A stretch of DNA of 63,988 bases, the filler included, from Malassezia furfur (Eukaryota): assembly GCA_052055015.1 (NCBI GenBank). It is 11 parts of 11 records of this genome, joined end to end, with 100 filler letters (N's around TTAATTAATTAA, not from the genome) between each part and the next. Parts side by side here need not be neighbours in the genome. Positions count along the whole stretch, not along the records: positions 6,005 to 11,901 come from JBQJIT010000574.1; positions 12,002 to 17,860 come from JBQJIT010000575.1; positions 17,961 to 23,779 come from JBQJIT010000576.1; positions 23,880 to 29,679 come from JBQJIT010000577.1; positions 29,780 to 35,548 come from JBQJIT010000578.1; positions 35,649 to 41,412 come from JBQJIT010000579.1; 5 more parts are not named here. The stretch is one strand, 5' to 3'. Of this stretch, positions 1 to 63,988 are shown one piece after another. The notes below the pieces were generated by a model. The model made no database searches. It worked only from the letters and a program-made list of their open reading frames with translations, and was not told the DNA's origin. The position numbers and the translations under genes were made by a program. Positions within the stretch are counted from its first letter, which is position 1, and the number at the start of each line of letters is the position of its first letter.

Positions 1-1205
1 CGCCGTCGCACGCCTCGCCCGCCCAGGCGCGCAGCGCGCACCCCTACGCGCCGCCGTCGCGCTCCAACTCGGCCGCGAGCGTCGTGCCCAACATGCACAT
101 GTACCAGCCCGCGTCGGTGCCCGGCGTCGACGGCACCGCCGGCCCGGACAACTACCCCCACACCCCGACGTACGCGGCGGCCACCCCGCCGCACGACCCG
201 TACGCACGCTCCGCGGACGCCTGGGGCTTTGGCGCACAGCCCACCGGCACGCCGGGGCCCAACATGCCGTCGCTCGGCGCCGGGATGATGAACGATGCGA
301 CGGCGCAGATGGGCATGCAGTTTGGCCGGCACGTCGCGCAGGTCGGCGGCGAGTACATGCAGCGCAACGTACGTCCCTTTGACTCACCCCCCAGTTCCGC
401 GCCCTGCTCCCGATGCCGATGCTCAAGCACTACTTCAACGTGTCCAACTCGTACGTGCTGCACAAGCTGCGCATCATTGTGTTCCCGTGGCGGCACAAGC
501 CCTGGTCGCGCCGCCTGCGCTACACGACGCCGTACGGTGCGTCGGGCATCATGTCGCCGGGCCAGAGCGCGTCGCCGACGCCGTACGCGGGCATGAGCGC
601 GCCGGACCGGCCGCTGTCCGCGAACGGCGCCCGCCTCGCGAACGGCGCCGAGCCCGTGTCGTTCTGCCCGCCACGCGAGGACGTCAACAGCCCCGACATG
701 TATATACCCTGTACGTCGCTGCCCCCGACTGACCCACACAGCCATGGCGTTTGTGACGTACACCATCGCGACGTCGGCCATCTACGGACTCCGCGGACGC
801 TTCCACCCGGAAAACCTGGGGTACACTGCGTCGCGTGCGCTCGCGATCGTCGTGATCGAGTTCACCGCCGTGAAGCTGGGATGCTACCTGCTCAACATCC
901 AGGGGGACCACACCGTGTTCGACTTGGTGGCCTACTCAGGCTACAAGTTTGTCGGCACGCTCCTTGTGCTTGCCGTCGGCATGCTCCCGCTCGGCCGCTG
1001 GGCGTACTGGCTGACGTTCCTGTACGTGTTTGCGGCGAACGCCTTCTTCCTGCTGCGGTCGCTGCGCTACGTCGTGCTCCCGGACCCTTCGTCGCCGTCG
1101 AGCGTCACGGTGACCCAGGCGCAGCGCGCGACGCGCATCCAGTTCCTGTTTGCGATCGCCATGTCGCAGATCGTGTTTGGGTGGCTCCTTGTGATCGGCG
1201 TGTAG
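1..1205 (+). CDS. YIF1: Yif1-family ER-Golgi integral membrane protein, 5'-partial; introns 369-394 (26 nt) and 711-741 (31 nt)
   Basis: Splicing joins three ORF pieces into AQMGMQFG...LKHYFNVSNSYVLHKLRIIVFPWRHKPW...REDVNSPDMYIPSMAFVTY...DLVAYSGYKFVG, the Yif1 motifs. Frame is open to the window edge. Confidence 0.93.
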
Positions 1206-1329
1206 GCGCGCGTGCGTACATAGACAAGAAAAAAGGGGGTGTCCTACGTGCAGCCTGTGGCCAGCATCTGCACGGTGCGTCGGGCCATGCCACGTGCCGG
1301 TGTTGCACAGGCGGCAAGAAAATGAAAAC

Positions 1330-1361
1330 AAAAAAAAAAAACAAACAAACGGGCAAAAAAA
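1330..1361 (-). terminator. RNA polymerase III oligo-T terminator of the tRNA gene
   Basis: A-runs on + (T-runs on -) at 1355-1361 and 1330-1341, immediately 3' of the tRNA. Confidence 0.75.
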
Positions 1362-1364
1362 GAA

Positions 1365-1457
1365 TGACCAGCACGGGGCTCGAACCCGCAACCTCCTGAT
1401 GTGCTCGGTCCAGAGGACCTTCGTAGTCAGACACACTACCAATTGTGCTAACCGGCC
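1365..1457 (-). tRNA. tRNA-Arg(ACG) with a 20-nt intron (1401-1420) after position 37
   Basis: Reverse complement folds as a cloverleaf: acceptor GGCCGGT/GCTGGTC, D arm GCAC-AATTGGTA-GTGT, anticodon arm TCTGA-CT-ACG-A[intron]A-TCAGG, T arm GCGGG-TTCGAGC-CCCGT. 73 nt after removing the intron. Confidence 0.93.
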
Positions 1458-2024
1458 AGGCGTTGCAGAGGGGGGTACATTGTGACTACATAAGGGGTGG
1501 GCAGGATGGGGGGTCAGAGGCACCAGTTGTCGAAATCGGGCAGAATTATGAAAAGGGGCCAAATTGAGGCATCCATCAAGTGGAGCACACGCACGAAGGG
1601 TAGTAGTCCACCTACCGATCTCGGACGCGTTGCACCTATGGCATGACCGGCCTATGTACATAGTCGAAGTGAGGCACAAGAAAGGTGCGCAGCCACAACA
1701 CTGATGTGCGGCCGTAGAACTGATGCGTGTGCGGCTCGCTTGCAATAACGTGGGCCGTGCGCGCGAGTGCGCGAGTTTCTGCCCCCTTAACTACTTCCTC
1801 CCTTATCATCGCGCCGGAGCGAGCCACACTGCTGCACCACCACACCCCCACGGCCGTATGCCATCCTACGTCGCGCCAGTGCTCTGCCGACCACGCCGGG
1901 CCCCTCGCGCTGCTATAGGTCCGGCGCCGACCGCGCTCGTGCGGCCTCCACATTCGGCCGAAGAAGTTTTTTCGTAGTGGCCGTGCCCCTCGTCTTTCCT
2001 TGCACGATAGTTCGGTCGGACGAG

Positions 2025-5000
2025 ATGCGCAGCGAATCGCCCGCCTCGGACACGTCGTCGTCGGGCCCCGGCACGCCGCCGGAGCCGAGTGCGATGATGG
2101 GCGACAAGGACGCCGAGCTTGCGTCCTGGAACGAGCCACATACCTTCCACACGCTGTCGCGGCAGCGGCGATTCATGCACCCCAAGCACGACGCGCGCGA
2201 CGTGCCCGAGCTGCGCGAGATCACGCGCCCCCACGTCGAGAGCTTCAATGCGCTCTGGGCCGAGGACCCGTCGATCGATGCGGCACCGGGTGTGGGGCTC
2301 GAGGGCATGGGCCTGCTGGAGCGTAGCCTGCAGACGCTGCCGCCGCGCGTCGTGTTTGACGGGCACGGCGGCGAGGGCGACAAGGGCAACCGCCTCGAGA
2401 GTACGTTGTGCGGGTGGATACTGACGACGCAGTGCGCATTGATGCCGTGTCGCTGAGCCGCCCCCAGGTGCCGGACCGCGCGAAGGATGCGCTGGACCGC
2501 CGCGTGTTCCCCGACGAGTGCCGGCAGCGCCTGTCGACGTACCGCGGCCGGCTGACGGCGCGCATCTCGTGGAGCGTCAACAATGGCCCCGAGCAGAGCG
2601 ATATCCGGGACATGGGCCAGGTGCCGATCATGGTCGGCTCGAACCGGTGCAATCTGCGCGGGATGGGCTCCTCGGAGCTCGTGGCGCACCACGAGGAGCC
2701 GAACGAGATGGGCGGCTACTTTATCATCAACGGCAACGAGCGCCTGATGCGTTTCCTGATCCTGACCAAGGCGAACCATGTGATGGCGCTCGAGCGCCCG
2801 TCGTTTGTGCGCCGTGGCCCGTCGTACACGAGCAAGGCGTGCTCGATCCGGTGTCTGGGCAAGAACGACCTGGTGAGCGTCACCAACTCGGTGCACTACC
2901 TCGAGAACGGCGGTGTGACGCTGCGTTTCTCGTGGCGCAAGCAGGAGTACATGGTGCCGGTGGTGATGGTGCTCAAGGCGCTGGTGAGCGCGACGGACAA
3001 GGAGATCTTTGCGTCGATCGTCGGCTCGGACATCGACAACACGTTCCTCACCGACCGCGTGGAGCTGCTGCTGCGTGGCTTCAAGCGGTACGCGCTGTGG
3101 ACGGGCGAGCAGTGCCTCGAGTACCTCGGCGACAAGTTCCGGGTGGTGATGCGCGCGCCGGAGGACTGGACGAATGCGCAGGTCGGCGAGGAGCTGATCA
3201 ACCGGCTTGTGCTGCCGCACCTCGACCTGCCGCGCGAGAAGTACCGCCTGCTGGTGTTTATGGTGCGCAAGCTGTACGCGTTTGTGGCGGGCGAGTGCTG
3301 TGCGGACAACCCCGACTCGCCGCAGCACCAGGAGGTGCTGATGCCCGGCTTTTTGTACGGCGCGATCATCAAGGAGCGGCTGGACGAGTACCTGATCAAC
3401 GTGCGCAGCGTGCTTGCGCGCGACGTGCGCGCGCAGGCGAAGGAGTGCGACTTCTTCGACGCGCGCTACATCCAGCGCACGCTCGCGAAGGTGAACGGCG
3501 ATGTAGGTGCGCGCCTCGCGTCGTTCCTCGCGACGGGCAACCTGTCGTCGCCGAGCGGCCTGGACCTGCAGCAGGTCGGTGGCTTCACGATCGTCGCGGA
3601 GAAGCTCAACTTCTACCGGTACCTCGCGCACTTCCGCAGCGTGCACCGCGGCGCGTTCTTTGCCGAGCTGAAGACGACGACCGTGCGCAAGCTGCTGCCC
3701 GAGGCGTGGGGCTTCCTGTGCCCGGTGCACACGCCCGACGGCAGCCCGTGTGGCCTGCTGAACCACTTCTCGCACACGTGCCAGCTCACGACGCGCGACG
3801 CGGACGTCGCGGCGGTGCCGGCGCTGCTCACGTCGCTCGGCATGACCGAGGTGCTGGCGCCGAACATCAGCCCCAAGACGCACGTCGTGGTGCAGCTCGA
3901 CGGCGCGATCATCGGGTACGCGCCGCCGTCGCTCGCGCGGCACATGGCCAACGTGCTGCGCATCTGGAAGACCGAGGGGCGGGCGGGCGTGCCGCTCGAC
4001 CTCGAGGTGGGCTTTGTGCCGACGTCGCACGGCGGGCAGTACCCCGGCCTGTACCTCTTCTCCGGGCGCGCGCGCATGCTGCGCCCGGTGCGCTTCCTGT
4101 ACAACAACCGCACGGACCTGGTCGGGCCGTTTGAGCAGGTGTACCTCGAGATCGCGTGCCGCGACGAAGAGATCCAGCGCGGCGTCTCCACGCACGTCGA
4201 GACTGCGCCGACCAACGTGCTGAGCGTCATCGCGAACCTGACGCCCTTCTCCGACTTCAACCAGAGCCCGCGCAACATGTACCAGTGCCAGATGGGCAAG
4301 CAGACGATGGGCACGCCGTCGGGTGCGCTCGCGCGGCGCACGGACAACAAGCTGTACCGCCTGCAGTCCGGGCAGACGCCCGTCGTACGCCCGGCGCTGC
4401 ACAACAAGTACGCGATCGACGACTTCCCGAACGGCACGAACGCGATCGTCGCCGTGATCTCGTACACGGGCTACGACATGGAGGACGCCATGATCCTGAA
4501 CAAGTCGGCGTACGAGCGCGGCTTCGGGTACGGCACCGTGTACAAGTCGGAGGCGATCAACCTGCGCGACCTCGTGGGCGGCGCGCGCGCGAGCGGCGCG
4601 CTGCCGGTGCACTTTGGCTTTGGCGACGACGTGCGTGCGGACGACGCGCGGCGCACGCAGCTCGACGTCGACGGCCTGCCGTTTGTGGGCGACCTGCTCA
4701 CCAAGGGCAGTCCGCTGTACGCCGCGTACAACGAGGCGACGGGGCGCACGATCGTGAAGCGCTACAAGGGCGACGAGGCCGCGTACGTCGACACGGTGCG
4801 TGTGATCGGCAGCGACGCGGGCGACACCGAGTGCCAGCGCGTGCAGATCACCTTCCGCGTGCCGCGTGCGCCGGTGATCGGCGACAAGTTTTCGTCGCGC
4901 CACGGCCAAAAGGGTGTGTGCTCGCAAAAGTGGCCGGCGGTCGACATGCCGTTCAGCGAGAGCGGCATGCAGCCGGACGTGATCATCAACCCGCACGCGT

Positions 5001-5779
5001 TCCCGTCGCGCATGACGATCGGCATGCTCATCGAGAGCATGGCGGGCAAGGCGGGCGCCATGCACGGCATCGCCCAGGACGCGACGCCCTGGACGTTCAA
5101 CGAGCACGACACGCCCGTCGCCTACTTTGGCGAGCAGCTGCGCGCCGCGGGCTACAACTACATGGGCAACGAGCCGATGTACTCGGGCATCACCGGCAAG
5201 GAGCTGCGCGCCGACATCTACCTCGGCGTCGTGTACTACCAGCGCCTGCGCCACATGGTCAACGACAAGTTCCAGGTGCGCACCACCGGGCCCGTGCACG
5301 CGCTCACGCGCCAGCCCGTCAAGGGCCGCAAGCGCGCGGGCGGCATCCGCTTCGGCGAGATGGAGCGCGACGCGCTGCTGGCGCACGGCACGTCGTTCCT
5401 GCTGCAGGACCGCCTGCTGAACTGCTCCGACTATACCACGGCGTACGTGTGCCGCACGTGCGGCAGCCTCATCTCGCTCAGCTACGACGAGCACGCCGCC
5501 ATCTCCATCCCGGGGCTCGGCGCCGTGCAGACGATCGAGAGCCGCGACGAGCAGGCGACGCCGCTCGGACCCAAGGGCGAGTACTGCCGTGCGTGCCGCG
5601 CTGCCGCGCAGCACGGCCGCGCCGCCGCGCAAAAGGTGCCGCGCGTGAAGCTGCCCAAGCACCACCTCCTCCGCCGCGCAGGCGACCTCGATGTCGTGGC
5701 GGTGCCGTACGTGCTCAAGTACCTCGTTGCGGAGCTCGCCGCGATGAACCTCAAGATTCGCTTCCAGGTAGGCCCATAG
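2025..5779 (+). CDS. RPA135: RNA polymerase I second-largest subunit; intron 2401-2432 (32 nt)
   Basis: GGYFIINGNE, RKLLPEAWGFLCPVHTPDGSPCGLLNH, GDKFSSRHGQKG, YYQRLRHMVNDKFQVR, GGIRFGEMERD. The Pol I-type N-terminus (FHTLSRQRRF, PHVESFN) joins in frame after splicing. Confidence 0.96.
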
Positions 5780-5815
5780 TGCGGAGGCGTGTGGAACGTG
5801 TGCAGTGGCGGGCGG

Positions 5816-5904
5816 GCGGCGAGCCCAAGGAGGGGCGGTGCGCCCGGCCGTCCAGGAGCGGCGAGCCCAGCGCAGAGGGGCGGTGCGCCCGGCCGCCCAG
5901 GAGC
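5816..5904. repeat. Two imperfect tandem ~42-45 nt GC-rich units at the contig end
   Basis: GCGGCGAGCCCA..GAGGGGCGGTGCGCCCGGCCG(T/C)CCAGGA at 5816-5857 and 5858-5902. Confidence 0.75.
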
Positions 5905-6004
5905 NNNNNNNNNNNNNNNNNNNNNNNNNNNNNNNNNNNNNNNNNNNNTTAATTAATTAANNNNNNNNNNNNNNNNNNNNNNNNNNNNNNNNNNNNNNNN
6001 NNNN
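5905..6004. other. Artificial contig linker (N44-TTAATTAATTAA-N44)
   Basis: Six-frame stop linker. Identical 100-nt linkers at 11902-12001, 17861-17960, 23780-23879, 29680-29779, 35549-35648, 41413-41512, 47230-47329, 53039-53138 and 58845-58944. Confidence 0.99.
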
Positions 6005-7034
6005 GCGGCGCCGTACCCAGCGCGTGCATCGCCGCCGCCTCGTACGCGTCCGGATCCCACTGCTGCGCAGGCGCCTCGCGCGCCATTGCATTCATACGCT
6101 GCTGTGCGATCGCCAAGTTCTGCAGCTCGCGCCGCGAACGTGCAGGCGGAAGTGCGGCGCGCTCATCCGCGTCGGTCAGCTCGACGACGCCCGCGACCAA
6201 AAAGTCCTGCCAGTCAATCTCATTAAAGAGACTCTGCATGCGCTTCTCCTCGTGCGCCATGTCGCGCGCGCGGTCCGCGTGCCACTTGGCCCACGCAGCG
6301 CGCTTGCGCACGTCGCGCAGGACGTGCGTCCGCGCCCCACCGCGCCCCGGGCCTTGCAACGCGAGGCCCTCGCCGTGCGAGCACGCATGCACGTGGGCGA
6401 GGCGCTGTGCGGTCGGGTGCATCACGCGTCGGTACTGATCGACGAGCAGGTTGAAGTAGCTAAACAGTGGGTGCGCCGGCCGCAGAAACTCGAACTGGTA
6501 CGAGCGCGCCTCGCGCGCGAGGAGCCCCGTGGCGAACGCCGGCCCCCGGCGCGCGGTAAAGAGCGCGGTGAGCTTGAGCACGTCGAGGTCGACGGCCGGC
6601 ACGCCGGGGAACTCGATCGAGAACTCGTGCGCGGGCGGCTCCTCGGGCACGGCGGTGTCGGCGTGCGAGGCAGAGCGGTCCGCCTGCACGGCGGCCGTGA
6701 CCTGATCGGCGGCGCTGCCCGTGGAGAGCGGCGCGTGCTCCTGCGTGCCCTGGCGCGCCGCCTCGGTCTGTGTGCGGTAGTAGGCATAGTACGGGTCGCC
6801 CTCGTTCAGGAACGCAAACTTGGGGTTGCCTCGCTCCTGCTCGCGGATTTTCGCCTCGAAGCGCGGCCCGACGCGTGCGACGAACGACGCCGTCTTGTCG
6901 ACGATCGCACGCAGGTCGGGCGGCGGGTAGATCACCTCGCTGGTGTCGAAGCGGCTCGCCTTCTTCGCCTCGTCCGCAAGCGGCACAAGTTCCGACGGCG
7001 CGGCATGCGTCGGCGCCGGCAGGTCGAGCGGCAT
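6005..7034 (-). CDS. PRP21: Splicing factor 3a subunit 1 (two SURP/SWAP domains), 3'-partial
   Basis: [20 protein letters not shown]...[29 protein letters not shown]...[28 protein letters not shown]. Confidence 0.93.
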
Positions 7035-7085
7035 CGTCGTCGGCGCGAGAAGGCCACGTGGCCCAGGCACCTGCGTGACTCCACG
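7035..7085. promoter_or_regulatory. 51-nt bidirectional promoter with palindromic E-box GGCCACGTGGCC (7052-7063) and TGACTC (7076-7081)
   Basis: Lies between the divergent PRP21 and TRP2 start codons; both motifs are directly visible. Confidence 0.55.
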
Positions 7086-8619
7086 ATGGGCGAGGTGCGG
7101 CCGGCGCGCGACGAGGTGCGCGCGGCGCTGTGCGGCGATGCCGCGGCGCCCGCGCGCGGGACCATGATCCCGGTATACACGAAGCTGCCTGCAGACCTGC
7201 TGACGCCGGTGATGGCGTACTTGCGCCTGTCGGACGGTGCGCCGCGCGGGCACCAGAGCTTCCTGCTCGAGAGCGTGAACACGGGCGAGCGCGTGGGGCG
7301 CTACAGCTTCCTCGGCACGCGCCCGTTCGACGTCGTGCGCACGGGGCCCGGCCTCGAGCAGACGGGCGACCCGCTGCGGCACCTCGAGGCCAAGATGGCC
7401 GCGTACGAGTACGTGTCGCTGCCCGAGCTGCGCATGTTCACCGGCGGCGCCGTCGGCTACATTGCGTTTGACTGCATCGAGCACTTTGAGCCCAAGACGC
7501 GCCGCCCGCTGCGCGACCCGTTCGGCATGCCGGAGAGCGTGCTGATGCTGTGCGACACGGCGGTCATCTTTGACCACGTGTTCCAGAGCGTGTACTGCAT
7601 CGCGCACGTCTATGCGCCGCACGGCACCGCCCCCGAGGCCGTCGACGCGCGCTACGACGAGGCGGTCGCGCGCGTGCACGCGCTCGCGCGCGCCATCTTC
7701 CAGGAGCACACGCCGCTGCCCGCGCAGCCGCCGATCGCCGCGTCCAGCGCGCCGGAGAGCAACGTCGGCAAGGCGGGGTACGAGGCGTTTGTCACGTCGC
7801 TCCGCGAAAACATCCTGCACGGCGACATTTTCCAGGCGGTGCCGTCGCAGCGCCTCACGCGGCGCACGGCGCTGCACCCGTTCAACTGCTACCGCCACCT
7901 GCGGCGCATTAACCCAAGTCCGTATATGTTCTACATCGACTGCGGCGACGCGCAGCTCGTGGGCGCGAGCCCAGAGACGCTGTGCTGCGTGCAGCAGGGC
8001 AAGGTCGCGGTGCACGCCATCGCGGGCACCGTGCGGCGCGGCCGCACGCCCGCGGAGGACGCCGAGCTCGCGGCGCAGCTCGTCGCCTCGGAAAAGGACA
8101 AGGCGGAGCACATCATGCTCGTCGACCTCGCGCGCAACGACATCAGCCGGGTGTGCGACCCGCTCACCACGACGGTCGAGTCGCTGATGAACGTCGAAAA
8201 GTTCTCCCACGTCATCCACCTCACGAGCCGCGTCACGGGGCAGCTGCGCGCGAACCGCTCCAAGTACGACGCGCTGCGCTCCATTTTCCCCGCGGGCACG
8301 CTGTCGGGCGCGCCCAAGATCCGTGCCATCGAGCTCATCCGCGAGCTCGAGCAGGAGCGGCGCGGCGTGTACGGCGGCGCGGTCGGCCGCATCGACTTTG
8401 CGCGCGACGAGCTCGACGTGTGCATTGCCATCCGCACCATGGTGTTCAAGGACGGCGTCGCCTACCTGCAGGCGGGCGGCGGAATCGTGTTCGACAGCGT
8501 CGAGGAGGACGAGTACATCGAGACGATGAACAAGCTTGGAAGCAACCTGCGCTGCCTCGACGAGGCCGAAGGTATGTTTACACCACACTCACCCAGCGGC
8601 GTACCGTGTAGCGGCCTAA
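7086..8619 (+). CDS. TRP2: Anthranilate synthase component I; intron 8572-8596 (25 nt)
   Basis: SFLLES...[51 protein letters not shown]. Splicing gives C-terminus EAEAAYRVAA*. Confidence 0.95.
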
Positions 8620-8622
8620 AGC

Positions 8623-9042
8623 CTACCGCGCCAGACGCTCGAGCACACGTCGCACCCCATAGTGCGCAACACGTAGCGCCCACGCCGTGCGCTGCCGCGC
8701 ATGCTGTGCACCACGGACCACCGCGCGCCGCAGCACCAGCCATTCGCGCTCGCACTGCAGCAGGACGTCGGGCGCCGCGATGGGCGTCACGAGCGGCAGC
8801 GTCGGGCGCCGCGCACGCCGCGTAAACATATAGGCGAGCGCCGCGTAGACGAGCGCGGCGCAGACGAGACACAGGGGAATCAGGATTAGCAACTCGATCG
8901 TGTTTGTGTTGGGGATGCGTGAGGGAGCACTGCGTCAGCCGCACACCACGTACGGAGGCGGGTACATCGGCGCGCCGGCGCGGATGAGAGAAAGAGTGTC
9001 GTTGCGAACAGAGGGCGGGAGCGATTGCTCGATATGGTACAT
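8623..9042 (-). CDS. Hypothetical 131-aa single-pass membrane protein; intron 8930-8953 (24 nt)
   Basis: GTACGT..CTGACGCAG intron containing an in-frame TGA. Its removal fuses two ORFs in frame. Hydrophobic [23 protein letters not shown] is followed by RRARR. Confidence 0.6.
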
Positions 9043-9440
9043 GGCTGGGCCAGGCGGCGGCGCGCGGCCAAGCGGACGGTGCGCCGCATCACGGTGCGGC
9101 CGCAGATCGACGAGCCCAAGCGAGTACCGCGTGGCATGCGTCATCCCGACCTCGGATGCAAAGCACGGCGGCTGTGTGAGCGCGCGCAACGTACGCGATA
9201 AGGGTAGTCCGGGTACAGGACCATGTGCGCTGCCGGCGCCAAGGGCGTTCGGTGCGTCGAGAAAAACGCCAAGCACGCGGCCACTCACGGGCACGCGCCG
9301 GAATTAAGTTTGGGCGTCTGTGGAGGGGCCCGGCCGAGCCCTGGGGGAGGGAGGGCCCAGACGCCAGGGCAGCGGCAGCGGCGCAGGAGAGGCCAGGCGG
9401 CGAGGGCGCAGGCGCGCAGGGGGGGCACGCTACGACGACA

Positions 9441-9878
9441 CTACGAAAAGTCGCCCTTCATGAGCTTCTGCAGACGCTCGGGCGTGAGCTCAATGCCCGC
9501 CTTTTTCAGCTCCTCGACGACTGCGTCAGCGTGCGACGTACCTTTGCTCGTCGCCTGGCGCACGTCGCTCTTGGCCGCGAGGCGCGCGAGCGTGAACATG
9601 GATGGCTTCTCGCCCTTGGACAGGTCCATGCCGTGCGACTGGAGCACGTCCATGAGCTGACGGATCGCGGCAAGCGCGCCGGGCGACTCGCCGAGCTTCT
9701 CCATGCCCTTGGGCAGCGACGACGACGACGTCATCGAGTCGCGCTGGTCCTCGGACGCGCGCACCACCGCGGTCGTGTGCAGGTTGCGCGGAGACACACA
9801 CAGCGTGCGCGGCACAGCGACGCGCGGCGCACGCAGCGCCGCACGCAGCGGCAAAGTGCCCACACGGAAGGCCTGCAT
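9441..9878 (-). CDS. Small hypothetical protein with mitochondrial presequence-like N-terminus; probable 21-nt intron 9521-9541
   Basis: Arg-rich, acid-free N-terminus (MQAFRVGTLPLRAALRAPR...RNLHTTAVVRA), typical codon usage, canonical GTACGTCGCACGCTGACGCAG. Confidence 0.7.
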   Translation of the reverse strand: MQAFRVGTLPLRAALRAPRVAVPRTLCVSPRNLHTTAVVRASEDQRDSMTSSSSLPKGMEKLGESPGALAAIRQLMDVLQSHGMDLSKGEKPSMFTLARLAAKSDVRQATSKGTSHADAVVEELKKAGIELTPERLQKLMKGDFS

Positions 9879-9904
9879 CGTCGTGGGTGCTGACTCAGCC
9901 GACC

Positions 9905-11077
9905 ATGCGCCGCGGGCGGGGGGCGAGGACGGGGGCACTGCTGCTCGTGCTGCTCGCGCTTGCTGCGGCGGCGTGGGTGTGGCACACACCACCACGCACA
10001 CACGCACGCACACGCACCATCGTACAGCCCGTGTGGCGCCTGCGCGACGTGCACAGTTTCCTGGCGTCGCGGCGCGAGCGGCCGCTGGGTGCCCTGAGCG
10101 CCCCGGCGCCCGGCGCGTGGGAGCGCGTCGACGCCACGTTTCCGAACGTGAGCGACCTTCACACGCTGCGTACGCTCGCACATATGGCGACGCAGGCGTA
10201 CTACGCGACGCCCGCAGCGATCCCCGACGCGCCCGAGTGGTCCTGGGCGCACGGATTTGGGTGGGAGGACGAGGGCCTACGGGGCCACGTTTTCCGCATG
10301 GACGACGCGCGTGTGGTGGTCGTGGCGCTCAAGGGGACGAGCGCCTCCTTCCTGCCGGGCGGGCAGACGGGGCAGCGCGACAAGGAGAACGACAACCTGC
10401 TGTTCTCGTGCTGCTGTGCGCGCGTGGGCTCCGACTGGACGCCGGTGTGTGGGTGTGCGGACGATGCGCATCGGTGCGACAGCGCGTGCGTGAGCCGTGC
10501 GCTGCTGGAGCGCTCGCTGTACTACCCTGCGGCGACCGACCTGTACAACAACCTGTCCTACCAGTTCCCTAATAGCCAGGTGTGGATCACCGGGCACAGT
10601 CTCGGCGGCGTGCTCGCGAGCTTTTTGGGCATGACGTTTGGCGTGCCGGCGGTCGCGTTCGAGTCGCCGGGCGACCGCCTCGCGGCACAGCGGCTGCACC
10701 TCCCGCTGCCGCCCGGCTCGTGGTCGGACGAAGAGGCCTTTGCTCTTGCGCCGGTGACGCACGTCTACAACACGGCCGACTCGCTCGCAACCGGGCAGTG
10801 CCAGGGCCCGCTGTCGCTGTGCGGGCGCACGGGCTTTGCGATGGAGACGCGGTGCCACGCGGGGCAGAGCATCGTGTACGACACGACGCGCTACCTCGGG
10901 TGGTCCGTGGGGGTCCTGGCGCACCGCATCACGCAGGTCATCACCGAGCTCCTCACCGAGGACTGGGAGGCGCGCGCGCGGCGGGCAGGGCGCGCGCCCG
11001 CCGACGGCCTCGGGGCCGTGCCGCGGCCGGCGCGCGAGACGCTGTGCCAGGATTGCAACAATTGGCAGTTTACCTAG
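9905..11077 (+). CDS. ATG15: Atg15-like lipase (class 3) with N-terminal signal anchor
   Basis: FGWEDEGLRGHVF, VVALKGTS, DKENDNLLFSCCCARV, WITGHSLGG, AVAFESPGD, METRCHAG. May be a paralogue rather than the orthologue. Confidence 0.85.
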   Translation: MRRGRGARTGALLLVLLALAAAAWVWHTPPRTHARTRTIVQPVWRLRDVHSFLASRRERPLGALSAPAPGAWERVDATFPNVSDLHTLRTLAHMATQAYYATPAAIPDAPEWSWAHGFGWEDEGLRGHVFRMDDARVVVVALKGTSASFLPGGQTGQRDKENDNLLFSCCCARVGSDWTPVCGCADDAHRCDSACVSRALLERSLYYPAATDLYNNLSYQFPNSQVWITGHSLGGVLASFLGMTFGVPAVAFESPGDRLAAQRLHLPLPPGSWSDEEAFALAPVTHVYNTADSLATGQCQGPLSLCGRTGFAMETRCHAGQSIVYDTTRYLGWSVGVLAHRITQVITELLTEDWEARARRAGRAPADGLGAVPRPARETLCQDCNNWQFT

Positions 11078-11078
11078 T

Positions 11079-11599
11079 CTACTCGAGCGACGCATTGTAC
11101 GCCTCCTCCGAGAGCAGCTCGTCGAGCTCCGCGGGGTTCGTGAGCTTGATCTGCGCGAGCCAGCCGTCGCCAAGCGGCGACTTGTTGACGAGGCCGGGCT
11201 GGTCGTCGAGGTCGACGTTGGACGCGACCACAATGCCGCTCACCGGCGAGTAGATGTCCGAGGCGGCCTTGACCTGGGGTGAGTTCGCACACGTACCGAC
11301 TCGACCGAGCCAATCTGGTCGCCGCGCGAGGCCTCGAGCTCAAGCGGGGGCAGCTCAATGTACACGACATCGCCCAGGCTCTCCTGCGCGTGGTTCGTGA
11401 TACCGATCGTGCCAATGTTGGACTCGTCGTCGTAGCGCACCCACTCGTGCTCGGGCGTGTAGAAGGTCTGCACGCCAAGCACCGTGCGCGACGTCTGCAG
11501 CGAGCGCACAGGCATGGCAAACGAGGGCGCAACGCGCGGCATGGCGCGCGGCGCGGCACGGAGCGCGGGCACAGCAGCAGTACGCAGAGCAGCCAACAT
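11079..11599 (-). CDS. GCV3: Glycine cleavage system H protein; intron 11274-11296 (23 nt)
   Basis: [28 protein letters not shown]. Splicing restores the lipoyl motif [16 protein letters not shown]. Confidence 0.95.
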
Positions 11600-11653
11600 G
11601 ACGACAGGACGGAACCGGCGCCGGCGTGGGGACGCGTCGCTACTTCGGCCGAA

Positions 11654-11901
11654 CTACAGGACAATCGGGTCGTGCCGCGTGCCGGTTGGCCGTGCGCGCG
11701 GCGCGTCGCGTTCGCCATCGCGCGCGTCGTCGCGCTCGTCGCGCTCGTCGTCGCTGTCAGACACGACGATCGCGTCGCGCTCTGCCGCTTCGGTCGCAGC
11801 GCCAATCGCGGCCGCCTCAGACGAGCTCGCAGAAGCGCAGGTCTGCGCATCGCGCGCGCGGCGCACGGCCGCCTCGGCCGCAAGCTCGCGCAGCGGGCGG
11901 C
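11654..11901 (-). CDS. 3' end of an unidentified gene (acidic low-complexity tail)
   Basis: Frame ending ...AIVVSDSDDERDERDD...HDPIVL* at the contig edge. Confidence 0.4.
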
Positions 11902-12001
11902 NNNNNNNNNNNNNNNNNNNNNNNNNNNNNNNNNNNNNNNNNNNNTTAATTAATTAANNNNNNNNNNNNNNNNNNNNNNNNNNNNNNNNNNNNNNNNNNN
12001 N

Positions 12002-12379
12002 CGCGCACCTTGCGTCGCTCATCGACGAGCGCGGCGCGCGGACGCGGGCCGAGGAGCGCGCGGCGATCCTCGACAAGGAGGTGAGCCGGCTGAAGCGGCG
12101 CGTCGCCGACCGCGACGCGGGCGGCGCCGTGCGCAAGCGTGGCGCCGGCGACGAGAACACGCACCTGGCGTACCTCGACAGCCTGCTCAAGTGCTCGGCG
12201 TGCAAGGAGCGCTACCGCGACCGGATCATCACCAAGTGCCTGCACACCTTCTGCGAGGCGTGTGTGAATGCGCGCATCCAGACGCGGCAGCGCAAGTGCC
12301 CGCACTGCGGCCTGTCGTTTGCGATCAGCGACGTGCAGGTGCTCTATTGTACGTCGGCGCCACTGACCCAGTGCAATGA
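12002..12379 (+). CDS. BRE1: E3 ubiquitin ligase Bre1, C-terminal RING, 5'-partial; intron 12349-12371 (23 nt)
   Basis: LKCSACKERYRDRIITKCLHTFCEACVNARIQTRQRKCPHCGLSF. Splicing gives the end DVQVLYLQ*. Confidence 0.9.
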   Translation, partial: RAPCVAHRRARRADAGRGARGDPRQGGEPAEAARRRPRRGRRRAQAWRRRREHAPGVPRQPAQVLGVQGALPRPDHHQVPAHLLRGVCECAHPDAAAQVPALRPVVCDQRRAGALLYVGATDPVQ

Positions 12380-12395
12380 TGTATTTTTACGAAAC

Positions 12396-14074
12396 CTACG
12401 GCGCGAGCTTGTAGAGCAGGTCGATGAAGCGCGTCGCCATGTCGCCGATGAGCATCGGGCCGACCGCGGCGCTCTGCCCCAGACCGTACACGGTGGCCAT
12501 CGTGCCCGGCTGCGCGGGCTTCGTGCGCGAGTGCGCCACGGCCTCCTTAAGGTCCGCGACAAACTCGTCGACCACCGGCACGGTGAGCCGCGTGCACGCC
12601 AGGTGCACCGCCGGCGCGTCGCCGGCGATCGCGTTGAGGTGCCAACCGCGCTTGCTCATCTGGTCGCCCACGTCGTACACGTTGATCGCGCCCGCGCTGC
12701 CGATCGCAAACGTGCTCACGAGCGGGTGCCCCAAAATGGTCAGCTCGGGGATCTCGTCGCGGATGCGGCGCTCGATCGCCTTGGCTGCGCCGACGATCTG
12801 CTTGCACGACTCCGTGTATCCGTCCTGCCCCATCGCCACCATCACCGCCCACGTCGCAGCGATCAGCGCGCCGGGCCGCGAGCCGGCGAGCGTCGGCGAG
12901 GCGTACACACCGCCGACCCACGCGGGGTTAACGTAGTACTGGTAGCGGCGCAGCTCCTCGCTGTCATACATGACGACCGACGAGCCCTTCGGCGCGAAGC
13001 CGTACTTGTGCGTGTCGCACGAGATCGACGTGACACCCTCGACACGGAAGTCAAACGGCTCCGTGACGAACCCGGCCCGCTCCAAGAACGGCACGAGGAA
13101 CGAGCCGAGGCAGCAGTCGACGTGGCACTTGATGCCGTGCCGCTTCGCCAGCGCACCGAGCGCCACAATGTCGTCAATCATCCCGTCGGGGAAGTTGGGC
13201 GCACTGCCCACCAGCAGCACCGTGTTGTCGTTGATCGCACGGCGCACCGCGTCGATCTGCACCTTGCGCGAGACACGGTCGACAGGCACGCGGCGCACCT
13301 TGATGCCAAAGTAGTTGCCCGCCTTGTCGAACGCGACGTGCGCGCTCATCGGCACGACCATCTCGGGCTCGGTGATGCCGCGCTCGGCGTGCGCCCAGTC
13401 GCGCGCCGTCTTGCACGCCATCAGAATCGACTCGGTGCCACCCGAGGTGGTCGTGCCCGCAGCGCCCGGCGGCGCGTTGTACATGTCGAGCACCATCGCA
13501 ACCACCTCGGCCTCCATCTTGCGCACCCCGGGGAACACGTCGGGGTGCAGCGGGTTCGACAGCAAGAAGCGCCGCAGCGCATCGACGATCACGCGGCTCA
13601 GCTCGTCGCCGCCGTGGTACACGGCGCCCGAGCAGCGGCCGTCGCGCCAGTGCCGCTCCGAGTCGTCTCCCTGCTTCCCGAGGTGCTGCAGCACGTCCAG
13701 CTGCTTGTCAATCCAGCGCTCGTCGCGCCCATGCACCGGCAGCACCCGCATCGTCGGCACCGTCGACGGCAGAACGAGGTTCTGCTCGAGCTGGCCCGTA
13801 GCCGCCGACATCTCGCGCTCGACACGGCGCCGGTTCGCGGGGAGCTTGAGCAGCAGCCGCATCACGGAGCGCGCTACGGTGAGGTAGGTGTTGTACGCAA
13901 CGCCACGCACCCCCTCGGCCCGCACCGTGCGCACCCAACGCCGCGAAAAGTGCAGCACAACATACAGAAGAGCAAGCGTGCGCGCTACAGAATAAGCTCC
14001 TGGTTGACACACACACCATGGTCGTACGTCACTACTTGGCGTACCCAGCCGGCCCGCGCATCCTGGGCCGTCAT
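12396..14074 (-). CDS. DPL1: Sphingosine-1-phosphate lyase; probable intron 13985-14016 (32 nt)
   Basis: SGAVYHGG, SNPLHPDVFPGVRKMEAEVV, TSGGTESILMA, HVDCCLG, SISCDTHKYG (PLP lysine), GSRPGALIA. Confidence 0.93.
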
Positions 14075-14142
14075 CGTCCACGGCCAACCCAAAGGGTAGG
14101 GCTGCCGCAGCCCCAAGCTTAACCACCACGTGGAGGCACGTG

Positions 14143-14755
14143 TTACCACTCGAACTCGCTGTGGGTCAGCCGGGCGCACGTCGCCTACGCACCCATTGCA
14201 CTTCGAGAAGAGGTAGTCGCGCCCGCCAATCGACGCTACACCGTCGCGCAGGACACACTTCCACTTGTTTTTCACACGCTGCACCTTGTCGTAGAGACAC
14301 AGCATCATATCTTCATTGCCGTCCGCGTCCTCCTCCTCGGAGTCGTCCAGGTCCGAGCCGATCTCGTTGCTCGCCGCATCGTCGTCGTCCTCGTGCTTCC
14401 GCTTCGTACCCGCCGTAGCACCGGACGAGGCAGACTTGCCGTCCGCAGACGCCGCCTCTTCCTTCGGCTCGGTCTTGGCCGGCTTCGCGTCGGTGGCGCG
14501 TGCGGTCGTCGACGTCGACGTCGAGGCGACCCCAGGCGTCGTCGTGTATTGCACAGGCGGGCGCGCGCCGGGCACACTGCCGTTCGCGCCGTCGAACTCG
14601 GTCACCTGGGTCGCGACGAGCTTCGCCTCCCAGCTGCGCTGGAGCTCCTCGAGCACCTCCTTTTCGATGCCCATGTCCTCAAAGTCCTGTCGGACGTTTG
14701 CGATCACATCGTCGATGATGTGCCGAAACGTCAAAGACACTACCTTGTTGCTCAT
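14143..14755 (-). CDS. TOA1: TFIIA large subunit; intron 14159-14192 (34 nt)
   Basis: IIDDVIANVRQDFEDMG...WEAKL; LGSDLDDS-like acidic stretch; MLCLYDKVQRVKNKWKCVLRDG. Splicing gives CNG|EFEW*. Confidence 0.95.
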
Positions 14756-14943
14756 CGCAGCCTACTGCCGCAACTCGAATTCGGCGGGGGACATACAACG
14801 CCGCTGCTTGCTCCACAACGTCCCTGAACCAAGCGACGAGCGACGCCCGCGCGACGCTGCAGTGCGCCCGCACGTGACGTGCGCCGCGCGCCCGCCCAGT
14901 GCGCGGCGCATCGTGCGCGGCCGAGCCTCCTTCTTCCGTTGAC

Positions 14944-15759
14944 ATGGCGTCCGAATACCGGGTGGGCGACGTGGTGCTCGCCAAGATCCGCGGATTCCCC
15001 GCGTGGCCAGGGATCATTGTCGATGACGCCGACGTGCCGGCGGCCGTGCGCGCCGAAAAGCCGTCGAGCAAGCAGGCACCGCTCTTCACCATCCGCTTCT
15101 TCCCGGCGGCCGACTACCACTGGGCGACGCCGCGCGACCTGACGCACCTGTCGACGGACGACATCGACGCATTCCTTGCCTCCCACAAGAAGTCGGGCGA
15201 CCTACAGAAGGCGTACAAGCTCGCACGCGACCCGCACACATGGAACGCGGAACAGACGGCGGCCGTGCGCGAACACGACGCGGCGCTAGCGGCCGCCGAC
15301 GATGCGGCCGCGAGCGAAGAGGCAGACGAAGCAGAGGACGATGCGCCCAAGAAGCGCAAGCGCGCCGCGCCGGCCGCCGCGCGCAAGAAGCGGAAAGACT
15401 CGCTCGAGCCGCCGGCGGCCAAGGAGGAGCCCAAGGAGGAGGCCGAGGAGGAGCTCGATCCGCAGACCAAAAAAGTGCGCGAGTGGCGCCACAAGCTGCA
15501 GCGCGCGTTCCTCGCCAAGGACGGCGTGATCCGTGCCGAGGATATGGACGCGCAGGACGCGACGCTCAAGATCGTCGAGGCGTACGACGACATTACCCCC
15601 GAGCAGCTCAAAATCACCAAGATCGGCAAGGTGATCAAGCGCATCCACCAGTTGCCCGAGATCCCGCGCGACGACGAGTTCCATTTCCGCGAGCGGGCAG
15701 GCGCGCTGATGACCAAGTGGAGCGCCGTGCTCGGCGCGCCGGCGCCGAGCGACGCCTAA
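14944..15759 (+). CDS. PWWP-domain chromatin protein with C-terminal TFIIS-N/IBD-like helical domain
   Basis: YRVGDVVLAKIRGFPAWPG; WRHKLQRAFL...LKITKIGKVIKRI. Confidence 0.88.
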   Translation: MASEYRVGDVVLAKIRGFPAWPGIIVDDADVPAAVRAEKPSSKQAPLFTIRFFPAADYHWATPRDLTHLSTDDIDAFLASHKKSGDLQKAYKLARDPHTWNAEQTAAVREHDAALAAADDAAASEEADEAEDDAPKKRKRAAPAAARKKRKDSLEPPAAKEEPKEEAEEELDPQTKKVREWRHKLQRAFLAKDGVIRAEDMDAQDATLKIVEAYDDITPEQLKITKIGKVIKRIHQLPEIPRDDEFHFRERAGALMTKWSAVLGAPAPSDA

Positions 15760-15873
15760 CATGGTGCGCCGGTGTGGTCTGTCGTACATCGTATATATCG
15801 TGTTCCCGAGCACAGATGGCCCGTGTTTTGGCTATGTATCTCCCCCCTCGTCCTCGCGCGCCGCGTGCGCAGC

Positions 15874-17860
15874 CTATCCCCCAACGTCCCCGGGCGAATC
15901 GAGCGAGAGCGGCGGCACTGCGCTGGTGCGCAGTTGTCCTCCGCGCGGCGTCCGTAGCGTTTGCGGCGATATCAGCAACGAGTCGGTCTCCGCATCGTGG
16001 GACGTCGCCTCTTGCTGGGCGTGCACACGCACCTCGCTCTCGAGCTCCTCGATGCGCGCGCGCAGGTCGAGCGTGAGACGCTCGAGTTTGGCGGTGCGTG
16101 CGTGCGCCTTGCGCACCTCCTCGGCGTTGTACGCCGCCGCGCGTGTCGGCCGCGTGAGCTGTGGCTCGGCGCGGTCGTGCGCCGGGGCGACGACGGCCTC
16201 GAGCAGCCACGTCTGGTTCGCCGCGAGGCGCTCGGCCTGGCGTGCGGTTGCCGCGCGTAGCGACGCGAGCTCGGCGGTGAGCCGCGTGTTTTCCGTGGTG
16301 CGCTGCTCAAGCAGCGAGCGGTAGCGGTTGGCGTTCGCCTCGCTGTTGGCCACGGTGAGCTCCATTTCCTCCCACCACGAGAGCATCTTGTCCATCTCGC
16401 GGCTCTGTAGCTCGTACTTGCCCAGATCCTCTTCCCAGTCCGCCATGCAGTTGCTTAGCTTCTGCACGTTGGCGCGGTACGTCTCGATGCGCTCGAGCTG
16501 CGGCTGTGCACGCGCCAAATCCTGCTCGAGCTCGAACAGGCGCGTGCCCATCGCGGTGATCTCGGCGGCCTGCGACGCGTTGGTGGTATTCGCGTCGCTG
16601 AGCTGCTTGAGCAGGCTCTGCCGCTCGGTGGCCCACGAGCGCCGCTCCTCGCGGTAGGTGTTCAGCTTGGCGTTCAGCTCGCGCTCCCACTGGATGTGCC
16701 GCTGGCTCACGGCCTGCGTCTCGGCGCGCTGGCGCTCGGCGCGCGTCTGCGCAGCCTGCAGCTGCGTGCGCAGCGTGCGTAGGGTATGGTACAGACTCTG
16801 GTGCTCGGCCTCGGCGGCCGCGTCCGCGATCCGGTCACGGTGCAGGCGCCCAATGTGGAGGAGCAGCTGTTCCTTGAGGTACAGCTCAAACTTGTGCTCG
16901 ACCTGCAGCAGCGTCGCGTTGGCCGGGACGTGCGTCGCGAGCAGCGCGTCCGCATTGCCGATCTCCTCGCGAGCGCCGATGCACAGCGACATGCACGACG
17001 CGGTCAGGTCCGACGCGTCCTGCTGTGCCCAGCGCTTCGTGTTGCTCAGCTCCGTGGACGCGTCCATCTCGACGAGCAGCGGGTGCGCCGCGTGGCCACG
17101 CAGCAGCGCGAGCGACGACGTACGCACCGCGTTGGCGTCCAGTGCGCCCGCGTCGCGCCCGTCGAGGTATGCGGCCGGCGTGCGCAGAAACGCGACCAAG
17201 TTGTTGGGGAACAGGCCGTACAGCAGCGTAAAGAGCAGCGACACGCACACCGTCACGGCGTCCTCGGCGGTGCCGCGCCGCCACGTCACCGCGCGGGCGT
17301 ACACGCCAAAGAGCGCCGGCACGCCGCCCGCGCCGCCCTTGACCACGTACTGCGGTACGTGCGGCAGCACCATCACGACGCACTTGATCCCGAGCGACAT
17401 GGCGCGTGTCGAGTGCGTGTGCTGCAGCACGTCAATGACGCGGTCGAGCAGCGGCGTGCTGGTGATCCGGTAGGTGTGCATCGACTGCGCGTGCAGGAAG
17501 CTCGCGAGCAGGTACAGCACGGGGCCCTCCGTGGGCGTGTCGTGCAGCGTACGTGCGAGCGCCGCAAAGAAACCCGAGGGGTCGTAGGCGCTGTACAGCG
17601 CAATGGCCATCTCGAGCTCGCGGCGGAGCGCCGCGTGCGGCGGCGTCGCATTGGTGCGCGGCGCCGCGTCCGGAGTCGCGTCCGGGGCGTGCGCCGTCTC
17701 CTCGTCCGCGGGGAGCGGCGCGAGCTCTGGCTGGTGCGCGGCCAAGTCGACGTAGAGCGAAAACACCGTGTCGACCAGCGACGGCGGTGCAGGCGCCGCG
17801 GGCGGCGGCGCCCCCGCCGCCGCAGACGTGGGCGGGGTCGGCGCGACGGTTGGCGCCGCG
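15874..17860 (-). CDS. TSC1: Hamartin (Tsc1), 5'-partial
   Basis: LFTLLYGLFPNNLVAFLR, HPLLV, FELYLKEQLLLHIGRLHRDRI, followed by a long coiled coil. Confidence 0.85.
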
Positions 17861-17960
17861 NNNNNNNNNNNNNNNNNNNNNNNNNNNNNNNNNNNNNNNN
17901 NNNNTTAATTAATTAANNNNNNNNNNNNNNNNNNNNNNNNNNNNNNNNNNNNNNNNNNNN

Positions 17961-18866
17961 CGTCCGAGGCCGGTGCATCGCCCTGGGCGACGCCGGCGGC
18001 GCGCGCCGCGCCGGCCGCGCGTGCGGCGCACACCGCCCAGGACGAGCTGCCGCCGCTGCTGTCCCCGGACGACGTGGTGCGGTGCACGACGCTGGAGCAG
18101 CCGCGGCTCACCTTTGACCTGCAGGAGGCCAAGGCGTTCCTGTGCGCGCGCGACCCCCGCTTTGTCTCGCTGTTCGCGCAGATGGACCTCAAGACGTACG
18201 AGGAGCTGCGCGACGGCGAGGTCAAGGAGCTCAACCTGTTCCGCGTGCTCGTTACCTCGATCCTCGGCCAGCAGATCTCCTGGCTTGCGGCCCGCAGCAT
18301 TCTGTACAAGTTCTGCCGCGTGTTTGCGCCGCACCTCGACGAGAAGCCCGACTTCGCGACGCTGAACCGCGACAAGCTGCCGTTTCCCACGCCGCACGTC
18401 GTGCTCGACGCGAGCGACGAGCAGCTGCGCTCCGCGGGCCTGAGCGGCGCCAAGATCAACTACGTGCGCGACATTGCGCGGCGCTTTGCCGACGGGCGCC
18501 TGGACGTGCGCCGCATCGTGCGCCTGTCGCACGACGAGTGCATCGCCGAGCTCACGCAGGTCAAGGGCGTCGGCCGCTGGACGGCCGAGATGCTGCTCAT
18601 GTTTGCACTGCGCTCGCCCAATGTGCTGCCGGTGGGCGACCTGGGCGTGCAGCGGGGTATGGTGCACTTCTACATGAGCGGGCCGCAGGGGCCGCGGATC
18701 AGCGAGCACAAGCGCAAGGCGGACGCCGACGCGGTGCCGCTGGCGGTCGAGGGGGATGCCTCGGCACTGCCGCTGCCGAGCACGCACCTTGACCTGGCCG
18801 CCCTGCGCTCGCGCGCCAACGGGAACAAGACCAAGAAAAAGATGTACCTCGACCCGCACGAGATGG

Positions 18867-18900
<34 letters not shown>

Positions 18901-18940
18901 CGTGGCGTGCATGTTTCTGTGGTCGCTGATCGGCGACTAG
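17961..18940 (+). CDS. MAG1: DNA-3-methyladenine glycosylase (HhH-GPD/AlkA family), 5'-partial
   Basis: SILGQQIS, FPTP, GLSGAKINYVRDIA, VKGVGRWTAEM, LPVGDLGVQRG, WAPFRSVA. Confidence 0.9.
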
Positions 18941-19722
18941 GTAGCCTCGTCGCGCGGTGCGCGGGGGAATTGAAACGTAGGACTTTCGAGGTGCGGCGGC
19001 AGGGCCGCCCACGCCGCCTCCTGGTAGCTGCTCGTGCGCCGGTGCGCCGACCACCGCTCGTAGGGCAGCTGCGCACGCTGTCGCTGGATCTCGCTTTGGA
19101 GCGCATCGCGCTCGTGCTGGAGGAACTCGACATCGCGTGCGGCATGCTCGCGCGCGCGCTCGTGGCGCTGCAGCGTGGTGGCGAGCGCCTGCTCCTCGTG
19201 CGCGGCCTGCTGCTCGGCGTCGGCGAGCAGCGCCCGCGCTACTTCGAGCGCGCGCTGCGCGTCGGCGGCATCGCGCTCGAGCGCCTCGGCCTCGGATGCC
19301 AGTGCACTGGCCGCATCGCGCTCGCGCTCGGCCGTCTCGTGCAGCGTGTGGGCGTCGGCGTAGTGCTGCTCGATCTTGTGTCGCTGGCGGTGCTCGTAGG
19401 CGGCCTGCCGCGCCATGGCCTTGCGCAGCGTGTCGATCTCGTGTTGGAGCTGGCGTGTATCTCCTTCCGGTGTCTCTTTGCGCGCCGGGCGCGGCGGGGC
19501 GAGCGACGGGCGCGCAAGATAGACGGCGGGCGCCTCGCCGTCGACGGCGTGCAGGGTATAGGCGACGCCGGGCTCGAGGCCCGGGACGACGAGGTGCGCG
19601 CCCGCCGCCACGCACTCCCGCCGCTCGTTGTCCACGTAGACGTCCGGCGGCGCGCCCGTCTGCGTGTCCGCCCACGCGAGCGTGAGCGAGTCGTGCGACG
19701 CGCCGTGCACCGCGACGTGCAT
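18937..19722 (-). CDS. Hypothetical protein: FN3-like N-terminal domain plus coiled coil
   Basis: SLTLAW...VYVDN...VVPGLEPGVAYTLHAV resembles FN3, followed by a heptad-rich E/R/A segment. It fills the space between MAG1 and RPN1. Confidence 0.65.
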   Translation of the reverse strand: MHVAVHGASHDSLTLAWADTQTGAPPDVYVDNERRECVAAGAHLVVPGLEPGVAYTLHAVDGEAPAVYLARPSLAPPRPARKETPEGDTRQLQHEIDTLRKAMARQAAYEHRQRHKIEQHYADAHTLHETAERERDAASALASEAEALERDAADAQRALEVARALLADAEQQAAHEEQALATTLQRHERAREHAARDVEFLQHERDALQSEIQRQRAQLPYERWSAHRRTSSYQEAAWAALPPHLESPTFQFPRAPRDEAT

Positions 19723-19833
19723 CGTGCGCCGGCGGCGTGTGGAGGTCCGGACGCCGCGCGTCGGCCACGTGACCCCAAGATCACCGAGTGGCGCGCGGCC
19801 GGTGCGCGGGTCTTCTGGACGCCTCGCCTGACG

Positions 19834-22587
19834 ATGGACGGAGAGGATCCGCAGCTTGCGAGCCTCCGTGTGCCTTCGAAAGACCCGGAGGAGAAGAAGG
19901 AGGATGAGCGGCCGAAGGAGACGGCGCTTGCGCCTCCGAAGGACGATAAGCCCGGGAGCGATTTGAGCGCCGAGGACGAGCAGCTCAAGACGGAGCTGGA
20001 GATGCTCGTCGAGCGCCTCACCGAGCCGAACAAGAGCCTGTACCGCCCCGCGCTTGTCGCGCTGCAGAACCTGATCCGGACGAGCACGTCGTCGCTGACG
20101 TCGGTGCCGAAGCCGCTCAAGTTTTTGCACCCGCAGTACCCCAAGCTCAAGGAGCTCTACGCACAGTGGTCCGGCGACGACGCGGACAAGGCGCTCTTTG
20201 CCGAGATCCTGAGCGTGCTCGCGATGACCTACTCGAACACGGGCGAGCGCGAGACGCTCGCCTTCCGCCTCGCGGCCGACCGCCTGCACGGCCAGCCAAG
20301 CGCCGAGGACCTGGGCCTGTGGGGCCACGAGTACGTGCGGCACCTGTGCACCGAGCTCGGCGAGGAGTACAATGCGCGCTCCGAGAAGGAGCAGGACACC
20401 GCGGAGCTGCTGCAGCTTGCGCTGCTCGTGGTGCAGTTCTCGCTGCAGCACAACGCCGAGGTCGATGCGGTGGACCTGCTGCTCGAGCTCGAGGCGGTGG
20501 AGCAGCTGCCGCAGTTTGTCACGAAGGACACGTTTGAGCGCGTGTGCCTGTACCTCGTGAGCTGCGTCAACCTGCTTGTGCCGCCGGACGACGTGCTCTT
20601 CCTGCGCACCGCGCGCGAAATCTACCGGCAGCAGCACCGCTGGTTCGAGGCGCTGGTGCTTGCCGTGCGCCTTGCGGACCCGGCGGCGATCCGTGCCGAC
20701 TTTGAGGCGCCGGGCAACCCGGTGATGCGCAAGCAGATGGCGTACCTGCTCGCGCGCCAGCAGATCCCCGTCGAGTGGCTGCACGACGCCGAGCACCCCA
20801 TCGAGGACGCCGAGCTGCTCGACTGTCTCTACGGCACGCACCTCTCGTCGCACTTTATCGACTTTGCCAAGGAGCTCTCGGTGTACGAGCCCAAGAGCCT
20901 CGACGACGTGTACAAGACGCACCTCGAGAACAGCCGCACCGCGATGAGCACCGCGGCCGACTCGGCGCGCGGCAACCTCGCCAACGCGTTTGTGAACGCG
21001 TTTGTGAACGCAGGCCTGGGCAACGACCCGCTCATCGTGCAGGCCGACGAGGGGAACAGCTACGTGTACAAGACGCGCGACGACGGCATGCTCTCGGCGA
21101 CCGCCTCGGCGGGCCTGTGCCTCCTGTGGGACACGGAGCTGGGGCTGAGCCACATTGACAAGTACACCTACTCCTCCGAGGAGAACATCAAGGCGGGCGC
21201 CCTGCTCGCCTACGGCATCCTGCACTCGGGCGTGCGCACCGAGATGGACGCGCCGCTCGCGCTCCTCTCGGAGCACATCGAGAACAAGAGCGTCCCGCTG
21301 CAGTCGTCGGCGATCGTCGGCCTGGGCCTGGCGTACGCCGGGGCGTGCCGCGAGGATGTGCAGGCGCTGCTCCTGCCGCTCGTCCAGGACGAGGCGAGCT
21401 CGATGCAGACGGTGGCGCTCGCGGCGCTCGCGCTCGGCTTCGTGTACGTCGGTGCGCCCGACGGCGAGATTGTATCGAGCATTTTGCAGACCATGATGGA
21501 GCGCGAGCCGGCGGAGCTGTCGAGCAGCTGGTCGCGCTTCCTTGCGCTGGGCCTGGCGCTGCTCTTTGTCGGGCAGCAGGACAACAGCGACGCGACCATC
21601 GAGACGCTCAAGGCGATCGAGCACCCGCTCGCGCGCGAGGTGCAGATCCTCGTGGACGCCACCAGCTACGCGGGCACCGGCAACGTGCTCAAGATCCAGA
21701 CGCTCCTGCACTACTGCGCGGAGCACGTCTCGGCCGACAAGCCCGAGAAGGACGACGCGCAGGCCGACGACGCCGCGGACGCCGCGCCGCCGAGCGACTT
21801 GTACCAGGCGTTTGCGGTGCTCGCCATCGCGCTCGTCGCTATGGGCGAGGACGTCGGCGCGGAAATGACGCTGCGCCACATGTCGCACCTGCTGCACTAC
21901 GGCGACCCCGTCATCCGGCGCACGGTGCCGCTCGCGCTCGCGCTGCTCAACCCGTCGAACCCGGCGATCCCGGTGCTCGACACGCTCAGCAAGCTGTCGC
22001 ACGACAGCGACCTGGACGTCGCGCTGAACGCCATCTTTGCCATGGGCATCGTCGGCGCGGGCACCAACAACGCGCGCCTCGCGCAGCGCCTGCGCCAGCT
22101 CGCCAGCTACTACTACAAGGAGCCATCGTGCCTGTTTGTCGTGCGCATCGCCCAGGGCCTCGTGCAGATGGGCAAGGGCACGCTTGGCGTCGATCCGTAC
22201 CACTGCGACCGCCAGCTGTTTAGCCGCACCGCCGTCGCCGGGCTGCTCGCCACGCTGCTCGCCTTTACCGACGCGCGCGCCTTTGTGCTGGGCCGCGAGC
22301 ACTGGATGCTCTTTTTCCTGTCGGCGGCGATGCGCCCGCGCTTCCTCATCACGCTCGACGAGTCGCTCCAGAAGCTGCCCGTGTCGGTGCGCGTCGGCAA
22401 GGCCGTCGACGTCGTGGGCCAGGCGGGCAAGCCCCGCACCATCTCGGGCTTCCAGACGCACACGACGCCCGTGCGTCTCGGCACGCGCGAGCGCGGCGTG
22501 CTCGCCACCGAGGAGTACCTCTCCTACACCCCCGTGCTGGAAAACTTTGCGATCCTGCGCAAGAACCCGGGGAACGAGGAGGCGTAG
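19834..22587 (+). CDS. RPN1: 26S proteasome regulatory subunit Rpn1
   Basis: LEMLVERL, TSTSSLTSVPKPLKFL, WGHEYVRHL, DSARGNLANAFVNAFVNAG, VRVGKAVDVVGQAGKPRTISGFQTHTTPV. Confidence 0.97.
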   Translation: MDGEDPQLASLRVPSKDPEEKKEDERPKETALAPPKDDKPGSDLSAEDEQLKTELEMLVERLTEPNKSLYRPALVALQNLIRTSTSSLTSVPKPLKFLHPQYPKLKELYAQWSGDDADKALFAEILSVLAMTYSNTGERETLAFRLAADRLHGQPSAEDLGLWGHEYVRHLCTELGEEYNARSEKEQDTAELLQLALLVVQFSLQHNAEVDAVDLLLELEAVEQLPQFVTKDTFERVCLYLVSCVNLLVPPDDVLFLRTAREIYRQQHRWFEALVLAVRLADPAAIRADFEAPGNPVMRKQMAYLLARQQIPVEWLHDAEHPIEDAELLDCLYGTHLSSHFIDFAKELSVYEPKSLDDVYKTHLENSRTAMSTAADSARGNLANAFVNAFVNAGLGNDPLIVQADEGNSYVYKTRDDGMLSATASAGLCLLWDTELGLSHIDKYTYSSEENIKAGALLAYGILHSGVRTEMDAPLALLSEHIENKSVPLQSSAIVGLGLAYAGACREDVQALLLPLVQDEASSMQTVALAALALGFVYVGAPDGEIVSSILQTMMEREPAELSSSWSRFLALGLALLFVGQQDNSDATIETLKAIEHPLAREVQILVDATSYAGTGNVLKIQTLLHYCAEHVSADKPEKDDAQADDAADAAPPSDLYQAFAVLAIALVAMGEDVGAEMTLRHMSHLLHYGDPVIRRTVPLALALLNPSNPAIPVLDTLSKLSHDSDLDVALNAIFAMGIVGAGTNNARLAQRLRQLASYYYKEPSCLFVVRIAQGLVQMGKGTLGVDPYHCDRQLFSRTAVAGLLATLLAFTDARAFVLGREHWMLFFLSAAMRPRFLITLDESLQKLPVSVRVGKAVDVVGQAGKPRTISGFQTHTTPVRLGTRERGVLATEEYLSYTPVLENFAILRKNPGNEEA

Positions 22588-22677
22588 GTAGTTGCATAGC
22601 ACCACGTGGGAGACGGAGACGTAGGGGCGTGCGCGGTCCCTGCGCAAGGGGGGTCCTCGGCCAGCTCGTATCGCTAT

Positions 22678-23779
22678 TTACGGTACCGACACGAGCGCCA
22701 GCAGCTCGTCCGCGACGCTCGCCTCCACACTCGGCGTACGGATCAGCAGGTCGAGCACCGCGTCGTCCTCCTCCACCAGCAGCCCCGTACGCAGCCGCCG
22801 GCGCGACGTGTCGCCCGGCGGCGCGTGCGTGTCGCGGTCGCCGGGCGCTGGCCAGTACATGCCCTGCAGCGGCGCGGAGCCAAACACGTCCTCGCCCTCG
22901 CTCAGGAGCGCCAGCGTCTCGATCAGCCGGCGGCACAGCACGCCGTACGGGTTCCGCGCATAGTCCGGCGCGCTCTGCAGCAGGCGCCGCGCCGCACGGA
23001 ACAGCGCGCGCGGCACGCCCGGCGCGTCGCGCAGCGCATACTTCACCGCGGGCGGCGCAAGGTACGCGACGTTGAACAGGCACGTCGCGGCGGTCTCGAC
23101 GTACTCGAGGCGCGACGCACTGCTCAGCCGCCGGAAGTCGGCGAGGTCCACGGGCATCATGGCGACGAGCGCGTGCGCCAGCTGCACAAGCACCGTGCTC
23201 GGCACGAGCTGCGCCAGCACCTCGCGGTTCGCGTCGGGCAGCGCAAAGCAGCTCAGCGCCTGCAGCGCCAGCCGCGCATGGTGCGGCACCTGGTACATGA
23301 GCGCCTGCACATTCACGTTGCTCGCCGCGACGCCGGCCGCGAGGCGCTCGAGCACCAGCGGCGACGCGCCGTACCGCGCCTCAAACTCGTCCGCATCCAG
23401 CACAAAGAAGCGCTGCACGTCGAGCAGCGTCGCGGCGGTGAGCGGCGCATGCGCGCCCAGGTCGAGCGCCTCGCCCGCGACGCCCAGCACGATCGTCAGC
23501 ACGTCCTTGCGCATCTGCAGCACCTCGGCGAGCGAAAAGACGGCCAGGGCCTCGGTCGCCACCGGCGGCGCCTCGCCGTCCCACCACCGCGCGTCGCACT
23601 GCGCCGCCCGCGCGAGCGCCGCCACCACACGCAGGAAGCGGGGGTGCTGCGCGAGGAACGCGGCATTGTCGGCCATCACACTCACGTTGCGCAGCACCAC
23701 GAGCGTCGTGAGCGCCACCGACACGCGGCGGTCCGCGTCGCGCTCGGCGCGCTGCGCCACGGCCGCCGCGGTGCCGGGC
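22678..23779 (-). CDS. Probable SWI/SNF subunit Swi1/ARID1 C-terminal armadillo region, 5'-partial
   Basis: LVVLRNVS...NAAFLA, RKDVLTIV, ALQALSCFALPDANRE, RRLIETLALL resemble the fungal Swi1 C-terminus. Confidence 0.55.
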
Positions 23780-23879
23780 NNNNNNNNNNNNNNNNNNNNN
23801 NNNNNNNNNNNNNNNNNNNNNNNTTAATTAATTAANNNNNNNNNNNNNNNNNNNNNNNNNNNNNNNNNNNNNNNNNNNN

Positions 23880-24733
23880 TGCGCGACACGACAATCGACT
23901 CGGCCGCCGCCGAATTGTCCGCGTCGGGCATCTGGACGAGCGTCACTTCGCGCTGCGCGGTGAGGTTCGCGGCGAGGGGGCCGCTGCGGTACGCGGTCGC
24001 TTTGAGCATGTACTCTAGGTGCCCGAAGTCGGCGTGCAGCGTCGCCGGCAAGTCGATAGGCAGCGACATGCTAAACGGGTACTCGTATGTCCCCTTGCGC
24101 AATTCGAACCACTCGGCCGCCGGCGCCTTGCCGGGTGCCGCTGTTTCGGCGGTGTCGGCGGTCGGTGGGCGCGTGGGGATGCGCAGACCATCAAGGAAGC
24201 CCTTGAGTGGCCTCTTCTTGGGCGCACCGTTCGGCATGCGCGCTGCGAGCGCCGCGTGGGCATCCGAGTGCCGCTCCCGCCCTATGTCGTCGAGGCGCGT
24301 GAGCAGCGCTCCATTGCCGTGCGCCTGGGGCCCAGGCAATGGCATCGACTCGGGCTGGATCGATTCGGGGATGCGGTCGAGCGCAATGGGCGTGCCGAGC
24401 GTCGAGCGAAAAATGCTCGTCTTGAGGCGGAGCAGGGGTACCTGCTCAGCCACTTCGAAACGGTTCTGCCCGATGCCTGGGTAAGCGGTCGGCGTACCTT
24501 CGGGCCAGTCGGTGCGCACGATTCCGGTGAGCGTAAGCACAATGTCCTTGATGCGCGTCGGTTTCGGCAGCGAGAGCGTGACTTTGCCACGGAGCTGAGG
24601 AGGCGGCGCATCGTGGTCTTCCACGATCGACGGCCCCCGGTCCGGCCGAGGGCCAGACAGAAACACGACCGGCTCTGCAACTGCGTCAGCACACACTCGA
24701 CGCACACTCGATTTGCAGTGTAGGGCCCACCAT
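23880..24733 (-). CDS. Alpha-arrestin, 3'-partial; introns 24681-24705 (25 nt) and 24477-24497 (21 nt)
   Basis: LQIEF|AEPVVFL, LRGKVTLSL, RTDWPEG|IG, GTYEYPFSMSLP, LPATLHADFGHLEYMLKA. Confidence 0.88.
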
Positions 24734-24893
24734 TTGTCTGACACTTGGGTCCTACTCCTGGCCCATCGCCGGCCGCGCAGAGAATGGGGTGTTGGAATAC
24801 CGTATTCCCCCGCGTGGAATTTTGGTTCTGACTAAACCTGCACGGCGAGATCAGCGCTGTACACGCGCCACGCCGCACCCTCCGACCATCAAG

Positions 24894-25941
24894 ATGTCGC
24901 TGAAGAGCCAAGCTGCACTGCCACCATTGCTCATTAGCGCCAAGCAACTCTCAGGGTTGATGGGTGCGCAAAATCCGCCGCGCATTCTGGACGCGACATG
25001 GTTCCTCGGCGCGCCGGGGCAGCCACCGCGCAATGCGCACGCCGAGTTCCTCCGTGGGCCGCGCATCCCCGGCGCCCTGTTCTGGGACGTGGACAAGGTC
25101 GCGACGGTAGGTCCTGAGGTGCACAACCTCCCGCACATGATGCCCTCAGGCTCTGTCTTCGCAAAAGCCGCGAGCGAGCATGGGATCGGACCTGAAACGC
25201 ACGTTGTGGTCTACGTACGTCGATGACTCACCTAGGACACGCATGGGTGCGTCGCTCACCGTCTCACGCAGCATCTTTTCCGCGCCGCGCACGGCATTTA
25301 CGTTTGCTGCATTCGGACACAAGGCCGTGTCGGTGCTCGACGGAGGTCTTCCCGCGTGGATCGACGCGGGTGAGAAGATCGACACGGCATCGCTGAGCGC
25401 TGACCCCTCCGTGGAGCCGGTCGAATATCCCACGCCAACGCTGCGCGATGGATGGATCCGGTCGTTTGACGAGATGCTCGCCAACACCAAGCTGGGCTTC
25501 CGAAGGCAGGTGGTGTTGGATGCCCGGGCGAAGGCGCGCTTTGACGGCCACGTTGCCGAGGCGCGCCCAGGCCTCGCATCTGGGCACATCCCGGGCGCGC
25601 GATCGCTGCCGTTCATGGACGTGCTCGAGCAGCACACGGCGTCGGATCCGCGGGCGTCGGAACGGAAGTACGCGACGCTCAAGCAGCAGTCCGATCTCTG
25701 GAAGCTCGTCAACGCCGCGGTCGGCGGCGACGACGGGATCGAGAAGCTGCGCCACGATGGAAGCTCGAGCGGGTCGCTTGGCGTGTCGTTGTCGTGTGGT
25801 AGCGGTATGACGGCGAGCGTTCTGTGGCTGGCGCTGCAGCAGCTCGGCGTGAACGCAGCGATCTACGACGAGAGCTGGATGGGCTGGGGCCGCCGCGGCG
25901 CGGACGGCGAAGCGCCCGTCGAGGTGACGCCCAAGGAATAG
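24894..25941 (+). CDS. TUM1: Mercaptopyruvate/thiosulfate sulfurtransferase (tandem rhodanese); introns 25215-25235 (21 nt) and 25247-25271 (25 nt) around an 11-nt exon
   Basis: ILDATWF, RIPGA, LPHMMP, spliced VVVY|DTHG|IFSAPR, SGHIPGA, active site SCGSGMTA, YDESW. Confidence 0.92.
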
Positions 25942-25968
25942 AGATGCTCATCTTCACGGTATCTAGCG

Positions 25969-26667
25969 CTACACAAGTACATCGTCGTACGTAATGCCCT
26001 CTGTCGGTTAGACGTCCATACGTACTCAACGATCCTCCCGCCAGCGCGCGCTTGACGTGGTTGGCAAACGCAGCGCGGTCACGGCGCAGATCATCGGCAG
26101 CCTCTGGGTGTGAGCGGGGGGGTGCGCGAGCGGCGTACCTTTGTTCAATGGGTCGTCGGGGTTCGGGTCCAGGAACAGGAATTGCAGACCGACCAGCACC
26201 GAGTTGAGGTTCAGGATCGGATTCCATTCCTCACGCAGGATGTTAAGGCATACGTTGCCCTCCAAGTCAAGGTTCGGATGATAGAGCTGAGTGAGGCGTG
26301 CGGCGTACCTTTTGGACGCACCGCACCTTGGGCGGGTCGTGCGGGTAGTTGTTGTTGATGGCGACCGTGAAGCGGAAGGCGCCACCTTTGTACATGCCTG
26401 GGTTAACATGCGACGTGCTTACCCTCGTCCGGCGTGATGGTCACCTCAAAGTGCATCAAGTCGGCCGGGTCAGGGAACTGCGTCTGCATCGTGCTGGGTA
26501 GCTCGAGTTCCGTGAGGTCTGGGTGAGTGCGGAGGCACACGCACCCTTTTGGACACGCAGCTGTGCGGGCGAAGTCTTGGGCCGCTGCTTCTTGGCCTCG
26601 TCCGCCTCCTTCTTCTGGCTCCAGAGCTGCGGTCAGTGCGCCAGGGGCGGCTGCGTACATTGATCAT
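25969..26667 (-). CDS. UBC12: NEDD8-conjugating enzyme; six introns (26627-26658, 26519-26544, 26398-26422, 26287-26308, 26104-26138, 26001-26025)
   Basis: Spliced MINLWSQKK...AQLRVQKDLTEL...PDEGMYKGG...[20 protein letters not shown]...DPLNKEAA...GITYDDVLV*. Confidence 0.93.
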
Positions 26668-26710
26668 GGTGGACCGCTGACTAAGCCAGCTCTTGTGCAT
26701 TTGCGCAACC

Positions 26711-28109
<1,399 letters not shown>

Positions 28110-28130
28110 ACACCCGTAGACGCTACCGTA

Positions 28131-29048
28131 CTAGGTACCCACTGCCCGGCGCACGCCGTGCATCACCGAGCGCGTCGCCCACAGCATGGCGAGCAGGGTG
28201 ATGGCCAGCACCGCGGGATAGAGCGTCACGTTGCCGATCGGCACGGGCGTGGTCATCTCCGTGGTTGCGCGCGGAAGCGTCCTAGGCGTGTACAGCGCCT
28301 GGTCGTTGGGCGCGAGCGCCGCACGGAGCTCGGTGCGCAGGTGCGCATGCGTGCTGGGCAGCACGTCGTCGACGTCGACCTCACGCCAGACCATCGTGTC
28401 TGGCATGGACGCGCACGTCGCAAACACAATCGGCCCACCGTCTGCAATGATCGGCACGTGCTCGTAGTGCTGCTCGCCCCAGCGCCGGATGCGCGGCGCA
28501 ATGGACGTCGCCCACGTGTGGTGGAAGCGGTGCGCCGCGTGTGCAATGGCGTGTGCGGCGCCGTGCGCGCCGTCGTCGTCGCCAGGCGCATGCGGAGGCG
28601 GCGCATCGCGGTGCGGTATGCGCGCGGGATGGTAGCGCACATGCAAGGGAATGTGTACCTGCGAGTCGATCGCGTCTCCCGTACCTTGCGCGAGCTCGAG
28701 CAGGACGGCGGAGTACTCGCACGTTGGTCCGTGGCACGTTGGCGTCGAGCGCGCAAGCGCCGTGGTCGACACGTCCTCGGCGGAGGCTTCGGCCCCGCCG
28801 ACCTCCGCGTCGGTTGCCCAGCCGACGGGCTTCTCGAGCTCGAGGTGCCCGAGAAACTGCACGTCGCTCACCGGCTCGGTGCGTTCCATGCGAGCCGTGT
28901 ACGGGTCGAAGAAGACGTCCGGGGGCAGCGGCGCAGCGATGTACACGGTACACTGCTCGGCATGGGCGATCTCCCCCGGCACCGTGACGACGAGCCGCGG
29001 CGCGAAGGAGCGGCGCGCCTCTGCCGCATACTCCACCGTGGGGTCCAT
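28131..29048 (-). CDS. PIG-X/Pbn1-like GPI mannosyltransferase I subunit
   Basis: [29 protein letters not shown] and a C-terminal TM helix. Confidence 0.75.
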
Positions 29049-29138
29049 CGAGGTGCGGGGTGGGTCGCACGTGGGGCCACGTGACGCCCGCGCTCAGGAC
29101 ACACGACGGCCTCGGCTGCCCCGCAAGCGCTCCACACC

Positions 29139-29679
29139 ATGGCGGAGCAAGGCACGTCCACGACGCCGCGGTCGCCGGACCCGGCAGAGCCCGTACCTGT
29201 GTCAAAGCTGAAGTCGGTGAACCGCGATGCGCTTGCGCCTGCCTCGGGCAGCGAGACGCCGACGCCGATCCCGAGCACTGATGCCGACCTGGGCAGTCGA
29301 GAGGCGGCGACGCCGCCGGCGACCGCGCGGCCGCGCGCGCCGTCCGCCGCGACCGAGTTGCTATCGCGCCCTGCATTTGCGCCCGATGCGTCGATGCGGC
29401 GCAAGTTCGAGGAACAGGTGGCCACGACGCCACTTGGATCGACGTCCGATGGCCTCCTGGCCCTGCTGCGCGACCATCCGGAGTTGGTGTCGGACGAGCT
29501 GGCGAAGGAGGCAGAGAAGATTCTGCCGAGCGAGGTGACGCTTCCGCTGTCGCATGGGTCGAGCAGCTACATCAGCACGCCGAACGAGGCGCAGAACGTG
29601 GCGAGTACGCTGTTCCCCGGCGAGCCTGCGCACGAGACGCAGGCCGAGGTGCTGAACCCCGTGGGCCCGACCTTCCCGC
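29139..29679 (+). CDS. N-terminus of an unidentified protein, 3'-partial
   Basis: ATG in ACACCATGG context downstream of a double E-box, open to the contig end; S/T/P-rich. Confidence 0.65.
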
Positions 29680-29779
29680 NNNNNNNNNNNNNNNNNNNNN
29701 NNNNNNNNNNNNNNNNNNNNNNNTTAATTAATTAANNNNNNNNNNNNNNNNNNNNNNNNNNNNNNNNNNNNNNNNNNNN

Positions 29780-30574
29780 CGTCCGCGTCCATACGCAGGC
29801 GGCGCGCATCCACCTCGGCGGACGTCGGCGCACTCGCAAAATAGTACCGCGGACGCACCGCCTCGGCGAGGCGCGCGAGGGCCTCGACGCCCCACGGCTC
29901 CGCCTCGGGGGGTTGCGCGACCGACGACAGCCGCGTAATGCGTTTCGGCCATGCATTCGTCAGCAAAAAGTCGACCGGAACACGCTGCGCCAGACGCGCC
30001 GCGTCCTCCGCGGCTCGCTCGGCGTACGCGGCCAGCGCCGCGGCGTGTGCACGCGCCGCCTGCAGACTATCGGCTTCGACGTCGAGCGGCGGCGGCGCAT
30101 CGACGAGCGCGAGGCGGGGATCGCTGAGCAGCGTGTCGACCGCATCCATCGGATCGAGTGAGCTCTCGGCGTGCGTGGCGCCGCTCCCGCCGCAGAACGC
30201 GATGCGCATACCGTCGACCTCGGCCAGACCGACGCGGCCCAAGTAGTAGAGGTGGGGGGCCAGCTGCTGCACGCCGCCGTCATCCCGCACGTTGATGCCC
30301 TCGGGCAGCGCACGCGTCCCGTGATAGAAGTAAGTCGGCACCGCGACTGGGTCAGCGTCGCTGTACGTACGGGGCAGCTCGCCTGCGAGCAATCTTCGCG
30401 CGTCGCCGTCCAGCTCCGTGCCAAACAGGTCGCCGACGACAAACGCCGCGGAAAACGGTCCATGTTTCGCCTGGATCGCACCAAGTTTGCTCGACAGCTC
30501 CGCACAGCGGCCGTCGGGCGCGCCGAGGATCAGCCTGCGTCAGTTGCACCCACGCACACTTTGCGCGCTGCCAT
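29780..30574 (-). CDS. CWF19-like 1 / Drn1 protein, 3'-partial; introns 30535-30557 (23 nt) and 30347-30370 (24 nt)
   Basis: KV|LILG...AIQAKHGPFSAAFVVGDLF...VPTYF...LYYLGRVG...VDFLLTNAWP...RPRYYF. Confidence 0.85.
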
Positions 30575-30622
30575 CGCCGAAGCGTGAATCTCCACCTCCA
30601 CCTCCCCGCGTTGCTCGTTGTC

Positions 30623-30929
30623 ATGGCGTCGATCGAGGTAACGCCGTCGCGCGTCGCGCCCCGTGGCCCGGACCCTGCTCGGTAGGTCGCCCCCCTGACC
30701 CAGTGGCGTGTACTTCAAGCTGGCCTTTTTCTCCATCGCGCTGTTTTTCGCGCCGATCACCGCGTACTACTATGCCAAGGACCGTTTCCTGGGCGGCGAC
30801 GCCGTGTACGCCGGCGGCCTTGCCGCCGTCGTTGCCAACGTCGTGCTCTTTGGCTACATCCTTGTGGCATGCCTCGAGGACGACGGAACCAAGGCCAAGG
30901 CCAAGGCTGCCGAGAAGAAGAGCGAATAG
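30623..30929 (+). CDS. VMA21: V-ATPase assembly factor Vma21; intron 30682-30703 (22 nt)
   Basis: VYFKLAFFSIALFFAPITAYY...AGGLAAVVANVVLFGYILVACLED, with C-terminal KKSE (KKxx ER retrieval). Confidence 0.9.
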
Positions 30930-30941
30930 ATGTACAATACA

Positions 30942-31610
30942 CTACAGGACTATACCGTCGCTCACGGCAGGATGCCGCGGCGGCCGCGGCGGCACGACGC
31001 GCCCGCCTGGCGCGGGAATCGGACGTGGCGCAGGAATCGGCAGCACAAGCCGAAACGAGTCTTTGCCTGCGTGAGACGCACCACGCACCATTTAGGTAGA
31101 ATCGGTAGAGGCGCTTTTCGCGCAGGAAGCCAAGGCGCTCGTACAGTCGCAGTGCCGCGGCATTGTCGACCTCGGTTTCGAGCACAATCTCGGCCGCACC
31201 GCCCTGCACCATTTCATCCACGGCGCGGCGGATGAGCTGTGCACCGATACCGTGCCCACGCCAGCGTGGGTCGACACTCAACATTGCAATGTAGCCCCGC
31301 CAGAGTCGCGCGCCGCGCATGTGCCGGTCGAGGCGGCCGATGATCACACCTACCGCCGTTTCGTTGTTTTGTGCGTCACGAATATATGCCTGCGTCAGAG
31401 AGGGGCGTACGAGGAAGCAGAGATGCGGCCTGGGTGAGCGGGGCACGTACCATTGGTGCAGAAAGTAGCGGTACGTATAGATGTTGTACGGCTCGCTGGT
31501 GTCAGAGAGCTGGCGTACCTCAGTTCGGTCTCGATGAGCCGCATAACGTCGGGAAGCGACGGTGCGCCGTCGTACACACGCAGCGACACCTCTGGATGCG
31601 GCGTCGACAT
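30942..31610 (-). CDS. MAK3: NatC catalytic subunit (Naa30); introns 31496-31518 (23 nt), 31430-31450 (21), 31390-31410 (21), 31067-31088 (22)
   Basis: Spliced LIETELS|EPYNIYTYRYFLHQW|PHLCFL|AY...RGYIAMLSV...RGHGIG...LETEVDN...LYERLGF...RFYLNG|KDSFRL. Confidence 0.93.
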
Positions 31611-32051
31611 GCACACAGGTTGGCCAGAAGATGACATGCAAATTGCTCCACTTTCGCCCAATTCCCCAAACGGAGTGACAGGTCCGTGCACCGACGGTAG
31701 GAGGACGGTCTGCCATGCTGCTCTGAATACTCGTAATTGCCTGGTCGCAGAAAGGAACAGGAAGCTATCCGCCCTCTCAACATAGCTATAAGAGCGCGCA
31801 GTCTGTGCGGCAAGCCGTGCAGGAGCTATTTGATGTCGTGCATAGACCGTCATGATGGCGCCCCACGCGAGGAACCCTTCCTCTTTGGGCACGTCCCATG
31901 TCCCATCTTCGCCCCGAGCCTCCCCTGCTCGTGCCGCGCCGTGCGCTTGCCGGCATCAGCAGCATCACCATGGTGCCTCTGTGCGGATGGGGCACTTCTG
32001 ACTAAGCGGCGCACGGACTAGCGAGGTCGGATTCTACCACCATTCCCCAAC

Positions 32052-33005
32052 ATGTGGCTCTTCGACCTCTACGTCAAGTTTGTGGTGTTCTGGCTTTCGT
32101 ATGCACTACGCCTGCATGACTTTATCAAGATCAAGCTCACTGAGAAGCTGCGCCCTCTTGTGCCCGGCGTGCGCGTCGAGTACATCAAGATCCCTTCCCG
32201 AGACGAGGGCCGCTTCATCCCCGCCATCCGGTACACGCCCGAGGGTGCGACGGGCGCGCTGCCTGTCCACGTCAACTTCCAGGCGTCTGGATGGGTGCTA
32301 ATGCGTCTTGGGCTGGACCGCTACATGCTGAGCCTGTTTGCCAAGCGCCTGAATGCGACGGTCATCGACGCGGCGTATCGGCGTGCGCCCTGGTACCGGT
32401 TCCCCTCGGCGCAGGACGACTGTGAGGATGCGACAGCGTACGTCTTTGCGAACCCGTCGCTGTACGACTCGTCGCGTGTGACGCTTGGTGGCTCGAGCGC
32501 CGGCGGCTGCATGGCGCTGGTGACGGCCGCGACATTTGGCCCGTCGAAGATCAAGGGCGTGTTTTCGCTGTACCCCGTGACGCGGATGGAGCGCCATGCG
32601 GAGATGAAGAAGCACAAGGTACAGCTGAACAAGAAGTTCCACAGCGGGATTGTGATCCCGGCGTGGATCATGTCCTTCTTTGTGCTGGCGTACGCGAACG
32701 GCGATGAGGCCGAGCTGAACGACGTGCGGTTCAGCCCATTCAAAGAATCTGTATCCAAGTTCCCCGAGCACATTCTACTTGCGTGCGGCGACGCCGACAC
32801 GCTCTATGGCGACGGCAAGGTGCTCATCGAGAAGATCCACCGTGAAGGCTCCGAGGGACAGAAGAAGAACACCGAATTCCTTTCGATTCCGGACGAGGCG
32901 CACGAGTTCAACAATTTCCCACAATCGCCGCACTCGGTGGAATGGCGCGACAAGCTGTACGAGGCCGCCATTGCCAAGCTCCAGGCGGCCTGGGCGCGTC
33001 CGTAG
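32052..33005 (+). CDS. Alpha/beta hydrolase (HSL/abhydrolase_3 family esterase), tandem copy 1
   Basis: VHVNFQASGW, YRRAPWYRFPSAQDD, GSSAGG nucleophile, DADTL, EAHEF. An upstream exon cannot be excluded. Confidence 0.88.
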   Translation: MWLFDLYVKFVVFWLSYALRLHDFIKIKLTEKLRPLVPGVRVEYIKIPSRDEGRFIPAIRYTPEGATGALPVHVNFQASGWVLMRLGLDRYMLSLFAKRLNATVIDAAYRRAPWYRFPSAQDDCEDATAYVFANPSLYDSSRVTLGGSSAGGCMALVTAATFGPSKIKGVFSLYPVTRMERHAEMKKHKVQLNKKFHSGIVIPAWIMSFFVLAYANGDEAELNDVRFSPFKESVSKFPEHILLACGDADTLYGDGKVLIEKIHREGSEGQKKNTEFLSIPDEAHEFNNFPQSPHSVEWRDKLYEAAIAKLQAAWARP

Positions 33006-33072
33006 GAGTGGCACGTGATCAAGGACCGGCGCTTCTCCACAACCGGCGCCGGCGTTTCTCCGCACCACGAAT

Positions 33073-34118
33073 ATGGCGCAGGCAACGCGACCGGAGCTCC
33101 CGGCTGTGCACCATGCATGGGGCTTGCACTATATCTGGCTGTGGATCAAGGTGGCGTTCCTCCGGCTGGTCGCACGCTACACTGTGCATGCCACCGACCA
33201 TCTGCGTCCGCAAGTCGGCGACGATGTGCGGGTCGAAAAGATTCACTTCCCCTCGCGCGATAAAGGGCGCTCGATCGTGGCGTATGTATACACGCCCGTG
33301 GACCTGCCACCTGGGCCGCAGGCTGTGCATGTCAACGTGCACGGTGGTGGATTTGGTACGTGCTTTGTCTGACCGCAGCGGTGCCCGCCTTCTATGGCAA
33401 CTCGCGCTACTTTTGCTACTTGGTTGCGTCGCAGCTCCGCTGTGTGGTGATCGACACCGACTACCGCAAGGCGCCCGAGTATCCGTACCCGTTCCCGACG
33501 CGCGACGTGGAGGACTGCCTCGTGTGGGTGCAGACGCAGACGCAGCGCTTCAACCGGAACCTGATCACCATGAGCGGTTTCAGTGCGGGTGCGAACCTGG
33601 CGCTCTCGACGGCGAACAAGGTGGGCCCCGAGGTGGTCAAGGCGGTGGTCGCCTACTACCCCCCGACGGACGCCACCACCGAGACGGCGGCGCTCGGCCT
33701 GCGCGAGCACCCCGACCCGCCGGAGTCGGCGCGCAGCGGAGCGCACCTGGTGTCGTGGGTGTTTTCGACGTTCTTCCAGTCGTACCTGCCGCCGCACGTC
33801 AGCCCTGCGATCCCCGAGGTGAGCGTGCTCTTTCTGCCGCTCGAGCGCTACCCCGAGCACCTGTTCTTTGCTGCGGGCCGTTGCGATGTGCTGCACGAGA
33901 ACTCGAACGATTTCTACCAGAAGGTGCAGGCCGAGGGGCGCCCCGCGCAGCGCATGCGCACGCGGTTCATTAGTGTGCCGAACGAGGACCACGCGTTTGA
34001 CGAGCAGCCGTCGTGCCCCGAGTCGGTCGCATGGCGCGACAAAATCTACGACGCGGGCGTCGCGACGATCCGCGCTGCCCAGGACGAGGAGCGGGCCAAG
34101 CTGCGTGGTGCGGCGTGA
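33073..34118 (+). CDS. Alpha/beta hydrolase (HSL family esterase), tandem copy 2; intron 33356-33378 (23 nt)
   Basis: VHVNVHGGGF|AVP, DYRKAPEYPYP, GFSAGA, CDVL, EDHAFD. Confidence 0.9.
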
Positions 34119-34123
34119 GCGCA

Positions 34124-35548
34124 TTACCACAAGAAGCGCTGCCAGCCCTCGGTGCCTTCCCATGTAAAGGGCCGATAGAGGAAGACATAGATCGTGGCGA
34201 CATTGATGGCCGTGTACCAGACCAGCTCGAGCACCACGGCGGCGAGCGCGCGGGGACGCACGATCGTTGCGCGCGCGACCTCGAGTCGCAGCACAATGTA
34301 CGGCAGGACAAAGTAGCGCGGCTCGAGCAGCGGCGTCGGCACGACGGTCAGCGCCAGCGCCGCTAGGAAACCGGCGAGCCAGTAGGCACAGCGCGTGTGG
34401 CCTGGGTCAGTAGCGTCGACGTACGCAGGGACGACATCCACAGCAGGCCGCTCGCAACGTACGCGGGCACGAGCGCGTAGCGCGACCAGGGCGTGGCGTC
34501 AATGATGCGGCGCCACACGTAGAACGTGTAGTGCCGGTTGTCGGCGAGCAGGAAGGGGTGGACGTAGGTGCCGACGTACACGCCGACGCACCCCACCGCC
34601 GACAGGGCTACCCAGAGCGTCACCGCACGGCGGTCGATCCGCACCGGGCGCTGCCATAGTGCGCACGCGAGCCCCGGCCATCCGAAAAAGAGGGCAAACG
34701 CGAAAAAGTAGCCGAGCTGCGGCACATGGAACGCGAGCTGGTGGTGCGCCTTGTCGCCGAGCGCGATCGCGCCGCCGTTCCACACGACGAATGCGGCAAA
34801 CAGGCCGAGCGTCGGTACGTACGGCAGCGCAATGTCGATCAGCGCATGGCGCACTGCGCGCTGCTCCAGGAGCGGGCGGAGCGGCGGGGCCCTGGACCAT
34901 GCGAGGCTCGGCGTGCGGCGGCGCAGCTCGGCGAGGAGCGCCTGCCCGAGGATAAAAGCGACCCACACCACGTTTGTCTGGCGCACGGTCATGGCCACGA
35001 GGCCCATGATCGAGGCAAAGAGGTGCTGTTGTGCCTCGGCGAGCGTCATGGCGACGAGCACCAGCACGATGCTCGTGACGTCCGTGTAGTACAAAAAGCC
35101 AAAGAAGTACAGCGGGGGAATCGTGGCCACCACAAGCCCCACAAGCGAGCGGTACATGGGCGCGTAGCGCGACAGCGACGGCATCGTGATGCCGAGGTAC
35201 ATGTCGATGAGCAGCGGGAGCGCCATGAGGCCCGCAAGCGACACGGTGCGCAGCATCGTCAGGCGCGTGCAGTCCGTGTCCCAGCCGCCGAGGTACCCGA
35301 TCCGCTGGTACACCAGTGTGAGCCAATAAAGACCGGGCGGCGTCGTGACCTGCGGATCCGGCGTCCAGGCGCGCCGGCACATGAGGACCGCCTGCGGCAC
35401 ATGGAAAATTTCGTCCTGCATCAGTGCGCAGCGCCTACCATGTACGGCTCCGGCACGATCGAGTCTACGAGTTGCTTGACATGCGCGCCGTACCGCGCGA
35501 GCGACAGGCCGCCGCCGACCTGCACCAGCAGCGAGATGACCGGCAGCA
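34124..35548 (-). CDS. ALG10: Alpha-1,2-glucosyltransferase Alg10/Die2, 5'-partial; introns 35416-35438 and 34402-34424 (23 nt each)
   Basis: VPEPYM|DEIFHVPQA, TTPPGLY, FLYYTDV, RQTNVVW, WNGG..LGDK, HPFLLADNRHYTFYVWRR, PLLEPRYF, WQRFLW*. Confidence 0.93.
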
Positions 35549-35648
35549 NNNNNNNNNNNNNNNNNNNNNNNNNNNNNNNNNNNNNNNNNNNNTTAATTAA
35601 TTAANNNNNNNNNNNNNNNNNNNNNNNNNNNNNNNNNNNNNNNNNNNN

Positions 35649-36968
35649 CAGGAAACTCGAGCGGAAGCGATTGGCCGGTGTTTTGGACGGCGGTGCAGCG
35701 GTGGGCGCGGGCGGCGCCGAGGGCGCAGCGTCGGTGGTGCGCTGGCCCACGGGCTTGAGCGCCACGGGGAAGGCGCTTGCGGGCTTGGCGGGCGCCGCGG
35801 GCTTGGGCGACGTCGGACGCAGCGCGGGCTTCGCGGGCGCATTCGCCGCGCGGCTCGGCTTGATCCACTCGCCGTCGGCCTTGCGTGGGGCGGCGTGCTG
35901 TGTGCCGCTGACGCCCATCTCTTGCGCCAGCGCCTGGCCCACGCCGCCAAAGCTCGGCATCGTGCCGCCCTGGGCGTCGAGGCTCTTTTGCGTCTTGTCG
36001 AGCTGCTCCGGGTTGAACTCGAGCTTGCCGACGAGGTCGTTGACCTTGTCGGAGCGCCCGAGGTGCGCCATAAAGTGGCTCAGCGCATGCAGGCAGTACA
36101 CCACCTTGGGAAAGTTTTTCTTCTCGTACAAATCGGTCAGCTCGAAGCGGAAGCAGTTCGGCAGGCGGATCTTGTCGGCGAACTGGAAGAAGTAGTTGAT
36201 GTTGTCCGTGTGCCGGAACTGCAGCCGGGGGTGCACAAAGATGCGCGGCACGCAGCTCGGCTCAAACGACTTGGCCAGCTTGGCGAGCGCAATGCCGTTG
36301 CGCATCTCCTCGCCCATGTTGGCAATGTCGCCCCCGAGCGACTCGCCGATGCACCGCTCGATCCACTGCTGCGCCTCGCTGCAGTGGCACAAGTACTCGT
36401 ACGCCTGCAGCTCGTTGTCCGCGACGCGCGCACCGCCGGCCGGCAGCGGCGGCACCCGCGCGCCCGCGTCCTTGGACGCGAGCGTCGCGAGGCCCTGGCG
36501 CGACGCGCGCATGCGCGCCAGCTCGAGCTCCTTGCGCGACGACTTGCTGCGCACCATCACGGACGACTCGCTCGACGCAGGGTTGCTAAACATGCGCTTC
36601 GCCGACGCATAGTTCGACTCGGTGCCGCCCGTGCGGGTGCCGCTCTTGGGCGTCGGCACGCGGTGTACCGGCTCCGCCTTGCTCTTTTCCGCGCGCGCGC
36701 GCTGCATGAACGGATTGGCGTGGATGCCCTTCTCCAGCGGGGCGGCCTCGCCGTGCGCGCGCGCCGAGCGCGTCGGCAGGGGGTACGCGCGCGCCGCGGG
36801 GTCCGCCGGCGCGCGGTTCTGGTCTTCGTCCTTCGTGGGCACGGGGCGGAGCTTGGCCAGCATCCCCGTCTTGCCCGGCTGCGTACTCGAGTCCACCACA
36901 GCGTTTCTCCGCTGCGCGCCGTTGGACTGCAGCGGCTCACGCAGCAGCGTGCGCGGCGGCACGCTCAT
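35649..36968 (-). CDS. IQG1: IQGAP (calponin-homology N-terminus), 3'-partial
   Basis: LQAYEYLCHCSEAQQWIE, MRNGIALAKLA, LQFRHTDNINYFF, FELTDLYEKKNFPKVVYCLHALS. Confidence 0.9.
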
Positions 36969-37048
36969 CCTCGGTCGTACGCGAGGAGAAGCGCCGCCGG
37001 ACATAAACACAACAACACTCCACGCGCGGCGTATCACGTGACATTACC

Positions 37049-37726
37049 CTACAGACCCGAGAGGCGCTGCGCGAACCGGTCGCGGAAGCTCGCGTAGGCG
37101 TTCATGATGGCTGTGTGAGGCAGCGACGTACTCTGCTCGGTGATCTGCACCTCGATCGAGTCTGGCCGCGGCCGCGTGACGCGGTTCGCGATCGCCGCGC
37201 TGTCCGTCTCGAGAATGATGCTGCACGGTCAGACGCCCGACGTACCCGTCGTCGACGCTCTCGTCGATCGCGAGCGTCACCAGGTCGAGGTTGTCAAGCA
37301 CGGTGCGCTTGTCGATCTGGCTCTGAAGTAGCACCGAGAGCGCCTCGTAGAGCGACATCATGAAACTGTGCATCATCAACTCGTTTTCGCGCTCGGGCGC
37401 AATCACGAAGAAGTAGACGTCGTACGAGCTCTTGAATAGCACGAGGTTGCCGTCGTACTGGAACAGATCCCCAGACGCCCGCCGCGCCTTGTCCCACACG
37501 GCATGCTCCAGCGCACGCTGCTCCTTGTGCGTGGGGTACGGATTCCGCGCGCCAAGCGCCCCGAGCCCGGGCGTCGCCGGCGCCGTCGGTGGATGCTCGC
37601 TGATCGTCTCCTGCGGCGGCTGGAAGTATTTCGCGAGGATCCGGTTGCCCTCGGAGTCGAGCAGGAGCACTGGCGTGAGGCACGTCACCTACCTGCGCGC
37701 GTCGTATACAGCGTCAGGTTCATCAT
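37049..37726 (-). CDS. RET3: Coatomer zeta subunit; introns 37670-37692 (23 nt), 37221-37245 (25), 37111-37131 (21)
   Basis: NLTLYTTRA|VLLLDSEGNRILAKY, ENELM, DKRTVLDNLDLVTLAIDESVDDG|IILETD, ITEQT|IMNAY. Confidence 0.93.
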
Positions 37727-37771
37727 CGCACGCAGCAAGCCGGAATTCGCTGACTAAAATGGACGCACGAC

Positions 37772-39022
37772 CTACGGCGGCGCGGCGAGCTGCGCGGCAA
37801 GCAGCACGCTCAGCACGCTCCCACCCAACAGCAGCGAGAACGACGCGGCAAGCACAAAGCGCGCCGTGTCACGCGGCGTGAGCAGGGGGCGCAGGCGGTG
37901 CACGAGCGCCAGGCGGGGGCGGCGCACCACCTGCACCGCCTTTTCGTCTATCGGTGTGTCGTCGCGCGGCGTCGCGGCAATGTCGAGCGCGTGCGCGTGG
38001 CCAGGCAGCGACGCGTACGACAGCGCACGGGCGTCGCTTGACATTGCAGGCGCTTCGGTGAACAGCACGCTGCTGCTCGCCAGGACGGTCTGCGCCCGCA
38101 CGGCAGGACACGTCAGCGGATAGGTCCGTAGCAGCGCCTCGGCGCGCGCGAGGAGCGCGTGCCGCGCCGGTTCGGTGTCGAGCGACGGGACCTTGGCGAG
38201 CGTGTGGTGCACCTCGGGCATGTCGAGCGCCTCCAAAGGCCGCCGCGCGGCGGCTGCGGCCTGGGCGAGTGCGGGTTTGTGGTGCAGTGTGAGCGCCGCA
38301 GCGACGTACAGCATCGCCGGCGCGCCGTGGCTCAGCACAAAGTCGAGCAGACACTGCGCGCTGTGCACGTCCGGCACGTCGTGTGTCAAGAGCGTCAGCA
38401 CCCACGGCAGCGCCGCCAAGTTCTGGCCGGGCGTAAACACACGCTCGAGCGCGAGCGCGTACGGCAGGTCGGCGGCCCGCACAATGTTGCGCACAATCTT
38501 GAGCTGGCCAAGCACCGGGTCCATGTTTGACGCCATGCTGTCGCGCACGACGTGCAGGGCGAGAGAGTCGACGGCGCGCTGCACGCGGTAGCGCTCCCTG
38601 GTGGTGGGCCATGCCGCGTCGCTCGGCGGCGTGCCGGGGCTGAGCGTCAGGAGCACGATCGAGGCAATGTCGTGGAAGCCCTGGTAGTAATGCAGCGCGG
38701 GGTACTGCCGGAGCGTGCCGCACACGACGGCCTCAAGCTGCGCGCGCCGGCGCGCACGCACGCCCTCCTCGGTTGTCTCGGCATACGTGCCAAAGCTGCG
38801 GCGCACATCGAGCGCGACTTGCGCCTCGTCGCGGTGCGCCGGAAGCGCCGCACGGCTCGGCAGCATCGCCGCGAGCGGCGCGTCGTCTTCGTCAGCGTTG
38901 ACCTCGACCCGGAGCAGTCGGAGCCTGCGTCAGTCGTGCACGTACCATGCATGCGGCCGGTCGATCCAGCGTGCGTCCCAGCCGCCGCGGAGCGCCGCAG
39001 CTGCCGCCCACGCCTCGTTCAT
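37772..39022 (-). CDS. Rab-GAP TBC protein, Gyp8/TBC1D20-like; intron 38925-38945 (21 nt)
   Basis: HRDEAQVALDVRRSF, LHYYQGFHDIASIVLL, ALPWVLTLLTHD, C-terminal TM. The intron holds an in-frame TGA; splicing gives RPHAW|LRLL. Confidence 0.85.
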
Positions 39023-39127
39023 CCGTGCGCGCCTCGGGCGGGGCCCCCGAGAAGTGGAGGTGGCCTAGTAGGACCGGCGGCAGGCCGCGAGGCACGCCGG
39101 GCCGCGCTTACTCTTTCCGGAGCGGTC

Positions 39128-39779
39128 ATGGCGGCGAACAGTGCACAGAACCTGCGCAAGAAGCGAAAGATTGCGGTGCTTGGCTCGCGCTCAGTCGGTG
39201 CGTGGGATGTGCTGACCTTTAGGCAAGTCGTCGCTGGTCGTGCGCTTTGTCGAGGACGCGTTCGTCGACTCCTACTACCCCACGATCGAGAACGTGTTCG
39301 AGAAGACGATCAAGCACAAGGGCCAGGAGTACTCGTGCGACATTGTCGACACGGCGGGGCAGGACGAGTTCTCGATCCTCAACTCGAAGCATGCGATCGG
39401 GATCCACGGCTACGTGCTGGTGTACTCGATTGCGTCGCGTGCGTCGTTCGAGATGATCCAGACGGTCTACGACAAGATCCTCAACTACACCGGCACGGCG
39501 ACCATCCCATGCGTGCTCGTGGGGCAGAAGAGCGACTTGCACGCGCAGCGGTACGTGGCCCACTGACCCGCAGGCAGGTGTCCGAGGCCGAGGGCAAGGA
39601 GCTCGCGCAGCAGCTCAAGTGCGCGTGGGTCGAGACGAGTGCGCGGCACAACGCCAACGTCGGTGCGTGCGGCGAGACTGACCACAGCCAAGGTGTTCGA
39701 TCTGATGCTCGGCGAGATCGAAAAGTCGCTGAACCCGGGCGCGAGCGAGGCGCAGTCGTCCTCGTGCACGGTCATGTAG
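39128..39779 (+). CDS. RHB1: Rheb GTPase; introns 39198-39222 (25 nt), 39551-39573 (23), 39663-39687 (25)
   Basis: RKIAVLGSRSVG|KSS, FVDSYYPTIEN, DTAGQDEFS, ETSARHN, CaaX CTVM*. Confidence 0.95.
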
Positions 39780-39963
39780 TATCGCGCACGGCGCCGTGTG
39801 TGCTCTTTGCGCGTTTCGCGCGCCGGAGCGCTGTCCATACTCCCCGTTTTGCTATTCCCCGCGCGTTCGTCCGTGGATCGCCGCCGCAGGGCCGCCGGCG
39901 CCGCCGGGGCCACCGGGCCGCTTTACTAAGAGGGGGTGGCCCCTGCTAGCCGTGCACACGACC

Positions 39964-41168
39964 ATGACGGCCCCCGACAACAGCCTGCCGACGCCGCCCG
40001 CCAAGGGCAACGAGTCCTATGTGCTGCTCGACGTGGAAAAGACCGTGTTTGAGGACCGCCCCGTGGCGCCGCTCGCGCCGTACGAGGTGCGCGTGAATGT
40101 GCGCCAGACGGGTCTGTGCGGCTCCGACTGCCACTACAAGATGCACGGACGCATCGGCGACTTTGTGCTGCGCAAGCCCATGGTGCTCGGCCACGAGTCG
40201 TCCGGCATCATCACCGCCATCGGCTCCGACGTCACGGACCGGCGCGTCGGCGACCGCGTTGCGCTCGAGCCCGGCGTGCCGTGCTGCATGTGCGCCTTGT
40301 GCCTTGCGGGGCACTACAGCCACTGCGAGAAGCTCGTGTTTGCGGCCACGCCGCCGTACGACGGCACGCTCGCGACCTACTACAACCTGCGCGCGGCGTT
40401 TGCGCACCCCATCCCCGATAACATGTCGCTCGAAGCCGCGTCGCTCATGGAGCCGCTCAGCGTCGCCGTGCACGCTGCCGTGACACTCGGCCGCGTGCGG
40501 GCGCTCGAGAACGTGCTCGTGTTTGGCGCGGGCCCGATCGGCCTGCTGTGCGCCGCCGTCGCGCGCGCGTACGGTGCCAAGCGCGTGTACGTTGCCTGCC
40601 TACTCACCCAGCGTCTGTGTCGACCTGGTCGACGAAAAACTCGCGTTTGCGCAAGACTTCTGTGCCACGTCGACGTTCAAGACCATGCCGCCCAACCCGG
40701 AAGAGTCGGCGATGGACTGCTCGCGGCGCAACGCCGAGGCGCTCGTCGCCGAGCTTGGCGAAGACGTGGCCGAGAACGGCGGCTTCGACCTCGCGCTCGA
40801 GGCCACCGGCGCCCAGTCGTGCCTGCAAATGGCGTGCTGGGCCATGCGCACGCTCGGCCGGATCGTCGCGGTACGTGCGCCCCCTCACACAGATCGGCAT
40901 GGGCAACCCTGAGCCGCAGATCCCCATCACGCGCATGATGGTCCGGGAGGTGTCGCTGGTCGGCTCGTTCCGCTACTGTGCGGGCGACTACGACAAGTCG
41001 ATTGCGCTCGCGAGCACAGGCAAGATCGATGTCGAGCGCCTCGTGACGCACCGCTACCTGTTTAAGGACGCGGACAAGGCGTTTGACACGACGGCGCGCG
41101 GCAAGGGCGAGGACGGCAAGGCGTGCATCAAGGTGCAGATCTGCCAGGGCGCCGCGCCGGAGGTGTAG
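39964..41168 (+). CDS. Zn-dependent polyol (xylitol/sorbitol) dehydrogenase; introns 40587-40611 (25 nt) and 40871-40892 (22 nt)
   Basis: TGLCGSD, PMVLGHESSG, VGDRVALEPG, four-Cys Zn site, FAATPPYDG, GAGPIG, GSFRY. Confidence 0.92.
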
Positions 41169-41512
41169 ATGCCCCACCGCCTTCATAGACGCCCCGCCTC
41201 GCATCCCCGGGCCCGCGTCCCGGGGCGCTCCTGGGCCGTGCCTGGCGGCCCTGTCGTGGGCCCCTGGCGCCTCCACCGTAGGCCACCGCTTTTTCCCACG
41301 TGCGCAGACTTGCGCACGAAGAATGCAGCGAGGCGCGCGCGCTGTGTGGTCCGCCGCGGCGGGCGCGCGCCTGCGCGCCCCGCCATGGGCACCGAGCGCC
41401 GCGCGTACGGCGNNNNNNNNNNNNNNNNNNNNNNNNNNNNNNNNNNNNNNNNNNNNTTAATTAATTAANNNNNNNNNNNNNNNNNNNNNNNNNNNNNNNN
41501 NNNNNNNNNNNN

Positions 41513-42500
41513 CGAGCTTGCACTGCGACGGCGCATAGCCGAGCTGCGCCGCCTGGGTATACAAGTCGCGCGCGTACGCTTCGTTGTACGCGGCGATCGT
41601 GCTCTTGGGGTTCTCGTGCAGCAGTGCAAGTTCGTGCAGCGCGTGCGGATTGTCCTCGTCAGCCTGCCCAGCAGCACGCCGCAACCACACGATCGCCTCG
41701 CGCGCATTCCGCGGCTGCTCCAGCTGGCCATGCAGCAGAATTAGCCCGAGCTTGTACATCCCGGCCGTGTCGCCCAGCGACGCGGCCTTGCGGTAGAACA
41801 GTAGGCCCCGCGCATAGTTGCGCTTCGTGCCAGCGCCCACCTCGTTGCACACCGCCGTGCGGTAGGTCGCCGCGGGGTGGTTCTGCTTCGAGGCCTGCAC
41901 ATACAAGTGGTACGCCTTGGTGTGGTCCACGGGTAGGCCCAGCGACCCGTTTCCCAAACAATTCGCCAGGAAAAACTGCGCATCCGCAAACGGCGGTTTC
42001 CCGGGGCCCATGCCGTTCGTTGCGAGCCGCTTGATGAGCCGCAGCGAATCGGCCAGCAGCGCATCACGGTATTTGCGCGCCTGCTTCGCACTGTCGCGCG
42101 GGTCGGCGACGCGCTTCGCCGCATCAATTAGGTACATAGCAAATGCAAACTGCGCCTCAGGGTCCGGGTCGTTCTTCATCCGCTTCCGATACTCATCCAC
42201 AAACTCTTTCGTGTAGGGCAGCGACGGCTGTATCGACGAGTCCCGCCGCCGGCGGTCGCTGACATCGACATCGTACAGCGATGCACGTGGCGACATGACC
42301 CGATTCGACGAGGAGCGCGATAGCACCGACGGCGATGCGTATCCGCTCGGCGCGGGCTGCGCATACGCAAACGTCGCGACGGGCGATCGCGGACTGGTCA
42401 GCACAGCCGGATCGTACGCGTAAGAGTCGATCGGCGGCGGCATCCCAGGCGCCTCGGCCATGTAGGTGCTATTGTTCGGCGATGTATACATGCTCGCCAT
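41513..42500 (-). CDS. Sel1-repeat chitin synthase activator (Skt5/Chs4-like), 3'-partial
   Basis: AQFFLANCLGNG, ASKQNHPAATYRTAVCNEVGAG, FYRKAASLGD..MYKLG, PHALHELA, AAQLGYAPSQCKL. Confidence 0.88.
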
Positions 42501-42693
42501 CGCACACATCCCTGTGCGTCCTAAGCGCGAGCCCCTGCGTCCACGCACGTCCCCCGCAATAACGAGCACGTCGGGCGCGGACGTGACGAAACACCCCCGC
42601 CACGTGGTTGGGAATTACGCATGATACGGCGGCGTGCCACGCGGCACCCGCAGGCGTGGAGTGGCTACGGATTGGGTTCCACGCGGGGCCACA

Positions 42694-43386
42694 TTACTGC
42701 ATTAGGGGATCTCAGGGAACCAAGGGTACGCACCTTGCTCATCATCATCTGTCCATTAGCCAGTCCATACGTACCCTGACAAACTCGTTGTAGTTGATCT
42801 GGCCATCGCCGTCCGTGTCCGCCTCCCGGATCATTTCTTCGACCTCCTGGTCCGAGAGCTTTTCGCCTGCAGTGTTAGATGCGGGGGCACAATGCGCGCA
42901 GCGTACCCAAATTCGTCATGCTGGGTGAGCACAGGGTAAACAACGTACACATGACGCAGCTCAGCCGCGCTGATAAAGCCGTTGCCGTCTTTGTCAAACA
43001 CCTTGAAGGCCTCCTTGATCTCCTCCTCGCTGTCGGTGTCCTTCATCTTTCGCGCCATCATCGTCAGGAATTCGGGGAAGTCGATGGTCCCATCGCCGTC
43101 CGCATCGATTTCGTTCACCATGTCCTGCAGCTCAGCCTCGGTCGGGTTCTGACCAAGCGACCGCATCACCGTGCCGAGCTCCTTGGTGGTGATCGAACCG
43201 TCGCCATCTGGAGTCAGGCGGGAGGACAACATACCCTTGTCGAACAACGAGAACGCCTCCTTGAATTCTGCGTTACACCTCACCACATACCCGCAATTTG
43301 CTCTGAGGTGAGTGATTCCACGTACCTTCACTCTGCTCGCGTTAGTACGGCCGCCAAACATTCCCACGTACCAAGTGATCCGCCAT
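42694..43386 (-). CDS. CMD1: Calmodulin; eight introns (43333-43371, 43303-43325, 43268-43290, 43208-43234, 42921-42948, 42867-42906, 42749-42774, 42697-42733)
   Basis: Spliced [34 protein letters not shown]...[16 protein letters not shown]...EFVR|MMMSK|*, with four EF hands. Confidence 0.96.
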
Positions 43387-43475
43387 GTTGCACAAGAACA
43401 AACCGCGCCGGTGCGCGCGCACGGCGACGACCCTGGGGCATTTGGGCAATATAGTTCTCCACTACAGATCACGTG

Positions 43476-46400
43476 CTAAACGCGTCCCAGCGCAGGTAGG
43501 CGCGGCAGGCGCCCCACCCCGGGCCGCCGCACGCGCCAACGGGGGTCCAACGAAGGCGCAGCCGTCGGCAAGCTATAGTCCGTCGACTGCAGCTTGTGTG
43601 CGAGGTGCAAAAAGGTCCGCCGCGACCGCTCGTGGTCCAGCATTGCCACAATCTCGTGCAGGTGCGCCACCAGTACATCCCATACATCCAGTAGATGCGG
43701 TGTTCTCACGGTGTGCTCGTGGATCCGTGCACGTAGGCAACGCTCCACCGCACCCGAGAATACGCTCGGTGCTTGCACGTATGCGTGTACGCGCTGCGCC
43801 CGTCGGTTCCACTCGTGTTGGATAGCAGCAATCGGACCGCCCATCTCACGCTCCCCTCCTGCGACCAAATCACGCGTGCTGCGCACACCCAGCCAAACGA
43901 ACCACAAGTCAAGCTTAAGGCGATCAACGCGACACAGCTTCATCGTGTCAATGGCCATCGTAAAGTTGCGCTCCACGACTGCCTCGCGCACGAGTGACGG
44001 CTCGCCCGTGGCGCACAGCGCCACGGCCGGGTCAACACGAGGGGGCAAGAGCGTGTCGAACGCCTCGTCCCGCTGCGGCGCACCGGGCAGAATGCAGCTG
44101 GAGGATACGCGGGCGTTGCATAGATTTCGGTAGTTGGCCTCGTGTGCATGCAGGGGCGCGGTGAGTTCCGCCAAGTCCTCGCGCTCGAGCCACTTGCACA
44201 CGGCAGGGTAGGTAATGAACGGATTCTGCACACGGAGCTCCTGGTCCATGATCATCGCCACCTGGTGCCGCCACGCCTCTGACTTGTACACGGGCACCTC
44301 GTCCGTGTTCCGTAAAATCTCTTGAACCTGTTGCGACGACAGTAAAAAGAAGGGCGCAAGCATGTGCAGGATGTGCTTGGTCTTGTACACTTGATGCATG
44401 TGCCGCAGCTCCTGCACGGCGCGCTCGTCATCCGTATCAATGTGCACAGGTGGTGCCACGGGGTCTTTGGCGTCTAGTGCACACTCACGTCCCTCAGTGT
44501 TGGTTTGCGCATCAGTTTCGGTGCGTACGTCGTTGTCTGGGCGCTCTTCCTCGTCCGCTGCATCAAGCGATTCCGTGTCCGAGAGCGGAATGAGCTCAAT
44601 TTGCGCCGGAATGTGCTCGCTGGACCGCCCATTACTGTCCGTGATGGGCACGAGGCGCCGGCGCAAGCGGACCCACCGGCGGCGCCTCACAAACGTCCAC
44701 ATGGTCGGCCGCCCGTGCCAACGGAGCGTGCGGAGACGGGCTGAGCGCATCATGGCAGACAATCCCCTAGGTGCATGTGCTTCGCGTTGCTCGCGGCGCT
44801 CGTTGCTCTTCTCCTCACGGCGCTGTGCGAAGAGGTACAGTTTGTGCAGCCATTGGTTCAGGCCACGCGAATTGCTAAAGTGGATCGGGCGCTTCCACAT
44901 TTGTAGACCCGTGAAGCTGCCCGAATATTGCCAGCCCTCTTCGTCGGTGTCGCAGGTCATGTCGACAAGCCAGGATGGGTGCACCCATTCCCAGGTAGGG
45001 TCAGGGAGCTGCATCGTTGAGGTGTCCAGCGCAGTGTTGGCGCCCGAGGCATCCGTCCAGGGGGACGGATCCCAGAACAACAGCATCTGCGAACTGAATT
45101 GCTTGGCAACGCCAAACCACACAATGCCGCGCTGGTTTTCGTGAAGCATATCATATACAAGTTCGGTCTTGTAGCCCTTGGGGAAGAGCTGTGCTTTGGA
45201 CGTGTCGCCCTGTACCATGGGCTTGGTATCCTGTACCCTGGTCACGTCAGGGCACATGCGTCCACAATTCTCTTCCTCCTCGAGCTGCGCCATGTCCATC
45301 GCCGATGGCGCATTATTCCATGCACGTCGCTGCCGTCGTCGCCATACGTGGGGAAGTTTGGTCTCCGGAGCACACATGCTGCCCGAGGGCGCATCGCTGA
45401 CCCCCGGCGAGCTCTGCCGTGAAGGCACAAGGGACTCGGGCACGGCGTCAGGTGGCAGCAGCCGCTCCTCCGTCTCGCTCGACTCCCCCTGCGAGGCCGG
45501 AGTGTAGCGTTCCATCGCACGCTGCGTACGTTGCATCTTGCTCGCATACTTGAGACCATGTGCAACGCTTTGGCGGAGCGAGTGTGGATTAAACGAGTTG
45601 GAACTCTCGCTTTGCTCGCCATTCGGCCCAGTCTGTCGATAGCGCATCTTGCGCATCGCACGCAGCCGGCGGCGCATCTGTTTGTTGGTCATGACCTCGG
45701 CATGAGACAGGTTCAAGCGTGCGGGGATCTGACCACTCTGTGACTCGGACTCAGACGACTCGGTGTCAGTCGACCAAGTGCCGCCTGCATCGTCGTCCTC
45801 GCTCCCAGAATTGGAGGAGCTCTGATCCCAGTGTTCCGAGAGCAGTTCGCGCGGAATGTACGTTGCGCGTGGTTGCTGCAGTTCGGGTTGCGCACACAGA
45901 TCCAGTTGCGAAGGACGCCGCAATCCATTGAGGTTGGGCATCATCGACGACGGGGTTTGTGCCGGCGATGGGGATCCCGAATGTGGCGGTGGCGTCGCTG
46001 AGAGAGAAAGCGAGGGTGTGCGAGATCCCAGGGACTGCTCAGGTGCACATGGTGCACCGGTACCATCGGGAGCGCCGGGCAGCCCCTGGGCGGTGCAATC
46101 TGCGTCCATTTGGGTGAGCAGACGCTGTTCCTCGTCGTCCTCTGCATTTGTGCCACGCGGCGCATTCATGCGGTTGCTGGCCTCGCGCGCGGCCGCGAGC
46201 CCCGACCATTTGTGCCACACATGCTTGGGTGCCTGGGCACGCTGCATGCGGTTAATCTTGTTGATAGCGCCCTCGGCCTCCCGCAGATCCGTACTCACGG
46301 GGATCGGTGGCGGCGGTGGTGCCGCCTTTTCCGGAATCGAAGCATGCGAGCTGCCCCGCCTGTGTGCAAAGCGCCGTGAAACAGGAGAAGCGTTGTAGAG

Positions 46401-46577
46401 CTGCGAGGACCCGGGGCTATCGGGTGCCAATGCACTGCCTTCAAGCGGAAAGTGCTCAAAGGGCTCGGGCGGCGTCAGCACAAACTCGGGAAGCTTTGTA
46501 TCGCTGGCCTCTCGTGGTCGTTGTGATGGTATTGGACCATCCGCGCCGCTCATTGCGGCGCGTGTCCGCTCAGCCAT
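43476..46577 (-). CDS. Large protein with a dysferlin (DysF) domain, Spo73/Mug65-like
   Basis: YDMLHENQRG, WDPSPWT, LPDPTWEW...WLVDM...DEEGWQYS, FVRRRRWVRLR. Confidence 0.8.
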   Translation of the reverse strand: MAERTRAAMSGADGPIPSQRPREASDTKLPEFVLTPPEPFEHFPLEGSALAPDSPGSSQLYNASPVSRRFAHRRGSSHASIPEKAAPPPPPIPVSTDLREAEGAINKINRMQRAQAPKHVWHKWSGLAAAREASNRMNAPRGTNAEDDEEQRLLTQMDADCTAQGLPGAPDGTGAPCAPEQSLGSRTPSLSLSATPPPHSGSPSPAQTPSSMMPNLNGLRRPSQLDLCAQPELQQPRATYIPRELLSEHWDQSSSNSGSEDDDAGGTWSTDTESSESESQSGQIPARLNLSHAEVMTNKQMRRRLRAMRKMRYRQTGPNGEQSESSNSFNPHSLRQSVAHGLKYASKMQRTQRAMERYTPASQGESSETEERLLPPDAVPESLVPSRQSSPGVSDAPSGSMCAPETKLPHVWRRRQRRAWNNAPSAMDMAQLEEEENCGRMCPDVTRVQDTKPMVQGDTSKAQLFPKGYKTELVYDMLHENQRGIVWFGVAKQFSSQMLLFWDPSPWTDASGANTALDTSTMQLPDPTWEWVHPSWLVDMTCDTDEEGWQYSGSFTGLQMWKRPIHFSNSRGLNQWLHKLYLFAQRREEKSNERREQREAHAPRGLSAMMRSARLRTLRWHGRPTMWTFVRRRRWVRLRRRLVPITDSNGRSSEHIPAQIELIPLSDTESLDAADEEERPDNDVRTETDAQTNTEGRECALDAKDPVAPPVHIDTDDERAVQELRHMHQVYKTKHILHMLAPFFLLSSQQVQEILRNTDEVPVYKSEAWRHQVAMIMDQELRVQNPFITYPAVCKWLEREDLAELTAPLHAHEANYRNLCNARVSSSCILPGAPQRDEAFDTLLPPRVDPAVALCATGEPSLVREAVVERNFTMAIDTMKLCRVDRLKLDLWFVWLGVRSTRDLVAGGEREMGGPIAAIQHEWNRRAQRVHAYVQAPSVFSGAVERCLRARIHEHTVRTPHLLDVWDVLVAHLHEIVAMLDHERSRRTFLHLAHKLQSTDYSLPTAAPSLDPRWRVRRPGVGRLPRLPALGRV

Positions 46578-46721
46578 ATCACGCCCCCTGCCAGCTGGTC
46601 TTCGTCGATGTCAAAACCACACGAGGGGGGCTACGCCGCTGCCTCCACGCGCGCAACTTTGTTTTTGGAGCCAATCAAACGGTGCAACACTAGCGGAGCC
46701 AAGCAAAACCTACAGCGAACC

Positions 46722-47229
46722 CTACGATCCAAACCAGGACGTGCCCCAACTCTGAATGTTCTGCTGCAGCGTGTGCAATGCGCTCGAGTAGTCGATATGT
46801 TGCAGATGCTGCAATGCAGAGCTGTAATCGGTGCGCTGCAGCTGCTGCAGCGCGACGGGCACAGCCGTTGCCAGGTTGAGCGTGCCGGCGTACCACGCCG
46901 CGGCACCGACGCCCAGAGCGCCCGCCGCCGTCAGCGCACCCGCCGCACGCACAAGTGGGGCACTGTGCGGCACGTGTCGACGCAGCGCACGCGTCGCCAT
47001 CTGCATCTGCGGCGCAACGACTACCTCGCCGTCCGCCTCTTCCTCGGCGCGACGCTTGGCGCGCGTCGTGGTAGCGCTCGCCTTGTCCGAGTCGGCAGCG
47101 ATGTCCGCAGCGAGCTCCTTGGCTGCGCGGATCTGCGCATCGATTTGCGCGGGCGTCATGGGCGTCTGCAGGCCCGGCTCGGAAGCCGCCGCGGCAGCCG
47201 CCATCGCAGCGCGCGTCCGGCGCGGCGCG
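46722..47229 (-). CDS. C-terminus of a tail-anchored protein, possibly Bqt4-like; 5'-partial
   Basis: IDAQIRAAKEL helix, basic KRRAEEE, then hydrophobic AAGALTAAGALGVGAAAWYAG. The N-terminal domain is not in the contig. Confidence 0.5.
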
Positions 47230-47329
47230 NNNNNNNNNNNNNNNNNNNNNNNNNNNNNNNNNNNNNNNNNNNNTTAATTAATTAANNNNNNNNNNNNNNN
47301 NNNNNNNNNNNNNNNNNNNNNNNNNNNNN

Positions 47330-50300
47330 GGGCGAGCCGGGCGACGTGCTCGCGCTGAACGACGCCGCGGACGGCGCGCCGTCGCCCGCGGCGCCGCGCC
47401 CGCTGCTCAAGAGCGCCGCGAGCTTCAAGGTGCTCACCGAGTGCCCGATCGCCATCGTGCTCATCTTCCAGACCTACCGCCACGTGGTGAACGCGAGCAT
47501 CAACGTGTTTGTGCCGCTGATCTTTGAGCACTGCCTGATGCTGCAGGCGCTCCCGCAGCAGCAGGCGCACGAGGCGGCGCGCGCGCGCGGCGAGATCTTT
47601 GTCGGCGTCGCGCCCGGCATCCAGAACCGCGCGCTGTTCAACGACATGGTCACCGCGCAGGTCAAGACGATGTCGTTCCTCGCGTACGTGCTGCGCGGCA
47701 GCGCGCCGATCGTGCGGCAGTACGCGCAGCTGCTGCCGCAGGTCAACGTGCGCCTCCTGAAGGACTGCCCGCCGGAGAACGCCGTGACGCGCAAGGAGCT
47801 GCTCGTCGCCACGCGGCACATCCTCTCGACCGACTTCCGCGAGCACTTTGTCGGCCAAATCGATACCCTGCTCGACGAGCGCGTGCTGCTCGGCACGGGC
47901 GTCACCTCGCGCGAGCTGCAGCGCCCGCTCGCGGTCAGCATGCTCGCGGACCTCATGCACCACGTGCGCCAGGAGCTCAGCACCGAGCAGATCGTGCGCG
48001 TGATCAATCTGCACGCGCAGCTCCTGCACGACCCGACGCTCGCGCCGAGCATCCAGACGATGTGCGTCAAGCTCCTGCTGAACCTCATGGAGACCATCGT
48101 CCTGAAGCACGCCGAGCAGTCCGTGCCGATGCTCCGCGGCATCTTCCACACCTTCCTCGCGAAGCTCCCGGAGCTGCACCGCCTCGGGCAGGACCTCGCG
48201 GCGATGCGCGCGCAGGGCCTGCTCCCCGCGGACGCGGAGGGCAAGGCGGACGCCGCCGCGGAGGGCAAGGCGGACGGTAGCGGCGGCGCATCGGCCGAGG
48301 CGGACGCCGCCGCCGGTGCGCCGCCCGCCGACTCGGACGCGGCGGCGAACGACGCGGTGCGCATCGAGCAGGCGAAGGCGACGCAGTCGGCCGTCGCGGT
48401 GCTCGAGCACGTCGCGGACCCGCTGAAGAACGCGCGCTTCCTGTTCCGCAACTTGCTGTTTGGCTTCAAGACGCTCATCACCGTGCTCAAGCACCGCGGC
48501 GTGCCCGAGCCGGACGGCGAGGTGATGGGCCGCGTGTTTGTGGGCGGGGTGCGGTGCTGCCTGCTGCAGACGCAGCGCGACGGGCGCGAGGAGAAGGACA
48601 TGCTCGACCTGTTTACGAACGTGTTCATCGACCTGCAGCCCGAGACGTTCCACGAGGTGTTCTCGACGCACCTGCCCTTCCTCTTTGACGAGATTCTGCG
48701 CGCGCCGGTGCTGCTGGGCATCCCGCAGAACCTGCTGTCGAACGATGCGGTGTCGCGGCTGTTTGTCGAGATCCTGCTCAAGTTCCTCGTGGCGCGCCTC
48801 GAGGCGCTCGGCACCGCGGACAAGAAGCACGCGTCGGTGCTGCTGCGCCTGTTCAAGATGGCGTTCATGGCGGTGACCATCTTCCCCGAGGAGAACGAGG
48901 CGGTGCTGCAGCCGCACCTGACGCACCTCATCATGCACTCGCTGTCGTGTGCGAGCAAGGCGGAGGAGCCCACGAACTACTTCCTGCTGCTCCGTGCGCT
49001 GTTCCGCAGCATCGGCGGCGGGCGCTTTGAGCTGCTGTACAAGGACGTGCTGCCGCTGCTCCCGGTGCTCCTCGAGAAGCTCAACCTGCTCCTCGACGCC
49101 GCGGAGCCGGCGCAGCGCGAGCTGTTTGTCGATTTGTGCCTGACGGTGCCGGTGCGGCTGAGTGTGCTGCTGCCGTACCTGGACCAGCTGATGCACCCGC
49201 TCGTGCTCGCGCTGCAGGCGTCGCCGGAGCTCGTCAGCCAGGGGCTGCGCACGCTCGAGCTGTGCATCGACAACCTCACGCAAGAGTTCCTCGACCCGAT
49301 CATGGCGCCGTACATCGAGGAGATCATGGCCGCGCTCTGGACGCACCTGCGCCCGCTGCCGCACAGCCACCAGCACTCGCACACGACGATGCGCATCCTC
49401 GGCAAGCTCGGCGGGCGCAACCGCCGCTTTCTGCAGCAGCCGCCGCACCTCCACTTTGACGGCGCGTGGCAGCCGGCGGTGACGCTGACGCTGCACGGCA
49501 CGCCGCAGCGCCTCGCGCTGCTGCCCGCGATCGACATGGCGCTGCGCGACACGCCGCAGCACCGCGCGGCGTTCGACGTGCTGCGCACCGCCGCGACGCT
49601 GCTCGTGCACGACGGCGCACACGACGCCGAGCACCGCCCGGTGCTGCGGCGCGTGCTCGTCGGCCTGTTCCGCCTCGCGGCGCACGCGGAGCTGCGCGAC
49701 GAGGTGCGTGCGTACCTCGCGGGCGCCTACGCACACGCGCTGCACGCCGAGCTGCACCGCGCCGCGCTGCCGCTGCGCCACGCGGCGGGCCAGCGCCACC
49801 TGCTCCCGCTGACGCTCGTGCTGCTCGAGGCGATGGCCGCGGCCGTCGACGGGAGCGACATGGCGGGCGACGCGCCGCACCTCGACGTGCTGCTCGCGCT
49901 CGTGCAGCAGATCCGCACGACGTGCGACGCGCAGCCGAGCGCGGCGCGCCCCGCGCTCGGCGCGACGATCGTGCATGCGCTCGCCTCGTCGTTCTGCTCG
50001 CGGTGCTACGAGCAGCACTGGCACCGGCGCCTCGGCGGCTGGCTCGGCCTCGACGCGCTCGTGCGCCGCGCGGGGCTTGGCGCGACGTGGGTGGCGGACC
50101 ACCAGCTCGAGATGGTGCGCGCGCTGCTGTTCATGCTGAAGGACATGCCGAGCGACCCGCCGCGCGAGATTGCGCGGATCAGCGAGACGCTCTACGAGGT
50201 GCTGTCGCAGGCGTACAGCGAGCCGCCCGCGGCGGAGGAGCGCGCGTCGCCCGCGGACGCGCGGCGGCGCGAGCGCCCGTCGCACCTGTCGCTGCTCGTC

Positions 50301-53038
50301 GGCATCCTCATCCCCGAGCTGTCGTGCGCGAACGAAATGGCGCGGCACACGACGCAGCACGCGCTCGAGCTGCTGGCGGCGCGCAAGGCGTGCACGGTGA
50401 CCGACCTGCTCGCGCCGCAGCGCGACCGCCTGCTGCTGCCCATCTTCACGAAGCCGCTGCGCGCGCTGCCGTTCGGGATGCAGATCGGGCACATCGACGC
50501 GATGACGTACGCGCTGCAGCTGGCGCCGCCGCTGCCCGCGTTCAACGAGGAGCTCTTCCGCGTGCTCACCGAGGCGCTCGCGCTCGCGGACGCCGACGAC
50601 CAGGCGCTCGTGGGGCGCACGGCGCTGTACAAGAACGTCGTCGCGGTCACGCAGCTGCGCGTCGTCGCCATCCGCCTGCTCGCCGCCGCGATGCACTGCG
50701 CCGCGTTCCAGGCGCCGGAGCACGTGACCATGCGCCTGCGCATCCTGAGCGTGTACTTCAAGTGCCTCTACTCGCAGCGCGCCGAGGTGGTGCAGGTGGC
50801 GTACGACGCGCTGAAGGCGACGCTCGCGCAGCAGAGCAAGCTGCCCAAGGACCTGCTGCGCAGCGGGCTGCAGCCGATCCTCATGACGCTCGCGGACCGC
50901 CACCGGCTCACCACCGCGGGCCTCGACGGCCTCGCGCGCCTGCTGCAGCTGCTCACCAACTACTTCAAGGTGGAGATCGGCGTGAAGCTGCTCGACCACC
51001 TCACGAGCCTCGCAGAGCCCGCGATGCTGCGCCGCGCCGCCGCCGGGCCGCTCGACACGCACGAGCAGCTGCGCACGCTCGCGGCGATCGTGCGCGTGTT
51101 CCACCTGCTGCCGGACACCGCGTACCAGTTCATGCCGCGCCTGCCGATGTACGTCGCCGAGATCGAGCTGCACCTCGGGCGCGCGGGGCCCACGCCGTTC
51201 ACCGACACGCTCGTGCTGTACCTCGACCGCTTCGCGGAGCACGCACTGGCGTTCTTCTTCGAGTCGGACCGCGTGTGCAACCCGAAGCTGTTCCGCCTGC
51301 TGCGCCTCGCACTCGCCTCGCCGCACGGCGCTACGCTCCGCGCCGAGCTCGGCACGCACTACGAACGCTTCCTCCTGCCGCTGCTCGCCGAGCCCGGCAG
51401 CCTCGTCAAGGTGCACGCCGCGCTGCAGCTCCTCGTGACGCTCACCGAGCACCACGACGCCTGGCTCGTGCAGCACCCCGCGGCGAGCGCGCGCCTGCTC
51501 GCGCTCTGGAACACGCCCGAGATGTACGCCCAGCGCCGCGCCGAGACCGACGTGCTGTACGCCCAGGGCGAGACCACGCCGCTCTTCCTCACGCTCTTCC
51601 ACGCCGCACTGCGCCACGAGCCGCGCGCCGAGACCTACTTCGCGCTGCTCGACCTCTACACGGTGCGCCCCATCCGCGACACGACGCCGCACACGCGCTT
51701 CGTGTACGAGCACGTGGCGGTGCACGGGCCCCGCGCGCTGCAGCGCGAGGTGCTGCAGCGCGCGGTGCACCTCCTGTGCGACACGCACGTGCCGACCGCG
51801 GTGAAGGTCGCGGCGCTCACGGTGCTCGTCAACCCGACGCTCGCGGCGCGCGCCTGGGCGCCCAGCGAGGACGAGGCGCTGCTGACGCCCGCCTGGGTGG
51901 CGCTCGTCGCCTCGGCGGTGTGGAAGCACGTGCAGACGCCCGCGGGCGCGGAGCTGTTCGCCGACGACGCGCTGCGCATCGAGCTGCTGCAGATGTCCAC
52001 GCACATCCTGCACACCGGCGCGCCGCTCCTCGCGGCGCACGGCGCAATGAAGCTCGACGCGGTCAAGTTCGGCTGGGCGTCGCTCTCGGCCGAGGACGTC
52101 ACGGTGAAGCACGCGGCGTACGGCTTCATTGCGCGCTTTTTGCGCGCGTTTGAGAGCCCGCTGAAGATCGTCGGGCAGGTGTACATCGGGCTGCTGCGCC
52201 TGCACCACAGCGACGGGCGCGGGCTCGTGCGCAAGGCGCTCGACGTGCTCGTGCCCGCGCTGCCGACGCGCGTGCCCGCCGCGCCGGGGCAGACGCCGCT
52301 GTGGGTCAAGTGGACGAAGCGCACGCTGCTCGACGAGGCGCACAACGCCGCGCAGCTGAGCGTCATCCTGCACCTGCTCGTGCGCTACGACGAGCTGTTC
52401 TACGCGTCGCGCGACCTGTTTGTGCCGCACATGGTCACGGCGCTCGCCAAGCTCGGCCTCGCGAGCAGCGCAAGCGGCGAGTCGAAGCGCCTCGCCGTGC
52501 AGCTCGTGCAGCTCCTCGTGCGCTGGGACGACGGCGAGGCGGCGGCGGACGACGACGCGCCGCGCAAGCGGCAGCGCACGTCCGCCACGACGCACGCCGA
52601 CACCGCGCCCGCGCCCTACACAATGCCCGCGCACCTGCGCGACATGACGATGGGCTTCCTCGTGCGCTTCGTCTCGCTGAGCCTCGAGCCGTACGCCAAG
52701 AGCGAGGTCGCGCGCGACGCGTTCGAGCTGCTCGAGCGCGCGCTCGCGCTGCCCGCGTGGCGCAACGTGCAGATCCGCCTCGCGCTGCTGCAGCGCGCGC
52801 TGGTGCACACCGACGCCACCGAGCCGCACCTCGCGCTGATGGCCAACGCGCTCGCGACGCTCGACGTGATCAGCCGCGAAAAGAGCGCCGCGTGGTACAC
52901 GACGCACCTCGCGCAGCTGCACAAGCTGCTCGAAAAGAGCATCGCCTCCGACCAGCCCGTGCTGCTCGACGCCGCGCGGCCCGTGCTGCAGCGCGCGCTG
53001 GTGCACACCGACGCCACCGAGCCGCACCTCGCGCTGAT
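47330..53038 (+). CDS. TRA1: Tra1/TRRAP HEAT-repeat region, internal fragment
   Basis: SFKVLTECPI, AQVKTMSFLAY, RKELLVATRHIL, LFRSIGGGRFELLY, LTVPVRLSVLLPYL, QGLRTLELCIDNL, RILGKLGGRNR, LRALPFGMQIG. Confidence 0.96.
52786..53038 (+). repeat. Exact 55-nt direct repeat (52786-52840 and 52984-53038) ending at the contig edge
   Basis: TGCTGCAGCGCGCGCTGGTGCACACCGACGCCACCGAGCCGCACCTCGCGCTGAT occurs twice, 198 nt apart. Confidence 0.9.
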
Positions 53039-53138
53039 NNNNNNNNNNNNNNNNNNNNNNNNNNNNNNNNNNNNNNNNNNNNTTAATTAATTAANNNNNN
53101 NNNNNNNNNNNNNNNNNNNNNNNNNNNNNNNNNNNNNN

Positions 53139-55980
53139 CCAAGAAGGGAGGTTCGCAGCTCGCGCAGCTCCGCTCGGGGCTGCGCGACGCCGGAGTCACC
53201 ACCAGCAAGCCAAAGAAGGGCAGGAAGGAGGACAGGGACGACCGTGTCGGGCAGTACCGCCGCGAGCAGCGCCGGAAGCGGCTCGACGCCCTCATGTCGT
53301 CGCTGAACGCGTTCGACGAGCGCACCGCGCGCGCCAAGAACGACGTGCTGGGGCGCAAGGTGAAGGGCACGACGGGGCGCCCGGGCGCGTCCAAGTCGGA
53401 CGCGATCCAGCTGCGCCGCGAAAAGCTCCTCCCGGAGCTCGAGGCGCGGCACCGCTCGTCGTCGTTCGTCGACCGCCGCTTCGGCGAGTACAACCCGCAC
53501 CTGTCGGTGGAAGACAAGATGCTCCAGCGCTTCACGCACGAGCGGCAGAACCGCATGGGCAAGACGTCGCTGTTTGACCTGAACGACGACGAGGAGGCCG
53601 GCCTGACGCACTACGGCCAGAGCCTCAGCGGCCTCGACGAGATGCCCGATGTGATGCACGAGGACGACGAGGAGCACGGTACGTATACCCGCACACACGG
53701 CGCGCCAAGGATGATCCGACGCATGCAAACGTCCAAACCGAATGAGCCGACAGGCTGTGCCGGGAAAAAGTTCTACTGGAGATTGCTGAGGCGTCGCCCG
53801 TGCGGCTTGCGAACACGCTGACCACAGGCAACATGGACGCCTACGAGACGCAGGGGCACTTTGCGGGCTTTGCCGAGGGCGAGGGCGAGCGCAGCAAAAA
53901 CGAGGTCATGAAGGAGATCATCGCCAAGTCGAAACTCGCCAAGGCCGAGCGCCAAAAGGTCAAGGACGCCGACGACGAAATGCGCATGGAACTCGACGAG
54001 GAGCTCGGCGATATCCGCTCGCTGCTCTTCTCGCAGAAGCGCGACGAGGAGCAGGACGAGGACGCGGCGCCCAAGGCGCCGGCGCCCGACGAGAAGAGCG
54101 AGGCGTACGATGCGTTTGTGCGCGAGATGGCGTTTGAGCGCCGCGCACGGCCGCAGGACCGGCTCAAGACCGCCGAGGAGCTCGAAGAGGAGCAGGCCAA
54201 GCGCCTGCGCGACGCCGAGGCCGCGCGCCTGCGGCGTATGCACGGCGAGCCGGACGAGGAGGAGCAAGATACCCACGAGGAGGAAGAGGAGGCGACGGGG
54301 CGCATGCGCTTTGGCCTGGGCGAGGGCTTGGACGCGAAGCGGCCGCGCGACGACGAGGATGAGGAGGACGACGAGGAGGGCGATGAGGAGGATGAGGAAA
54401 GCGACGAGGAGGACGAGGGCGAAGAGGGCGAGGAGGAAGAGGAGGAAGAGGAAGACTCGGACGACGACTCAGACGCCGACGACGCCGACGACGCTGCGCT
54501 CGCGCGCTTCGAGCGCCACCTCGACGCGGCCGAAGAGACCGCGCCTGGCCGGCACCGCACGCTGCCGAAGCGCAGCGAGGTGCCGACGCTGCCATTCACC
54601 TTCCCCTGCCCCAGCACGCACGACGAGCTGCTCGACCTGCTCGAGGAGCATGGCGTGCAGCCGTCGCAGCTCCACACGGTCGTGAGCCGCATCCGCACGC
54701 TGCATGCGCCGCACCTCGACGAAAAGAACCCCGAGCGGCTGCAGCGCCTGCTCGGCGTGCTGATCGACCACCTGCTGTACCGCGCGAGCCAAGCCTCGGG
54801 CGGCGACGATGCGGCGGACGTCGTGGTGCTGAACGACCTCCTTCTGCACATCGCCGAGCTCTCGAAAACATACCCCGCGCGCAGCGCCGAGCACTTTGTC
54901 GCGAAGCTCGCCATGATGCAGCGCAACCTCACGCGCGGGCTGAGCCGCGGCGCGTTGGAGCGGACGTCGCACACGTGGCCGGCGCTGCCCGAGCTGTGCC
55001 TGCTGCGTGCCGCCGGGATCGTGTGGCCGACGAGCGACCGCTGGCACCCGGTGGCGACGCCGCTCGCGCTGCTCATGGCGCAGTACCTCGCGCACGCGCG
55101 CATCCGCTCGCTCGAAGACATCGCCGCGGCGCTCTACCTCGTGTCGCTGCTCGCGTCCGACCAGCGCGCGAGCCGCCGGCTGGTGCCCGAGGCGCTCAAC
55201 GTGCTCTACTCCGTCGTAGCAATCCTGCTCCCGCCCCTGCGCGCCAAGGGCGCCGCGCCGGCCAAGGCGCTCGCCGAGGAGTTTGGCATCCCGACGCCAG
55301 ACGTCGGTGCACCGCACACGGCCGGCCTGGCGCTGCGCGAGGACGCAGCGCCCGCGGCGCCTGTGCACCTCGTGCCGCTGCTCGCGCACGCGCCCGACAC
55401 GGCGCAGACGCGTGCGGACCTGCTCGGCGTCGCGGTGCAGCTGCTCGCGACGTGGGCGGAGCTGTACGCGCCGAGCCCCGCGTTTGTGGAGCTTTTCACG
55501 CCCGCGGCCTTTTTGCTCGAGGTCGGTGCGGCGCACGTGCGTGCGAAGCAGCCGCGCATCGGCGCGCACCTCGGCGAGGCGGCGCGTGCGCTGCGTGCGC
55601 AGCTGGAGCGTGCGCTGCGTGCGCGGCGTGCGCTGCGGCTGCAGGCGCACCGTGCGCTGTCGATTGCGTCGTATGCGCCCAAGTTCGACCAGCAGGGCTT
55701 CGACCCGAAGCGCGCGACGGACCCCGATGCGGAGCGTGCGCAGAACGCCAAGCTGCGTGCGCTGCTCAAGAAGGAGCGCAAGGGCGCGATCCGCGAGCTC
55801 CGCAAGGACGCGCAGTTTGTCGCCGAGGCGCGCGAGCAACGCCGCGCCGAGGAGGACGCGGCGTACAAGCGCAAGATCGACAAGATCACCCACGGGCTGC
55901 AGGAGGAGCGCTCCGAGGAAAAGCAGCTCGACCGCGCCAAGGCGACGCTGCGCAAGCGCGCGGGCAAGCGCGCGACATAG
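53139..55980 (+). CDS. NOP14: Nucleolar protein Nop14, first codons missing; intron 53679-53827 (149 nt)
   Basis: GSQLAQLR, FVDRRFGE, LTHYGQSL, RSKNEVMKEIIAKSK, RARPQDRLKTAEE, TSDRWHPVATP, KKERKGAIRELRKD. Confidence 0.95.
53699..53798 (+). ncRNA. Intronic box C/D snoRNA candidate
   Basis: Terminal stem GGCGCGCC/GGCGTCGCC, box C AGGATGA (53708-53714), D' ATGA (53742-53745), box D CTGA (53786-53789), guide GTTCTACTGGAGATT (53770-53784). Sits in the only long intron of the window. Confidence 0.82.
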
Positions 55981-56037
55981 CCTGTACCATAGACGCCGCG
56001 GCGCGTGCGGCCCTCCAGCTGGGACCTCCACTTCCGA

Positions 56038-56976
56038 ATGGTGCGCCGCGGCCGCTGACGCAGGTGACCAAGCCGTCCAAGACCGCCGTCGCGCAGCGGT
56101 TCGTCGCCGTGACGGGCGCAAGCGCCGCAGACGCACAGCAGTACCTGCGCGAGACCAACTACCGCCTCGACGCGGCCGTCGACGCCTACTTTGCGCAGCA
56201 GAGCGCCGCGCCTCGGCTCTCGGCAGCGCAGGAGCGCGAGGCGACTGCCGCGCTCCACGCCGTGTTCGACGCCTACCAGGGTACGCCTCCCAGCTCACAC
56301 AGACCCGGATGGGGAGCCGGACACCATCACGGCCGAGGGCGCACTCCGCCTGTTTGGCGATCTCGGCGTGGACGTCGCCAGTGTGTCGGTGCTGCCGCTG
56401 TCGTACTACCTCGACGCGCCGTCGCTCGGCCACTTTACGCGCGCGGGCTTCACCGAGGGCTGGCTGCGCCTCGGCCTCGGGCCCGCGCTCGTGGGGCGCC
56501 CCGCGCCCGCCGAGGTGCTCGAGCAGATGCGCCGCGCCGTGCCGGCGATCGACGGGGCCTTCCGCACGAACGGCCCCGTGCTCCCGCCGCGCACGCCGGG
56601 CCAGGGCGCGAGCAAAAAGGGGCTGTATACTACCGTGTACGAGTACACGTTTGTGTTTGCGCGCAGCGAGGGCCAAAAGAACCTGCCCGTGGACGTGGCA
56701 CTGACGTTCTGGGACCTGCTCGTCCCGTACGCGCCCTCGTACGACGGCGAGGGCACGCGCGGCGCACCGCCCTCGTTCTCGGCGCGCCAGTACGCGCTAT
56801 GGAAACAGTTTCTGACCGAGGCGGCCAACGTGCGCATCATCTCCAAGGATACCTGGACGCAGTTTCTCGAGTTCACGCAGGAGATCGACCCGCACTTTGC
56901 GACGCACGACTTTGACGCCGCATGGCCTTCGCTCATCGACGAGTTTGTCGAGTGGGCACGCAAGCAGGATGCATAG
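56038..56976 (+). CDS. DCN1: Dcn1 (UBA-like plus PONY domain) neddylation E3; introns 56041-56063 (23 nt) and 56281-56302 (22 nt)
   Basis: FVAVTGAS..DAQQYL..YRLDAAVDAYF, FGDLGVD, FTRAGFTEGW, YEYTFVFAR.EGQKNL, ISKDTW, DAAWPSLIDEFVEW. Confidence 0.92.
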
Positions 56977-57044
56977 AGCTTTTACACGATGGTATACAAC
57001 AGTGGGTATTCAGCACGGCGTACCAACTCTGTCGCCGCGCCCGC

Positions 57045-57339
57045 TCACGCCTCCGACTCGGCGAGCTCGCGCACGTACAGCACGTTGTTGCATCTTCGTC
57101 AGCGCGCACACACGTACCGGATGAACACCTCGCCGAGCGTGCCGTTCGACTTGCCGTCCTGCAGCTCTTCGGTGTTGGCGAGCTGGAAGTTCATGTAGTT
57201 GTCGGTGCTCACTAGGAACCCCTTGTACTCCAGGCCCCACTTGAGCCGCACGAGCACCTTCTTTCCGATCTGCTGCTGGAGAAACGGCTTGGGGTTCACG
57301 GGATAGTCCTGCGTCAGCGCGCGCTCCACGTACCGGCAT
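57045..57339 (-). CDS. SMX3: Sm protein F; introns 57309-57333 (25 nt) and 57094-57117 (24 nt, AAG acceptor)
   Basis: [43 protein letters not shown]...LGEVFIR|CNNVLY. Confidence 0.93.
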
Positions 57340-57450
57340 GGTCGTCGACAACGCAGACGAGGCGCACGTGGCCGCACGTGGCCCTCAACGCGACACGGTC
57401 GCGAAGGGATCGTGCGGGGGGGACTGAGCGCAGCGCGCTCCGCACCCGCG

Positions 57451-58844
57451 ATGTCCGCGCGCGAGGAACAGGAGGCGGCGCGCACGACGCGCGTCGCATG
57501 GATCCGCGGGCCGCCGTGGCTGCGCTTGCCCATCCTCACCCTGGGACACTGGGGGTCCCACTTTGTCTGGTCGATCCTCAATGCGCGCGCGGCGCTCTTT
57601 CTCATGCGGCTCGGCATCCCCAAGAGCGTCACGTCCGTGGTGCTCATGGCCGGGCCACTGAGCGGGCTGCTCGTCCAGCCCGTCGTCGGCATCCTGTCCG
57701 ACCACTGCACGAGCCGCTGGGGTCGCCGGAGGCCCTACATTCTCGGCGGCCTTGTGCTGTGCCTCGCGGCGCTGCTGTGCCTCGCCATCGCGACCAACAT
57801 TGCGCGCATCCACAGCACGGTGTCGTCGCTGCTTGCGATCGTGCTCGCGATCGTCGGCATCGTTAGCATCGATGTGTCGGTCAATACGCTCTCGGCGGCA
57901 CACCGCGCCTTGCTGCTCGACATGCTGCCTGCCGACGAGCAGGATCTCGCGAACGCATGGGCGACGCGCTTCAGCAGCCTCGGCTCCGTGTCGGGCTACC
58001 TGATGGGCGATATGGATTTGTCGAACGGCCTCGATCTCGACCAGCTCAGCGTGCTGACCCTGTCGGCGGCCGTGCTGCTCGTCCTGACGCACCTCGGCCT
58101 GTTTGTGCTGATCGACGAGCCCTTGGCGCACGATGTGCCGCCCAACGCACCGACGTCGCTGTACGGGCGCGTGCGCGACCTGCTCCTGCACTTTTACGAA
58201 ACGAGCCGCGTCCTGCCGCCGGCGGTGTGGGGCCTCTTCCGCATCCAGTTCTTTGTGTGGCTTGCATGGTTCCCGGTGTTGTACTATAGCTCGGCGTGGG
58301 TCGCCGAGATCTACCGCGCGGCGCACCACCTGCCGGGCAACAGGCTGACCGAGGTGGCGCGCCGCGAGGGCAGCTTTGCGCTGCTGTGCAATGCGCTCAC
58401 GGCGCTCGTCGCCTCGATCCTTTTACCATTCTGCCTGCACGGTGTGCTGCCGGGTGCGTCGAGCGGCCCGCACCGCTATGCGCGTGCGCCGACCACCGTG
58501 TGGTCTGCGGACGACGAGGAGGAGACGGCCGACGATGCCAAGGCGGGCGATAGGAAGCCGCGCGAAAACGCTGAGGCACCTGTCGAGGCGGCAGCGCCCC
58601 GCACCGAGGCGCGTACGAGCGCTGCGGGGCGGTGGGGCGCGCTGCGTGCGCCGACGCTGCCCGAGGCATGGCTCGCGTCGCAAGTGCTGTTTTGCGTGAG
58701 CATGCTCTTCTTTACATGTCCGATCTACGACCGCGCGTCTGTGCCCGGCGCCGTGGGGCTGATTAGTGTGCTGGGCCTGAGTTGGGCAATGACGCTGTGG
58801 GCGCCGTATGCGCTGCTCGGCATTTTGCTGCGTACGCAGCGCGT
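57451..58844 (+). CDS. GPH-family sucrose/alpha-glucoside transporter (Sut1/SLC45-like), 3'-partial
   Basis: [70 protein letters not shown]. Confidence 0.88.
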
Positions 58845-59041
58845 NNNNNNNNNNNNNNNNNNNNNNNNNNNNNNNNNNNNNNNNNNNNTTAATTAATTAA
58901 NNNNNNNNNNNNNNNNNNNNNNNNNNNNNNNNNNNNNNNNNNNNCAGGGGTGGTGGGGCGTGGGGCGAGGCGGGGTGCGGCGCGCAGGGTGGGCATCGGC
59001 TTCGCAGAAGGAAGGAGCTATGTGGAGGCAGGCCCCGGGCG

Positions 59042-61186
59042 CTACAGGCTCAGGAAGGGAAAGTCGGGGTCGAGGGAGTTGGCGTCGGACAGGGCGCCGC
59101 CGCCTTCGGTGAGGAGGAAGTCGAGGTTGGTGAGGAACGACTGGTCATCGATGCACCATGTGTTGTCTGGTGCAGCGAGCGGAAGTGCATCGCCGAGCTG
59201 GGAGAACTCGTCGACGAGCGAGAGCGGCGGGGCAGACGCGGGTGCGGGCGCGGGCGCGGGCGGGGCGGCGTCCGCGGGCAGTGGCGGCGCGTGTTCGGGT
59301 GCATCCTGCGTGCCTTGGGGCTCGGGCGAGGCGCAAAAGCGGCGTAGGTGGCCGAGCGGGATTTTTTGGGGGAGGCGCTGGAGCATGCGCTGGGTCTTTG
59401 GGTCCTCGAGGAACTGGACGGCGTTACGCAGCGAGGTACGCAGGCGGAGGTAGTCGCTGGGCGGTGTCGTGTTGCCACTCGCGTGAATCGATGCGATGAT
59501 GTGGTCCAAGACGACGGCGGCGATGATGAGGTGCCACTTGACGTAGTGCACCTGCGGGTTGGGTAGGGCGCCGCGCTGCAGCTCTTCCCAGACGGTCACC
59601 ACGACGCACGCGCCCTCGATGCACGCAATGAGCGAGCGGCGGTGCGCCGGGTCGCGCATCGCCGCCTGCAGATACGGCGCGTGCAGGACGAGGATGCGGA
59701 AGTGGATCTGCTCCTGGAGAAAGAGGCGCTGCAGGGTGAGGTACGGGTATCTTGCGTGGATGGCCTGCACGCTGCTTGACACCTCGGATACGCCGTCGAA
59801 GCGGAAGTAGGAGGGGAGGTTGTGCACAATGGCGCCGATCTGTGCGTCGATCTCGAGCATGCGCGGATGGTCGACCATGAGAATGTCGTGGTGGAGCATC
59901 TTGCGGATGAGCACCTTGGACGCCTGGCGCACGCACCGCGCAAGCTCGAGCAGGATGCGCCCGTAGGTGTGCGGCGACGGGCGCATCGTGTCCTGCAGCA
60001 CCGCGGCCGGCACCGAGGTGATCCGCGCGAGTTCCTCGTCGGTGAGCGCCGCCGGCGGCGCAGTGAGGTTCATGTCGTCCGCGACGGTGTACGAGAAGTC
60101 GATGTGCACCGAGCGCAGCCAGTCGGTGGTCACAAGCGTCGTCCAGACCTTGCGCGCAAGCTCGCGACGCGGCAAGTCGTTCGGCGCAAACTCGCGCAGC
60201 CAGGCCATGTAGGGCCGCACGCCGCTCTGTGCGGAGGGATCGCTGTCGCCGCGCGCGTACAGGCGCGCGAGGTCCTGGGAGAGGCTCCCGAGGCGGTTGA
60301 GGCCCATGAGCTGTGCGATGCGCAGCGCAAGTGTGTTCCACACGATAAACACCGGGAGGAGCAGCGAGTTGTACGGGCGGCGCTGGAGCAGGATGATGGC
60401 CTGCAGCACCCACAGCGTGGGGCGCTCCATGCACTGCGCCTCGCGCAGCAGCGACACGGACGCGGCGTGCATGATGTCCAGCGCACGGTCGTACTCGGCG
60501 CGCGTCGTGCAGTGCGGCAGCGTGGCGCGCTTGGGCGCCTCGTTGCGGTCCATCGACTCGCACGAGGCGTGGAGCACGGCGAGGAGGAGCGCGAGCAGGC
60601 CGTAGCTCGCGTGGTCGCCCCAGAACGCCGGGCGCGTCGTCTTGGGCGCGTTCGGCGTCGGGGATGCCTGTGCGCTCTGCCGCGCGGCCGCCCACAGGTC
60701 GAGGGGCAGCGCCGCCTTGAGCGTGGCGTAGTCGCGCTGGAACGCGTCGTGGTGCATGCAGTTGATGAGCGGCTCGAGCTCGCGGAAGTAGAAGGCAATG
60801 ATGCGGTCGATCTCCTCGGGCTCGGGGAGGAGCATTAGGTAAGTTTCCATGGTGAGTTCCCACTCTTCGATGTCGTTCGCAAACATGGCCGGCAGGGTGG
60901 CGCCCTCCTCGAAGACGGGCAGGGGGAACAGGCCCGTGACGTCGTGCTGCCTGCGTGCATAGCGCCGCGACTCGGCAGAGAACGCGGCGGCGTCGGCACG
61001 CGCCGCATCGACCTCGTCGCGCTCGTCGCCCCAGCGGCAGTGGTGCCGGATGCCGCGGCGGATGCACGCGGAGCAGTTGGGCACGTTGCGGTCACATTTG
61101 ATCTTGCGGATACGGCACTCGACGCAGCTCACGGGTTTGCGCATGCGCCGCATCTTGGGCGGGCGTTCAGACGACGCGTCGTCCAT
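59042..61186 (-). CDS. Zn2Cys6 transcription factor, tandem paralogue A
   Basis: CVECRIRKIKCDRNVPNCSACIRRGIRHHC, plus fungal TF middle region (LRIAQLMGLNR, RRELARKVW). Confidence 0.92.
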   Translation of the reverse strand: MDDASSERPPKMRRMRKPVSCVECRIRKIKCDRNVPNCSACIRRGIRHHCRWGDERDEVDAARADAAAFSAESRRYARRQHDVTGLFPLPVFEEGATLPAMFANDIEEWELTMETYLMLLPEPEEIDRIIAFYFRELEPLINCMHHDAFQRDYATLKAALPLDLWAAARQSAQASPTPNAPKTTRPAFWGDHASYGLLALLLAVLHASCESMDRNEAPKRATLPHCTTRAEYDRALDIMHAASVSLLREAQCMERPTLWVLQAIILLQRRPYNSLLLPVFIVWNTLALRIAQLMGLNRLGSLSQDLARLYARGDSDPSAQSGVRPYMAWLREFAPNDLPRRELARKVWTTLVTTDWLRSVHIDFSYTVADDMNLTAPPAALTDEELARITSVPAAVLQDTMRPSPHTYGRILLELARCVRQASKVLIRKMLHHDILMVDHPRMLEIDAQIGAIVHNLPSYFRFDGVSEVSSSVQAIHARYPYLTLQRLFLQEQIHFRILVLHAPYLQAAMRDPAHRRSLIACIEGACVVVTVWEELQRGALPNPQVHYVKWHLIIAAVVLDHIIASIHASGNTTPPSDYLRLRTSLRNAVQFLEDPKTQRMLQRLPQKIPLGHLRRFCASPEPQGTQDAPEHAPPLPADAAPPAPAPAPASAPPLSLVDEFSQLGDALPLAAPDNTWCIDDQSFLTNLDFLLTEGGGALSDANSLDPDFPFLSL

Positions 61187-61481
61187 CGCAGCCAACCGGG
61201 AGAAAGCAAGTCGGGGGAGGGATCGAACAGTTTTCTGCGAGCCCTCCACCGACGCGGACGCCGCGTAATTCCCCGCAGTTGAGGTGGAGGGCGCGCCGGC
61301 GCGGAGCTAGGCAAATGGGAAGTATGACGGCCGATGCCGCCGACCGACGGAAGCGTGCCGAACCCGATCCCGTACGAGGGCCCGCCCGGGCGGCCGTGCG
61401 CCCCCCGGCAAGGCATCCCTGGCGGAATACGGCGCGTGTATTTTGCACGTTGCGTTGTGTGGCATACGAGGGGACGCGGCG

Positions 61482-61503
61482 GGTGGTGGTGGTGGTGGTG
61501 GTG
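61482..61503. repeat. (GGT)7 microsatellite
   Basis: Directly visible between the two TF genes. Confidence 0.85.
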
Positions 61504-61569
61504 CCCACGCTGCGGCGGGCGTCGCTGGCTTCGGCTGGACTCGGTACAAAATGATAGCATACATAGTCT

Positions 61570-63954
61570 CTATGGTCTCGTGTCCCCGCGCAAGCCGGTC
61601 GCTGTGCCCCCCAGGATGTCCATTTCAGAGAGTGCGAGCGCTTCGCTGTTCATCATGAGAAAGTCGACGCCGGCCAGCAGCGTCGCGTCGTCGACGTCCC
61701 AGTCGGGTGTGTCGATCGACGAAGGGATAGCGCTGCCGAGTTTGGCAAACTCTTCCTGCAGTGATGTGGGTGCGCTGCCCCCGAGGATGGTGTCGCTCCC
61801 CGAGGGGGTGGTGCTGCCGGTGCTGCCGGCCGTGCTGCCGCTCGTGCTTCCGTTGGCGCTGGCACGGGCGGCGGTGGCGCTCGCGTCGTGCGCCGGCTGC
61901 GGGGCGGTGGCCGGCTGTGCAGCGCCGTCTGTGGGTATGTCGTGGGTATGCTCTGCGCTGGTGTTGGCACAAAACTGGCGGAGCGATCCAAGCGCCTGGT
62001 ACCCTCGCACGCGCTCGAGCGAGGTGAGGACGTGGTGCGACTCGAGAAAGTGGACGGCCTTGCGCAGCGTCGTCTTGAGGCGTGCATAGTCGGACGGCGT
62101 GGAGTGTGTGTCGGTGTTGTGCATCGAGCCGATCACGCGGTCGAGGACGACGGCGGCCGAGAGCAGGTGCCACTTCATGTAGTGCATCTGCTGGTTCGGG
62201 TTCTCGGTGCGCTGCAGCTCCTCCCAGGCCGCGACGGTGACGCGCGCGCCCTCGATGCACGCCGCGAGCGAGCGGCGGTAGTGCGCGTCGCGCAGCGCGA
62301 GCGGCAGATACGGGCTGTGGAGGCACAGGAGGCGGAAGTGGATCTGCTCCTGGAGAAAGAGGCGCTGCAGCGCGAGGTACGGGTGCTGGGCGTGCGCGGC
62401 GCGCACCTCGTCGCTGAGCTCGGCGGTGCCGTCGAAGCGGAAGTAGGGCGGGAGGCGCGCGAGCACCTCGCCGATCTGGCGGTCGATGCGCATCGCGTCG
62501 GGGTAGTCGAGCATGAGCGACTGGTGCCGGCTCATGCGCCCCATGAGCAGCGCGGCCGCCTGGCGCACGCACCGCGCGAGCTCGAGCATCACGCGCCCAA
62601 ACACCGAGGGCGACACGCGGTTCGCGTCGCGGAGGAGCGCCTTGGGCAGCGACGTGATGCGCACGACCTCGTCGTCGGTGAGCGCCGCGGGCGGCGCGGT
62701 GCAGTTCATCTCGTCGGACACCATGTAGGTGTAGTCGACGTGCATCGACTTGAGCCAGTCGGTCACGACGAGGGTCCCCCAGATCTTGCGCGCGAGCTCG
62801 CGGCGCGGCAGGTCGTCCTCGGCAAACTCGCGCAGCCAGGGCATGCGCTGGAGGATGTCGCGCTCCGCGGGCCGCACGCACCGCTCGTGGCGCTGCAGGC
62901 GCGCGAGGTCGTCGGCCGCGCTGCCGAGGCGGTTGAGGCCCATGAGCTGCGCGATGCGCAGCGCCATCGACGTCCAGATGACGCCCTCTGGGATGCGCAT
63001 CGCATGCAGCGGCTTGCGCTGCAGCAGGATGATCGACTGCAGCGTCCACAGCGTCGGGTGCTCGTGTGCGTCCGACTCGTGCAGAAAGTGGATCGACGCG
63101 GCGTGCAGGCGGTCGAGCGCCGCGACGAGCGACGCCGGCGAGTCGGCGTGCGGCACCACGCCGCGTGCGAGCAGCGCCTCGGGGCGCAAACTGTCGCATG
63201 CCGTGTGCAGCACGACAAAGAGCAGCGCGAGCAAGCCGTAGCTCTCGGAGCGCGTCCAGAACGCCGGCGACGCGCGGGGGTCGGCGCGCGGCGTCGCGCC
63301 GCCGAGCGAGCCGACGATGCGGTCGGTGATGTCGTGCGCGGGCGCGGTGTCCTCGGCGCCTGGCACAAGGTTCGCGCGCAGCGTCCCGTATTCGTCCCAG
63401 AAAATGACCGCGTTCATGCTCGAGATGAGCGGCTCGAGCTCGCGCAGGTAGAACTGCACGAGGTGGTCCATGTGGTGCGGCGCCGGCAGCTGCGCAAGGT
63501 GCGGCGCCATGGTGCGTTCCCATGCCGCTTTGTCGTCCGTGTACAACTGTGCGAGCGGCGTCGTGCGTGTCTCGACGATCGACGGGAGCGTCGTGAGCCG
63601 CCGGACGTCCATGCGCGGCGGCGACGGCGCGTCTGGCTCCGCGAGCTCGAGGATCGCCGGGCGCGTGCCTGTCGCGGGCCCGAGGTTGATGCGGCGCACC
63701 ACATCGTACACGGTCGCGTTCTGCAGTGAGTCGACGGCGCGTATGCGCGGCAGCTGCCCGTCGCGCTCGTCGCCCCAGCGGCAGTGGTCGCGCAGGCCGC
63801 GCTGGACGCACGACGAGCAGTTGGGCACGTTGCGGTCGCACTTGATCTTGCGTGTGCGGCACTCGACGCAGCTGAAATGCTTGCGCACACGGCGCACCTT
63901 GGCCGCGCGCTCGCCCTCGGCCGGGATCGGCGGCGAGGACGTGTCCGAGGCCAT
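61570..63954 (-). CDS. Zn2Cys6 transcription factor, tandem paralogue B
   Basis: CVECRTRKIKCDRNVPNCSSCVQRGLRDHC; colinear with paralogue A (HCRWGDERD, LQRLFLQEQIHFR, YMKWHL). Confidence 0.92.
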   Translation of the reverse strand: MASDTSSPPIPAEGERAAKVRRVRKHFSCVECRTRKIKCDRNVPNCSSCVQRGLRDHCRWGDERDGQLPRIRAVDSLQNATVYDVVRRINLGPATGTRPAILELAEPDAPSPPRMDVRRLTTLPSIVETRTTPLAQLYTDDKAAWERTMAPHLAQLPAPHHMDHLVQFYLRELEPLISSMNAVIFWDEYGTLRANLVPGAEDTAPAHDITDRIVGSLGGATPRADPRASPAFWTRSESYGLLALLFVVLHTACDSLRPEALLARGVVPHADSPASLVAALDRLHAASIHFLHESDAHEHPTLWTLQSIILLQRKPLHAMRIPEGVIWTSMALRIAQLMGLNRLGSAADDLARLQRHERCVRPAERDILQRMPWLREFAEDDLPRRELARKIWGTLVVTDWLKSMHVDYTYMVSDEMNCTAPPAALTDDEVVRITSLPKALLRDANRVSPSVFGRVMLELARCVRQAAALLMGRMSRHQSLMLDYPDAMRIDRQIGEVLARLPPYFRFDGTAELSDEVRAAHAQHPYLALQRLFLQEQIHFRLLCLHSPYLPLALRDAHYRRSLAACIEGARVTVAAWEELQRTENPNQQMHYMKWHLLSAAVVLDRVIGSMHNTDTHSTPSDYARLKTTLRKAVHFLESHHVLTSLERVRGYQALGSLRQFCANTSAEHTHDIPTDGAAQPATAPQPAHDASATAARASANGSTSGSTAGSTGSTTPSGSDTILGGSAPTSLQEEFAKLGSAIPSSIDTPDWDVDDATLLAGVDFLMMNSEALALSEMDILGGTATGLRGDTRP

Positions 63955-63988
63955 CGCGCTGCACCGTACGCCGGTGGAGGGGGGAGGG

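Follow-up and report, generated by a model that had tools for sequence, protein, structure and literature searches.

Ultra-short GT-AG introns with a median of 24 nt in genes of a GC-rich Malassezia

The window (the whole stretch of 63,988 nucleotides, one strand) consists of 11 contigs with N spacers between them, and this 63-kb sample covers less than 1% of a genome whose size is about 8 Mb. Its genes encode, among others, YIF1, RNA polymerase I subunit 2, a glycine cleavage H-protein, UBC12, Naa30, a zeta-COP-like protein, calmodulin, Nop14 and a DCN1-like protein. The splicing proteins SmF and Prp21/SF3a are also encoded inside the window, and no snRNA gene was found in it. The contigs are GC-rich (62-71% G+C each), and the M. 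furfur genome is listed at 64.9% G+C (PMC7025860, Table 2). The nearest protein relatives of the tested exons belong to the genus Malassezia: a calmodulin exon is 99% identical to the M. sympodialis protein, a UBC12 exon is 100% identical to the M. furfur and M. japonica proteins, and a SmF exon is 89-92% identical to those of M. restricta and M. cuniculi. The source, a Malassezia with GC-rich DNA, belongs to the M. furfur group, in agreement with the genus named in a preliminary description of this DNA.

Introns were detected with a gene parser that required GT..AG ends only, was supplied with no motif and permitted lengths of 15-250 nt, with a motif scan that reached up to 70 nt, where detection also leaned on coding frames, and with a spliced aligner guided by foreign proteins, whose sole demands were GT-AG ends and a minimum of 15 nt. 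The curated set for the whole window comprises 54 GT-AG introns (0.86 per kb, 63% G+C), present on 8 of the 11 contigs (1, 2, 3, 5, 6, 7, 8 and 10). The parser output contained 20 introns of at most 50 nt, 14 of which combine GTRNGY with CTSAY; within family-supported genes, read on their coding strands, it gave no convincing long intron except the 149-nt one, and none below 21 nt. The preliminary description had counted 53 introns across 9 contigs. Its first (369-394) and last (57309-57333) introns agree with ours, as do all its size classes except that of 23 nt, which has 13 members and not 12, giving a total of 54; the contigs concerned number 8.

The introns measure 21 nt (7 introns), 22 nt (5), 23 nt (13), 24 nt (3), 25 nt (11) and 26 nt (3); lengths of 27, 28, 31, 34, 35, 39 and 40 nt occur once each, 32 and 37 nt twice each, and 149 nt once. 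The 26-40 nt class as a whole has 14 members. The mean is 27.8 nt, 44 of the 54 introns are shorter than 30 nt and 53 do not exceed 40 nt. The median is 24 nt (n=54; distribution-free 95% interval 23-25), a value that would rise if long or UTR introns had been missed by a search biased to short, motif-bearing introns and coding regions. With a median below 30 nt and a narrow distribution, this is an ultra-short intron system. No curated intron is shorter than 21 nt (0/54), so that both the median and the floor proposed earlier are recovered.

Table 1. Positions of the 54 curated introns in the window and the evidence for each.
Position	Strand	Length (nt)	Gene and site	Evidence
369..394	+	26	YIF1	length not multiple of 3; excision links two open exons
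711..741	+	31	YIF1	Pfam YIF1 29-93 upstream exon, 95-244 downstream
2401..2432	+	32	RNA polymerase I subunit 2	frame restored
8572..8596	+	25	anthranilate synthase, near 3' end	full motif, frame change; weak
8930..8953	-	24	unnamed ORF	full motif, in-frame stop; weak
9172..9194	-	23	same ORF as 8930..8953	full motif, frame change; weak host ORF
9521..9541	-	21 (candidate)	small unnamed gene (9441-9878)	motif only; multiple of 3, stopless
11274..11296	-	23	glycine cleavage H-protein	Pfam GCV_H 3-56 upstream exon, 57-119 downstream
12349..12371	+	23	RING-finger gene, 3' end	full motif; one codon downstream; weak
13874..13910	-	37 (candidate)	PLP-decarboxylase, 5' end	motif, TAG acceptor; weak
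14159..14192	-	34	TFIIA large subunit, 3' end	motif; four codons downstream; weak
24477..24497	-	21 (candidate)	arrestin-like	GTACGC donor, CTTAC branch motif; motif only
24681..24705	-	25	arrestin-like	frame change, in-frame stop
25215..25235	+	21	rhodanese/TUM1-like sulfurtransferase	colinearity with chains; in-frame stop
25247..25271	+	25	rhodanese/TUM1-like sulfurtransferase	colinearity with chains; frame change
26001..26025	-	25	UBC12, intron 6	spliced alignment, two foreign UBC12 guides
26104..26138	-	35	UBC12, intron 5	position/phase 142/1 holds intron in 9/12 fungal loci
26287..26308	-	22	UBC12, intron 4	Pfam UQ_con 41-69, then 70-119; position 92/0 common to other fungi
26398..26422	-	25	UBC12, intron 3	GTAAGC donor, TTAAC branch motif; 63/1 common to other fungi
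26519..26544	-	26	UBC12, intron 2	31/1 common to other fungi
26627..26658	-	32	UBC12, intron 1, after 9-nt first exon	3/0 common to other fungi
27941..27965	+	25	M24 metallopeptidase	parser; frame change between 410-aa and 47-aa exons
30347..30370	-	24 (candidate)	unnamed gene (29781-30736)	motif only; multiple of 3, stopless
30535..30557	-	23	unnamed gene (29781-30736)	frame restored
30682..30703	+	22	VMA21	frame change; VMA21 profile 2-63 in downstream exon
31067..31088	-	22	Naa30 (NatC catalytic subunit)	frame change; spliced model open to stop
31390..31410	-	21	Naa30	read-through alignment gap spans its 7 residues (human, yeast)
31430..31450	-	21	Naa30	exact 7-residue gap vs 7mx2_A, 6yga_A
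31496..31518	-	23	Naa30	parser; frame restored
33356..33378	+	23	alpha/beta hydrolase (Abhydrolase_3)	frame change, in-frame stop
34402..34424	-	23	ALG10	Pfam DIE2_ALG10 7-351 upstream exon, 357-391 downstream
35416..35438	-	23	ALG10	parser; frame change, in-frame stop
37111..37131	-	21	zeta-COP-like	spliced alignment, two foreign guides
37221..37245	-	25	zeta-COP-like	spliced alignment; conserved motif restored
37670..37692	-	23	zeta-COP-like	spliced alignment; conserved N-terminus restored
38925..38945	-	21	RabGAP-TBC	full motif, in-frame TGA
39198..39222	+	25	Ras-family GTPase	frame change; Ras profile from 12 downstream
39551..39573	+	23	Ras-family GTPase	Pfam Ras 12-118, then 121-149
39663..39687	+	25	Ras-family GTPase	frame change, full motif
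40587..40611	+	25	zinc alcohol dehydrogenase	parser; frame change between ADH_N and ADH_zinc_N exons
40871..40892	+	22	zinc alcohol dehydrogenase	parser; frame change
42697..42733	-	37	calmodulin, intron 8, last codon/stop codon boundary	spliced end = that of 6 other calmodulins
42749..42774	-	26	calmodulin, intron 7	colinear product; spliced aligner
42867..42906	-	40	calmodulin, intron 6	colinear product; spliced aligner
42921..42948	-	28	calmodulin, intron 5	colinear product; spliced aligner
43208..43234	-	27	calmodulin, intron 4	colinear product; spliced aligner
43268..43290	-	23	calmodulin, intron 3, GTAAC branch motif	colinear product; spliced aligner
43303..43325	-	23	calmodulin, intron 2	colinear 149-aa product; missed by spliced aligner
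43333..43371	-	39	calmodulin, intron 1	colinear product; missed by spliced aligner
53679..53827	+	149	Nop14, sole long intron	full motif; Pfam Nop14 4-133, then 149-862
56041..56063	+	23	DCN1-like, immediately 3' of ATG	parser; frame change, in-frame stop
56281..56302	+	22	DCN1-like	parser; frame change between UBA and Cullin_binding exons
57094..57117	-	24	SmF, AAG 3' splice site	spliced alignment, 5/5 SmF guides
57309..57333	-	25	SmF, after 6-nt first exon	full motif; 1/5 guides (M. restricta)

All 54 introns begin with GT and end with AG. The donor consensus is GTACGT, a 5' splice site of the extended GTRNGT class: G and T are invariant at the first two positions (54 each), followed by A (43) or G (11), by C (46), T (4), G (3) or A (1), by an invariant G (54) and by T (43) or C (11). 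A branch motif of the YTNAY class was found, as CTGAC (25 introns), CTCAC (20), CTAAC (3) or another NTNAY (6), which accounts for all 54, and the distance from branch to 3' end is 5-9 nt. Between this motif and the terminal YAG there is 1 nt in 31 introns, 2 nt in 10, 3 nt in 7, 4 nt in 4 and 5 nt in 2; acceptor position -3 is C in 50 introns, T in 3 and A in one. Of the 54 introns, 53 end at the first AG past the branch A. The overall layout is therefore GTRYGY, 6 or more spacer nt, CTRAC or CTCAC, 1-5 nt and YAG, and the architecture claimed in the preliminary description is borne out by the curated introns. The branch-YAG spacers are 51% pyrimidine with T amounting to just 7%, so there is no polypyrimidine tract between branch and 3' site, again as claimed. 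This tract is dispensable in yeasts, and its absence thus does not bar U2-type membership.

A scan of the window for GTRNGY..CTVAY..YAG within 40 nt gave 68 matches, against 11.95 in shuffled sequences and 4 in the reversed sequence. Curated introns account for 49 of these matches; 9 others are nested within one, 3 contain one and 7 are unrelated. With the stricter pattern GTAYGY..CTVAY..YAG, 35 matches were obtained versus 1.25 in shuffles, an enrichment of about 28-fold. Scanning the window for GC-AG variants gave no convincing case. A U12-type assignment was also considered and rejected: no donor of the RTATCCTT type occurs among the 54, the branch motif of that class being TCCTTAAC.

The lengths of 42 of the 54 introns are not a multiple of 3, so that their excision is required for the reading frame. 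Homology confirms 27 or 28 introns (calmodulin 8, UBC12 6, zeta-COP 3, Naa30 2, rhodanese 2, SmF 1 or 2, Pfam continuity 5), and for 26 or 27 the evidence is confined to frame or motif. Pfam coordinates adjoin across 7 introns by count, 6 of them itemised (YIF1 93|95, GCV_H 56|57, UQ_con 69|70, ALG10 351|357, Ras 118|121 and Nop14 133|149). The spliced aligner returned the same coordinates for 6/6 introns of UBC12, 5/8 of calmodulin and 3/3 of zeta-COP. About eight introns are weak, namely those starting at 8572, 8930, 9172, 9521, 12349, 13874, 14159 and 24477. Lengths that are a multiple of 3 occur in 12 of 54 introns versus 18 expected (p = 0.11), and 7 of these 12 have no in-frame stop. Among them, the motif-based segments at 9521, 24477 (itself a multiple of 3 and stopless) and 30347 could be coding sequence instead.

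Removal of six introns from the UBC12 gene yields a 177-aa product that aligns without gaps to 6 non-Malassezia proteins. Five of its intron positions and phases recur in 9 of the 12 further fungal loci studied, in which the counterpart introns measure 49-65 nt or longer. The calmodulin gene, once freed of eight introns, encodes a 149-aa product without gaps relative to 6 calmodulins. Intron 8 adjoins the stop codon and is invisible to a protein-guided aligner; intron 2 was missed because the exons on either side of it measure just 7 and 12 nt.

Details of other genes bear on individual introns. Exon 2 of YIF1 begins at profile position 29, and profile position 94 is the codon split by intron 711..741. 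Intron 2401..2432 separates the ATG exon from a 1114-aa exon bearing Rpb2 domains. Downstream of the respective introns, the Abhydrolase_3 exon begins at profile position 19, the DIE2_ALG10 match (after 34402..34424) at residue 5 of its exon and the Nop14 match at residue 10. In the sulfurtransferase gene, an 11-nt micro-exon encodes 4 residues that fit exactly in 3 of 6 rhodanese chains: the upstream exon aligns to residue 92 of 6yj5_q and 1urh_A and the exon past the micro-exon from 97, the corresponding residues of 3utn_X being 119 and 124. The three mammalian-type chains leave 6 residues at this place, not 4. In Naa30, the gap at 31430..31450 falls within a conserved motif (7mx2_A is the human and 6yga_A the yeast protein), and that at 31390..31410 lies in a variable loop, where it is 12 residues long in human. 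Retention of zeta-COP intron 37111..37131 would add 7 residues that are absent from 10/10 aligned homologues. Intron 8572..8596 is weakly supported because just 6 codons lie downstream, and the ORF that hosts 8930..8953 scores low as coding sequence (15.4) and matches no family. The 36-aa first exon linked on by candidate 13874..13910 and the 25-aa exon upstream of the RabGAP-TBC intron are without homology support. For intron 14159..14192, nested donors would yield 30 or 21 nt.

Among deposited Malassezia UBC12 proteins, 7 of 8 are defective precisely at intron sites, and so are a deposited M. sympodialis calmodulin and a zeta-COP representative protein. Mis-annotation by gene finders, which had been predicted for such genes, is thus a fact, and the tiny introns of Malassezia are a continuing source of errors in public annotations.

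The floor at 21 nt can be traced to the signal layout. Over the 54 introns, the branch A is at position 16 or later, counted from the 5' end, and its distance to the 3' end is never below 5; the sum of these two minima gives 21 nt, and all seven introns of this length have the single 16+5 geometry. Homology supports four of the seven. A 16-nt motif match at 9883-9898 and a same-frame alternative 16-nt donor at 24681-24696 leave the floor unproven. The view that the U2-type spliceosome works near its steric limit on these introns is not supported, since Stentor introns of 15-16 nt, as given in PMC13644364 (citing PMC9505925), fall under the floor seen here. The 21-nt floor would thus be set by the way in which this lineage lays out its splicing signals and not by the machinery.

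We conclude that in this Malassezia (M. furfur group) the segments are very probably U2-type spliceosomal introns of the ordinary GT-AG kind, whose layout has been reduced almost to the minimum. The invariant GT-AG ends and the donor and branch classes agree with the spliceosomal, U2-type look noted previously; these signals, the restored frames and homologies and the conserved positions are directly observed. From them we infer excision from RNA and the factors likely to be involved, and the branch nucleotide is assigned putatively, by its motif only. Recognition would take place across the intron (intron definition), the donor being read by U1 and U6, and the branch motif by SF1 and then by U2. 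The first AG past the branch A would serve as the 3' splice site, the pyrimidine tract being uninvolved. Most of the introns are probably of old fungal origin and have kept their positions while shrinking from some 50-60 nt.

Could the segments be retained instead, as in-frame insertions or as frameshifts in decaying or mis-assembled genes? Seven multiple-of-3 segments are stopless and translatable in principle, and several deposited Malassezia proteins include such stretches. However, keeping 42 of the 54 would throw conserved housekeeping genes out of frame, whereas removal yields calmodulin, UBC12, zeta-COP and SmF products without gaps. The uniform donor, branch and acceptor signals are far above chance, and the inserted residues are missing from all distant homologues examined, which makes retention very unlikely. 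Removal by a tRNA-type or Ire1-type endonuclease, or by DNA elimination, is extremely improbable: the GT-AG ends and yeast-like branch motif found in 54/54 are unlike endonuclease-type sites, and other fungi carry longer ordinary spliceosomal introns at the same positions and in the same phases, although tRNA and HAC1/XBP1-type introns span this size.

A further reading accepts the introns as real and takes the histogram for an artefact of sample or method, with a genome-wide median near 30 nt and introns below 21 nt in existence. Only 63 kb were sampled, detection relied on a motif scan to 70 nt and on coding frames, the two 16-nt candidates stand, and relatives have a tabulated median of 30 and means of 30-37 (PMC9241646, Table 1; PMC5389616, Table 2). 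Nevertheless, we consider this reading unlikely. In family-supported genes, on the coding strand, the 15-250 nt parser gave no other convincing long intron and none below 21 nt, the 95% interval of the median is 23-25, and seven introns lie at exactly 21 nt with a shared 16+5 geometry and none below.

Spliceosomal introns of this size class are not new to the genus: tiny introns are already published for M. sympodialis and M. restricta, and their novelty had been overstated. For M. sympodialis, a table gives 5350 curated introns, of 30 bp on average and with RNA-seq support for 99% (PMC5389616, Table 2), the size distribution being given as a figure only (Figure S8); the density computed from its figures, about 0.69 per kb, is like the 0.86 found here. 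In M. restricta, the lengths of 2150 introns average 37.2 with a median of 30 (PMC9241646, Table 1), and our sample median of 24 (95% interval 23-25) is lower than that published median. The minimum intron length was set at 15-20 in its annotation (PMC6473144), and a review ascribes 'very short introns' to Malassezia genes (PMC7426719). The available portions of the published Malassezia accounts hold no description of a signal layout, a length floor or a 5-nt branch-to-3' distance.

Beyond the genus, introns of Paramecium and Nyctotherus are given as about 25 nt, and ciliates share with the window narrow lengths in the twenties, the absence of the tract and recognition that is necessarily across the intron (PMC5014332, PMC13644364). 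Microsporidia, dicyemids and myxozoans, with reduced genomes, have medians of about 22-30 nt; together with ciliates they are presented as exceptions to a lower bound of ~30 bp, in a list of PMC13644364 from which Malassezia is absent. These three groups are parasites whose introns are few, poorly spliced or provided with a weakly conserved branch A (PMC13644364). Unlike them, the source here is a culturable yeast with a strong branch consensus and conserved ancestral positions. The introns of the window also differ from those of ciliates by their 63% G+C, near-invariant donor and strong CTRAC branch motif, as the ultra-short introns of ciliates are rich in A+T and their branch signal is weak. 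Stopless multiple-of-3 introns are depleted in Paramecium; here the deficit of multiple-of-3 lengths (12/54) falls short of significance (p = 0.11).

Saccharomyces-type yeasts resemble the window in their near-invariant 6-nt donor and (U)ACUAAC-class branch motifs. Yeast uses the first AG past the branch as 3' site, as do 53 of the 54 introns here, and its branch lies at least 10 nt from the 3' site. In contrast, the branch-to-3' end distance in the window is 5-9 nt, and the introns are far from the Saccharomyces-type mean of 397 bp given in PMC8476143.

Introns were sought independently of the list in the preliminary description. A dynamic-programming gene parser was run with codon usage and the GT..AG rule only, for lengths of 15-250 nt and without any splice motif. 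Of its predicted introns, 20 measure at most 50 nt, and both GTRNGY and CTSAY are present in 14 of these, though neither was required. Looser settings produced many long 'introns' antisense to real genes, which were rejected, their exons having no Pfam match. Scanning for GTRNGY followed by CTVAY and, within 9 nt, by YAG yielded 68 matches of 40 nt or less, compared with 11.95 in base shuffles and 4 in the reversed sequence; a stricter motif gave 35 matches versus 1.25 by chance. Accepted introns make up 49 of the 68, while 9 are nested in an accepted intron, 3 contain one and 7 are unrelated. The matches tied to accepted introns thus account for the whole excess over chance. Five accepted introns lie outside the scan and were identified by the parser or by inspection of the loci: those with the branch variants CTTAC, TTAAC and GTAAC, one with an AAG acceptor and one of 149 nt. 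The frame at junctions was chosen by best coding score, as the longest ORF is misleading in GC-rich DNA, where spurious frames run longer; this score itself picked the wrong frame for all four introns of the gene for Naa30 (the NatC catalytic subunit), and there is no true in-frame stop at 31390-31410.

The resulting set comprises 54 GT-AG introns distributed over 8 of the 11 contigs: seven of 21 nt, five of 22, thirteen of 23, three of 24, eleven of 25 and three of 26 nt, followed by single introns of 27, 28, 31, 34, 35, 39 and 40 nt, two each of 32 and 37 nt, and one of 149 nt. The median length is 24 nt (distribution-free 95% interval 23-25, n = 54) and 44 introns are shorter than 30 nt. 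The preliminary description had listed 53 introns on 9 contigs; its histogram matches ours in all classes apart from one fewer intron of 23 nt, and the number of contigs has to be corrected to 8. Odd lengths (21, 23 and 25 nt; 31 introns) are more frequent than even ones (22, 24 and 26 nt; 11 introns), with a binomial p of 0.003. A GC-AG scan of the window returned 9 matches versus 3.55 expected, none of which was accepted: seven either end at the same 3' site as a GT intron or fall within an exon, one lies opposite the strand of an annotated gene and another would break a 1044-codon ORF.

The alternative to splicing is that these segments are retained and translated. Retention would shift the reading frame in 42 of 54 cases, since these lengths are not multiples of 3. 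Homology supports 27 or 28 of the 54 introns, including 4 of the 7 in the 21-nt class, and the basis for the others is frame and motif. About eight introns are weak owing to their position close to a gene end or within an ORF of no known family, and the three candidates at 9521, 24477 and 30347 are motif-only, being stopless with a length that is a multiple of 3. When Pfam searches were made exon by exon, the profile coordinates abutted across the intron in YIF1 (93|95), GCV_H (56|57), UQ_con (69|70), ALG10 (351|357), Ras (118|121) and Nop14 (133|149).

The calmodulin exons, of 15, 7, 12, 33, 259, 14, 92, 15 and 3 nt, join into a 149-aa protein, the last exon being the stop codon alone, and this protein aligns without gaps to six calmodulins, comprising fungal ones, an alga-type entry and a mammalian one. 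Spliced UBC12 has 177 aa and no gap relative to six non-Malassezia UBC12 proteins. The 202-aa product of the zeta-COP-like gene is colinear with its homologues, and retention of its 21-nt segment would add seven residues that are present in none of 10 aligned homologues. Reading through the two 21-nt segments of Naa30 opens an exact 7-residue gap relative to human 7mx2_A and yeast 6yga_A, within a conserved motif, and a second alignment gap covers the other seven residues. In the rhodanese/TUM1-like gene, the exon preceding a 21-nt intron stops at residue 92 and the exon following a 25-nt intron begins at residue 97 of 6yj5_q and 1urh_A, the corresponding residues of 3utn_X being 119 and 124; this spacing leaves exactly the four residues of an 11-nt micro-exon. 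Relative to three mammalian-type chains, six residues are left instead.

Coordinates of the genes, exons and intron discussed in the text
Feature	Positions	Strand	Details
tRNA-Ser gene	1364-1458	-	anticodon CGA, 95 nt; in AT-richer spacer after YIF1 gene
Rhodanese micro-exon	25236-25246	+	11 nt
UBC12	25969-26667	-	six introns: 32, 26, 25, 22, 35, 25 nt
Naa30 micro-exon	31411-31429	-	19 nt
Zeta-COP-like gene	37049-37726	-	three introns: 23, 25, 21 nt
Calmodulin	42694-43386	-	eight introns: 39, 23, 23, 27, 28, 40, 26, 37 nt
DCN1 first exon	56038-56040	+	ATG alone
SmF intron	57094-57117	-	24 nt; AAG 3' splice site, only non-YAG acceptor in the set; confirmed with 5/5 guides

Junctions were also mapped with a protein-to-DNA spliced aligner, guided by foreign proteins and requiring only GT-AG ends and a length of at least 15 nt. 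With two guides each, it returned identical coordinates for 6/6 introns of UBC12, 3/3 of zeta-COP and 5/8 of calmodulin. The three calmodulin introns that it missed lie next to the exons of 7 and 12 nt or directly before the stop codon. The 25-nt intron of SmF was recovered with one of five guides. One of these five guides, the homologous protein entry P0405, gave a 20-nt 'intron' past the SmF stop codon, which we treated as a tail artefact. As judged from sequence, the earlier observation is confirmed, and these segments appear to form a real, compact, signal-rich system of ultra-short introns.

The signals of the 54 introns are strong. At the donor, GT is followed by A (43) or G (11), by C in 46/54, by an invariant G and by T (43) or C (11), which gives the consensus GTACGT. 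The C at +4 is not known to pair with either the canonical 5' end of U1 or the ACAGAGA box of U6. The branch motif is CTGAC in 25 introns, CTCAC in 20, CTAAC in 3 and another NTNAY variant in 6. Counted from the 5' end, the predicted branch A occupies position 16-20 in 41/54 introns and is never found before position 16; its distance to the 3' end is 5 nt in 31 introns, 6 in 10, 7 in 7, 8 in 4 and 9 in 2. All seven 21-nt introns combine 16 with 5, indicating that the floor is the sum of two separate minima, made up of 6 (donor), 6 (spacer), 5 (branch motif), 1 and 3 nt (YAG); the hardness of this 21-nt floor is judged from 54 introns in 63 kb. In 53/54 introns no other AG intervenes between the branch A and the AG of the 3' splice site. 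The introns contain 63% G+C, and the spacer has only 7% T, so that there is no pyrimidine tract. Between two divergent genes lies a 16-nt stretch (9883-9898, +) in which donor, branch motif and acceptor are all complete; as a UTR intron, it would be shorter than the 21-nt floor allows.

Micro-exons of 3, 7, 9, 11, 12, 14, 15 and 19 nt separate several of these introns. They are too small for exon-spanning recognition, which supports recognition across the intron: the most likely route would be that of canonical U2-type introns recognised in this way. Neighbouring introns only 7-15 nt apart could hardly be occupied simultaneously, so their removal is probably sequential. The absence of a pyrimidine tract and the 5-nt tail suggest that the branch site may drive recognition and that the AG nearest to it would serve as acceptor. 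Yeast shows a similar branch-driven, nearest-AG behaviour.

UBC12 was compared with 12 other fungal loci on metagenome contigs, picked from 80 returned with preference for high rank and long contigs. Introns at 3/0, 31/1, 63/1, 92/0 and 142/1 (residue/codon phase) occur in 9 of these 12 loci, where they measure 49-65 nt or longer. These shared positions and phases indicate that five of the six UBC12 introns of the window are old and have shrunk to 22-35 nt. At four of these positions a Malassezia globosa-like metagenome contig (L010:800-1520) carries introns, of 35, 32, 39 and 29 nt, whereas two of the window's six are absent from it. Two of these four introns of L010 have GC-AG ends, with donors GCATGT and GCACGT. 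Because they begin with GC, the GT-only spliced alignment introduced spurious long introns, which were rejected, and the locus was read by eye.

The preliminary description had predicted that gene finders would mis-annotate such genes, and deposited UBC12, calmodulin and zeta-COP entries indeed carry defects at intron sites (defective entries lie among the homologous proteins P0001, P0125-P0146 and P0244). Seven of eight deposited Malassezia UBC12 entries are wrong, the M. sympodialis protein being the sole match to the consensus of 176-178 aa. In the M. furfur entry six residues are missing, an upstream GT having been taken for the donor; that of M. obtusa retains four introns as inserts of 7-8 residues; those of M. 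yamatoensis and M. pachydermatis retain one intron each; and those of M. japonica, M. cuniculi and M. globosa have wrong ends or are truncated. One deposited M. sympodialis calmodulin is without the micro-exon N-terminus and its last intron is read through, as is a 25-nt intron in one zeta-COP representative. Comparative and proteomic studies of these skin yeasts thus inherit systematic errors at short introns, and gene finders and read mappers used for the genus need a minimum intron of 20 nt or less together with micro-exon handling.

Short introns are already on record for the genus, and the window set is a further, somewhat more extreme case. In M. sympodialis, curated introns number 5350, their mean length is 30 bp and 99% have RNA-seq support (PMC5389616, Table 2); for M. 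restricta the median is 30 and the mean 37.2 (PMC9241646, Table 1), and annotators of this species set the minimum intron length at 15-20 (PMC6473144). A review mentions the 'very short introns' of Malassezia (PMC7426719). The average of 76-79 nt in an older M. globosa annotation (PMC4634964, Table 2) probably reflects overlooked short introns. Our search, which lay outside subscription journals and most supplements, found annotation tables for Malassezia introns and no analysis of their architecture, signal layout, floor or branch distance. The pertinent passages of a 2026 survey name ciliates, microsporidia, dicyemids and myxozoans as exceptions with introns below 30 bp, Malassezia being absent from them (PMC13644364), and those of a fungal intron survey treat M. 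sympodialis only as intron-poor (PMC8476143). The 2026 survey also quotes introns of 15-16 nt in Stentor (PMC13644364, citing PMC9505925), compared with a minimum of 21 nt in the window; 21 nt is therefore not the limit of the spliceosome as such, and the earlier proposal that these introns lie close to the steric limit of the U2-type spliceosome is not supported in that form.

A far-reaching reading, which we regard as possible but rather unlikely, is that the information-rich U2-type intron of this lineage is more compact than any other known from culturable, transformable eukaryotes, with a hard 21-nt floor (15 nt from 5' splice site to branch plus 5 nt from branch to 3' splice site), a +4 C donor that fits neither canonical U1 nor U6, and chains of micro-exons (3-15 nt) that can only be spliced sequentially. 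If this were true, matching changes would be expected in snRNAs or in SF1, U2AF or SF3 proteins, and a sizeable share of public Malassezia proteomes would contain errors at these sites. With introns of 21-26 nt and strong splice signals, a free-living and genetically tractable fungus would offer a convenient system for studying what sets the minimal size of U2-type introns.

The 63,988 bases of the window consist of 11 contigs, of 5.0-5.9 kb each, linked through N spacers that contain a short linker. The G+C content of the individual contigs is 62-71%; the value tabulated for M. furfur is 64.9% (PMC7025860, Table 2). Exon translations are 99% identical to M. sympodialis for calmodulin, 100% to M. 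furfur and M. japonica for UBC12, and 89-92% to M. restricta and M. cuniculi for SmF. Their nearest relatives are Malassezia proteins, and we assign the DNA to a Malassezia belonging to the M. furfur group. The tRNA-Ser gene is the sole RNA gene detected in the window. Splicing proteins are themselves encoded here: SmF (57045-57339, -), whose own gene contains two ultra-short introns, and an N-terminal portion of Prp21/SF3a, with its SURP modules (6006-7034, -).

Follow-up and report, generated by a model that had tools for sequence, protein, structure and literature searches.

Tiny introns are known from ciliates, microsporidia and myxozoans (PMC13644364), and those of Stentor coeruleus measure 15-16 nt (PMC9505925). 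The Stentor introns resemble the introns of Malassezia in being tiny and GT-AG-bounded, in having a putative branch adenosine 5 nt from the end, and in the conserved U2 and U6 boxes; a fixed length, an A at +10 or +11, the want of a strong branch consensus and altered Cwc25 and Isy1 ends are found in the ciliate only (PMC9505925). In M. furfur, unlike Stentor, putative branch positions form a one-sided distribution starting at +16, the CTNAC motif is strong and Cwc25 starts in near-canonical form; lengths run from 21 nt upward, with the A at +16 or later. At the 3' end the nearest likeness is Yarrowia lipolytica, which likewise separates its branch motif from the AG by 2 nt, with 5 nt following the A, and has no pyrimidine tract, although its introns are few and rather long, carry TACTAAC and involve no 5' floor (PMC2483917). 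Myxobolids and dicyemids share host-associated compact genomes and median introns of 22-27 bp, but their splice-site motifs are reduced, whereas the Malassezia donor and branch motifs are strong (PMC13644364). Within the genus, M. sympodialis has 5,350 curated introns with a mean of 30 bp, 99% of them supported by RNA-seq; short Malassezia introns are thus already in print as a mean, and the relevant passages and supplement text of that article, in which the size plot is Fig. S8, contain no branch analysis and no minimum intron size (PMC5389616).

The DNA considered here is a stretch of 63,988 nucleotides, filler included (hereafter the window), in which contigs joined by N-linkers follow one another, from a Malassezia furfur assembly of 13.7 Mb. 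For its MAK3 gene, too, M. furfur is the best match that carries a name. This M. furfur-like genome appears to be a hybrid, since its paired copies of U6, Dbr1 and SF3A2 and its long stretches that are mutually 84-91% identical fit the double-sized M. furfur hybrids on record (PMC4634964). A preliminary description of the window had listed seven 21-nt introns of one fixed design, and the pattern GTACGY-N6-CTNAC-N-YAG is indeed present in all seven, with a putative branch A at +16 followed by 5 nt; CTTAC, found in one of them, falls within the C/G/T set given there. The strands, which that description left unstated, are plus for 25215-25235 and minus for the remaining six, and the window holds no further 21-nt candidates.

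Five of the seven stretches are supported as introns by evidence other than the motif, namely homologue gaps or in-frame stops. Two of them interrupt the MAK3/NAA30 gene on the minus strand: 31390..31410 is a phase-0 intron that follows residue 52 of the M. furfur product, and 31430..31450 is a phase-2 intron at residue 45. Each matches a gap of exactly 7 residues, the former in alignment with homologues, the latter in alignment with the top solved NAA30 structure and with fungal homologues. Both are stop-free, and they flank a 19-nt micro-exon (31411..31429, minus strand). The two positions are also occupied in other basidiomycetes, by introns of 23-79 nt and 24-80 nt, respectively, those of distant basidiomycetes measuring 44-80 nt. 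In the arrestin-N gene (24477..24497, minus strand), the 7 residues that retention would add are missing from 9/10 homologues, and the remaining one has an 11-residue insertion at the site. Retention of 25215..25235 (plus strand) in a rhodanese/TUM1-like sulfurtransferase gene gives two in-frame stops; excising it together with the 25-nt intron at 25247-25271 yields a single open frame, leaving an 11-nt micro-exon (25236..25246, plus strand) between the two. Early in a RabGAP-TBC gene, 38925..38945 (minus strand) contains an in-frame TGA when retained, and its excision opens the frame from an upstream ATG, assumed to be the start codon.

The other two stretches are putative introns recognised by motif only, both on the minus strand and both stop-free when retained. 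The first, 9521..9541, lies towards the 3' end of a gene without a Pfam match and has its branch A at +16; the second, 37111..37131, lies in a coatomer zeta gene, where a homology test of the stretch found nothing. A putative 23-nt intron (39551..39573, plus strand), likewise found by motif, also places its branch A at +16, with 7 nt to the end.

All seven stretches have GT...AG ends and G at +5, and their YTNAY branch motif is complementary to GUAGUA of U2. Furthermore, U2 and U6 genes are present, with canonical GUAGUA and ACAGAGA boxes, and removal of the stretch restores a conserved protein in 5/7. We therefore consider it probable that these are ordinary major-class (U2-type) introns, compacted to two lower limits, with a predicted branch A at +16 or later and at least 5 nt from that A to the intron end. 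Introner elements are recently inserted, sequence-similar copies at new positions; such an origin does not fit, because the spacers are unrelated and the MAK3 positions are common to distant basidiomycetes.

How firm the first limit is was assessed by a census of 903 kb (84 tiles of 10 kb plus the window), in which the branch A was assigned by motif and 506 of 516 candidates were kept, 10 nested ones being dropped. The branch A stood at +16 in 141 candidates, +17 in 104, +18 in 83, +19 in 51 and +20 in 38, and from +9 to +15 in only 2 of the 506, counts that, like the p-values, are not fully independent because the sample includes about 168 kb of aligned subgenome pairs. In the window itself, five matches with an earlier A all begin within a longer intron, in keeping with the preliminary description, which placed the A at +16 or later in the short introns that it considered. 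Since +16 in any 21-mer is an arithmetic consequence of a 5-nt floor between branch and end, what carries information is that branch motifs nearer the donor are lacking, and this holds.

A floor of this kind could be an artefact of motif-based calling, real introns of 20 nt or less using other signals. Only GTR-type donors were counted, and genome-wide patterns shorter than 21 nt (spacer 0-5 nt) gave 38 matches against 19 in the control, while the 21-nt pattern gave 637 against 1 for the reversed pattern. Of the 38, 27 start inside introns of 21-26 nt with the donor just upstream, all five 20-mers among them. No better donor lies close to the other 11, which are fewer than the 19 of the control, and two of these read in frame as coding sequence. 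Four subgenome pairs with a branch A below +16 were listed, one nested and three representing short motifs kept in both copies; these three would suit real short introns, yet they may be ends of longer introns or coding sequence. When the branch motif was not imposed, GTACGT...YAG stretches of 21 nt numbered 84 (about 20 expected) and those of 20 nt numbered 7 (about 14 expected), every length from 12 to 20 nt being at or below expectation and 21 nt fourfold above it. Indeed, the 84 stretches carried C13 in 95%, T14 in 95% and A16 in 94% without being forced to do so. With the census and this test agreeing on a lower limit of +16 in this genome, we regard a calling artefact as very improbable.

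The second limit lies at the 3' end. The branch-to-end distance peaks at 5 nt (344 of 488 candidates, 5 being the smallest value allowed), and after GTACGT donors a distance of 3-4 nt to the first AG occurs 4 times versus about 150 at 5 nt; such a short, constrained branch-to-AG distance with no pyrimidine tract is the fused arrangement described for Yarrowia. Taken together, the two limits give 21 as 16 + 5, and the commonest intron length is also the minimum, the mode sitting at the floor.

Comparison of subgenomes revealed what is held constant. Among 31 pairs in which both copies are of the 16 + 5 class, positions +8 to +12 of the spacer are 45-58% identical and C13, T14 and A16 are 100% identical, showing that spacer sequence changes freely. 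The branch position differs in 21 of 127 pairs, none of them 16/15; only 2 are 16/17, which makes the absence of 16/15 pairs a weak test. In relatives, sampled over only about 21 kb each, M. sympodialis (L134) has five MAK3 introns of 23-24 nt with the A at +17 to +19, and a syntenic relative with 76% MAK3 identity (L129-L133) has introns of about 39-45 nt at the same MAK3 sites and an A at +30 or later in 17 of 21 motif candidates. Within these samples the floor is therefore not common to all close kin; it is lineage-specific and not a universal lariat limit.

The preliminary description had further suggested that a 16-nt lariat loop may be the physical minimum here. Comparison with Stentor does not support such a minimum for the lariat itself, since the ciliate has its putative branch A at position 10 or 11, and 16 is thus not the limit of the lariat as such (PMC9505925). 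A related explanation holds that the catalytic core or Dbr1 cannot form or open a loop of fewer than 16 nt, chemistry setting the floor. The cliff at +16 is absolute, as this would predict, and U6 shows a 1-nt insertion in its internal stem-loop relative to the Rfam consensus, one that 15 other eukaryotic U6 copies, compared across the loop, do not have. Against it stand the Stentor branch positions, which occur with a conserved Prp8 cavity (PMC9505925), and the retained catalytic motifs of Dbr1. The N-terminal motif of Cwc25, missing in Stentor, is moreover present here and near-canonical, judged against the canonical form of that motif. On this balance we think it improbable that lariat chemistry sets the limit.

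Another possibility is a recognition ruler. A bridge across the intron, built from U1 snRNP-Prp40-SF1 or from a factor that reads G at +7, would then need a minimum spacing, even though the later spliceosome could handle less. At the floor, G stands at +7 in 100/141 introns, compared with 95/243 of those with the A at +18 or later, and A in only 8/141; enrichment of G, not A, is unpredicted by simple pairing to a U1 or U6 uridine. Introns at the 5' floor are also more often at the 3' floor (114/141 vs 153/243). However, the spacer sequence is free, nothing direct speaks for such a bridge, and U1 RNA was not found by an Rfam model search or by two patterns, the further pattern giving 0 matches, in searches run without a positive control. 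We thus judge a ruler unlikely as well. A curated U1-C entry exists for M. globosa, which speaks against loss of U1. Two candidates for U1 (L098 and L099), in which the 5' end would pair with GTACGT, were rejected as donor sites read on the opposite strand.

Most of the splicing components compared looked ordinary. The genome encodes Dbr1, SF3A2, SF3B4 and U2AF35, each giving a good alignment to a solved structure, with no loss or truncation in the aligned parts, and U2AF35 is present in both subgenomes and well conserved. A search for RED_N returned 0 candidates, also without a positive control, and a motif hunt for other splicing factors recovered Cwc25 and U2AF35 alone in DNA that amounts to far less than a tenth of the genome, so that the absence of others there carries no weight. 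Among SF3A2, SF3B4, Dbr1 and the Cwc25 N-terminus, all ordinary, there is no component that accounts for +16.

U2AF65 is the exception. We compared 19 Malassezia-group proteins (6 from named Malassezia and 13 assigned by rank, one of these by eye) with 101 other fungal homologues. Columns conserved in at least 90% of the 101 are kept in the 19 at 0.62 in RRM1, 0.66 in RRM2 and 0.99 in the UHM, which argues against general fast evolution of the protein. Within the RRMs, whose alignment to human U2AF65 reaches E 6e-34, the aromatic is kept in 4/19 proteins at RRM1 RNP2, in 9/19 and 8/19 at positions 3 and 5 of RRM1 RNP1, and in 4/19 at position 3 of RRM2 RNP1, and these four positions are aromatic in 99-101 of the 101 other homologues. 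In RRM domains, aromatics at these positions stack on RNA, which makes them the presumed RNA contacts of U2AF65; residue numbers for such contacts did not turn up in PMC9128377. The alignments show that these presumed contact residues have decayed across Malassezia with the UHM intact, and U2AF65 appears to have lost much of its grip on RNA; it may still bind RNA, since the other two RRM2 stacking aromatics are kept in 19/19. This change suits introns that have no pyrimidine tract before their 3' end, and it leaves the wall at +16 and the loop size unexplained. Retention of the SF1-binding UHM beside a divergent RNA-binding part recalls Mud2 of Saccharomyces cerevisiae, but in Malassezia both RRMs are recognisable and U2AF35 is kept, whereas budding yeast lost U2AF35 (PMC8624252); the protein is accordingly not a degenerate U2AF of the Mud2 kind. 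Of the adapted SF3b, RES, U2AF or debranching factors that so small a loop, on the earlier proposal, may require, an altered U2AF is supported, through the decayed RNA face of U2AF65, and a visibly adapted SF3B4, SF3A2 or Dbr1 is not; likewise, in the partial set covered by the survey of losses and truncations that it called for, U2AF65 is altered and SF3A2, SF3B4, Dbr1 and U2AF35 are not.

In this context, compaction to two lower limits may work as follows. Deletion bias would press introns against a wall, and the wall at +16 would be steric, set at assembly or activation and not by strain in the finished lariat. Two helices would claim the room, one at the 5' site (+1 to +6/7) and the other formed by U2 at the branch (+12 to +17), with some 4-5 nt left to separate them, in agreement with the short linker between U6- and U2-paired parts that the preliminary description had envisaged. 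At the 3' end, SF1 would recognise the branch motif and U2AF35 the AG next to it, and U2AF65, with no further need of a pyrimidine tract, would serve chiefly as the protein link that connects the two. Human extracts require about 50 nt from 5' site to branch, a limit that acts on assembly and activation (PMC6692369). Assembly in Malassezia might be rewired so that the 5'-site and branch helices need no span of the size of the ~50-nt human B complex, for instance if binding were sequential, the U1 step were reduced or bypassed, RED/Smu1 had been lost, U2AF65 had been reduced to a protein link and the U6 stem-loop were enlarged. In that case the 21-nt intron would match the footprint of the machine exactly; we put this forward tentatively, as a possibility with the chances against it.

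The literature searched, chiefly the text of openly available articles, contained nothing on the 16 + 5 geometry or on decay of U2AF65 in Malassezia, although a minimum intron size could stand in figures or supplements, and the portions considered of PMC8476143, PMC10158995, PMC5209728, PMC12506658 and PMC6157073 contain nothing on that geometry. The lower limit of intron size differs widely between systems: human extracts fail below about 50 nt from 5' site to branch site, yet most introns of this skin yeast apparently have their branch at 16-20. The other tiny-intron lineages compared are ciliates and parasites, and Malassezia is a workable model for the intron minimum. Indeed, insertional mutagenesis and CRISPR tools have been published for M. 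furfur (10.1101/638429), so the wall can be tested base by base. Furthermore, the selective decay of the predicted RNA face of U2AF65 would be an independent case of a splicing signal and its reader changing together. In annotation, a stop-free intron of 21 or 24 nt readily passes for coding sequence, with consequences for Malassezia gene models.

Across the genome sample of M. furfur, C predominated at intron position +4, and GTACGT donors far outnumbered GTAAGT and GTGAGT. At position +7, introns with the putative branch A at +16 were enriched in G (100 of 141, versus 95 of 243 among those with A at +18 or later), and A was rare at this position in the +16 introns. Despite the C-dominated +4, the ACAGAGA box of U6 snRNA was canonical.

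The U6 snRNA was identified at L031:1501-1605 on the minus strand, with a second copy at the locus L032, and in both the loop of the internal stem-loop comprised 6 nt, one base more than the Rfam consensus. This additional base was absent from all 15 other eukaryotic U6 copies that could be read through the loop. Departures from consensus were further detected in both the 5' end of U2 snRNA (L033:1501-1693, minus strand) and the 3' region of U6 (L031), and an 8-bp complementarity between these two segments, corresponding to helix II, was still kept. These two segments apparently changed in step with one another, with helix II preserved.

In a syntenic, Malassezia-like lineage (loci L129-L133; GC content of 62%), introns were about twice as long as those of M. 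furfur at matching positions. Donor-plus-branch motifs of 16-17 nt were present in both subgenomes (L003 and L014; L002; L019 and L024); these probably represent either coding sequence or the terminal parts of longer introns.

Within the window, at least seven introns of 23-40 nt each, separated by very short exons, were clustered at 42697-43371 (minus strand), in a gene that we take to be calmodulin-like. N runs flanking a 12-base linker were found at 5905-6004, 11902-12001 and nine similar sites; since the window concatenates separate contigs, neighbourhoods spanning them are artificial.

The database proteins P0002, P0003 and P0317 appear to include translated Malassezia introns, illustrating a route by which stop-free tiny introns become mis-annotated.

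Follow-up and report, generated by a model that had tools for sequence, protein, structure and literature searches.

The NOP14 gene and its intron

The window analysed here, that is, the whole stretch of 63,988 nt of Malassezia furfur DNA (filler included), carries on its plus strand a NOP14 gene interrupted by an intron of unusual length, with the following features.

53294..53678, + strand: NOP14 exon 1, with 128 full codons and one further base; Pfam PF04147 (Nop14) match over profile positions 7-133, E=1.1e-50
53679..53827, + strand: spliceosomal intron of 149 nt, putative snoRNA host; GTACGT at 53679-53684, branch motif CTGAC at 53818-53822, CAG at 53825-53827
53828..55980, + strand: NOP14 exon 2, stop codon included; Pfam PF04147 profile positions 149-862, E=9.8e-197

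The assignment of the host gene as NOP14 was borne out, as both exons match the Pfam Nop14 profile and the spliced frame is open: joining 53294-53678 to 53828-55980 gave a 2538-nt frame with no internal stops. The intron, bounded by GT at 53679 and AG at 53826-53827, lies in phase 1 inside a Gly codon.

With regard to the other introns, for which lengths of 21-40 nt had been claimed, the window was surveyed with a permissive heuristic combining splice signals and open reading frames, which returned 95 rows; the counts given here are our own reading of them. This yielded 13 distinct intron candidates that measure 22-40 nt and show GTRNGY, CTRAY and YAG signals, so that the short range holds for these, but longer alternatives were also present among the rows. 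Similarly, the proposal that intron-length outliers flag non-coding RNAs holds in the NOP14 intron, which is the single supporting case. A guide RNA would explain, in concrete terms, the persistence of one intron at about five times the length of its neighbours in an intron-minimal genome.

A box C/D scaffold inside the intron

We confirmed that positions 53679-53827 hold a complete box C/D scaffold, with the terminal stem, the C, D' and D boxes and a guide 1 nt upstream of box D all located where the original prediction had placed them. Its elements are as follows.

53689..53694, + strand: outer terminal stem, 5' strand CCGCAC, pairing with 53800-53805 (minimum-free-energy and centroid folds, pair listing)
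53699..53706, + strand: terminal stem I, 5' strand GGCGCGCC, pairing with 53790-53798; 8 bp, one bulged base on the 3' strand
53707..53714, + strand: K-turn bulge AAG (53707-53709) and, next to it, the core of box C, GAUGA (53710-53714)
53725..53739, + strand: D' antisense candidate GCAAACGTCCAAACC, specific to the lineage of the window, with a tentative target only
53738..53763, + strand: internal D'/C' region, with outer helix CCG/CGG (53738-40 / 53761-63), AUGA (53742-45) and hairpin AGCC-GACA-GGCU (53745-56)
53770..53784, + strand: D antisense element GUUCUACUGGAGAUU (GTTCTACTGGAGATT as DNA), complementary to 25S AAUCUCCAGUAGAAC; duplex -25.5 kcal/mol
53785..53789, + strand: spacer G (53785) and box D CUGA (53786-53789), directly followed by the 3' strand of the stem
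53790..53798, + strand: terminal stem I, 3' strand GGCGUCGCC, GGCG(U)CGCC (fold, pair listing)
53800..53805, + strand: outer terminal stem, 3' strand GUGCGG, 6 bp (fold, pair listing)

The 8-bp stem I and the 6-bp outer stem add up to a terminal stem of 14 bp, which adjoins a CUGA box D near the 3' end. A stem, a 3-nt bulge, tandem G-A/A-G pairs and a U-U pair together make up the K-turn: beyond the closing pair C53706-G53790 and the bulge AAG, G53710-A53711 stands opposite G53788-A53789 of CUGA, and U-U and G-C come next. Box C could also be read in another register, as AUGAUCC at 53711-53717; this alternative was discarded, as it would give a 6-nt bulge and place C-C opposite box D.

In order to assess how often such an arrangement arises, a strict scan (uninterrupted stem, 3 nt, GATGA, 45-130 nt, CTGA, stem) was run over both strands of the 64-kb window, and exactly one site was returned. 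First-order Markov shuffles contained on average 0.89 scaffold sites with stems of at least 4 bp and 0.32 with stems of at least 5 bp. The whole-intron fold was not more stable than that of shuffled sequences (z = -0.59), which counts against a snoRNA.

The putative D guide and its 25S rRNA complement

Box C/D guides comprise at least 10 nt antisense to rRNA or snRNA and end 1-2 nt upstream of box D or D'; in the NOP14 intron, the complementarity to S. cerevisiae and other eukaryotic large subunit (LSU) sequences spans 15 nt and ends one spacer nucleotide upstream of box D. The fungal 25S sequence that had been quoted earlier is real. The yeast 25S reverse-transcription primer '2675', 5'-GTTCTACTGGAGATTTCTG (PMC2577335), agrees with the window in 18 of its 19 positions, and its complement was found at 20 loci of genome contigs, 17 of which are eukaryotic LSU rRNA (Rfam RF02543); around the guide complement, the LSU loci read ...ACAGAAATCTCCAGTAGAACAAAAGGG.... 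We infer that the target is also present in the 25S rRNA of the host species itself, since it occurs in S. cerevisiae and in other eukaryotic fragments and the guide is retained. In viral contigs, at least 117 loci matched the 15-mer and the 19-mer was not found; none of the matches listed had rRNA-like flanks, and these matches were set aside as chance or coding sequence.

Within the window, the guide 15-mer occurred once when up to 2 mismatches were allowed, compared with an expectation of 0.01. It is also the longest exact complement to a 1150-nt LSU fragment on either strand of the window, the next being two 13-mers. Guide and scaffold are thus not rare when taken singly, and their exact juxtaposition has a chance probability of roughly 1e-5 by our own arithmetic, which is built on the window counts of LSU complements and scaffold sites.

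The fifth base upstream of box D, G53781, pairs with the C of AAUC, in agreement with the earlier application of the D+5 rule. The predicted target is accordingly named 25S C2682 (S. cerevisiae numbering). As had been suspected, this site is not listed as methylated in S. cerevisiae; two published comparison tables give it neither for yeast nor for human. It is nevertheless a known site, mainly in plants: C2682 corresponds exactly to Cm2683 of Arabidopsis 25S. The Arabidopsis sequence A2679-A-A-U-C2683-U-C matches the fungal AAAUC*UCC (PMC8053127 Table S4; PMC8583080 Table S1), and the Arabidopsis numbering equals that of yeast plus one at the flanking sites Gm2620/Gm2619, Am2641/Am2640 and Gm2792/Gm2791. 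The plant mark is experimentally mapped, with a RiboMeth score of 0.93-0.94 at C2683 (PMC8053127 Table S4); its context is AACAGAAAU-Cm-UCGUGUGGA (PMC8583080 Table S1), and it has been called plant-specific (bioRxiv 10.64898/2026.10.05.756201), a label that the predicted fungal guide challenges. A review table (PMC11542601) has one further entry for the site, in what is apparently its archaeal column.

Literature searches under the site names Cm4259, 28S-C4259, Cm4229, 28S-C4229, Cm2769 and 25S-C2682 returned nothing, and the guide string was not found in the literature outside PMC2577335. The main text of the fungal snoRNAome study (PMC5824354) contains neither Malassezia nor NOP14, nor a target at ~25S-3899, which is the position of C2682 in the alignment numbering of that study as we calculated it. 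Its full target lists are supplements, where a fungal guide for C2682 may possibly be described.

Conservation in relatives and the deviant box C

A metagenome scan with TTCTACTGGAGATTNCTGA, in which 14 guide bases and CUGA were required, returned 40 loci. Eight of these had GAUGA 58-83 nt upstream and a stem running without interruption for 5 bp or more, all eight with the same K-turn geometry as the window, while the other 32 had no GAUGA or a stem of at most 1 bp. At all seven loci examined, the element sits in an orthologue of NOP14, within the phase-1 Gly-codon intron known from the window; these loci represent three other lineages (groups A, B and C). Their exon-2 proteins are 62.6-63.4% identical to that of the window and 68-75% identical between groups. 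The predicted conservation of boxes and guide in the NOP14 introns of relatives was therefore found at seven of seven loci, with covarying stems. The identity of the guide among homologues is partly there by construction, because retrieval required 14 guide bases and CUGA; the conservation of CUGA is likewise imposed, and the scope of the scan is NOP14 orthologues that carry the guide.

The stems changed in sequence while pairing was kept. Outward from the K-turn, the window has the pairs C-G/C-G/G-C/C-G, compared with C-G/G-C/A-U/G-C for group A and C-G/G-C/G-C/G-C for groups B and C, so that positions 2, 3 and 4 of the terminal stem, three of the four innermost, show compensatory changes across the four lineages. 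The internal helix also does so (CCG/CGG in the window versus CUG/CAG in the relatives). The inner hairpins vary in both sequence and length (GCC/GGC, GGC/GCC, GGCC/GGCC, GGCCAC/GUGGCC), and the box D spacer in the homologues is G, A or U. These comparisons were made with box-anchored pair lists, because the box C of the window is displaced by one column in both MAFFT alignments (A1 and A2) and the RNAalifold table consequently undercounts the terminal stem. A small hairpin that RNAalifold placed inside the guide was judged to be an artefact, because a guide must be single-stranded. Furthermore, the three relatives possess, in addition to the guide, the short element UUUCUGU, which is complementary to ACAGAAA, the rRNA loop adjoining the target.

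Box C departs from the consensus in every lineage. In the window it reads AGGAUGA (53708-53714), with G instead of U at position 2, and the full consensus RUGAUGA is replaced by AGGAUGA in the window and group A, AAGAUGA in group B and ACGAUGA in group C; position 2 is thus G, G, A and C, and U in none of the four. The bulge before GAUGA in the relatives is GAG, AAA or AAC. The U of box C contacts Snu13/15.5K. According to section 17 of PMC5824354, box positions are at least 99.7% conserved among 5593 fungal box C/D snoRNAs, and the first GA absolutely so, with two positions exempt, namely the purine that opens box C and the initial base of box D. The missing U is a real deviation. We do not take it to disqualify the RNA from the box C/D class, since its G-A core and its geometry have both stayed intact and are conserved together with covarying stems. 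The U-less box lends itself to testing which features Snu13 and snoRNA-finding software actually need.

The internal D'/C' region

A D'-like AUGA is present at 53742-53745, and a conserved helix flanks a variable hairpin, while a canonical UGAUGA-like C' box was not found in the window intron or in those of the relatives. Fungal prime boxes are degenerate (PMC5824354, section 17), and the C'/D' half is probably degenerate here as well, with a purely structural role predicted.

A D' guide had been proposed for which no target could be assigned. One tentative target was found about 150 nt before the 3' end of L161, an LSU fragment that is yeast-like but unrelated, in a variable part of its 3' region, where the candidate may form 15 bp (14 Watson-Crick and 1 G-U; duplex -31.6 kcal/mol); a run of 15 was reached in 1 of 300 shuffles. 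The element is not common to the relatives, to which it could not be aligned. D' targets for the region after box C in the relatives, with runs of 11-15, were rejected as chance, with several G-U pairs each (about 4 of 14 in group A and about 7 of 15 in group B, by our reading of the duplexes), and the group B run overlaps the D' box itself.

Proposed function and alternative explanations

Taken together, we consider it likely that the NOP14 intron encodes a box C/D snoRNA guiding 2'-O-methylation of 25S C2682. Judged from its sequence, the RNA would be a previously uncatalogued member of a well-known class, shared with related species. By analogy with established snoRNA biology, from which processing, protein binding and methylation are all deduced, the lariat would be debranched after splicing of the NOP14 pre-mRNA, and exonucleases would trim it down to the terminal stem and K-turn, protected by Snu13, Nop56, Nop58 and fibrillarin (Nop1). 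The product would measure ~95-117 nt, from about 53689/53699 to 53798/53805. The 15-nt element is predicted to pair with 25S 2679-2693 (S. cerevisiae numbering), that is, with the 3' strand of the GGAGA-ACAGAAA-UCUCC hairpin and with nucleotides past it, and fibrillarin would methylate C2682, opposite the fifth nucleotide upstream of box D.

It is quite unlikely, in our assessment, that a genuine box C/D particle pairs with 25S mainly to assist folding or assembly as a chaperone and does not methylate it efficiently. Such a role would fit the near-invariant box C U missing in all four lineages and the missing canonical C' box, since a deviant box C and a degenerate C'/D' half could compromise catalysis. 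It would also fit the UUUCUGU of the relatives, whose complementarity to the loop ACAGAAA beside the target means that pairing may exceed that of a simple guide. Nevertheless, a single spacer base followed by CUGA is precisely the register of methylation guides, Arabidopsis methylates this very nucleotide by means of a box C/D guide, and extra pairing is described as aiding rather than replacing methylation (PMC3116282, abstract).

Two further readings dispense with an rRNA guide altogether. A chance resemblance, or a decaying relic with no functional RNA in the host species, could draw on the ~0.3-0.9 scaffolds expected per window, the two other 13-nt rRNA complements and the deviant box C; we regard it as very unlikely, given that GAUGA, CUGA, the 14-bp terminal stem and the 15/15 guide are all intact at ~63% host-protein identity, and that a useless 149-nt intron would presumably have shrunk where other well-supported introns measure 22-40 nt. 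The residence of the element in one host gene and at one intron position in all four lineages, with a long terminal stem that draws the splice sites together, might instead reflect a cis-regulatory element of NOP14 (splicing or autoregulation) with incidental rRNA complementarity. This appears extremely unlikely: it leaves unexplained both a perfect 15-nt rRNA complement one base from the CUGA of a K-turn, with its chance probability of ~1e-5, and a guide that is kept while the stems covary. Moreover, ribosome-biogenesis genes commonly host snoRNAs, which is an established pattern.

With a methylation guide in the NOP14 intron, fungi whose snoRNAs appear largely unannotated would gain a conserved family of them, together with a predicted modification of rRNA. 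As a tentative extension, which we hold to be slightly less likely than not, this fungal clade could have independently gained a guide for a plant-type methylation, with the box C U lost and any base tolerated at position 3 of the K-turn loop. If so, C2682/Cm2683 on the 25S domain V hairpin would be a recurrent, convergently selected site rather than a plant peculiarity. Snu13, in the clade or generally, would not need the flipped-out U, and snoRNA finders that require UGAUGA would therefore systematically miss families.

Comparison with known systems

The proposed check against Rfam 15 found no matching snoRNA family: the window at gathering threshold gave tRNA only, the intron region at E<=10 gave sR38 at 11.9 bits (threshold 50), and the relatives L142, L126 and L149 gave no match at E<=1. 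The genome annotation of Malassezia sympodialis held no snoRNAs, according to a small-RNA study of 2017 (PMC5209728).

Among intronic fungal box C/D snoRNAs, snR59 in the RPL7B intron resembles the NOP14-intron RNA in that one snoRNA resides in one intron of a gene for ribosome synthesis. Host intron positions of this type are retained across intron-poor fungi, including Ustilaginomycotina, as reported in the main text of PMC8476143, where NOP14 does not occur. The NOP14 host, the target and the non-canonical box C set the present RNA apart from snR59-type snoRNAs. The nearest-acting yeast guides on the same 25S stretch, by the site numbers in PMC8583080 and PMC5824354, are S. cerevisiae snR67 (Gm2619, Um2724) and snR68 (Am2640), with targets 42-63 nt from C2682.

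A further comparison is with Arabidopsis SnoR148 / At5gCDbox136.1 (AtsnoTAIRsnoRNA40), a box C/D RNA, as the NOP14-intron RNA is predicted to be, and the guide to which the homologous nucleotide, Cm2683, is assigned. Its box C is the canonical UGAUGA, in contrast to the U-less box of the NOP14-intron RNA, and comparison by eye of its first 59 nt revealed no evident similarity outside the boxes. The plant and fungal guides must in any case differ, because the rRNA 3' of the site reads UCGUGUGGAAC in Arabidopsis and UCCAGUAGAAC in fungi.

Structure of the NOP14 intron element

The interval at 53679–53827 was identified as a 149-nt phase-1 intron of NOP14, since its removal joined the flanking segments into an open frame of 2538 nt and Nop14 matches were found on both exons. 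The Atlas cluster nearest to the window protein was likewise a Nop14 cluster, with Basidiomycota as its commonest members. The features of the locus are as follows.

53294–53678, plus strand: NOP14 exon 1 (Pfam Nop14 PF04147, profile positions 7–133, E = 1.1e-50)
53679–53827, plus strand: NOP14 intron, 149 nt, phase 1, starting with GTACGT and ending with CTGACCACAG
53689–53694, plus strand: outer stem, 5′ strand, CCGCAC
53699–53706, plus strand: stem I, 5′ strand, GGCGCGCC
between the stem I 5′ strand and GAUGA, plus strand: three-base bulge, AAG
53710–53714, plus strand: box C core, GAUGA
between GAUGA and the antisense element, plus strand: interior, 55 nt
53742–53745, plus strand: D′-like AUGA, within the interior
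53770–53784, plus strand: D antisense element, GUUCUACUGGAGAUU
between the antisense element and CUGA, plus strand: spacer, G
53786–53789, plus strand: box D, CUGA
53790–53798, plus strand: stem I, 3′ strand, GGCG(U)CGCC
53800–53805, plus strand: outer stem, 3′ strand, GUGCGG
53828–55980, plus strand: NOP14 exon 2 (PF04147, profile positions 149–862, E = 9.8e-197)

The box C/D scaffold proposed for this intron was thus recovered in full, with its stems, GAUGA, CUGA and a guide placed one nucleotide before box D. The elements are arranged exactly as in a box C/D K-turn, with a C-G pair closing the canonical stem, then a 3-nt bulge, the GA of box C opposite the GA of box D, and finally U-U and G-C. 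Box C reads AGGAUGA, with G in place of the consensus U. A small hairpin enclosed by a 3-bp helix (CCG/CGG) was found in the interior, where a canonical C′ box was absent.

Other introns in the window were sought with a permissive heuristic based on splice signals and ORFs, which returned 95 rows. By our own reading, these rows contain 13 distinct candidates of 22–40 nt with strong GTRNGY, CTRAY and YAG signals, in line with the short introns originally described; longer alternatives are also present among them, so that the claim of the NOP14 intron being the only long one is no more than plausible. The G+C content of the window is 66.5%, which together with the tiny introns would fit a Malassezia-like yeast. 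At 47274–53090 a 1917-aa ORF on the minus strand and a 1914-aa ORF on the plus strand overlap nearly end to end; in DNA of 66% G+C, such open frames on opposite strands do not count as evidence of genes.

With regard to known families, the Rfam check that had been proposed for the snoRNA gave no matching family in Rfam 15. The whole window returned only a tRNA at the gathering threshold, the best snoRNA-type match in the intron region at E ≤ 10 was the archaeal sR38, whose 11.9 bits fall short of its threshold of 50, and three relatives gave no match at E ≤ 1. A tRNA gene on the minus strand (1365–1457; Rfam 43.4 bits) is interrupted, where its anticodon loop lies, by an insertion of 24 nt, presumably a tRNA intron.

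Complementarity to 25S rRNA

The 25S sequence given in the original prediction proved to be real: PMC2577335, the sole hit of a full-text literature search with guide or target sequence, lists an S. cerevisiae 25S reverse-transcription primer, '2675', which is identical to window positions 53770–53788 at 18 of 19 positions. When the genome contigs were scanned with the reverse complement of this primer, 20 loci were obtained, 17 of which are eukaryotic LSU rRNA (Rfam RF02543), while the other three matches fall outside any rRNA hit. The 17 short LSU rRNA contigs (L158–L164, L166–L172, L174, L176 and L177) were found in assemblies labelled as bacterial species and are probably stray or contaminating eukaryotic rDNA. 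Around the target, the LSU fragments share ...GGAGAACAGAAATCTCCAGTAGAACAAAAGGG..., and in two of them (L176 and L177) the 19-mer begins 722 nt from the 3′ end. Given a yeast 25S length of 3396 nt, this corresponds to position 2675, matching the name of the primer. Five nucleotides upstream of box D, G53781 faces C2682 (yeast numbering), located on the 3′ strand of the 25S hairpin GGAGA-ACAGAAA-UCUCC, and the guide–target duplex has a predicted energy of -25.5 kcal/mol. The predicted function of the snoRNA is accordingly 2′-O-methylation of 25S C2682.

We also considered whether such an arrangement could arise by chance. The 15-mer guide is unique in the window with up to two mismatches (0.01 expected). 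Among exact complements to a 1150-nt LSU fragment, none on either window strand is longer, and two 13-mers come next. A strict scaffold scan of the window gave one site only, the NOP14 intron element, and 100 Markov shuffles contained on average 0.89 scaffolds with stems of at least 4 bp and 0.32 with stems of at least 5 bp. In view of these shuffle means and of the 13-mer complements elsewhere, either feature by itself is unremarkable; rarity lies in their combination, with a 15-nt complement of rRNA stopping exactly one base short of the CUGA in the sole scaffold. By our own arithmetic, taking a total rRNA length of about 5500, the probability of this juxtaposition is ~2 x 5500 / 4^15, or about 1e-5 per scaffold. 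The fold energy of the whole intron was not unusual (z = -0.59), as is normal for box C/D RNAs with long single-stranded guides.

Methylation status of the predicted target nucleotide

The suspicion that the site is missing from the yeast methylation map was borne out by the tables of PMC8583080 and PMC11542601, in both of which the yeast cell is empty. In Table 1 of PMC8583080, Arabidopsis 25S Cm2683 is listed as newly mapped, with At5gCDbox136.1 as its guide and with empty human and yeast columns. Arabidopsis numbering equals yeast numbering plus one on either side of the site (Gm2620 = Gm2619, Am2641 = Am2640, Gm2792 = Gm2791, Gm2816 = Gm2815) in neighbouring rows of the same study, whose Table S1 gives the context as AACAGAAAU-Cm-UCGUGUGGA. 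SnoR148 was assigned to Arabidopsis C2683 in PMC8053127, where wild-type RiboMeth scores are 0.93–0.94 and the sequence reads A2679 A A U C2683 U C G U G U G G A A C A A A A G G G (Table S4). In AAAUC*UC, the plant methylation therefore falls on the very C to which the fungal guide points. The review table in PMC11542601 also records the site in tomato and tobacco, with empty human, yeast and alga cells and a single entry, Cm2429, apparently in the archaeal column by its tab positions, and a 2026 preprint terms Cm2683 plant-specific (bioRxiv 10.64898/2026.10.05.756201). A literature search with the calculated human and S. pombe names of the site found no mention. According to the published tables, C2682 is unmodified in yeast and human and methylated in plants.

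Conservation of the element in relatives

A metagenome scan with TTCTACTGGAGATTNCTGA gave 40 loci, eight of which have GAUGA 58–83 nt upstream and an uninterrupted 5–6-bp terminal stem. In the other 32, GAUGA is absent or the stem is at most 1 bp, and their sequences resemble either coding sequence of bacteria or phage-like DNA rich in AT. The eight relatives form three lineages: group A (L127, L129, L139, L142), group B (L119, L126, L136; identical introns) and group C (L149). Seven were examined downstream; L127 was left out, as its contig ends at ~2540–2587, directly after the snoRNA 3′ stem, in adapter-like sequence, which we take to resemble a Nextera-type adapter, making the 3′ end of this contig an artefact of its assembly. 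In all seven, a phase-1 intron of 139 or 192 nt is taken up by the element and splits a NOP14 orthologue at the same Gly codon. Exon-2 protein identity to the window is 62.6–63.4%, compared with 68–75% between groups and 96–98.5% within group A.

The relatives were retrieved via guide and box D, so identity over those 18 bases is by construction; independent of retrieval are the host gene, intron position, GAUGA, geometry, stems and an extra G at the guide 5′ end. The expectation that the boxes are kept in relatives' NOP14 introns held for GAUGA, K-turn geometry and compensated stems. Bulge and core read GAG-GAUGA, AAA-GAUGA and AAC-GAUGA in groups A, B and C, with K-turn geometry retained, and the base at box C position 2 (loop position 3 of the K-turn) is G in the window and group A, A in group B and C in group C, never U. 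From the K-turn outward, the stem I pairs are C-G, C-G, G-C, C-G in the window, C-G, G-C, A-U, G-C in group A, and C-G, G-C, G-C, G-C in groups B and C, followed at the fifth position by U-G in group B and U-A in group C. The stem I differences among lineages are compensated changes. The internal 3-bp helix is CCG/CGG in the window and CUG/CAG in the relatives, and the hairpin inside it varies in sequence and length.

From box C to the D′-like motif, window and relatives were not alignable. The window's D′ element, GCAAACGUCCAAACC (53725–53739), forms 14 Watson–Crick pairs and one G-U with positions 889–903 of L161, at a site some 150 nt short of the 3′ end of 25S. L161 is a yeast-like rDNA contig, rich in AT, that also carries a 5S gene. 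The duplex with L161 has an energy of -31.6 kcal/mol, compared with -15.7 to -18.9 kcal/mol for three of the other fragments, and the homologous stretch differs from the D′ complement in the other five LSU fragments. When the 31-nt region was shuffled 300 times, a run of 15 was reached once. Since this region is variable and L161 is an unrelated fragment, we treat the match as a lead, short of assigning a target; a further target of the D′ element, particular to this lineage, may lie in the 25S of the species itself. In three relatives (introns at L142 2417–2555, L126 2414–2552 and L149 2445–2636, minus strand), box C is closely followed by UUUCUGU (UUUCUG in group B). This motif is absent from the window and complements ACAGAAA, the rRNA loop that adjoins the guide's target on its 5′ side. 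It may represent accessory snoRNA–rRNA pairing of the kind described in PMC3116282, or a coincidence.

Comparison with known snoRNAs

Host gene, 25S complement and conserved introns in relatives all support the original interpretation, and we consider it likely that the NOP14 intron encodes a genuine box C/D snoRNA that is conserved among relatives; its processing, its assembly into a snoRNP and the methylation of 25S are inferred from established snoRNA biology. The analysis extends that interpretation by a counterpart of the site in plants, a non-canonical box C and a D′ element confined to the window's lineage.

In the main text of the fungal snoRNAome paper (PMC5824354), Malassezia, NOP14 and a target near ~25S-3899, the alignment position calculated for the site from 3836 = 2619 and 3941 = 2724 in that text, are all absent. 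Its section 17 gives at least 99.7% conservation of box C/D positions except the leading purine and the first box D base, which makes a box C without U unusual. The main text of PMC8476143 does not mention NOP14 and describes snoRNA-bearing introns that intron-poor fungi, among them Malassezia sympodialis, have kept in RPL7B and NOG2. To come across a snoRNA not yet annotated in a non-model fungus is routine, and the element adds a member to a very well-known class. Two points deserve bench work: a 'plant-specific' site is apparently targeted independently, and no lineage of the family retains the box C uridine, so that snoRNA finders requiring UGAUGA would miss it.
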